NCBI GenBank assembly: GCA_947085205.1 | Contig: CAMTVO010000029.1 | Span: 1 to 33,348, forward strand | Direction: 5' to 3' | Length of the DNA: 33,348 nt | From: an uncultured Nitrospiraceae bacterium | Lineage (GTDB): Bacteria; Nitrospirota; Thermodesulfovibrionia; Thermodesulfovibrionales; Dissulfurispiraceae | Shown: piece after piece, positions 1 through 33,348 of the stretch | Layout of the letters: every line of letters begins with the position of its first letter | Position numbering within the stretch: position 1 is the stretch's first letter | Position numbers and translations under genes: made by a program | Notes under the pieces: model-generated | Told to the model about the DNA's origin: nothing | The model's database searches: none | What the model saw: the letters and a program-made list of their open reading frames with translations, nothing else

Positions 1-225
1 ATAAAAGGCTTTACCATCGCCACCTTTGTAAGACATTTATAAAACTATCAATAGGCATAAAAATATCCCCGCGTATGTGACAATTCAGATAAACCAAATT
101 GCGATTTGTAAAGACTTTTAGACAACTATGCCTGCTCATAACTGCATTTTTTGGATCAAGGGTGTCGGTTGCGGTTATTTTCTTCATGCTTTACAACCTT
201 CTATCTTTTTCTCATGCCTTTTATA

Positions 226-300
226 TTTTAACGGTTCAAGGCTAACCCGTGCGAATGAAGCGTAGCGTAAGGAGCATCGGTGTTGAGCGATTTGTTAGCC
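226..300 (-). mobile_element. attC-like integron cassette recombination site
   Basis: Minus strand reads GGCTAAC-AAATC-GCTCAACACCG...CGGGTTAGC-CTTGAACC-GTTAAAA. It has AAC/GTT core ends, a 5-nt spacer and L boxes pairing with two extrahelical bases (C, A). It starts 17 bp after the stop of a same-strand gene. The L'-R' spacer (8 nt) is longer than canonical. Confidence 0.65.
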
Positions 301-317
301 CTCTTGTTTTTAGTAAT

Positions 318-778
318 TTATGTTGTTTTGTCTGACAATCCAAGAATATGGGCAACAAATTTTTTTCTTGCATAAAATGCTCTGCTGGTGCTGCCGTGTC
401 CGGGTCCTTTTGTGCGGGGTTGAACAAGAACACCCATTTTCCCGGTCAACGCATCAAAACCTTTCTGTTTGATTGTATTTCTTACGCTGCTGTAATCAGT
501 CTTAACTTGTTGATAGATTGCGGGATTATCAAGATCAAAAGTACTTACTTTCATGAGCAAAGAAGACTTTTCCTCTTTCGATTCGAACATGCGGGCACAG
601 ACAACGATTTTTTTTAGCTTTGTCAGAAGATGACTTTCTTCAAATTCTTTTTGTGATATATTCACAGGATCAATCATGGTTATAGCCATAGTTTCTTTAA
701 CGACAATCTCACCTGTTCGTAAGCGTTTCAGTGGAACTATTTTTAATTCCCATGAGCCAAAATTAGGGGATTGAGCTA
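318..778 (-). pseudogene. 5'-truncated MutH/Sau3AI-family endonuclease
   Basis: ORF 318..689 extends upstream in frame with no start codon (AQSPNFGSWELKIVPLKRLRTGEIVVKETMAITMID) to a TGA at the end of the preceding gene. ELK and the C-terminal QPRTKG...RAFYARKKF resemble MutH/Sau3AI motifs. The N-terminus is missing. Confidence 0.7.
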
Positions 779-982
779 ATCAAGAGGCTCAAAATATGAG
801 TCCTCGATTATCCCAGTTCCAACCAGCCTCATACATTCATCTGGGACAGCAATCAGTGCCTTTGTCAAAACTTCCGTTAACAATCCTGTGTCTTCGGAGA
901 ATTCTGTTTTCCCATCCCATTCGTCGCTTAATCTTTCTGCGATAGCCCTTGCCCATTCATCTGTTGAATGATTCATTTTCAT
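776..982 (-). CDS. small acidic hypothetical protein (68 aa)
   Basis: ORF starts 3 bp after the upstream stop, with GAGG before the ATG; no family recognised. Confidence 0.6.
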   Translation of the reverse strand: MKMNHSTDEWARAIAERLSDEWDGKTEFSEDTGLLTEVLTKALIAVPDECMRLVGTGIIEDSYFEPLD

Positions 983-985
983 TCC

Positions 986-1720
986 TCACAATATAAGCTT
1001 TGATTCAATGCTTATAAGTTCACTTGTTTTTGAATGTAATTCAGCTACATCATTATAGCTCCAAAACCCAACCCGTTTACTAATAGGCTTAAATGCCTCT
1101 AAGGATAATTTCGATAGAAATTCTTTCCTCCTCGCATCATCAGCAACTATTCGAAAGTCGGTATAGAAATCTTGAAGCTCAACGAATTTCAATAATGAAT
1201 TATTTATTGGTGTTGAATGTTCAATTTCAAAAAGGCTTGCAAGCATATTTCTCTCGTTAAACCATGTTACATCAATCGTTTGCGTCATTCGCACTATATG
1301 GTCGTAACTAAATTTATAAATATCAGAGATTGTTGTAATATCAGAAAGCTTCTTGCCCAAATAAAGTCTATTTTTATCTTGATTAGGAACAAATGTTTGA
1401 AATTTTTTTAGATTTCCAATTTCAACAAGTAATCCTTGATAGTATGTGTGATTAAATTCTTCTTTTTGAGATTTGGATATTTCTTTTGTGGGTAAAATAT
1501 CAGTGGGCAACTTTTCTTTATAAGATTTTAATGCCCACAGTCCTGGCTTAATCTTAAAGAAAAATCTTTCGTCTTGTACTATCCTTCTGATGCTTGCGAA
1601 CGGTGTTTTTGTTTTCCATACACAATCTTTAACTTTCAACACCTCTTGATTTAGGAAACCAAGCGTAGCGTATCCTCCATGTTCTTCCATCACTTTAATT
1701 ACAGCTTCATGTTGTCTCAT
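986..1720 (-). CDS. winged-HTH (HARE-HTH-like) + PD-(D/E)XK-like nuclease, restriction-associated protein
   Basis: N-terminal KTPFASIRRIVQ...FFKIKPGLWALK; C-terminal IDVTWF...FEIEHS nuclease-like motif; RM-related neighbours. Confidence 0.6.
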   Translation of the reverse strand: MRQHEAVIKVMEEHGGYATLGFLNQEVLKVKDCVWKTKTPFASIRRIVQDERFFFKIKPGLWALKSYKEKLPTDILPTKEISKSQKEEFNHTYYQGLLVEIGNLKKFQTFVPNQDKNRLYLGKKLSDITTISDIYKFSYDHIVRMTQTIDVTWFNERNMLASLFEIEHSTPINNSLLKFVELQDFYTDFRIVADDARRKEFLSKLSLEAFKPISKRVGFWSYNDVAELHSKTSELISIESKLIL

Positions 1721-1911
1721 ATAAGAAGCCTCACTGAATGTTCGGGGTCGTCATAATAAACAGTGAAGGGCTTTTTGCCGTTATTTTCATAAGAGGCTGT
1801 TTCTTCAGATATGTAAAATTCAATGGGATTTTCCGGGAGGCTATAATTGACTGTCTTATTAAGCGCGCCGTTTAGTTTTGCCATTTTTCTATTTTTTGTT
1901 GATTTTAACAT
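1717..1911 (-). pseudogene. probable N-terminal fragment of a DNA methyltransferase
   Basis: 64-aa ORF ending abruptly at VYYDDPEHSVRLLI, which resembles the segment just before the GD(C/S) motif of N4/N6 MTases. Its stop overlaps the next ATG. Recognition is from memory only. Confidence 0.35.
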
Positions 1912-1977
1912 GATTAATTTTATAGGTGAAGCGGTTCTTTTTTCAATGTTTCTTTATTATGCCTTTTTATTATGAGG

Positions 1978-2038
1978 GACTAACGGATGCAGCTAGACTG
2001 CTACCCGAAGGGCAGTCTGTTCGAGCGGATTGTTCCCG
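1978..2038 (-). mobile_element. degenerate attC-like site
   Basis: Minus strand CGGGAAC-AATCC-GCTCGAACAGACTGC-loop-GCAGTCTAGC-TGCATCC-GTTAGTC; same layout and orientation as 226..300. Confidence 0.5.
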
Positions 2039-2061
2039 AGGCGCGCAGTGCCTCGGGAACA
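2031..2061. repeat. GC-rich palindrome (12-bp stem), REP-like or terminator
   Basis: TGTTCCCGAGGC-gcgcagt-GCCTCGGGAACA perfect inverted repeat. Confidence 0.8.
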
Positions 2062-2184
2062 TTTATTTTTATGCATATTCTGCAATTAGTAACATTATAT
2101 CTGGATGAGAGCGGACAGTCAAGGTTTTTCAATGAAAATATCGCTGAAATTCAGCAGGTTATGAGGTATAATTTACAAGAAAAA

Positions 2185-3753
2185 TTATCTGGTAGCCCAT
2201 GAGATTATTTCATCAACAATTGCCTTTATGGTTGCCTCTTTTGGCATAATGGAGACCTTTAATCCTGCCTTTTCTATGGCCCTTGCGGTAACAGGACCTA
2301 TAACGGCTATGGTTACATCCTTTAGAACATTTATCGCGTCTTCGCCCATTATATCCACGAAATTATTGAAAGTGGCAGCGCTTGTAAATGTTGCCACAGA
2401 AATTCTTCCCTCTTTTAGAAATCTTTTTAATCTTTTGCCGTGTTTTTCAGGCTTTATCGCACGATATGCAACTGGAGTATCTATCTCACCGCCAAACTCC
2501 CTGACCTTCTGTGGGAATATCTCCCTTGCAACCTCTGCACGAGGCAAAAGGATTTTCAATCCTTTTAGTTCATAGTTCGGAGTTCGGAGTTCGGAGTTAA
2601 AACTTCTGACTTCTGACTTCTGACTTCTGACTTCTTTTAAAAATGTATCTATCAATCCTTCCGCATTAAATTCCTCAGGGATGAGATCTACCCTTATTCC
2701 ATAGTTTCTGATTGTCTCAGCAGTCTTTGTGCCTATGGCGCATATTTTAATTCCTCTCAAATCCCTGATGTCCCTATTTTTATCAAGGAGCCTTTGCATA
2801 AAGTATTTAAATCCATTTGCGCTTGTGAATATGAGCCAGTTATAAGTCTCTATACTATCTATTGATTCATCCAATTCTTTATAGCTTTCCGGCTGCGCTA
2901 TCTCTATGGTTGGAAACTCAAATATCTCTGCTCCTAAATCCTCAAGAGGTTCATACTCTGGAGTGTATTCTCTTGTAATCAAAATCCTGTGACCAAAAAG
3001 TGGTTTTTTTTCATACCACTTTAATGTATCTCTTAATTTGACCACATTTCCGACAACCATCACTGCGGGGGGCTTGATATTCTCTTCCTTAACGAGTCCA
3101 GCTATATCTTTTAAGGTGCCGACCACAGTTTTCTGATCAGGCCTTGTTCCCCATCGCACCACTGCAGTAGGAGTATCAGGAGATTTGCCATGCTCTATAA
3201 GCTTTGAAGTTATGGCACCGATATTTTTAACACCCATTAAAAAAGCAAGGGTATCAAAGCCATTGGCAAACTTAGACCAGTCTATTGAGCTTTCGGGTTT
3301 TGTTATATCCTCGTTGCCTGTAATAACTGCAAATGATGATGAATATTTTCTGTGAGTAAGAGGAATTCCTGCATATGCAGGCGCTGCTATGGATGAACTG
3401 ACTCCAGGAATTACTTCAAACTCTATGCCCTCCTTTACAAGTGTCTCTGCCTCTTCTCCTCCACGGCCGAAAACAAATGGGTCTCCGCCTTTTAGCCTGC
3501 AAACTATTTTGCCTTCTTTAGCCTTGTCCACAAGCGCTTGATTTATCTCGTCCTGTGTCATTGCATGGTGTCCGCCGCGCTTGCCTGCATAAATAAACTC
3601 AGCATCGTGATTGATGTAATTTAGTATCTGGGCATTGAGATGAAAGTCATAGACCACGGCTTCTGCCTTTTGAAGGCATTTCATGCCTTTTACCGTCAAT
3701 AGCCCGATGTCGCCGGGACCTGCACCTATGAGATATACCGTACCCTTTTTCAT
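2185..3753 (-). CDS. cobA: uroporphyrinogen-III C-methyltransferase / uroporphyrinogen-III synthase fusion (CobA/HemD)
   Basis: VYLIGAGPGD, RLKGGDPFVFGRGGEE; HemD half FTSANG, AIGTKT, FTSAAT, IGPVTA; follows hemC. Confidence 0.95.
   Translation of the reverse strand: MKKGTVYLIGAGPGDIGLLTVKGMKCLQKAEAVVYDFHLNAQILNYINHDAEFIYAGKRGGHHAMTQDEINQALVDKAKEGKIVCRLKGGDPFVFGRGGEEAETLVKEGIEFEVIPGVSSSIAAPAYAGIPLTHRKYSSSFAVITGNEDITKPESSIDWSKFANGFDTLAFLMGVKNIGAITSKLIEHGKSPDTPTAVVRWGTRPDQKTVVGTLKDIAGLVKEENIKPPAVMVVGNVVKLRDTLKWYEKKPLFGHRILITREYTPEYEPLEDLGAEIFEFPTIEIAQPESYKELDESIDSIETYNWLIFTSANGFKYFMQRLLDKNRDIRDLRGIKICAIGTKTAETIRNYGIRVDLIPEEFNAEGLIDTFLKEVRSQKSEVRSFNSELRTPNYELKGLKILLPRAEVAREIFPQKVREFGGEIDTPVAYRAIKPEKHGKRLKRFLKEGRISVATFTSAATFNNFVDIMGEDAINVLKDVTIAVIGPVTARAIEKAGLKVSIMPKEATIKAIVDEIISWATR
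2567..2635. repeat. bipartite heptamer array in frame within hemD domain
   Basis: AGTTCAT(AGTTCGG)3AGTT-aaa-(ACTTCTG)4ACTTCT; encodes EVRSQKSEVRSFNSELRTPNYEL. Confidence 0.95.
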
Positions 3754-4706
3754 TATCTTCCATAGACTTCATCGAGTATTTCTTTTGCGCCCTTTGAAAG
3801 GAGGTCTTCTGCCAGTTTTATTCCAAGATTTTCTGCATCATTTGGTACGCCTTTTATCTGTCCTTTTATAATCCTGTCTCCTGAAACGCTTCCCACAAGC
3901 CCATCTATAATGAGTTGAGGAGTTGAGGAGTTGAGGAGTCTTGCATGCGCTGCTATCGGCACCTGGCATCCGCCTTCAAGCTTTTTTAGAAATGCCCTTT
4001 CTGCCCTTACGCATACCGAGGTTTCATTGTGATTCAGTTGTGAAATCAGATTGTTTATAAATTCATCGTTAATCCTGCATTCAATCCCAACTGCCCCTTG
4101 ACCTATTGCTGGAAGGCTGACTTCAAGCTCGAGTGTTTCTGTTATCCTGTCTGCCCAGCCGAGTCTTTTAACGCCTGCTGCGGCAAGGATTATTGCGTCA
4201 AACCGGCCTTCATCCAGTTTCCTCAGCCTTGTATCGAGGTTGCCCCTTAATTGCTCGATCTTTAAATCAGACCTTATACTCAGTAATTGACATGAACGTC
4301 TGAGACTGCTTGTGCCTATGATTGCTCCATGCGGCAGGTCTTTAAAACCGTAAACCGTGAACCGTGAACCGTGAACCGGGGCGATGAATGCATCCCTCGG
4401 GTCTTCCCTTTTTGTAATCACTGGAAGATACAGACCTTCAGGAAAATCGGTAGGCACATCCTTCATGCTGTGCACGGCAATATCCGCCTCGCCTTTTAGA
4501 AGCGCCTCTTCTATCTCTTTCACGAACAATCCCTTGCCGCCTACTTTTGCGAGCGGTACATCGAGAATTTTATCTCCGGTGGTTTTGATCTTGTTAAGCT
4601 CAATTTCAAGGGCAGGATTTAACTTCTGAAGCTCCGACTTTATCCATTCTGCCTGCCAGAGCGCTAATTTGCTGCCTCTCGTGCCGATGATGATTTTATT
4701 TTTCAT
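3753..4706 (-). CDS. hemC: hydroxymethylbilane synthase (porphobilinogen deaminase)
   Basis: IGTRGSKLALWQA, GGKGLFVKE, AVHSMKDVP, GTSSLRR, LEGGCQVPIAA. Confidence 0.97.
   Translation of the reverse strand: MKNKIIIGTRGSKLALWQAEWIKSELQKLNPALEIELNKIKTTGDKILDVPLAKVGGKGLFVKEIEEALLKGEADIAVHSMKDVPTDFPEGLYLPVITKREDPRDAFIAPVHGSRFTVYGFKDLPHGAIIGTSSLRRSCQLLSIRSDLKIEQLRGNLDTRLRKLDEGRFDAIILAAAGVKRLGWADRITETLELEVSLPAIGQGAVGIECRINDEFINNLISQLNHNETSVCVRAERAFLKKLEGGCQVPIAAHARLLNSSTPQLIIDGLVGSVSGDRIIKGQIKGVPNDAENLGIKLAEDLLSKGAKEILDEVYGR
3912..3939. repeat. octamer array in frame within hemC
   Basis: (GAGTTGAG)3GAGT; encodes LLNSSTPQL. Confidence 0.9.
4346..4378. repeat. heptamer array in frame within hemC
   Basis: AACCGTA(AACCGTG)3AACCG; encodes PVHGSRFTVYGF. 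Confidence 0.92.
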
Positions 4707-4726
4707 GAGTGATTTGTCTCCCTTGA

Positions 4727-4858
4727 CCTATCCTTTTTCGGTCAGTCCAAGCTGATAAGGTTCCTCTTCTTCTATCATCAGTTTGTATGCTTCTTGAATA
4801 TTTTTTTCACTGATTTCCTTTAAGTCAACAGACAGACAGGCATCAATCGCCTCATATA
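4727..4858 (-). pseudogene. HicB-like antitoxin remnant(s)
   Basis: Startless frame LYEAIDACLSVDLKEISEKNIQEAYKLMIEEEEPYQLGLTEKG*; both YEAIDACLSVD and NIQEAYKLMIEE resemble HicB C-terminal helices. Confidence 0.45.
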
Positions 4859-5298
4859 ATATCCCCTGTATTCTTAATCCTTTTTAAATTCGTTTTATCA
4901 AATCCCTTATCAAAACTTACGATATAAGGTATCTCCAGTTCATTTGCAATGTGAACTATGAATGCATCATGGAAATTTAAAACTCCGTGATTATTTTTAA
5001 CCATATTTATCACAGAATTATAAAATCTATCCAATTCCTGATACATCCATGTAATATTTTCTTTGGGGCATATTGTTTGAAGTTTTTCAATGAAATAGTT
5101 AATATCTTTTAAGCGCTTCCTTTCATTAAATCTTCTGACAATAACATTTACTATTTCATTGATTACACAATCAAGATATACATATTGAGCATTTACCTTA
5201 ATAAGTTCCTCTTCAATCAGAGATGCTTTGTGGTGATGAATATCCTTCTCATCAATGAGTCCAATTAAATAGTTGGTATCAAGGACTGCTTTAATCAT
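4852..5298 (-). CDS. vapC: PIN-domain (VapC-family) toxin
   Basis: VLDTN, INE, FHDA, SFDKGF acidic PIN motifs; overlaps the antitoxin stop. Confidence 0.9.
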   Translation of the reverse strand: MIKAVLDTNYLIGLIDEKDIHHHKASLIEEELIKVNAQYVYLDCVINEIVNVIVRRFNERKRLKDINYFIEKLQTICPKENITWMYQELDRFYNSVINMVKNNHGVLNFHDAFIVHIANELEIPYIVSFDKGFDKTNLKRIKNTGDII

Positions 5299-5533
5299 AA
5301 ATTGCCTCAGAATCTTTTACTGCATCACCACCGACCGAAATAAGCCCCTCCAGCTTTTTCAGTTCTTTTGCAGGAATTAATTTTACTTTTATCTTTTTAG
5401 GGGTAACACGCTTTAGAACTATTTCGTTATTTTTCACTATCACATCCAGAACATCACCTTCGTCTATCCCAACGGCTTCCCTGACTTTTAAAGGTATTGT
5501 TATTTGTGCTTTTTTTTTGACCTGCACCAGCAT
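5291..5533 (-). CDS. vapB: AbrB/MazE/SpoVT-family antitoxin
   Basis: QITIPLKVREAVGIDEGDVL swapped-hairpin motif; GGAGG RBS; upstream of the PIN gene. Confidence 0.88.
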   Translation of the reverse strand: MLVQVKKKAQITIPLKVREAVGIDEGDVLDVIVKNNEIVLKRVTPKKIKVKLIPAKELKKLEGLISVGGDAVKDSEAIYD

Positions 5534-5616
5534 GGGAAATTCCTCCTTTCCGACTTTCTGAAAGTTAGACTAATGTTTGGAGGGGTAAATTGTCAAATAA
5601 TTTTGACGGGACAGGA

Positions 5617-6891
5617 TTATTCTTCATTTTCATCTCCGTTAATTCCATACAATTTTTTAATCATTGCAATCAATTCATCCCTATCTTCTGTATCTTCTTT
5701 TAGTGCAACTGTCGGCGGATGTATGAGTTTGTTGATTATAGCTGTTGCCGCATACTCAACTGCCTTCATCTTTTCTTCATCAATTTTAGGGAATTTGTTT
5801 TTGAATTTCTCTATTTCCTCATTTTTTATCTCTTCCGCCTTTTGCCTCAAAGCAACAATGGTCGGTATTGAATCGAGGGATGACATCCATCTTGTAAATT
5901 TATCCATTTCTTCATCTATTATTTTTTCCGCCTTTTCCGCCTCTTTTTTTCTTTCGAGCATGTTTGTGTCAACTGCATCCTGAAGGTCGTCCACATCATA
6001 GAGATACACATTATCTATTTTGTTTATCTCAGGGTCTATATTCCTCGGCACAGATATATCAATTATGAACACAGGCCTGTGCCTTCTCTCCTTCATCACC
6101 TTCTGCATATCCGCCTTGTGGAGGACATAGGTCGATGCTCCTGTGGAGCAGATGATTATGTCTGTGTGCAGCAGCTCATTTAGAAAATCTTCGAACTTTA
6201 CCGGCTTTCCGTTGAACTCCCTTGCCAGCTCGCATCCGCGCTCGTATGTCCTGTTTGCTACTTTGACATCCGTTACGCCGTTGCTGACAAGATGGCGGGC
6301 CGCTAATTCGGCCATCTCACCTGCTCCGAGAAGCATGAACGATTTGCCCGAGAGGTCGGTGAAAATTTTTTTTGCGAGTTCGACAGCTGCAAAGCTTATG
6401 GATACTGCATTTTCGGCAATCCTCGTCTCTGTCCTGACCCTTTTTGCAGTTGATATGGCTTTTTTCATCAACTTGTTTAAAAAAACTCCTGTTGTTTTTT
6501 TGCTCAGAGCAAAATCGAATGCGTCTTTTAACTGGCCGAGTATTTGCGGCTCGCCCACAATCATTGAGTCGAGGCTTGAACCGACTCTGAGTATGTGCCT
6601 TACCGCATCGAAATCGGAATAAACGTAAAGGGACTTTTCGAAATCGCTTCTTGCTGTATTATGAAACTCGGAAAGGAATTTTTTTATATTCTCCGACGCA
6701 GAAGATGAATCGGCAACACAGGTGTATATTTCAACCCTGTTGCACGTAGAAAGCAGCGCGATTTCTTTCACTTCCGGAATTTCCCTTAACCTGAAAATAC
6801 CATCTTCGAGCTTAGGCCCGTTAAATGCAAGCCGCTCTCTAATCTCCACATTAGCTGTCTTATGATTTAGTCCTATAACAAGAATCTTCAT
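5617..6891 (-). CDS. hemA: glutamyl-tRNA reductase
   Basis: GLNHKTA, STCNRVE, SLDSMIVGEPQILGQ, GAGEMA, DISVPRNI. Confidence 0.97.
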   Translation of the reverse strand: MKILVIGLNHKTANVEIRERLAFNGPKLEDGIFRLREIPEVKEIALLSTCNRVEIYTCVADSSSASENIKKFLSEFHNTARSDFEKSLYVYSDFDAVRHILRVGSSLDSMIVGEPQILGQLKDAFDFALSKKTTGVFLNKLMKKAISTAKRVRTETRIAENAVSISFAAVELAKKIFTDLSGKSFMLLGAGEMAELAARHLVSNGVTDVKVANRTYERGCELAREFNGKPVKFEDFLNELLHTDIIICSTGASTYVLHKADMQKVMKERRHRPVFIIDISVPRNIDPEINKIDNVYLYDVDDLQDAVDTNMLERKKEAEKAEKIIDEEMDKFTRWMSSLDSIPTIVALRQKAEEIKNEEIEKFKNKFPKIDEEKMKAVEYAATAIINKLIHPPTVALKEDTEDRDELIAMIKKLYGINGDENEE

Positions 6892-7706
6892 GAGAACGAA
6901 TGCAGGCTCTTTAAAAGTAGATTAACGCCGAAGAACGTAAACAGTATTGCCATAAATCCGATGATTGATAAAATGGCGGCTCTTTTCCCTCTCCATCCGG
7001 CAACAAGCCTTACATGGAGCACAAAGGCATAGATAAACCATGTTATGAGCGACCATGCCTCTTTTGGGTCCCATCTCCAGTAGCTTCCCCATGCGCTCTC
7101 AGCCCATAATGCCCCTGTAATTATTGCAAGGGTAAGGAGCGGGAAGCCGAGCGTAATCAGCCTGTAATTTATCTCGTCAAGAACCTGAAGGCTCGGCAAT
7201 CTCTGGAAAAGTCCGCCCAGATGCTTTGATTTTAAATGATGCTCCTGAATCAGATACATGATTCCAATGCCGCATGCCACAGCAAAGGCAGCATTGCCTA
7301 AGAATGCAAGGAATGTGTGTATTCCGAGCCAGTAGCTCTGGAGCACAGGGCTGAGCGGCCTGATCTCCCTCGGAAGTACAGATGAAGAAAGCATCAGGAT
7401 AAATACTATGGGCAGTATGAATGAACCCATTATGCCGATTTTATACCTGTATTCCAGAAAGAAAAATATCAGGACGATGCACCACGCAAAGAAGGAAGAG
7501 GCTTCATGCATGCCGACTATCGGCAGACGTCCTGCGTCAATGTATCTATAAATAATACTTAATGTGTGGATTAAGAATCCGATGCTTGAGATTGAAAGTA
7601 TGACTTTTTTTGATAATTCTTTACCCTTTCTAAATATCTCAACAATGCCGATGATTGTTGCGGCAAAGTAGAAAGTAAGGGCTAATTCAAAAAGTATTGT
7701 TCCCAT
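6888..7706 (-). CDS. ccsA: cytochrome c biogenesis CcsA/CcsB (HemX-like) membrane protein
   Basis: TGALWAESAWGSYWRWDPKE WWD domain, multiple TM helices. Start set at ATG 7706, which overlaps the upstream TGA. Confidence 0.9.
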   Translation of the reverse strand: MGTILFELALTFYFAATIIGIVEIFRKGKELSKKVILSISSIGFLIHTLSIIYRYIDAGRLPIVGMHEASSFFAWCIVLIFFFLEYRYKIGIMGSFILPIVFILMLSSSVLPREIRPLSPVLQSYWLGIHTFLAFLGNAAFAVACGIGIMYLIQEHHLKSKHLGGLFQRLPSLQVLDEINYRLITLGFPLLTLAIITGALWAESAWGSYWRWDPKEAWSLITWFIYAFVLHVRLVAGWRGKRAAILSIIGFMAILFTFFGVNLLLKSLHSFS

Positions 7707-8464
7707 CAGAAACAACCAAGCTCGCAGTCTTTAATTTTTATCCTAAGTTCGTTGGCAGTCTTCCCTACTTCCTTGTAAGGAATTCCAATCTCTTCGGCGA
7801 TTTTCTTTGCATCGCTGCATGTAATGCCATTCGTCGATCGTTCTTTTAAGATATTTTTGATCTCTTTTTTCTTTGTGATCATTTCTATGCAGTTTATCAA
7901 TTCCTTTATATTCTGCGATGAGTATTTCGGCGACTCTTCTTTGATAATAATGTCAGCCTGTTTCTGTATCTTATGGGCAGAGGGCTTAATCTTTCCCTTA
8001 GAAACACCAGCTATAAATACTACAATGTCCGGCTTTAAAAACTCAATTGCGCTGTTGCCTTCGATGATTATGCCGTCGAGATGTGAGAGCCTGTTGACGG
8101 CTATCGGAAGGACTTCATGGAGTTCGTTTTGAGGAGACTGAACCCATAGCACCTCTTCTGCACCTGCATCTATAAGCCTTCTTGTGTCTTTATTCTCCTG
8201 ACGGAGTATTGTATGGTCATCGATGATAGAGGCATAGAAAGCGGTTTTTGTGTATTTGATGGCGCCCCACTTGCTCCCAGTGGCCAAGGATTCGGGGGTT
8301 CGAGGATTCAAGGGAATAACCTTCTCTGCTATTAAATTTTTGGCCCCTTGACCCCTTGGCCCCTTGACCCCTTTAGTAAGATATTTTAAGATTGCAACCG
8401 CTAAGGTTGTTTTGCCGGCTCCGCTGTGAGCCCCGCCGATGCCGATGCGAAAGGGTTTTTTCAT
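7706..8464 (-). CDS. P-loop NTPase (MobB-like) with C-terminal Cys-containing HTH-like domain ending CELGCF
   Basis: GGAHSGAGKTT Walker A, DTRRLIDAGA, IIEGNS; C-terminal ITCSDAKKIA...KIKDCELGCF. Confidence 0.7.
   Translation of the reverse strand: MKKPFRIGIGGAHSGAGKTTLAVAILKYLTKGVKGPRGQGAKNLIAEKVIPLNPRTPESLATGSKWGAIKYTKTAFYASIIDDHTILRQENKDTRRLIDAGAEEVLWVQSPQNELHEVLPIAVNRLSHLDGIIIEGNSAIEFLKPDIVVFIAGVSKGKIKPSAHKIQKQADIIIKEESPKYSSQNIKELINCIEMITKKKEIKNILKERSTNGITCSDAKKIAEEIGIPYKEVGKTANELRIKIKDCELGCF
8286..8373. repeat. bipartite inverted octamer array in frame within the P-loop gene
   Basis: AAGGATTC-GGGGGTTC-GAGGATTC-AAGGG, 27-bp spacer, then GGCCCCTT-GACCCCTT-GGCCCCTT-GACCCCTT. Confidence 0.88.
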
Positions 8465-8467
8465 CGA

Positions 8468-10846
8468 TTAAGCTTCGCTGCTTGCTGTTTCTTCTTTCTT
8501 TGCCTCTTCTTTATAATCGCAGCTTTTATTTAAACAAATGTGGAAGACCTCACCAGTCTTGTTCCATCTCTCGACAAGAAAGGATGCATTACACTTGGGG
8601 CACTGTTTTGGCACAGGTTTAGACCACATTGCAAATTTGCATTCCGGATATTTGCTGCAGCTCCAGAAGGACTTGCCTCTTTTTGACCTTCTTTCGACAA
8701 TATCGCCGCCATCCAGAGGACACTTAATGCCTGTCGAGATGGGCTTTGTATTTTTACATTCGGGATATTTTGAGCACGCTAAGAATTTGCCGAATTTCCC
8801 GTTTTTTATGACCATCGCAGAACCGCACTTTTCGCAGATTTCTTCTGACTCTTGACTCTTGACTCTTGACTCTTGACTCTCTAATGGCTTTGTGTTTTTG
8901 CAGTTTGGATAAGCTGTGCATGCGAGGAATCTGCCGTGCCTTCCCCACTTTATGGCCATCAGCGAGCCGCATTTCTCGCATATCTCTTCTGTCGGAATGT
9001 CCTGCGGTTTGACCTTGTTTTGATCCTTAGATGCTGCCTTTAGGTCTTTACTGAAGGGTTCATAAAAATCATTGATGACATCAACCCATTTCATCTTGGC
9101 ATTTTCTATCTCATCCAGTTCCTCTTCCATCTTTGCCGTGAACCTATAATCTATAAGTTCAGGGAATTTATCCACCAGTAGGTCATTCACTACAATACCG
9201 AGTTCTGTCGGCATAAAGCGCCTGTCTTCATTTTTTTCGGCATATTTTCTTTCCTGTACCGTTGACAGGATTGAAGCATAGGTGCTTGGTCTTCCAATTC
9301 CCTTTTCCTCAAGCGTTTTGACGAGGGTAGCCTCTGTATATCTCGGCGGAGGCTGCGTGAAATGCTGCAGGGGCTTTATTTCCTGCAGCTGAAGGGTATC
9401 TTTCTCCTTTATGGATGGAAGAAGCCCGCCTTCCTCTTGTTCCAACTCATCCTTGCTCTCCGTATACAATGCCATGAATCCCGGAAATCTTATTACCGTG
9501 CCTGATGCCCTGAGTTCTGTACCCGTTGCCTCTATTCCCGAATCCTTTAATCCAATGATGTATGTTGTCTGTTCCAGTTGCGCGGGCGCCATCTGGCTTG
9601 CTATGAACCTGTTCCATACGAGGGTATAAAGGTTATACTGGTCTTTTGACAGAAATGACTTTACCATTTCCGGTTTTTTGTCTGGGTATGTAGGTCTTAC
9701 TGCCTCGTGCGCTTCTTGAGCACTGCCCTTGCTTTTGTAGTGCGGCGGTTTTTCGGGGAGATAATCCTTTCCGAACCGTTCCTCTACGAGGTCTCTTGCC
9801 CATTTCTGCGCTTCCGGCGCTATGCGGAAAGAGTCTGTCCTCATGTATGTAATTAAACCTACCGAGCCTTCTTCTCCTAACTCTATACCTTCATAAAGTT
9901 GCTGAGCTATCATCATGGTCTTTTTTGCAGGGAATCTAAGCCTCCTTGCAGCCTCCTGCTGCAAGGTGCTTGTAATAAAGGGAGGGGAGGGAGACCTTTT
10001 CCTGAGCTTCTGGTCTATTTTTGATAGATAGAACTCTTTGTCCTTAATCTCGTCTGTAATCTGTTGAGCGCTCTCTGCATTGGTGATAAGGAATCGCTTT
10101 CCTTCCTCTGCATCGCGGTTAATCACAAGCGAGTCGTTGTATTTATAAAGCCTTGCCGAAAACTGCGACAGGGCGCTCGTTGAACTACTTGAACTATTTG
10201 AACGATCTTTTGTGGTATGCGATTCACTGTGGAATGGTTCAACCTTTGGTTGGAAGAGCGCCTCTATTGTCCAGTATTCCTCTTTGTTAAATGACTCGAT
10301 TTCACGCTCCCTGTCAACTATAAGTTTTACCGTAACGGACTGGACCCTTCCGGCGCTTAATCCCCTTCTTACCTTTTTCCAGAGAAAGGGGCTGAGGTTG
10401 TATCCCACAAGCCTGTCGAGGATCCTGCGCGCCTGCTGGGCCTCAACCTTATTGATATCTATTTCTCCAGGGTTTTGTATCGCTTCTTTTACTGCGCGCT
10501 CGGTTATTTCGTGGAATGTTACGCGGTATACCTTTTTTGAGTTTTTGGGAGGCTTAATCTCTTCTGCTATGTGATAGGCTATGGCTTCTCCCTCCCTGTC
10601 AGGGTCTGTTGCGATGTATATCTTTTCTGCCTTTTTTGCCTCGCCTTTCAGTTCTTTTATTACCTTTTCTTTGCCGTGAATGATTTCATAGCGAGGTTTG
10701 AAATTATTATCGACATCCACTCCGAGTTCTTTCTTAGGAAGGTCTTTGACATGGCCTATGGATGCCTTTACCCCGAAATCCTTGCCGAGGATTTTATTAA
10801 TGGTCTTTGCCTTTGCCGGTGATTCAACAATAACGAGAGACTTCAA
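8468..10846 (-). CDS. topA: DNA topoisomerase I (type IA) with C-terminal zinc ribbons
   Basis: LVIVESPAKAKTI, ATDPDREGEAI, SAGRVQS, LITYMRTDS, GIGRPSTY, C4 zinc ribbons; TTG start. Confidence 0.97.
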   Translation of the reverse strand: MKSLVIVESPAKAKTINKILGKDFGVKASIGHVKDLPKKELGVDVDNNFKPRYEIIHGKEKVIKELKGEAKKAEKIYIATDPDREGEAIAYHIAEEIKPPKNSKKVYRVTFHEITERAVKEAIQNPGEIDINKVEAQQARRILDRLVGYNLSPFLWKKVRRGLSAGRVQSVTVKLIVDREREIESFNKEEYWTIEALFQPKVEPFHSESHTTKDRSNSSSSSTSALSQFSARLYKYNDSLVINRDAEEGKRFLITNAESAQQITDEIKDKEFYLSKIDQKLRKRSPSPPFITSTLQQEAARRLRFPAKKTMMIAQQLYEGIELGEEGSVGLITYMRTDSFRIAPEAQKWARDLVEERFGKDYLPEKPPHYKSKGSAQEAHEAVRPTYPDKKPEMVKSFLSKDQYNLYTLVWNRFIASQMAPAQLEQTTYIIGLKDSGIEATGTELRASGTVIRFPGFMALYTESKDELEQEEGGLLPSIKEKDTLQLQEIKPLQHFTQPPPRYTEATLVKTLEEKGIGRPSTYASILSTVQERKYAEKNEDRRFMPTELGIVVNDLLVDKFPELIDYRFTAKMEEELDEIENAKMKWVDVINDFYEPFSKDLKAASKDQNKVKPQDIPTEEICEKCGSLMAIKWGRHGRFLACTAYPNCKNTKPLESQESRVKSQESEEICEKCGSAMVIKNGKFGKFLACSKYPECKNTKPISTGIKCPLDGGDIVERRSKRGKSFWSCSKYPECKFAMWSKPVPKQCPKCNASFLVERWNKTGEVFHICLNKSCDYKEEAKKEETASSEA
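8846..8880. repeat. perfect heptamer array in frame within topA
   Basis: (TGACTCT)5; encodes ESQESRVKSQES between two zinc ribbons. Confidence 0.95.
10180..10206. repeat. nonamer array in frame within topA
   Basis: TTGAACTAC-TTGAACTAT-TTGAACGAT; inverted GTTCAA at 10237..10242. Confidence 0.75.
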
Positions 10847-10861
10847 TGTGCATTTCCTCCG

Positions 10862-11146
10862 TTAGTTCCATGTTATCTGGCGACCTCTACCGAATATAAA
10901 GGCGTATATCTCTTCGGTTTCAATCTCTGTTTCCTTCATCAGAATATATGACAGAAGCGCCTTTATAGTGTCAAGTTCTGAATCGTCTATATATTGGGAT
11001 AACTCAAGCGTCAACAGCTCTTCTTTTACTGTCAGAAAATCTATGTCAAATACGCTGATCTTTTTTAAGGCATCATCCGCATCATAACCTTTTTCTATAA
11101 GTTCCCTTGCGAGTATGCGCAGGACATCTATAAACCTTCTTGCCAA
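10862..11146 (-). CDS. small acidic protein, Smg/DUF494-like by position
   Basis: 94-aa ORF, GGAGGAG RBS with TTG start, lies between dprA and topA where smg is usually found. Confidence 0.55.
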   Translation of the reverse strand: MARRFIDVLRILARELIEKGYDADDALKKISVFDIDFLTVKEELLTLELSQYIDDSELDTIKALLSYILMKETEIETEEIYAFIFGRGRQITWN

Positions 11147-11156
11147 CTTCTCCTCC

Positions 11157-12290
11157 CTATAAAATATAAAATCTCTTGCCTTCAGCCTGTTTTACAACGT
11201 CTTTAATCTCGAGGCCGAGTAGCATGCCCAAGAGCCTTGAGGTCCGTATTTTAGTCTCCCTCGATATTGCGTCTATATGTTTTGGTTCGCTGCTCAAAAT
11301 ATTACATATTGCCTTTTCTTCATCGGTAATTTCAAGTCCGTTTGGATTTTTTGAAAAGATTTCTCCTGAAATATTCTTCGAAGAACATAAAAGTCCCTTT
11401 AAGTGAGGAGCTATTTCTTCGAGTATGTCTTCAACCTTCTGGACTAATTTTGCTCCTTTTTTAATAAGGGCATTTGTCCCCTCCGAATTTCTTGATGTTA
11501 CATTGCCGGGAATTGCGAATACTTCCCTGTTCTGTTGAAGCGCACAATTGGCTGTTATTAATGAGCCGCTGTTTATAGTGGCTTCTACTACGACAACTCC
11601 GAGGGAGAGGCCGCTTATCAATCTGTTTCTTTTTGGAAAGTTCTCTTTGTTCGGCGGCGTCCCGAGAGGAAATTCACTGATTACACAGCCGTTATTTGAT
11701 AGCGATTCAAAGAGCTCCTTGTTTTCCGGAGGGTATGGATTGTCAAGACCGCAGCCCAGCACGGCGATGCTTCTTCCGTCTGCATTTAGAGCGCCTTTGT
11801 GCGAAACCGTATCTATTCCCCTTGCCATTCCGCTTACTACTGAGATCCTGAATGAGGCAAGTTCGGATGTTATTATTTCCGTGATCTTTTTCCCATATTC
11901 GGTCATATTTCTTGAGCCGACCATAGCAACAGCGTATTTGTCTTCTTTTATGAAGTTCCCTTTTGCATAGAGGATTATCGGCGAGTCGTCGATATGTCTC
12001 AGGTTTTCAGGATATTCGCTGTCTGCATATGTGATTATTCTGATATCGTGATCTTTTATCTTCTCCATCTCTTCTTCGACCATGTTCCATGAATCGAATT
12101 CGTGAATCCTCCTTGCCCGCAATTCGCTTATATCTTCAACATCTCTAAGCTCATTGAGGCTTGCTTTAAGTATTCTTTGCGGAGAGTGGAATGTTGAAAG
12201 AAGACGCTTTACGGTTATTGGTCCCGTGTCCTTTATAAAGGAGAGGGCGAGCCAGTATTTCAGGTCGTCGGCATTATGCTGTTTTTTCAT
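11157..12290 (-). CDS. dprA: DNA-processing protein DprA
   Basis: VGSR, VVSGMARGID, FPKRNRLISGLS, SGSLITA, REVFAIPG, C-terminal winged helix. Confidence 0.95.
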   Translation of the reverse strand: MKKQHNADDLKYWLALSFIKDTGPITVKRLLSTFHSPQRILKASLNELRDVEDISELRARRIHEFDSWNMVEEEMEKIKDHDIRIITYADSEYPENLRHIDDSPIILYAKGNFIKEDKYAVAMVGSRNMTEYGKKITEIITSELASFRISVVSGMARGIDTVSHKGALNADGRSIAVLGCGLDNPYPPENKELFESLSNNGCVISEFPLGTPPNKENFPKRNRLISGLSLGVVVVEATINSGSLITANCALQQNREVFAIPGNVTSRNSEGTNALIKKGAKLVQKVEDILEEIAPHLKGLLCSSKNISGEIFSKNPNGLEITDEEKAICNILSSEPKHIDAISRETKIRTSRLLGMLLGLEIKDVVKQAEGKRFYIL

Positions 12291-12403
12291 CTGCTATACC
12301 TATCATTGAGAGGCTGTAACTGTCTTTCGACAAGATTAAACTACCTTTCTGCAGGTGTAAATGTCTTTCATTTAGATAAGTGTTTAAACAAAATTCTGAT
12401 GTC

Positions 12404-12425
12404 GGGGCAGCTTTCAGGCTACCCC
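12404..12425. repeat. GC-rich hairpin (REP-like or weak terminator) downstream of argG
   Basis: GGGGCAGC-tttcag-GCTACCCC; 8-bp stem on the minus-strand RNA with one G-U pair. Confidence 0.5.
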
Positions 12426-12477
12426 TCGTTGAAGCAGACTCGTGAATTTTGTCTCAATCCAGCCACAGCCTCCCCTT

Positions 12478-13680
12478 TTACGTATTTTGTCCCCTGAAAA
12501 GGCTGTTGACCTTCAGGCGAAGCGCATTGAGTTTAATGAAACCTTCTGCGTCCTTCTGGTTGTATATCTTTTCTGCCTCGAATGTTGCGAGTTCCGGATG
12601 ATAGAGGGATTTCGGAGATTTTCTTCCCACAACAATGCAGTTTCCTTTATAGAGTTTCAGTCTTACAGTGCCTATTACATCTTTCTGTATGGAATCCATG
12701 GTTGTCTGCAGCATCTCCCTTTCCGGAGAGAACCAATAGCCGTAATATATGAGCTCTGCATACTTAGGGATAAGGGAATCCCTGAGATGTAAGACCTCTC
12801 TATCAAGAGTTATAGACTCCAGCGCCCTATGGGCTATGTGCAGGACTGTGCCTGCAGGAGTCTCATAAACGCCTCTTGATTTAATCCCCACATATCTGTT
12901 TTCCACAATATCTATCCTGCCTATACCGTTTTCTCCTGCAATCTTATTCAGCTTTTCAAAAAGGTCGACAGGCGACAAAAATTCTTCATTTAAGCCGGCA
13001 GGATTCCCTTTTTCGTAGTGTATATCGACATATATATGCTTATCCTGTGCCTTTTCAGGAGACACTATCATGGTGTACATATCAAATGGAGGCTCTGCCC
13101 AAGGGTCCTCAAGCACTCCTCCCTCATAGCTTATGTGAAAGATATTTCTGTCGGTGCTGTAGGGTTTTTCCTTTGTGGCCGGAACAGGAATGCCGTGCTT
13201 TTCAGCATAATCTATTAGCGATTGTCTTGAGTCAAAAGACCATTCGCGCCACGGCGATATGACCTTTATATCAGGTTTAAGAGCATAATATGTTAGTTCA
13301 AATCTTACCTGGTCGTTTCCCTTGCCTGTTGCTCCATGTGCAACTGCATCGGCATTCTCTTTTATCGCTATATCGATCTGTTTCTTTGCTATCAGCGGTC
13401 TTGCTATCGATGTACCTAACATGTAAGCGCCTTCATAGACGGCATTCGCCCTAAGCATAGGGAATATATAGTCCTTTACAAATTCATTTCTTAAATCCTC
13501 CACATATGCCTTTGAAGCGCCTGTCTTAATGGCCTTTTCTTTTATGGCACTCAAATCCTCTCCTTGACCGAGGTTTGCACAGAATGCTATCACTTCTGCG
13601 TTATATGTCTCTATGAGCCACTTTATGACGATGGATGTATCGAGACCTCCCGAATATGCCAATACAATCTTCTTTGCCAT
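12478..13680 (-). CDS. argG: argininosuccinate synthase
   Basis: [34 protein letters not shown]. Start reassigned to MAKK (AGGAGG RBS). Confidence 0.97.
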
Positions 13681-13853
13681 AAAATTCCTCCTGATTTTAC
13701 TCGTCAATTATTCACATTATCATAAACTTGGGTTTTTAGTGAAGTGCACAGGCATGGACAGTGAAGTCCCTTCAGGTCTAAAACAACATCGGGTTTAACA
13801 GGCATGGATTATAATTAACATAGAAAAATACAAAAATTCCACTTGAAAATAAT

Positions 13854-13892
13854 AAAGGCAAGGGGATTGGCTTTGCCAATCCCCTTGCCTTT
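13854..13892 (-). terminator. intrinsic terminator of the GYD gene
   Basis: Perfect 18-bp stem AAAGGCAAGGGGATTGGC/GCCAATCCCCTTGCCTTT, U-rich tail on the minus strand, 9 bp after the stop. Confidence 0.8.
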
Positions 13893-13901
13893 GAGGTGTA
13901 T

Positions 13902-14186
13902 TTACTTAATCTTCTTCACAAACTCTTCTGCTGGAATTGCAGGCAATGTGAGGAGTTCTACCGACCCTCTTGCCCCTAATTCTACAGACATCTTCATAAC
14001 TGTTTCATTATCCGGAGCCTCTACGATATTCACAAAATCATAGGGACCTAAAACTGCAAACTGTTCCTTTACCTTTACCCCCATTGCTTCCAGTTCCTTG
14101 TTGACCTCGAACATCCTTCCGGGTTTCTCTTTGATGGTCTTTCTTCCGTCATCCGTCAACTTGCTCAAAATTACATAATAGGCCAT
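13902..14186 (-). CDS. GYD-domain protein
   Basis: LGPYDFVNIVEAPD motif; start reassigned to MAYY with GGAGGG RBS. Confidence 0.85.
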   Translation of the reverse strand: MAYYVILSKLTDDGRKTIKEKPGRMFEVNKELEAMGVKVKEQFAVLGPYDFVNIVEAPDNETVMKMSVELGARGSVELLTLPAIPAEEFVKKIK

Positions 14187-14299
14187 AGATTTACCCTCCT
14201 TTGTTGTGTTTCTAATTTTGTTATACACCTTAACGAAATGATTGTCAATAATAATTGAAGGGAATTATTGCGGATATAAAAAAGGGCAGTCTTTGCCCT

Positions 14300-14384
14300 A
14301 AAAAAGAGATAGAAATTTCTTGAAGTTTCCCCTCCCTTGACGGGAGGGGGATTGTGAGAAATGACGAGTTTCTATCTCTTTTTT
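14300..14384. repeat. nested inverted-repeat element (MITE/REP-like)
   Basis: Perfect 16-bp outer IR AAAAAAGAGATAGAAA/TTTCTATCTCTTTTTT enclosing CCCCTCCC-ttgac-GGGAGGGG. Confidence 0.75.
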
Positions 14385-14439
14385 TCGGGGTCTATTATTA
14401 ACTTGAATCAATGACGATTCTTCATATAAATTAATTGTC

Positions 14440-15288
14440 ATGGAAACCATAAGAATACCGAGAATAATGAAGGAGACCTCAAAAAGGCATTTACACAATG
14501 GCAGGACAATAGGTTTTGTCCCTACAATGGGAGCCCTGCACGAAGGGCATCTAAGTCTTGTTAAGAGAGCAAAGAGCGAAAATGATATTGTGGTTGTTAG
14601 CATATTTGTAAATCCCGCGCAGTTCGGACATGAGGAAGATTTCGATAAATATCCGAGGGATATGGAATGGGATATGGAAAAGCTGAGGAAAGAGGGTGTT
14701 GATGTCTTATTTATTCCTGATGTCAAATCAATGTATCCCGAAGGCTTTTCAACATATATCACAGTAAAGGATTTATCCGATAAGTTGTGCGGAGCCTTCA
14801 GGCCCGGGCATTTCACAGGCGTTGCCACCGTTGTTTGTAAGCTTTTTAATATTGTAATTCCTACAAGGGCATATTTCGGACAGAAAGATTTCCAGCAGAC
14901 GGTCATTATTAAGAGGATGATGGAAGATTTAAATATGGATGCTGAAATGATTATTTGCCCTACTGTCAGGGAAAATGATGGTCTTGCGATGAGCTCAAGA
15001 AATACCTATCTGAGAGAGGAAGAGAGGAGGGCGGCAGCGGTTATTTATAAGACGCTCCTTTCTGCTTCACAGGTGATAAGATTAGGGACATCAAAGCCCA
15101 TTGACGTAAAAAGTCACATGAATGATGTGTTAAAGGCAGAGACGCTCATTTCCGAGATACGGTATGCAGGTATTTATGACACAGAAATGTTGAATGAGTT
15201 GGATGAATTTAAGAAGCAGAATCTTCTTGCAATAGCCGTAAAAATTGGCGATACACGGTTAATTGATAACATGCTTGTGGAATTTTAA
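14440..15288 (+). CDS. panC: pantoate-beta-alanine ligase
   Basis: FVPTMGALHEGH, SIFVNP, RPGHF, FGQKDFQQ, GLAMSSRN, TRLIDN. Confidence 0.97.
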   Translation: METIRIPRIMKETSKRHLHNGRTIGFVPTMGALHEGHLSLVKRAKSENDIVVVSIFVNPAQFGHEEDFDKYPRDMEWDMEKLRKEGVDVLFIPDVKSMYPEGFSTYITVKDLSDKLCGAFRPGHFTGVATVVCKLFNIVIPTRAYFGQKDFQQTVIIKRMMEDLNMDAEMIICPTVRENDGLAMSSRNTYLREEERRAAAVIYKTLLSASQVIRLGTSKPIDVKSHMNDVLKAETLISEIRYAGIYDTEMLNELDEFKKQNLLAIAVKIGDTRLIDNMLVEF

Positions 15289-15302
15289 CTTAATCGTTTG
15301 CC

Positions 15303-17030
15303 TTAGCCTACGCTTACCTGTTTCTGCTGTTCGAACATCTCGATAATCTCTTTTACTGTATTTGTGTCTTCAGGTCTTTTGTCGAATCTGATAAAGCCTG
15401 TCGACCTCGGAAACCTTAGGGCATAGCCTATATCGTCTTTATCCCTTCCTGCAGTATGGGCAGGAGATCGGGTAATCTCGTCAGCCATAACAGTGATCAC
15501 ATATTTTGGCTCAACCCAGACATCCGCATCTATTACAGAATCAACCCTCGGGTGTTTGTGCTTTATCGAAATTTCATCGAGCATCTTTTTAAGCTCAATG
15601 AACTCGTCCTCTTTGAACCCGGAGCCTATCTTGCTTACGGTCTTAAATGTATCTGTCTCCGGTTCATAAACCGCTCCTAAAAGCGCGCCTACGCCGAATT
15701 TTGCCCTTGCGCCTTTTCCCCTGAAATATCCTACGATGCAGACATCAATGGTATCTGCAATCTCTCCTTTATAACTCCTTTTGAGCTTAATCCAGTTGAA
15801 ATTCCTTGCGCCTGCGGAATAAGGCGCATCAAGCCTTTTGGCAACAACCCCTTCAAGTCCGCGCTCAACGGCGCTTTCAAAGTATTTGAATATCTTTGAT
15901 GGATTATCTGTTACAAACATCTCTGAAGGCTCGATGATGTCGTTCTTTTTGATTATGGCCTCAAGTTTTTTTCTTCTTTCTAAAAAAGGCTTTTCCGTAT
16001 AATCAACGCCGTCCAGATAGAGCAAATCGAAAACAAAGAATTTTAATGGGAGCTCCTTTGAGAATTCCTCTATGCCGTGTTTTCTCTTTCTCTGGATTGT
16101 TACCTGAAATGGGAACAATTCCCCTGTGCCTTCATTATAGGCCAGAGCCTCTCCCTCGATAATTGCCTTTTTTGCATTGATGTATTTTTTCATTCCCATC
16201 GTGATCTCGGGGAACATGTGTGTTGTCCTTTCGAGGTTTCTCGAAAACAACTCTACCTTATCATCGTCCTTGTGGCACTGAACCCTGAATCCGTCATATT
16301 TCGCTTCAATTGCCGCCTCGCCGATTTTCTGGATAATATCTTCAGATGATGAAAGCCTTTCGCACAAGGCCATCCTTATTGGATAGCCTACCTGAACTTT
16401 GAATTTTCTTACGCCTTCTATGCCTTTTTTGATGAGCCTCTTTGCAACAAGACCCAAATCAGAGCATAGATTGTATGCCCTCTCAAGCTCAGACCTCAGT
16501 TCCCGATTACCAATGCTTAATGCAAGGGCTTCCAGCACCGTCGGGTCTCCTATCCCGAGCCGCAACCTTCCTATCACGAATCTCGCAATGTATTTTGCAT
16601 CTTTGGGAGAAACGCCTTTAAAGAGATTTGAGAGCAGGCTTATCTTCTTCTCTACGCTTCCATGTCCGCCTGTCTGTGCTATGTCCGTGAGTTCTTCATA
16701 AACCTGTTTTACTGTAAGGTCATAGCCCTCTCTCTTATTCAGTTCTTCCGCCGTCCTTCCCATGTCGCCTGTATGCCTGAAGGTCTGCTCCACTTTTTTG
16801 GTAGGCGTCTCTGTTGCGTCCGATATTGCCCGTATGAGGAGCTTTTCTGATATGCCTATTTCGAGCCCGTGAAACGGCGGCAAAAGCTGCCCCTGACTCA
16901 GGTATATTATCTTGTCTATGTCCTCTCCCGACGCCTCTTTAAAGAGTTTGGCAAGGATATCGAACATCTCCAGACGCTTTGTCGTCTCCTCAAGCCTTTC
17001 AAAATATTCCACAAGTCTTTTAAATTTCAT
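15303..17030 (-). CDS. lig: ATP-dependent DNA ligase (archaeal/eukaryotic Lig1-like architecture)
   Basis: N-terminal DNA-binding domain, EAKYDGFRVQ motif I, IEGE, FDLL, EGVVAK, WIKLK, ALRFPR. Confidence 0.92.
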   Translation of the reverse strand: MKFKRLVEYFERLEETTKRLEMFDILAKLFKEASGEDIDKIIYLSQGQLLPPFHGLEIGISEKLLIRAISDATETPTKKVEQTFRHTGDMGRTAEELNKREGYDLTVKQVYEELTDIAQTGGHGSVEKKISLLSNLFKGVSPKDAKYIARFVIGRLRLGIGDPTVLEALALSIGNRELRSELERAYNLCSDLGLVAKRLIKKGIEGVRKFKVQVGYPIRMALCERLSSSEDIIQKIGEAAIEAKYDGFRVQCHKDDDKVELFSRNLERTTHMFPEITMGMKKYINAKKAIIEGEALAYNEGTGELFPFQVTIQRKRKHGIEEFSKELPLKFFVFDLLYLDGVDYTEKPFLERRKKLEAIIKKNDIIEPSEMFVTDNPSKIFKYFESAVERGLEGVVAKRLDAPYSAGARNFNWIKLKRSYKGEIADTIDVCIVGYFRGKGARAKFGVGALLGAVYEPETDTFKTVSKIGSGFKEDEFIELKKMLDEISIKHKHPRVDSVIDADVWVEPKYVITVMADEITRSPAHTAGRDKDDIGYALRFPRSTGFIRFDKRPEDTNTVKEIIEMFEQQKQVSVG

Positions 17031-17033
17031 ATC

Positions 17034-17063
17034 CTTATCACCTATAGCCCATTGCCTATCGCC
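17034..17063. repeat. degenerate heptamer array filling the DUF488-lig spacer
   Basis: CTTATCA-CCTATAG-CCCATTG-CCTATCG-CC. Confidence 0.7.
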
Positions 17064-17483
17064 TTATTTCGGCACCCAAACCTTTCCTTTATCTATAATA
17101 TGTTCCACGACCCATCCCCTTCTATGGAGTTCCCGTGCCATCCATCTCCTGTGGCACTTCCAAGGAAATTTCTCAGCGCATATTATTACTGCGTTATTAT
17201 GAACAGCATTTTCGAGTTTATCAATCCCCTTCCTGAATTCTTCGGTAGTAGAATAGGCTTCGTATCCGCCTTTTCTGAATCCACCGAGTTCAACACCTAA
17301 AAAGATGTAAGCTATCCCCTCTTTATTTAAAAGGTCTTCGAGATAATCTTTTGTAAATGTCTGTATCTTGCTTGTCGGAAAACGTCTGACATCGACGACT
17401 GTCTTTATGTCATAAAACAGGAGGATCTCTATGAAATCCTCCTCGCTCCTCCTGCTTGTACCAAGTGTGCATATTGTTTTCAA
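17064..17483 (-). CDS. DUF488-family protein
   Basis: TLGTSRRS, VDVRRFPTS, ELGGFR, ICAE, CHRR motifs. Confidence 0.88.
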   Translation of the reverse strand: MKTICTLGTSRRSEEDFIEILLFYDIKTVVDVRRFPTSKIQTFTKDYLEDLLNKEGIAYIFLGVELGGFRKGGYEAYSTTEEFRKGIDKLENAVHNNAVIICAEKFPWKCHRRWMARELHRRGWVVEHIIDKGKVWVPK

Positions 17484-17541
17484 CCAAGTTGCCCAAAATT
17501 AATGTGATTATCACGCATATGTGCTAAAATGCGCTATTAAT

Positions 17542-18768
17542 TTACAGCTTTCTGAAATCTGTCCCTTTTGGAATAACCACTATACCGTTCGGGCTTACGG
17601 GAAACTTCTTTCTGTCTTCACCGATATTGTATCCGATTACTGTCTCCGGAGGTATGTATACATCCTTATCTATGATTGCCCTTTTTATTTTCGAATACCT
17701 TCCTATCTCCACATTTTCCATGAGAATGGATTCTTTGACGGATGTCCAACTGTTTATTCTTACATTTGGAGACAGGATGGAGTTTTGCACCCTTCCTCCA
17801 CTTATTATACATCCATCGCAGACAATGGAATCCAGCGCTATTCCAAGCCTTCCACCTTTTTGTTCCTGTGCAAATACGAATTTGGCAGGCGGGTTCTGGC
17901 ATTGATATGTCCTTATGGGCCAGGCTTTATCGTAGAGGTTTAATAATGGATCGACAGAAACAAGGTCCATATTTGCTTCCCAGTATGCATCTATGGTTCC
18001 CACATCCCTCCAGTATTTTGCCTCTTTTTTGTTTTCGTCTCTGAAGTTGTATGCGAATAGTTTTTTGGATTTAAGCATATCGGGTATTATGTTTTTGCCG
18101 AAATCATGGGCAGTTTCCCTCACTGCATCCAATTTAAGCTCTTCGATTATGGCATCTGTATTAAAAATATATATGCCCATAGAAGCAAGGCACTGCTCAG
18201 GATTGCCGGGTATTGTCTTCGGCTTTTTTGGCTTTTCCTCAAAGCCGGCAATTCTCCAGTCTTCATCGACTTCCATAATTCCGAATGATGACGCTGTCTT
18301 TTTGTCTACCTCTATTGCCGCAACTGTCCCCATAGCGCCCTTTTCTATGTGGAAGGCGAGCATCTCGGAGTAGTCCATCTTATATATGTGGTCTCCAGAT
18401 AAAATGAGTAGATAAGGAGGAGCCTCTTTTTCTACGAAATAGATGTTCTGGTATACTGCATCTGCCGTACCTGTATACCAGCTTTCACTTACCCTCTGCT
18501 GAGGCGGAATGGAAGTGATAAACTCATCCAGTTCAGGATTGAAGAGGTTTTGCCACCCCAGTGCAAGATGTCTGTCAAGGGAGAGTGATTTGTATTGTGT
18601 AATTACCGCTATATTTCTTATATTAGAGTTGATGCAGTTGCTGAGGGTGAAGTCTATAATCCTGTATTTACCCCCGAACGGGACAGCAGGTTTTGCCCTG
18701 TGAATGGTAAGAGGGTGCAGGCGTTCTCCCTTGCCGCCTGCGAGTACAATGGCAAGGACATCTTTCAT
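17542..18768 (-). CDS. glgC: glucose-1-phosphate adenylyltransferase
   Basis: LAGGKGERL, RAKPAVPFGGKYRIIDF, GTADAVYQN, SGDHIYKMDY, ASMGIY, YWRDVGT; start set at MKDV. Confidence 0.96.
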   Translation of the reverse strand: MKDVLAIVLAGGKGERLHPLTIHRAKPAVPFGGKYRIIDFTLSNCINSNIRNIAVITQYKSLSLDRHLALGWQNLFNPELDEFITSIPPQQRVSESWYTGTADAVYQNIYFVEKEAPPYLLILSGDHIYKMDYSEMLAFHIEKGAMGTVAAIEVDKKTASSFGIMEVDEDWRIAGFEEKPKKPKTIPGNPEQCLASMGIYIFNTDAIIEELKLDAVRETAHDFGKNIIPDMLKSKKLFAYNFRDENKKEAKYWRDVGTIDAYWEANMDLVSVDPLLNLYDKAWPIRTYQCQNPPAKFVFAQEQKGGRLGIALDSIVCDGCIISGGRVQNSILSPNVRINSWTSVKESILMENVEIGRYSKIKRAIIDKDVYIPPETVIGYNIGEDRKKFPVSPNGIVVIPKGTDFRKL

Positions 18769-18921
18769 ATCATTTGCTTTCCTGAGCTTTGTCATAATAA
18801 AAAATATAACAGGAAAAGGAATAAGTGTCAACGAAAGTGAATGGAGTAAAAATGACTGGAAAATGGATACAATTCTCTGCTACAATGATAGCCGACTTTT
18901 TTATCCGGGGGTAAAAGAGGT

Positions 18922-19656
18922 ATGAAAGGACATGCAGCAATAATAACAGGCGGAGGCCGCGGTATAGGCAAGGCCATAGCAGAGTCGCTCGCGAGGTCAG
19001 GAGTTAATATTGTGGTTGTGGATGTTAATTTTGATATAGCAAAGGAGGCGGCGGCGGAACTTGAGAATCTGGGCGTAAAAAGCATGGCATTAAAGGCCGA
19101 TGTCTCGAATTCATCTGATGTGAGCAGCATCTTTGAGAATGCCGTTAAAGAATTTGAGAAAGTTGAGATACTTGTCAATAACGCAGGGATTACAAGGGAC
19201 GGCCTTTTGTTGAGAATGAAAGAGGAAGACTGGGACGCAGTGATGAATATCAATTTAAAGGGTACATTCCTCTGCTCAAAAGAAGCTGTTAAGGTCATGT
19301 CCAAACAGCGCTACGGAAGGATTATCAATATTGCTTCTGTGGTGGCATTCATGGGCAATCCCGGGCAGGCTAACTACAGCGCCTCAAAGGCAGGAATAGT
19401 CGGTCTTACAAAGACCATAGCAAAGGAATATGCGAGCAGGGGCATTACTGTTAATGCAGTTGCACCTGGCTTTATTACAACAGCCATGACCGATGCACTT
19501 CCAGAAAATGTAAGGCAGGAGATGTTTAAGGCTATTCCCATGAATAAATTCGGCGCTGTGGAAGATGTCGCCAATGCAGTAGCATTCTTCGCATCACCTG
19601 AATCTGGTTACATAACCGGGCAGGTGATACATGTAAACGGCGGAATGTATATGTAA
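18922..19656 (+). CDS. fabG: 3-oxoacyl-ACP reductase
   Basis: TGGGRGIG, NNAGITRD, YSASK, upstream of acpP. Confidence 0.96.
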   Translation: MKGHAAIITGGGRGIGKAIAESLARSGVNIVVVDVNFDIAKEAAAELENLGVKSMALKADVSNSSDVSSIFENAVKEFEKVEILVNNAGITRDGLLLRMKEEDWDAVMNINLKGTFLCSKEAVKVMSKQRYGRIINIASVVAFMGNPGQANYSASKAGIVGLTKTIAKEYASRGITVNAVAPGFITTAMTDALPENVRQEMFKAIPMNKFGAVEDVANAVAFFASPESGYITGQVIHVNGGMYM

Positions 19657-19730
19657 CCCCAAGTTGAGCGATTTTATGGAGGGCATATATGCCCTCCAGT
19701 TATAACAAAAGAATCGCTCAATTTAGGTGT
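19655..19730. repeat. nested inverted-repeat element (MITE-like) between fabG and acpP
   Basis: Outer IR TTGAGCGATT (19664..19673)/AATCGCTCAA (19712..19721) with imperfect extension; inner perfect 22-bp palindrome TGGAGGGCATATATGCCCTCCA (19677..19698). Confidence 0.75.
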
Positions 19731-19732
19731 AA

Positions 19733-19760
19733 ATAGCTCATAGCTGATAGCTGTCAGCTA
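19733..19760. repeat. heptamer array upstream of acpP
   Basis: ATAGCTC-ATAGCTG-ATAGCTG-TCAGCTA. Confidence 0.8.
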
Positions 19761-19783
19761 AAATTTTATGATGGAGGTAAGTA

Positions 19784-20014
19784 ATGGTAGATGAAAAAGT
19801 GAAGGAGATTATAGCAAAGCAGCTCGGAGTTGACCAGTCAGAGGTAACACCCGATGCGTCATTTGTGGAAGACCTTGGCGCAGATTCTCTGGATACAGTC
19901 GAGCTGGTAATGGCATTCGAAGAGGCATTCAATATCGAGATACCGGATGAGGATGCAGAAAAGATTGGAAAGGTCAAAGACGCAATAGATTACATCAAAA
20001 ATAAAGTAGGATGA
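19784..20014 (+). CDS. acpP: acyl carrier protein
   Basis: [26 protein letters not shown]. Confidence 0.97.
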
Positions 20015-21261
20015 TAGAAAAAAGAAGAGTAGTCGTTACAGGATTGGGACTTGTTACCCCCCTCGGCATCGGCGTAGAGGCGTCATGGAAGGCTGCTCTC
20101 GCGGGCAAGTCAGGAATAGGGAATATCACGCAGTTTGATACCTCTCAGTTTCCGGTGCGCATTGCCGGAGAAGTCAAGGATTTCGACCCTGCTCCATACA
20201 TCGAGGCAAAAGAGATAAAGAAGATGGACAGGTTTATCCATTTTGCAATGGCTGCTGCCACGATGGCTGTGGAAGATTCCGGACTTAAGATTACCGATGA
20301 AAATGCCGAGAGTGTTGGAGTGATTATCGGAGCAGGCATGGGAGGACTGCCTGCAATCGAGCATTATCACAAGATATATCTTGAAAAAGGATACAGGAGG
20401 ATATCTCCCTTCTTTATCCCCATGCTCATAATCAACCTTGCATCAGGGAATGTCTCCATAAAATTTGGTGCAAAGGGGCCTAATTCCGCTGCTGTTACTG
20501 CATGCGCTACAGGAAGCCATTCCATCGGCGATTCCTTTAAGATAATTCAGCGCGGAGACGCTGATGCAATGATTGCAGGCGGAACAGAGTCTGTCATAAC
20601 ACCCCTCGGAGTCGGCGGTTTTGCCGTTATGAAGGCGCTCTCCACACGCAATGACGAGCCGGAAAAGGCGAGCAGGCCTTTTGATGCTGAAAGGGACGGC
20701 TTTGTCATGGGCGAAGGCTCAGGGGTGATAATACTCGAAAGCCTTGACAGCGCGCTTAAAAGAGGGGCTAAGATATATGCAGAGATTATAGGCTACGGCA
20801 TGTCCAGCGACGCCTACCATATTACAACACCTGCGCCTGAAGGCGAGGGAGCTGCGAGGTGCATGAAGGCATCCTTAAAGGATGCCGGGATTGAGCCGCA
20901 GAAGGTCAATTATATAAATGCCCACGGCACATCTACGAAATACGGAGACGAGCTTGAGACCGCTGCAATCAAGACAGTATTCGGCGAGCATGCATATAAA
21001 CTCTGCGTAAGCTCTACAAAATCCATGACAGGCCACCTCCTTGGCGCTGCCGGAGGAGTGGAGGCTGTTTTTTCAATACTCAGCATCTGCAGCAGCATGG
21101 CGCCTCCTACAATAAATCTCGAAAAACCTGACCCCGAATGCGACCTCGACTATGCCCCAAACAAGGCAAAGCAAATGGATGTCGAGTATGCAATGTCCAA
21201 TTCATTCGGTTTTGGTGGAACAAATGCCTGTCTCCTTTTCAAAAAATACCAAGGAGCTTGA
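20011..21261 (+). CDS. fabF: beta-ketoacyl-ACP synthase II
   Basis: [34 protein letters not shown]. Confidence 0.97.
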
Positions 21262-21931
21262 GACCTCGTTAGGCTATCAGTTTAAGAATTCAAAGTTACT
21301 GATAGATGCGCTTACACACAAGTCATACCACCACGAAAAACCTGATGAGTCCTTAAACTACAATGAAAGACTGGAATTCCTTGGAGATTCGGTTTTAGGT
21401 CTTGTAATAGCCGAAGCCCTTTTTATTAACGAAACTCCTCTTACAGAAGCAGATATGTCAAAGATGAAATCGTACCTTGTGAAGGAGTCCGTACTTTTTG
21501 ATACAGCATCAAGGCTCTCGCTCGGAAAATGTCTGAGGCTCGGCAGAGGCGAGGAATCTACAGGCGGAAGACAAAAGAAATCGATTCTATCCGATGCTGT
21601 AGAAGCTTTATTCGGAGCCATATTCTTAGACAGTAATTATGAGACTGCAAAGTCTGTGATACTGAGGCTTTTCAGCGATAAGATTGACAGCATAATCTCT
21701 AAAAAAGAAGGGCATGACTTCAAGAGCGAATTGCAGGAAAAAAGCCAGAGCATGTTCGGCATTCTTCCTGAATACAGAATTGTCAAACAGGAAGGCGAAG
21801 AACACAAGAAGGTTTTTACTGTCGATGTTTACATAAACGGACAGTTATGCGGAAGCGGTATCGGAAAAAGCAAGAAGGATGCGCAGATGAATGCCGCAAA
21901 AGAGGCTTTGGAAAAATTAGTGGATGAATAA
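21224..21931 (+). CDS. rnc: ribonuclease III
   Basis: [32 protein letters not shown]-terminal dsRBD; start set at MPVS, overlapping the fabF end. Confidence 0.95.
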
Positions 21932-23150
21932 AAAAATCCTTTCATGGTGTCTTTTTGATTTTGCCAATTCGAGCTATTCTGCTGTCATCGCTGCAGTAAT
22001 CTTTCCTGTCTATTATGTCAATGAAATAGTTGGTAATGAATCAGGGCTTGGCGACCGCTGGTGGGGAAGGGCGATTGCATTTAGCATGGCAATTGTGGCT
22101 GTTAGTTCACCTTTTCTCGGCGGGATAGCAGATTATGCAAGGATAAGAAAGAGACTGCTCATCTTTTATACCTTTCTCTGCATCTCGTCTGTAGTCTCTT
22201 TTTATTTTCTTCAAAAAGGAATGATTATCGAGGGATTTTTGCTTATTGTCCTTGCCAATATCGGAATGGAGGGCGGTCTTGTATTTTACAATTCTTTTTT
22301 GCCTGGGATTACAAAAACAACCCATCAGGGAAGGGTTTCTGCATGGGGTTACGGGATAGGCTACGCTGGCTCGATAGTTTCTTTAATACTGGCTTTGCTT
22401 CTGATAAAAAAGGGGTTCATAACCATGACATGGCCTATGATTGCTTTGTTTTTCGGAATATTTTCCCTGCCTGCATTTTTATTTCTGCCACAGGATAATC
22501 CCGAAAAGATAAAAATGTCACAGGCTGCTGTTAATGGTTTTAATCAGACATGGGAGAGATTGAAAAAAATATGGTCAAACAAAGAGCAGAGGAAGTTTTT
22601 ATTGGCATATTTTATATACGAGGACGGTGTTAATACTGTCATAGTATTTTCAAGCATATTCGCTGCGATGACCCTCAAATTTAAACCGGAAGAATTGATA
22701 GGCATGTATCTTATTGTTCAGGCCGCTGCGCTTATTGGAGCTTTCCTAATGGCTAAACCAATAGATTACTGGGGGCCAAAGAAAGTTGTCATTTTATCTT
22801 TAAGTATGTGGATTGTTGTGTCCATTGCAACATTTTTTGTTCAAAATAAAAGCCATTTCTTTGTCATTGCATCCATAGCTGGATTAGGTCTTGGAACGGT
22901 GCAGGCAGCTTCAAGGGCATTTTATATGCAGTTTATTCCCAAGGGTCAGGAGTCGGAATATTTTGGAGTTTATTCCCTTGTGGGCAAATCATCAGCCATT
23001 TTGGGACCTCTTGTATTCGGCTATTTATCTATAACATTCGGAAGTCAGAGGCCGGCGGTATTGTCAGTGGCATTATTCTTTCTTGTGGGATTGATTATTG
23101 TTTGGACTGTAAAAGGCGGAAGGCCGAATGTATCAATGCGTGCTAATTAA
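21924..23150 (+). CDS. MFS transporter (UMF1/ATG22-like)
   Basis: SWCLFDFANS, FYNSFLP, GYGIGYAG, about 12 TM segments. Confidence 0.85.
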   Translation: MNKKILSWCLFDFANSSYSAVIAAVIFPVYYVNEIVGNESGLGDRWWGRAIAFSMAIVAVSSPFLGGIADYARIRKRLLIFYTFLCISSVVSFYFLQKGMIIEGFLLIVLANIGMEGGLVFYNSFLPGITKTTHQGRVSAWGYGIGYAGSIVSLILALLLIKKGFITMTWPMIALFFGIFSLPAFLFLPQDNPEKIKMSQAAVNGFNQTWERLKKIWSNKEQRKFLLAYFIYEDGVNTVIVFSSIFAAMTLKFKPEELIGMYLIVQAAALIGAFLMAKPIDYWGPKKVVILSLSMWIVVSIATFFVQNKSHFFVIASIAGLGLGTVQAASRAFYMQFIPKGQESEYFGVYSLVGKSSAILGPLVFGYLSITFGSQRPAVLSVALFFLVGLIIVWTVKGGRPNVSMRAN

Positions 23151-24494
23151 TTTTGCTATCTCTTTTGCAAAATCAGCGAGCGTCTCATCCCTTGCGCCGA
23201 AAATTACGTAGTTATTCCTCCCATTCAGACTATTTAAAACTACTTCTCTACTATCTATAACTTCAACAGATTTGCCTTTAGATCTAACGCCGTCTGCAAG
23301 GTCTCGGCTTGATATGTCATTGCTGACAGTGCCGCCTGCATAGAATATTGGTAACAGTATTAGGTGGTCAGAGTCACGGAGATTTTCTGCAAAGACATGG
23401 ATGTATTCATTCTTCATCATTCTTGTCGGAGCAAACCCATGGGGTTGGAATATGCAGCAGACCCTTTCCTTGATTTTGCTCACTGTCTGCATAAGAGACG
23501 AGATTTTGTGTGGATTGTGCGCATAGTCGTCTATCACAAGATTTTTCCCGTTATTCAAATGAATGTCGAACCGTCTTTCGATTCCATTGAATTCAGGCAA
23601 TACATTTGCAATATCTTTTAAAGGTATTCCCATCTCTGACAGCATAGCTATGCATGAAAGGGTGTTGTAGAGATTATATTTTCCGGGAACGGAGAGGCTG
23701 AACTTAGCATTGTTTATTGAAAAATCTGTTCCGAACGGCTTATAGACAATATTGTCAGCCCTGTATTTTGATGGATTGTCTATGGAAAAGGTGATAAAGT
23801 TTTCAATGTTAATTCCCATGAGATTGCTGTCATCACCATTTGCGATAATCTTGCCCGATGTATTTTTTACGAGTATTTCGAACATTCCGGCAGTTTTTTC
23901 CATTGAGTGATGGTCCAAGTCGAGGTTTAAGATTATTGAATGTTCCGGTTTGTAATTTACGATTGTCCCGTCAGACTCGCATGCCTCGATGACGAGAAGA
24001 TTTGAATTGCCTGCGATAGAATTTCCGGGATTCGATTTTGTCTTAAACTGCTTGACCCTGCCTCCGCCGATAAAATTCGGCTTTAATCCGAGTCTCTGCA
24101 TCAGGAATGCGAGTATCCCCGATGTTGTTGATTTGCCGCTTGTGCCTGCAACGGCGATTGTCTTAAAGTCCAGAACTATTTCAGCAAGGTATTCAGGCCT
24201 CATTTTTACGGGTATCCCAAGAGACTTTGCCTTTAAAAACTCCGGTTGGTCATGTTCAACTGCAGTGCTGAAGACAGCGAAGTCAAAAGAACTGTCAATT
24301 CCATTACCATCTTGTGATACAATGTTGACGCCCTTTGATTTTAATAATCCATAGACAGGATGATTTGGATTTTTATCAAATGCCCTGTCGGAGCCGACAA
24401 TAGTATGGCCTTTATCAGCCATGAAGCCTGCAATTGCAGAAACACCGCTCCCGCCTATGCCTGAGAAGAATATTTTCAATGGTCTATGGGTCAT
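23133..24494 (-). CDS. MurC/Mpl-like Mur ligase family protein
   Basis: GIGGSGVS, AGTSGKSTT, EACESDG, LDHH, DDYAHNP, FQPH; not in a dcw cluster; start set at MTHR. Confidence 0.85.
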   Translation of the reverse strand: MTHRPLKIFFSGIGGSGVSAIAGFMADKGHTIVGSDRAFDKNPNHPVYGLLKSKGVNIVSQDGNGIDSSFDFAVFSTAVEHDQPEFLKAKSLGIPVKMRPEYLAEIVLDFKTIAVAGTSGKSTTSGILAFLMQRLGLKPNFIGGGRVKQFKTKSNPGNSIAGNSNLLVIEACESDGTIVNYKPEHSIILNLDLDHHSMEKTAGMFEILVKNTSGKIIANGDDSNLMGINIENFITFSIDNPSKYRADNIVYKPFGTDFSINNAKFSLSVPGKYNLYNTLSCIAMLSEMGIPLKDIANVLPEFNGIERRFDIHLNNGKNLVIDDYAHNPHKISSLMQTVSKIKERVCCIFQPHGFAPTRMMKNEYIHVFAENLRDSDHLILLPIFYAGGTVSNDISSRDLADGVRSKGKSVEVIDSREVVLNSLNGRNNYVIFGARDETLADFAKEIAKLISTH

Positions 24495-24519
24495 ATCCAA
24501 AATGTTACAATATATTACC

Positions 24520-26241
24520 ATGTTCGGATATACAGGAAAAAGCATCAATATCAATCTGACCATAAAAGAAATCCTAATTTATAAGACCCCTGAGGAATTA
24601 TGTAATGAATACCTCGGCGGCAGGGGCATGGGCGTGGCGATGATTGCCGATAAAATTACCAATAATTATGACTCCCCTGAAATGCCTCTAATCTTTGCCA
24701 CCGGCCCGATCGTAGGCACTGCTGCGCCGACATCAGGAAGAATGTCTGTAATATCCCGCTCTCCATTGACAGGAACGGTATTTGACTGCTCTGTTGGCGG
24801 AAGATTCGGCACAGAACTGAAAAAGGCTGGATATGATTTTATCAAGATAACAGGCATCTCGGACAGATGGGTAACTTTGACCATCGAAAACAATCGCATT
24901 ACTCTTGAGGAGGCGCATAGTTTAGTTGGTAAAAATACATCAGAGATAAAAGGCATTTTCGATAAGGAAGGCTCATATGCTGCAATAGGCAGAGCAGGCG
25001 AAAAACAGGTCAGATTTGCATCCATTGTTTTTGACGGCCATTACTGCGCAGGAAGGGGCGGTCTCGGCGCAGTGATGGGTGCAAAGAGACTGAAGGCTAT
25101 AAAAGTGAAGGGCGACGGAAAAGTATCTGTTGCTGATGCTGAAGGTCTCAAGCATGCCCGTGAGGAGATAATGAGGCTTTTAAGGGCGTCACAGGCGGTA
25201 TTTGGCGAACTCGGTCTTTCGGAATTCGGAACTGCAGCCCTTGTGGACTTGATTCATGCAAGGAGGATGGAGCCGACGGATAATTTCAGAAGCACATTGT
25301 TCCAAAACGCATCTAATTATTCAGGCTATAACATGAAGACGCATTATAAGGCAAAAAAGGCCGGATGCGCAGGATGTCCGATTCTTTGCAAGAAAATAGG
25401 CTCTGGAGGTGAAGTCATTCCAGAGTTCGAGACAGTATCGCATTTCGGAGCGCTTAACGGATGCGGCGATATGCAAAGCATTGTTGAGGCAAACAGGATA
25501 TGCAATGAATACGGTATTGATACAATAACCGCTGCATCAACAATTGCCTGTTATGCGGAAATAAATTCAAGAAAATTATCTCCTGAAGAAATGCTCAAAT
25601 TACTTGTAAGTATCGGCAATAGAGAAGATGGCATAGGAGACGCCCTTGCAGAAGGTTCATTAAGATATGCATCGTCAATGGGTCATCCTGAATTGAGCAT
25701 GTCTGTTAAAGGCCTTGAGCTTCCCGCATACGACCCGAGAGGCGCATACGGCATGGCATTGGCGTATGCGACATCAAACAGGGGAGGATGCCATCTGAGG
25801 GCATATCCCATAAGCCACGAAATATTGAGAAAACCTGTTTCAACCGACAGGTTTTCATTTGAAGGAAAGGCGAGAGTAATAAAGATTGCAGAAGACCTCA
25901 ATGCAGTGATAGATTCCCTCACTGCCTGCAAATTTGTGTTTTTTGCCGCAAGCCTTGAGGAGTATGCAAAGGCGATTAATGCGGTGACAGGAAAGAATTA
26001 TGATGTGCAGTCATTGCTCAAGATAGGCGAAAAGATATGGAACTTAGAAAGGCGTTTGAATGAGCTGAATGGCTTTAATGAGTCGCAGGATGATCTTCCA
26101 GAGAGGTTTTTTAAAGAGGAAGGCTCATCGAGCAGTAATATAAAAATACTTTCAATCGAGAGGGATGAATTTTTAAGGGCAAGAGATAATTATTATCGCA
26201 TAAGGGGATATAGTGGAGCATCTGATAGGCAAATACCTTAA
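24520..26241 (+). CDS. aor: tungsten/molybdenum aldehyde:ferredoxin oxidoreductase family protein
   Basis: YLGGRG, SRSPLTG, GRGGLGAVMGAK, GCAGCPILC, PEFET, GIDTI, YDPRG, NRGGCH; start set at MFGYTG. Confidence 0.9.
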   Translation: MFGYTGKSININLTIKEILIYKTPEELCNEYLGGRGMGVAMIADKITNNYDSPEMPLIFATGPIVGTAAPTSGRMSVISRSPLTGTVFDCSVGGRFGTELKKAGYDFIKITGISDRWVTLTIENNRITLEEAHSLVGKNTSEIKGIFDKEGSYAAIGRAGEKQVRFASIVFDGHYCAGRGGLGAVMGAKRLKAIKVKGDGKVSVADAEGLKHAREEIMRLLRASQAVFGELGLSEFGTAALVDLIHARRMEPTDNFRSTLFQNASNYSGYNMKTHYKAKKAGCAGCPILCKKIGSGGEVIPEFETVSHFGALNGCGDMQSIVEANRICNEYGIDTITAASTIACYAEINSRKLSPEEMLKLLVSIGNREDGIGDALAEGSLRYASSMGHPELSMSVKGLELPAYDPRGAYGMALAYATSNRGGCHLRAYPISHEILRKPVSTDRFSFEGKARVIKIAEDLNAVIDSLTACKFVFFAASLEEYAKAINAVTGKNYDVQSLLKIGEKIWNLERRLNELNGFNESQDDLPERFFKEEGSSSSNIKILSIERDEFLRARDNYYRIRGYSGASDRQIP

Positions 26242-27433
26242 TAAACTCCAATCGCAGGGACTTGCGGATAAGGACAAGGCGGTATTTCTTGCACTTGACG
26301 CAGAGTTATTTTCAAACAAACCAATTACTAACGATGTTTTGCAATTGAGCAAAGTCTTCGAACTCATGAATATCAATACCATCCTGTTTTCAGAACCATC
26401 TGAGCCGTACAGGAGCATTTTAAATGAGCTCGTCAGCGGTCAGTGGTCAGTGGTCAGCGGTCAAGAAGGGGACGGTATAGAAAAGATCATTCCAATGGAC
26501 TGCGAGACGAGGACATTCTTTCATGACATCCCTGTAATAAGCGATTTTTCCCCTAATGCGATAGCTGAAGCGCTCTCGCACAGGAAATCCGTAATCGTAA
26601 AGGACTGGGGCATTGTGACTTACGGCGTAGTAACCCCTGAGCAGGCATTTGTTTCATTCAGTTCCACATGTTTTTCGACATTCGTCAAATATTTCTACGA
26701 CAGCCTCATATATTTTGAAAATTGTTATGCAGAAGGGACAGCGCCCGACAATACTTATATAAGCAATTTCAATAAAATAATTCATAGCCCTCAGCCCTCA
26801 GCCCCCAGCCTTCAGCCTTTAACTGCAAAAGCTTCTGAGAATGAGGATGATGTAATTAAAATGCTTTCAGAGGCAGGAAGGGCTGTTGTGGAATACCGCC
26901 TTGTGGATTCATATTTTGGAAACATATCGTATGTTTTTGACAATAAAATTTACATAAGCCAGACAGGAAGCTCTATGGATGAACTTGAATGCTGCATAGA
27001 TGCAGTTCCGCTTGATGGCTCCTCATCAGTGGGAATAACTGCATCGTCAGAATTGTCTGCACACAAGAATATTTATCTAAAAACCGGCCATAATGCTATC
27101 TTACATGGACATCCAAAGTTCTCTGTGATAATGTCGATGCATTGCCTCAAGGAAGGATGCGACAAGAGTCTCTGCCATAAGACATGCAAAGAAAAGCGTT
27201 ATGTTGCAGGAGTTCCGGTTGTTTCCGGAGAGATAGGCACAGGCCCTACAGGCTTGATGCATACGGTTCCTTCCGCGATGAAAGAGGGGAAGGGCGCAAT
27301 TGTTTACGGCCACGGTGTTTTTACATCGGGAAAGGATAATTTTCAAAAACCTTTTGAGATGCTCATGGATATTGAGAATAGGTGCAGGGAAGGGTATCTC
27401 GAAAAGCTAAGCGAATATGGAGTATTGGAGTGA
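26213..27433 (+). CDS. class II aldolase/adducin family protein, two-domain
   Basis: C-terminal GNIS, SSELSAH, HGHP, HGVF; overlaps the aor stop. Confidence 0.82.
   Translation: MEHLIGKYLNKLQSQGLADKDKAVFLALDAELFSNKPITNDVLQLSKVFELMNINTILFSEPSEPYRSILNELVSGQWSVVSGQEGDGIEKIIPMDCETRTFFHDIPVISDFSPNAIAEALSHRKSVIVKDWGIVTYGVVTPEQAFVSFSSTCFSTFVKYFYDSLIYFENCYAEGTAPDNTYISNFNKIIHSPQPSAPSLQPLTAKASENEDDVIKMLSEAGRAVVEYRLVDSYFGNISYVFDNKIYISQTGSSMDELECCIDAVPLDGSSSVGITASSELSAHKNIYLKTGHNAILHGHPKFSVIMSMHCLKEGCDKSLCHKTCKEKRYVAGVPVVSGEIGTGPTGLMHTVPSAMKEGKGAIVYGHGVFTSGKDNFQKPFEMLMDIENRCREGYLEKLSEYGVLE
26432..26463. repeat. heptamer array in frame within aldolase
   Basis: GTCAGCG-GTCAGTG-GTCAGTG-GTCAGCG-GTCA; encodes VSGQWSVVSGQ. 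Confidence 0.92.
26786..26820. repeat. heptamer array in frame within aldolase linker
   Basis: AGCCCTC-AGCCCTC-AGCCCCC-AGCCTTC-AGCCTTT; encodes SPQPSAPSLQP. Confidence 0.9.
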
Positions 27434-27437
27434 TGGA
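27418..27437. repeat. short octamer array containing the aldolase stop codon
   Basis: TGGAGTAT-TGGAGTGA-TGGA. Confidence 0.6.
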
Positions 27438-27440
27438 TTT

Positions 27441-28448
27441 TTACTTCATCATCTCTTCAATAGTTATCTTTACAGATTCGGCAAGCGCCTCCAAATCATA
27501 ACCTCCTTCAAGGGCAAATACGACGGGAAGTTGAGAGTTTGGAGACTTCGGCGAGCCATTCGGCCCGAGCTCAGGCCGAGGGCGCAGTCGAGCCGGTCGG
27601 AGTTTAGAGTTTGATGAAGCACATGAAAGGATAGCACTTACAATTCCCCTTATCCCTTCGTCAGAAACCCTTATGCTTGCAAGCGGGTCTTCTGTGCGGA
27701 TGTCATAGCCGGCAGAAACAAGGATTATATCCGGTGCGAATCTCCTTACAAGGTCTGGGAGTATGTCGTGATAAATATGGAAGTGGTCATTATCACCTGA
27801 ACCGGATTTCATAGGAACATTGTAAGTATATCCTTTGCCTTTCCCTTTTCCACTTTCTGACTCGCTTCCTGTTCCGGGATAATGAGGATACTGATGCGTG
27901 CTGAAATAAAATACTGTGTCATCCTCTTCAAATATATGCTGCGTGCCGTTTCCATGATGAACATCAAAGTCTATGATGAAAACCTTTTCATATCCAATCT
28001 TCTGGGCATATCTTGCTCCAACGGCAACATTATTGAATATACAGAATCCCATTGCCCTGTCAGCCTCTGCATGATGTCCTGGGGGTCTGACAGCACAGAA
28101 TGCCCGCTGTATTTCACCGTCATGGCATCTTTCCACAGCCTCGATTACTGCACCTGCTGCATACAATGCTGCCTCGAGGCTGTCTTTTGACATATATGTG
28201 TCGCCGTCGAGATAACCTACGCCGAAGCTTTTTATTTTTTCGATGTAAGCATTTGTATGTGCGAGGGCAATGTCTTCATAGTCTGCCTTACGTGGTTTTA
28301 TGTGAATGAGCTTTTCCCATAGTTCTGAATTTTGCAGGGCATTCAAGATGGCTGTCAGCCTTCCTTTTGTTTCGGGATGCCATTGAGGGGTCTCGTGTTT
28401 CAGGAAGACATCATCGTATATGAATCCGGCTTTATTCACAATTTTCAT
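27441..28448 (-). CDS. histone deacetylase-family (AcuC/AphA-like) Zn-dependent deacetylase
   Basis: HPE, RPPGHHA, GFCIFNN, DFDVHHGNGTQ, SAGYD, LEGGY. Confidence 0.93.
   Translation of the reverse strand: MKIVNKAGFIYDDVFLKHETPQWHPETKGRLTAILNALQNSELWEKLIHIKPRKADYEDIALAHTNAYIEKIKSFGVGYLDGDTYMSKDSLEAALYAAGAVIEAVERCHDGEIQRAFCAVRPPGHHAEADRAMGFCIFNNVAVGARYAQKIGYEKVFIIDFDVHHGNGTQHIFEEDDTVFYFSTHQYPHYPGTGSESESGKGKGKGYTYNVPMKSGSGDNDHFHIYHDILPDLVRRFAPDIILVSAGYDIRTEDPLASIRVSDEGIRGIVSAILSCASSNSKLRPARLRPRPELGPNGSPKSPNSQLPVVFALEGGYDLEALAESVKITIEEMMK
27528..27613. repeat. heptamer array interrupted by a GC-rich palindromic element, in frame within HDAC
   Basis: AAGTTGA-GAGTTTG-GAG[~51-bp GC-rich hairpin]GTCG-GAGTTTA-GAGTTTG. 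Confidence 0.85.
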
Positions 28449-28574
28449 TGCTTCTCCCGAAAGTTGTCATTTGCTTGTCCAATTTTACCATACATATTAG
28501 TTTGTTTTGATATAATATTGGATGAAGGTCAGCCGTGCTTACCTGTGAATACCTAAATAAAGCGGAGAGTTTAT

Positions 28575-30173
28575 ATGGATAAACAATTTGGCGAGATACT
28601 CCCAGAGGAGACAAAGAAGGTTCTCAGGGACACTTTTAAGGATCTTATAGAAAAAGTTTTTCTTGAAGTCTTCATAAAAGACGATAAAGATGACCAGTTC
28701 AGCGCATTTACAACAGAGCTTATAAAAGGTATTTCCACGCTCACTGATAAAATCGAGGCTAAATTTTATAAATCTACAGATGAAACAACGCGGAATAGAA
28801 ACATAACGAGGTTTCCTGCCATTCTGATAAACCCCGATAGATACAATATCAGATATGTAGGCTCTCCGCTCGGAGAAGAGGGACGCACCTTGATAATGGC
28901 AATAATGGTTGCCTCGAACAACGGCACTATACTTTCTGATACGGCATTAAAGAGGCTTTATGAATTGAAAGCACCGAGACATATCCAGATATTTGTTTCA
29001 CCGACCTGTCCGTACTGTCCCCAGCAGGCTCTAAATGCAATCTCTGCCGCAATCGCAGTACCCGGGCTGATAACATCAGAAATAATCGAGATGTACGAGA
29101 ACAGGGATTATATAGATAGGTATCATATTGTCACTGTTCCGTTTACAGTTATCAATGATATGCCGATTGGAACAGGAGTTAAGCCTCCTGAGATATTTGT
29201 AGAGGAGATACACAACATCTCGCCGGTAGAGAAGACATTTGTTACGGTCCCAGGCGAGACTATAAATGTTGATATTGTTATTGTCGGCGGTGGGCCTGCA
29301 GGACTTACCTCTGGGATATACGCAGGCAGGAGCGGCTTAAAAACAGTGATTCTGGAAAGGACCACTGTCGGAGGGCAGGTGCTTGTAACACCTGTTGTTG
29401 AAAATTATCCGGGATTCAGCAAGATAGCCGGAAAGACCCTTGTAGATATAATGTATCAGCAGGCATTGCGATATGCGCACATATTCGAGGGAGAGGGCGT
29501 TATTGATGTAAAAAAGTCTGATGATATGTTCGAGTTGAAAACCAACAGGCGGACATTCAATGCAAAGGGGATAATTATCGCCACAGGCGCTGAGCATAAA
29601 AAACTCGATGTCCCGGGACAAAAGAGCCTTTATGGAAAGGGAGTTAGCTATTGTGCTACATGCGACGGATATTTCTTCAAGGATGGCAAGAAGGTCATTG
29701 TAGTAGGAGGTGGCAATACGGCTGTTACAGATGCGTTGTATCTGCACAACATAGGGGCAAAGGTATCATTGGTTCACAGGAGAGATAGACTGCGTGCAGA
29801 GGCATTTCTCCAGAAGAGTTTGTCAGATAATAAGATACCTGTTTATTGGAATACAGTGGTGAAGGAAATAATAGGTAAAGATCATGTGGGAGGTGTCAGG
29901 CTCCAGAACCTAAAAGATAATTCTGTAAAGATTCTGGAAGTTGATGGTGTATTTATTGCTGTAGGATATGAGCCCAATAATGAGATTGCAAAGATGCTTG
30001 GTCTTGTAATGGACAAAGAAGGCTATATTAAAGTGGATGCAAAACAGAGGACATCCATGCGCATGGTATATGCTGCAGGTGATGTAACTGGTGGTGTCAA
30101 GCAGATAGTGACTGCTGTGGGGCAGGGTGCCATTGCAGCCATAACTGCCTTTGAAGACCTGTCCAGTCCTTGA
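28575..30173 (+). CDS. thioredoxin reductase fused to an AhpF-NTD/PDO-like thioredoxin-fold domain
   Basis: N-terminal CPYC; GGGPAG, GVSYCATCDG, VGGGNTA, HRRD, YAAGD. Confidence 0.9.
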   Translation: MDKQFGEILPEETKKVLRDTFKDLIEKVFLEVFIKDDKDDQFSAFTTELIKGISTLTDKIEAKFYKSTDETTRNRNITRFPAILINPDRYNIRYVGSPLGEEGRTLIMAIMVASNNGTILSDTALKRLYELKAPRHIQIFVSPTCPYCPQQALNAISAAIAVPGLITSEIIEMYENRDYIDRYHIVTVPFTVINDMPIGTGVKPPEIFVEEIHNISPVEKTFVTVPGETINVDIVIVGGGPAGLTSGIYAGRSGLKTVILERTTVGGQVLVTPVVENYPGFSKIAGKTLVDIMYQQALRYAHIFEGEGVIDVKKSDDMFELKTNRRTFNAKGIIIATGAEHKKLDVPGQKSLYGKGVSYCATCDGYFFKDGKKVIVVGGGNTAVTDALYLHNIGAKVSLVHRRDRLRAEAFLQKSLSDNKIPVYWNTVVKEIIGKDHVGGVRLQNLKDNSVKILEVDGVFIAVGYEPNNEIAKMLGLVMDKEGYIKVDAKQRTSMRMVYAAGDVTGGVKQIVTAVGQGAIAAITAFEDLSSP

Positions 30174-30245
30174 TTTTAGGATAACAAATGAAAGATTAAA
30201 AGAAGATTAAAGGCGGTGCATTTGAATATAAGAAAAAAAGAGACA

Positions 30246-30264
30246 CCCTGCACATTATGCAGGG
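30246..30264 (-). terminator. probable terminator between convergent trxR and cytochrome genes
   Basis: CCCTGCA-catta-TGCAGGG followed on the minus strand by TGTCTCTTTTTTT. Confidence 0.5.
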
Positions 30265-30301
30265 CATTTCATTCGGAGGGATTAGCTATGGAGATAAGTG
30301 G

Positions 30302-30751
30302 TTACTTTCCAAAAGTCTGGTGGCAGTTTACACAGCCATCAAGAAGCTTTTTTGTCAGCGATAACATCAGTTTTTGCTTATTTTTGTGTGATGCGTGCGC
30401 CAGCGCCTCAAGATTTTTGTGGAACTCCTTGTCCATTTTCACGAACTCTTTAACCCTGTGTGCATTCTTTGGTATCTTTACTGCTCCTGCAATAACTCCT
30501 TCGTGAGTCTTCTCCATTGTGCCGTGCATGGATTCAAGCGCCTTGTGTGCTCTTTCACTGTCTCCCATTGCTACTGCAGAAACTACTTCGCGGAATGCAC
30601 TATCCAGAATCACCATTTCTTCAATCAATGGGTTTGTACCTGAATGCACTTCTTTTCCATCTTGCGAATTATGATGTTTTTGACCTGCTGAGAGAAACAC
30701 CGGCAATACTGCAAATGAAAGGATTACGACTGTTATTGCGACTCTTTTCAT
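30302..30751 (-). CDS. exported monoheme class II (cytochrome c'-like) cytochrome c
   Basis: Signal peptide, helical body, single C-terminal CVNCH; start MKRV with GAGGAGG RBS. Confidence 0.8.
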   Translation of the reverse strand: MKRVAITVVILSFAVLPVFLSAGQKHHNSQDGKEVHSGTNPLIEEMVILDSAFREVVSAVAMGDSERAHKALESMHGTMEKTHEGVIAGAVKIPKNAHRVKEFVKMDKEFHKNLEALAHASHKNKQKLMLSLTKKLLDGCVNCHQTFGK

Positions 30752-30812
30752 TTTAAACCTCCTCGAAAAGAATTTGTGGATATAAATATATACTGCCTGC
30801 AAGCAACGGCTG

Positions 30813-30828
30813 TATGATTTAAATCATA
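30813..30828. promoter_or_regulatory. CRP/FNR-family-like operator
   Basis: Perfect palindrome TATGATTTAAATCATA (ATGAT-N4-ATCAT), about 30 bp upstream of a TATATT -10 candidate (30785..30790, minus strand). Confidence 0.6.
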
Positions 30829-30913
30829 TTATGCTATTATCCTTGAATGCATTGTTTCTCTTGATAAATTATGCATCATCCGCTATGATTTAAAGAAAAG
30901 AGTAGGAGGCAGC

Positions 30914-31138
30914 ATGATTACCAAAGAGCAGGTCGAAGGTGTTCTGGATAAAATCAGGGTAGGCCTTAAGACAGAAGGCGGAGATGTTGAATTAATCGAC
31001 ATAAAAGACGATATAATATATGTGAGGCTGACGGGTGCATGCGGCACTTGTCCAATGTCTACGTTAACTTTAAAGAACTGGGTTGAAACAACCATGAAAA
31101 AAGAAATACCGGAGGTTAAGGCAGTACAGGCGATATGA
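30914..31138 (+). CDS. NifU-C/Nfu-domain Fe-S carrier protein
   Basis: EGGDVEL, GACGTCPMSTLTLK; AGGAGG RBS. Confidence 0.92.
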   Translation: MITKEQVEGVLDKIRVGLKTEGGDVELIDIKDDIIYVRLTGACGTCPMSTLTLKNWVETTMKKEIPEVKAVQAI

Positions 31139-32445
31139 TTAAACAGCAGTCAGCAGTCAGCAGTCAGCAGTCGGCAGTCGGCAGAGAAAAGATATTTTTG
31201 AAAACAATCTGCTTACTGCTTACTGCTTACTGCTTACTTATCTTTCCTGCCATAGGCAGTTCTGAAGAGACAATAGAGGTAAAGGGTCTCAGGCATTGGT
31301 CTACCTCTGAATACATAAGGGTTGTGATTGACCTCTCAGGACCTGCTGAATTCACCAAAGGAAAACTATCCAATCCGGAAAGGCTCTTCTTTGACATCAG
31401 GAATGCAAGGCTTATAAAGGGTATCCAGACAAACATTTCAATCGGCGGCAAAGCATTGAAAATGGTGCGTATGGGCCAGTTCAACGCCAATACGGTAAGA
31501 ATTGTTTTTGACCTTGAAACACCGGATTATGATTTCAAGGTTTTCAGCCTTGAAGACCCAGCTCGGCTTGCAATAGATATCTATTCGAAAGAAGCAAGAG
31601 AAAATAAAGGCGACATAAAGACAGAGGCAAAAATAGAAGACAGAAGACAGAGGACAGAAGACAGGATAGCAGAAAGAATTTTTGTGCAGAGAAGAATTGT
31701 GGTGGATCCAGGACACGGCGGACACGACCCGGGCGCTGTAGGCCCAAACGGCCTTTACGAAAAGGATGTTGTTCTGGACATAGCACTTAAAGTAAGAGAT
31801 ATTATAAAAAGAGAGTATCCACACTATGAAGTTGTTTTAACCCGCGATACCGATGTCTTTATTCCCCTTAAGGACAGGGCAAGGATTGCAAACAATACAG
31901 GCGCAGACCTTTTCTTATCGATTCACGCAAATGCGAGTCCGAACAAACAAGCGCGAGGCATAGAGACATACTTTCTTAACTGGACGGACGACGAAGATGC
32001 GTTGAGGGTTGCCGCGAGGGAAAACGCCATATCGGTAAAGAAGATGAAACAGGTGCAAAGCGAGCTCGGCGTTATCCTCGCTTCGCTCGACAGGGACAGA
32101 AAAAGGGACGACTCTATTAAACTTGCAGGCAACATCCATAAGGCAATTGTTGAAAATATAAAGCCGCAATACCCGAAGGTGAACGACCTCGGTATTAAGA
32201 GCGCGCTATTTTATGTGCTTGTTGATGCGGAAATGGCTTCAGCCCTTGCAGAGGTTTCGTTTATAAGCAACAAGGAAGAAGAGAAGCTGTTATCAGACGA
32301 TGAATATAGACGGCAACTGGCCTATTCTCTTGTTGCCGGAATAAACTCCTATTTTTCAGCGGCACCCAAGCAGAAGATTGCAATGCATAAAAAATCCTCG
32401 GGCGGAATTTATAAGGCAAAGCGTGTCAAATACACGCGCCGATAG
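31135..32445 (+). CDS. amiC: N-acetylmuramoyl-L-alanine amidase (AMIN + Amidase_3, AmiC-like)
   Basis: AMIN-like RVVIDL...PERLFFDI; DPGHGGHDPGA, EKDVVL, LSIHANAS, AEVSFISN. Confidence 0.92.
   Translation: MIKQQSAVSSQQSAVGREKIFLKTICLLLTAYCLLIFPAIGSSEETIEVKGLRHWSTSEYIRVVIDLSGPAEFTKGKLSNPERLFFDIRNARLIKGIQTNISIGGKALKMVRMGQFNANTVRIVFDLETPDYDFKVFSLEDPARLAIDIYSKEARENKGDIKTEAKIEDRRQRTEDRIAERIFVQRRIVVDPGHGGHDPGAVGPNGLYEKDVVLDIALKVRDIIKREYPHYEVVLTRDTDVFIPLKDRARIANNTGADLFLSIHANASPNKQARGIETYFLNWTDDEDALRVAARENAISVKKMKQVQSELGVILASLDRDRKRDDSIKLAGNIHKAIVENIKPQYPKVNDLGIKSALFYVLVDAEMASALAEVSFISNKEEEKLLSDDEYRRQLAYSLVAGINSYFSAAPKQKIAMHKKSSGGIYKAKRVKYTRR
31144..31238. repeat. bipartite inverted heptamer array forming the amidase N-terminus
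   Basis: (CAGCAGT)4CGGCAGT-CGGCAG, 24-bp spacer, (CTGCTTA)4CT. Confidence 0.95.
31635..31664. repeat. heptamer array in the amidase interdomain linker
   Basis: AGAAGAC-AGAAGAC-AGAGGAC-AGAAGAC-AG; encodes EDRRQRTEDR. Confidence 0.9.
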
Positions 32446-32503
32446 ACGCATGCTCCGATAGAAACTGCAAAGATACCCTTCAACTAAAATACGAAAGAAG
32501 GGG

Positions 32504-32540
32504 AAATAATTGAGGGATTCGAGAAATCCCTCAATTATTT
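32504..32540 (+). terminator. intrinsic terminator after the amidase gene
   Basis: 16-bp stem AAATAATTGAGGGATT/AATCCCTCAATTATTT, T-rich 3' end. Confidence 0.75.
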
Positions 32541-32542
32541 TG

Positions 32543-32571
32543 TTGCTAATTATCCGCAGACGTGTTATTCT
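32543..32571 (+). promoter_or_regulatory. sigma70-like promoter candidate for csp
   Basis: TTGCTA-17 bp-TATTCT with a TG extended -10. Confidence 0.5.
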
Positions 32572-32687
32572 ACAAATAGAGTTTCAGAAGTTTTTAGACC
32601 ATTCAAGGCCACAAAGACTTTTAGCTTTGTGGCTTTTTTATTTGTGCCCTTCTGAAAGTTCAATTCACAAGTAAGGAGGTACGCAAA

Positions 32688-32888
32688 ATGACAGAAGGAA
32701 CAGTAAAGTGGTTCAACGAGTCCAAGGGTTTTGGCTTTATTACGAGCGAAGACGGCAGTGATGTATTTGTCCACTATTCCTCTATCCAAAGCAATGGATT
32801 CAAATCCCTTGCCGAGGGTGACAGGGTCAGCTTTGATACCGAAAAAGGCCCTAAGGGTCCCAAGGCAATCAACGTCGTAAGACAGTAA
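32688..32888 (+). CDS. cspA: cold-shock protein
   Basis: GTVKWFN, KGFGFI (RNP1), VFVHYS (RNP2); AAGGAGGT RBS. Confidence 0.97.
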
Positions 32889-32898
32889 GGAACTGAAG

Positions 32899-32939
32899 AG
32901 AGCAAAACTCCCTGCTTATTGCATGGGGTTTTGCTCTTT
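32899..32939 (+). terminator. hairpin after csp
   Basis: AGAGCAAAAC...GTTTTGCTCT stem followed by a short T run. Confidence 0.6.
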
Positions 32940-32952
32940 AAGGAGGAATCAC

Positions 32953-33327
32953 ATGAGCAGCAAGCTAAAGAATGCTGAACGGCTCCAAAGAAAGCAACAG
33001 AAGGCTGATGCAGGTCTGATGTCTGCACGTTATCCAGATGTTGCATCTGTCATTATTTTCATGAACTACTATCAGAGGAGCACTGGTCCGGCGATTATGC
33101 AGCGTACGGTCAATTTTTTCCCCGGAAGTGCTGCGTATTTCCACATGGAATGCATGAAACAGGATTGCATTGACGGCGGCTTTGATCTGGAGCCGATTAT
33201 TACGACCATAGCGAAAGGTCGTCTGGGGTCGGGGAACGGGGAACTTGTCTGCCCAGGAAACGATTCCTCATGCCATGCACGGATCGATTACAAGATTACC
33301 ATACAATATAACGACACTTCCCGTTAG
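32953..33327 (+). CDS. hypothetical Cys-containing protein (124 aa)
   Basis: AAGGAGG RBS before ATG 32953; ECMKQDCIDGGFDL...CPGNDSSCH. Confidence 0.7.
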   Translation: MSSKLKNAERLQRKQQKADAGLMSARYPDVASVIIFMNYYQRSTGPAIMQRTVNFFPGSAAYFHMECMKQDCIDGGFDLEPIITTIAKGRLGSGNGELVCPGNDSSCHARIDYKITIQYNDTSR

Positions 33328-33348
33328 AACAACGCAGCGCTGGGTTAA

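Follow-up and report, generated by a model that had tools for sequence, protein, structure and literature searches.

How do short tandem arrays of 7- and 8-base units come to be written in frame into the housekeeping proteins of an uncultured Nitrospiraceae bacterium? We addressed this question in the genome GCA_947085205.1 (hereafter G000; completeness 89.7%), starting from a window that comprises positions 1 to 33,348 of contig CAMTVO010000029.1 (33,348 nucleotides), whose genes were named by Pfam, with the P-loop gene giving a sub-cutoff MobB match only. Tandem Repeats Finder recovered 11 of the 14 loci of the original prediction at the places given there (2574/2602, 3912, 4346, the P-loop locus through its 8340 arm, 8846, 10180, 19733, 26432, 26786, 31144/31209, and 31635), confirming that the arrays are real, while the degenerate 17034, 27418, and 27528 loci and 8286 arm were seen by inspecting the sequence, not called by the program. 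Contigs of X1, a run from a near-identical strain that may be a source of this DNA (all 7 runs examined were contigs), bridge 2567-2635, 8286-8373, 8846, and 10180 with zero differences to the window, and an RNA contig (n = 1, related strain) runs through the 4346 array with no gap, an observation relevant to the RNase III excision that characterises 23S rRNA intervening sequences.

We refer to purine-type arms as L and pyrimidine-type arms as R, paired as inverted L then R. Three loci had been read as carrying two inverted arms, and their polarity holds. In cobA-hemD (minus strand), an in-frame L arm of CAGAAGT (4.9 copies; 2602..2635) is partnered by an R arm of AACTCCG (2567..2598), and the pair (2567..2635) adds 16 residues relative to the related genome G008 and forms no stable hairpin. 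The P-loop (MobB-like) gene (minus strand) carries an octamer L arm (4.2 copies with a period-16 alternation; 8340..8373) and a degenerate R partner (8286..8322), together (8286..8373) adding 22 residues relative to G008. At the amidase N-terminus (plus strand), an L arm of CAGCAGT (5.9 copies; 31144..31184), the most frequent unit in G000, lies in the polar head, and an R arm of CTGCTTA (4.3 copies; 31209..31238), which pairs with it as a strong hairpin, codes for the hydrophobic core of a segment resembling a signal peptide.

Other loci carry single arms or runs. On the minus strand, hemC contains an octamer R arm (3.5 copies; 3912..3939, residues 256-265) and a length-neutral L arm of GGTTCAC (4.7 copies; 4346..4378, residues 110-121). 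In topA (minus strand), an L arm of CAAGAGT (5 copies; 8846..8880) stands in place of the zinc-ribbon linker, which is 25 residues long here and 26-28 in the 14 orthologues examined, all of them repeat-free, and a 9-mer (2.7 copies; 10180..10203) occupies a loop that exceeds its counterpart in most orthologues by about 16 residues. The class II aldolase gene (plus strand) has an L arm (4.6 copies; 26432..26463; net +12 residues relative to G008), an R arm (4.6 copies; 26786..26819) in a segment of equal length in G007 and G008, and an octamer run of about 2.6 copies (27414..27436) across its stop codon. A further L arm, of GACAGAA (4.3 copies; 31635..31664, plus strand), lies in the AMIN-amidase linker, where segment length is equal in G008 and G018. 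The HDAC locus (27528..27615, minus strand) needed redescription: a nested GC-rich hairpin interrupts a single R arm, and the segment reaches 44 residues, compared with 15-17 in all but one of the 14 orthologues examined. A degenerate L arm (17034..17070, minus strand) ends just 5' of the DNA ligase start codon, and an intergenic, self-pairing heptamer run (19733..19761, plus strand) precedes a small ORF, which we take to encode an acyl carrier protein. Most loci lie inside ORFs, as proposed, but 27418 crosses the stop codon of the aldolase gene (27431-27433), and the 17034 arm, described as intergenic, overlaps the DUF488 stop; neither is thus simply in-frame or simply intergenic.

The arrays far exceed chance. 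In the window, exact runs with at least 14 matches numbered six at period 7 and one at period 8, whereas 200 triplet shuffles gave a mean of 0.0 for either period. The G000 genome has 89 and 20 exact runs at these periods, respectively (0 in 3 shuffles). A genome-wide codon-preserving test, which had been proposed for the period-7/8 excess, bore it out: all called ORFs held 82 period-7, 17 period-8, and one period-9 runs, against 0 period-7 and 0 period-8 runs in each of five synonymous-codon resamplings. Genome-wide, we found 218 period-7/8 arrays, of which 187 lie within ORFs (144 ORFs; 86%, near the coding fraction) and 212 have a copy number of at most 5.5. Arrays near ORF 5' ends numbered 61 (26 expected) and near 3' ends 2 (21 expected), a bias to which we attach little weight because start codons were called mechanically and stop-crossing arrays were excluded. 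Each locus has its own unit within the window, as had been claimed, but not genome-wide, where 184 heptamer arrays share 75 units (~166 expected); octamer units number 20, and G000 alone holds at least 95 distinct units. The suggested N-R-N-N-R-N-T register did not hold as a strong motif: it matches 157 of the 184 genome arrays but, when any register is allowed, 56% of random heptamers match as well, and the motif is therefore weak. The fitted arm profile gave 3.10 nats per unit, compared with 2.43-2.56 for random words. Cyanobacterial STRR sequences are heptamer repeats with one dominant unit, mostly intergenic; of these features, G000 has the period-7 excess but neither one or a few dominant units nor a mainly intergenic location.

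Arm pairs no more than 100 bp apart have a fixed order in G000, with L then R in 20 of 24 by profile and, for the same 24 by purine content, 18 L then R and one reversed. Of the three window pairs, the amidase pair alone is predicted to fold stably as DNA (z = -5.4; P-loop, z = -0.8; cobA, z = +2.1), and Rfam gave no gathering-score match in the window. Arrays might be selected regulatory sites or mRNA hairpins, since regulatory roles have been suggested for the Geobacter, Beggiatoa, and Xanthomonas repeats (PMC2700814, PMC4679880, PMC4692102) and some arms stop just 5' of start codons (17034). However, coding-strand orientation is balanced (93 vs 94), the cobA pair does not fold, and units turn over at shared sites, which makes this explanation highly improbable; the lack of a G-U pair bias on the sense strand (8 vs 12 in cassettes, 25 vs 20 in ORF pairs) speaks against selection for mRNA hairpins.

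We further examined the ORFs encoding four-helix-bundle (4HB) proteins (PF05635/TIGR02436), of which G000 has three, none on the window contig and all sited between protein-coding ORFs, with 79 across 27 of 41 genomes. By eye, two G000 loci (L001 and L002) show an arm-gene-arm layout with heptamers upstream of the ORF. By score, complementary arms occur at 16 of the 32 4HB loci examined (the other half failed the arm test), compared with 3 of 1,726 control ORFs in G000, one of which is a 4HB gene itself; a cassette framed by inverted arrays, as had been envisaged, is thus supported, and the 4HB gene inside was among the originally suggested candidates. When 11,512 open frames were scanned leniently for other passengers, a noisy set of 36 proved to be framed by L and R arms, with the 4HB gene as the sole clear one, and G000 contains no GxxExxY gene. 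Units beside the 4HB genes of G008 match 76 of its 166 dispersed arrays (at most one mismatch), compared with 21 of 229 arrays in G000 (P = 6e-17). In G000, the 4HB genes offer a single scorable unit, matching 4 of 229 arrays, which counts against a cassette source. Arm flanks resembled 4HB starts at 14 or more bases in 38 vs 24 of 218 cases (P = 4e-4), a small effect, and likeness to 4HB ends was not significant (P = 0.06; 218 arrays). No empty-versus-filled comparison was obtained for gene-bearing cassettes, as one of ten had a syntenic site, occupied by another hairpin.

This layout resembles the Coxiella 23S rRNA intervening sequence, in which terminal inverted repeats bound a PF05635-type ORF (S23p) and tandem heptamers lie immediately 5' of its start codon, and GACAGAA, one of the units given there, is that of the window 31635 array (PMC4990558). 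In contrast, protein-coding genes flank the G000 cassettes, and arms without a gene stand in frame in 144 ORFs; the heptamers are not treated as a dispersed family in the sections of PMC4990558 considered here. Multicopy sequences of Geobacter metallireducens (PMC2700814) likewise have four or five hepta- or octanucleotide units in opposite-strand pairs, also within genes, and the unit of the cobA arm is identical to their consensus MTYCTGA, but they were taken as regulator binding sites, with no tie to 4HB genes or loop replacement in the sections considered. The repeats of Xanthomonas and Nostoc (PMC4692102) and the TAACTGA repeats of Beggiatoa (PMC4679880) are also heptamers favouring about four units, with 70 convergent inverted pairs in one Xanthomonas genome (PMC4692102), whereas they use one dominant, mostly intergenic unit and G000 has 95 units, 86% of arrays being in ORFs. 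Borg tandem repeats (PMC9879509) are similarly fast-evolving and translated inside proteins, but their units in ORFs are divisible by three; with units of 7 or 8, one array here reads through all three frames. We found no paper tying heptamer arms to 4HB genes as a rule; how new this link is may depend on the supplements of PMC2700814 and PMC3543383.

Gene-less arm-spacer-arm elements form families of 8, 14, 15, and 4 copies with conserved spacers. One 95-bp element, 98.9% identical between copies, lies in frame in two enzymes that otherwise do not align, where it encodes 34 residues (94% identical). The view that no single element is being copied consequently fails genome-wide. Family B has 13 copies in G000; among 389 other genomes of the class, just 4 have it, with one or two copies each. 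For this family we found no gene-bearing parent, the 13 copies and one genome-collection locus all being gene-less. Like MITEs, the G000 elements are short, non-coding, and multicopy with terminal inverted repeats, and like Rickettsia palindromic elements, one element can stand in frame in unrelated enzymes (PMC10969869). They differ from both in having tandem units, often single arms, in often replacing rather than adding sequence, and in lacking a target-site duplication (the longest direct repeat across the ends of 15 net-insertion segments was not above control, with fuzzy borders). Y1 transposases were present in all 5 genomes searched for them, but they are doubtful mobilisers: neither of the two inspected matches the arms, each having inverted repeats of its own.

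The templated synthesis suggested originally found no support in the form of a reverse transcriptase: PF00078 gave no match in G000, G021, and G013, and one each in G002 and G008. Homing of diversity-generating retroelements leads to replacement of a target segment, but no reverse transcriptase was found in G000, and its targets are many and unrelated. A telomerase-like or other templated enzyme might extend broken DNA ends before joining, and addition to both 3' ends would yield exactly the L-then-R polarity, replace loop DNA without target duplication, and fit the often unmatched units of paired arms in ORFs. The lack of a PF00078 match in the three genomes (G000 being 89.7% complete), the 95 or more units in one genome, and the copying of whole elements with common spacers nevertheless make such an enzyme very unlikely.

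The hemC sites offer a closer view. At 3912, relatives have either an empty form of 8 residues, a complete L-spacer-R element, or one arm alone. The codons after the 4346 arm resemble a 4HB gene start, and X1 has a C-run/G-run hairpin instead of this arm: its 2,022-nt contig, which also bridges 3912, differs by 17 substitutions and 18 added bases, all within 4340-4389 (contigs of X2, X3, and X5 do not bridge the loop). Among 82 hemC loop junctions, which are kin and not independent, 58 share at least 14 of 21 bases with a 4HB start, compared with 0.7% of random in-frame 21-mers; HemC itself needs similar residues at this junction by alignment to E. coli, which counts against this evidence. G014 and G017 have arms in hemC yet no PF05635 match. 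Loops might also spread between lineages as very short homologous patches, by natural transformation or similar, with the cassette only an ultimate source. The X1 allele has three synonymous changes beside the loop (4382, 4386, 4389) and none elsewhere in 2 kb, the G013 array is nearly the same as that of G000 at 80% core identity, and the window contains a DprA gene. However, G000 itself has 43 copies of the hairpin family to which the X1 element belongs, only non-homologous copying can place identical elements in unrelated genes, and polarity and genome-specific units are left unexplained, so we judge this route unlikely.

Comparison of 122 orthologous sites in G008 revealed an array at 43 (background mean 1.85, maximum 4), with the same unit in four. 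Length was within two residues of the G008 orthologue at 45 of the 122 sites, and at 24 of 79 array-free sites. Lineage-specific insertion, expected from the original prediction, is therefore not supported as the rule, and length-neutral sites could alternatively be old arrays that decayed in G008. Replication slippage biased to 7 or 8 bases could amplify local words, selection retaining in-frame products, and a polymerase-slippage origin of heptamer excess was proposed earlier (as cited in PMC4679880). The hemC loop falls mostly into 10- and 17-residue classes, 21 bases apart with units in one register, which suggests that slippage or deletion probably acts after arrival. As an origin it is largely refuted and highly doubtful: a unit copy occurred in 31% of 80 array-free G008 segments against 26 ± 4% for random same-class units, by which local seeding was rejected as the array source, and fixed polarity, conserved spacers, and the match to cassette arms go unexplained. 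A dedicated process rather than plain slippage, as first proposed, is thus supported. The accompanying idea of selection holds in that arrays are kept in tolerant places, although the repeat-coded residues of HemC are predicted to be ordered beta-hairpins, not floppy loops.

We observed the cassette layout, gene-less multicopy elements, fixed polarity, reuse of sites with different units, and length-neutral replacement. We consider it probable that the arrays are arms of the 4HB-cassette family, likely pasted in the form of short patches that then pass a reading-frame filter. The source form would be two inverted arms, purine-type first, of about four 7- or 8-base units each around a PF05635 gene; gene-less arm pairs or single arms would then be pasted into tolerant gene spots, often replacing resident DNA. 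Arrival as short DNA patches is the likely reason that the same loops hold different words in relatives. A patch may pair with its target through a few matching bases, either an older arm or 4HB-start-like codons, out-of-frame events would be purged, and later 21-base deletions or slippage may trim and even out the arms. The ceiling on array size (at most 5.5 copies in 212 of 218) fits this family: the 4HB homologue structure 2GSC has five chains and is described as a homopentamer (PMC4990558). Avd, also pentameric, has been likened to S23 proteins (bioRxiv 10.1101/2023.10.23.563531). A pentameric 4HB protein might bind four to five units and promote copying by host repair enzymes. More tentatively, and less likely than not, such an S23p/Avd-like pentamer may drive a mobile system free of transposase and reverse transcriptase that reads four to five units and overwrites housekeeping loops, linkers, and signal peptides order-wide, as a proteome-wide patch diversifier.

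These findings connect the excess of heptamer repeats in bacteria with the role of the S23p/PF05635 family. On this reading, short foreign patches repeatedly rewrite, at fixed sites, segments of essential enzymes (HemC, TopA) as well as many export signals, a route of protein evolution unlike the insertion of a fixed element.

The arrays of tandem 7- and 8-base units are a real feature of the source genome (G000; 1.885 Mb, 89.7% complete, with the window as its contig C29). Across the whole genome there were 89 exact runs of at least 14 matches with period 7 and 20 with period 8, compared with at most five at each remaining period except period 14 (17), while three shuffles of the genome gave none at periods 7 and 8. 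Within ORFs, 82 period-7 and 17 period-8 exact runs were detected, as against none in five synonymous resamplings. A mismatch-tolerant scan identified 237 arrays, 218 of them with period 7 or 8, and copy number was at most 5.5 in 212 of these 218. We located 187 of the 218 within 144 ORFs; because this share (86%) compares with a coding fraction of 92% by the ORF calls made in this analysis, arrays are tolerated in genes and not enriched there. Tandem Repeats Finder recovered 11 of the 14 array loci named in the original prediction, the other three (17034, 27418 and 27528) being degenerate. Contigs of sequencing run X1, which may be the DNA source of the assembly and is thus not independent of it, span the cobA (2567/2602), P-loop (8286/8340) and topA (8846 and 10180) arrays exactly. 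The suggested N-R-N-N-R-N-(T) register is weak as a motif, as 56% of random heptamers also fit it; the 184 heptamer arrays of G000 were drawn from 75 units, compared with about 166 expected. Two short palindrome-like stretches (241-300 and 1986-2060) also flank a group of small AT-rich genes at the contig start.

Purine-type arrays (L arms) and pyrimidine-type arrays (R arms) are paired with a fixed polarity. Among 24 G000 pairs of neighbouring arrays at most 100 bp apart, the order was L then R in 20 by the fitted profile and in 18 by purine content, the latter with one reversed pair; no such order was found among G000 neighbours more than 200 bp apart. The signal was weaker in the genome of a relative, G008 (6 LR, 5 LL, 2 RR and 0 RL). 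Selection on mRNA pairing left no sign in the arm pairs, and only one of the three window pairs folded well.

Arms also frame a small four-helix-bundle gene (4HB; PF05635, TIGR02436) in what we call a cassette. G000 contains three 4HB genes, none on the window contig; two have an L arm upstream of the start and its reverse complement downstream of the stop, and the arm framing of the third is ambiguous. We found 79 matches to these families in 27 of 41 genomes and examined the 32 loci with available DNA, of which 17 had arms on both sides, complementary in 16; under a similar rule, complementary arms flanked 3 of 1,726 G000 ORFs, one being the 4HB gene itself. Units beside the seven 4HB matches of G008 fit 76 of its 166 dispersed arrays with at most one mismatch, but only 21 of 229 in G000 (exact matches, 35 versus 5 arrays). 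Counter-evidence came from G000, whose own cassettes yielded one scorable unit, fitting 4 of 229 G000 arrays. Units taken from 29 cassettes of relatives fitted 72 of 216 G000 arrays (random words, 34-52) and matched 16 exactly (random words, 0-3). It follows that most G000 arrays have donors that are lost, unassembled or other than 4HB cassettes. The near-identical G008 cassettes L040, L064 and G008:C1:1506221 carry an internal stop and adjoin CRISPR-repeat-like sequence, and one of the three is separated by about 16 kb from the single reverse transcriptase of G008 (894-residue frame). Both genes flanking the G000 cassette L001, presumably GDP-mannose dehydratase and GDP-fucose synthase, bear an in-frame R arm (650-672 and about 2120-2160 of L001), that of the first having the cassette's own unit.

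Whole elements lacking a gene are copied as well. Four of five element seeds in G000 each led to a distinct family (8, 14, 15 and 4 copies) whose copies have spacers in common, and the fifth overlaps the 14-copy family; many copies sit between co-directional genes. One 95-bp element, 98.9% identical, occurs in frame in two proteins (which we take to be a MoeA-like protein and dihydroorotase) alignable only over its 34 residues. One family is present 13 times in G000, and 4 of the 389 further genomes of the class gave one or two matches to it. By eye, its spacer reads as ten codons like those of a 4HB start, but a search for its gene-bearing parent found none.

We then compared array sites between G000 and G008. 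Of the 187 in-ORF arrays, 9 were set aside for want of a G008 orthologue and 51 for want of anchors on their flanks, which left 127 arrays, distributed over 122 sites. G008 also had an array at 43 sites (background mean, 1.85), with the identical unit in only four. Segment length agreed within two residues at 45 of the 122 sites, was at least five residues longer in G000 at 42 and at least three shorter at 21, and no target-site duplication was seen at 15 net-insertion segments. Local seeding, by which arrays would grow from units already in place, was not evident: the unit was present in 31% of 80 array-free G008 segments versus 26 ± 4% for same-class random units. Four window arrays are length-neutral (topA 8846, aldolase 26786, amidase 31635 and hemC 4346), and those in cobA (2567/2602), P-loop (8286/8340), aldolase (26432), topA (10180) and HDAC (27528) add residues. 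Runs X6 and X7, from one sample, lack 12 bases at topA 9526-9537, a variable loop where relative G011 has an arm pair. In a short-word BLAST against G000 and G008, the GC-rich hairpin inside the HDAC arm (27546-27600) was not matched elsewhere.

Across about 100 hemC relatives, the first loop mostly has 17 or 10 residues and holds L arms that vary in unit but share one register, and the second is found as an 8-residue empty form or filled with whole L-spacer-R elements of multiple unit types, single arms or nested hairpins. Fills differed, by eye, in four of five distinct close pairs (core identity, 0.905-0.941). The window's allele length recurs in relative G013 and in an RNA contig that a different study obtained from a related strain. 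A 2,022-nt contig of run X1 is identical to the window outside 4340-4389; within that stretch, an in-frame fill with 17 substitutions and 18 added bases takes the place of the array, a single contig-level observation. This fill is a C-run/G-run hairpin and belongs to a second family, present 43 times in G000 (e.g., C10:45840 and C42:524; 32 in ORFs) and seven times in G008. Such hairpins fill the same hemC loops in G021, G002, locus L155 and run X1, and are nested within heptamer arms at loci L208 and L232. Run X1 also contains an allele that is 201 bases longer at 4756-4758 (depth, 85.6), between hemC and the next gene. In 58 of 82 sequences, the last seven hemC-loop codons agree with a 4HB gene start in at least 14 of the 21 bases, a level reached by 0.7% of random in-frame 21-mers, and several fills look like an L arm that runs into apparent first 4HB codons. 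Given that HemC requires similar residues at this junction, the loop end may offer cassette ends a natural landing pad; over the whole genome, the likeness of arm flanks to 4HB starts is a small effect. AlphaFold placed both hemC arrays (3912 and 4346) in predicted ordered beta-hairpins (block pLDDT, 88-96), with the best model at 90.0 and the other four at 68-76. Translated R arms are hydrophobic and L arms polar, and of the 36 ORFs that carry an R arm within their first 55 codons, 28 were signal-peptide-like versus 309 of 1,520 others, a partly circular comparison by a crude hydropathy rule.

As a whole, the directly observed cassette layout, polarity, whole-element copying, site reuse and replacement are, we think with somewhat better than even confidence, best explained by the pasting of 4HB-cassette arms into genes. 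Our results suggest the cassette link more firmly than this explanation in full, and the pasting step and protein role less firmly. Arms would be delivered in short patches, with a few matching bases as the guide, frameshifting events would be purged, and arms might later be trimmed in 21-base steps. A 4HB pentamer that may bind the units could take part: 2GSC, a homologue, consists of five chains, a number that agrees with the limit of about five units per array. Searches of G000 (89.7% complete), G021 and G013 for a reverse transcriptase found none. Y1 transposases are present, and the two inspected have ends other than array arms; these genes (G000:C5:2718-3255 and G008:C1:2045142-2046024), presumably of the REP-associated type, each have their own short flanking inverted repeats. 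The ATP-dependent DNA ligase at 15303-17030, with N-terminal, catalytic and C-terminal Pfam domains, is a possible host enzyme for patch joining.

The sequence class of these arrays is already in print. In the portions of the papers available, Geobacter has paired hepta- and octanucleotide arrays of four to five units, also within genes (PMC2700814), Xanthomonas has convergent heptamer pairs of four units (PMC4692102), Beggiatoa repeats are published (PMC4679880), the Coxiella IVS carries heptamers upstream of S23p (PMC4990558), and RPEs lie in frame within genes (PMC10969869). In a literature search of main texts, mostly non-subscription, no paper tied the arms to PF05635 as a rule. The present analysis adds measurements of how reused sites have had their DNA replaced, a genome-specific agreement of dispersed arrays with cassette units, the resemblance of the hemC junction to 4HB starts, and the swap of the hemC fill between near-identical strains in run X1.
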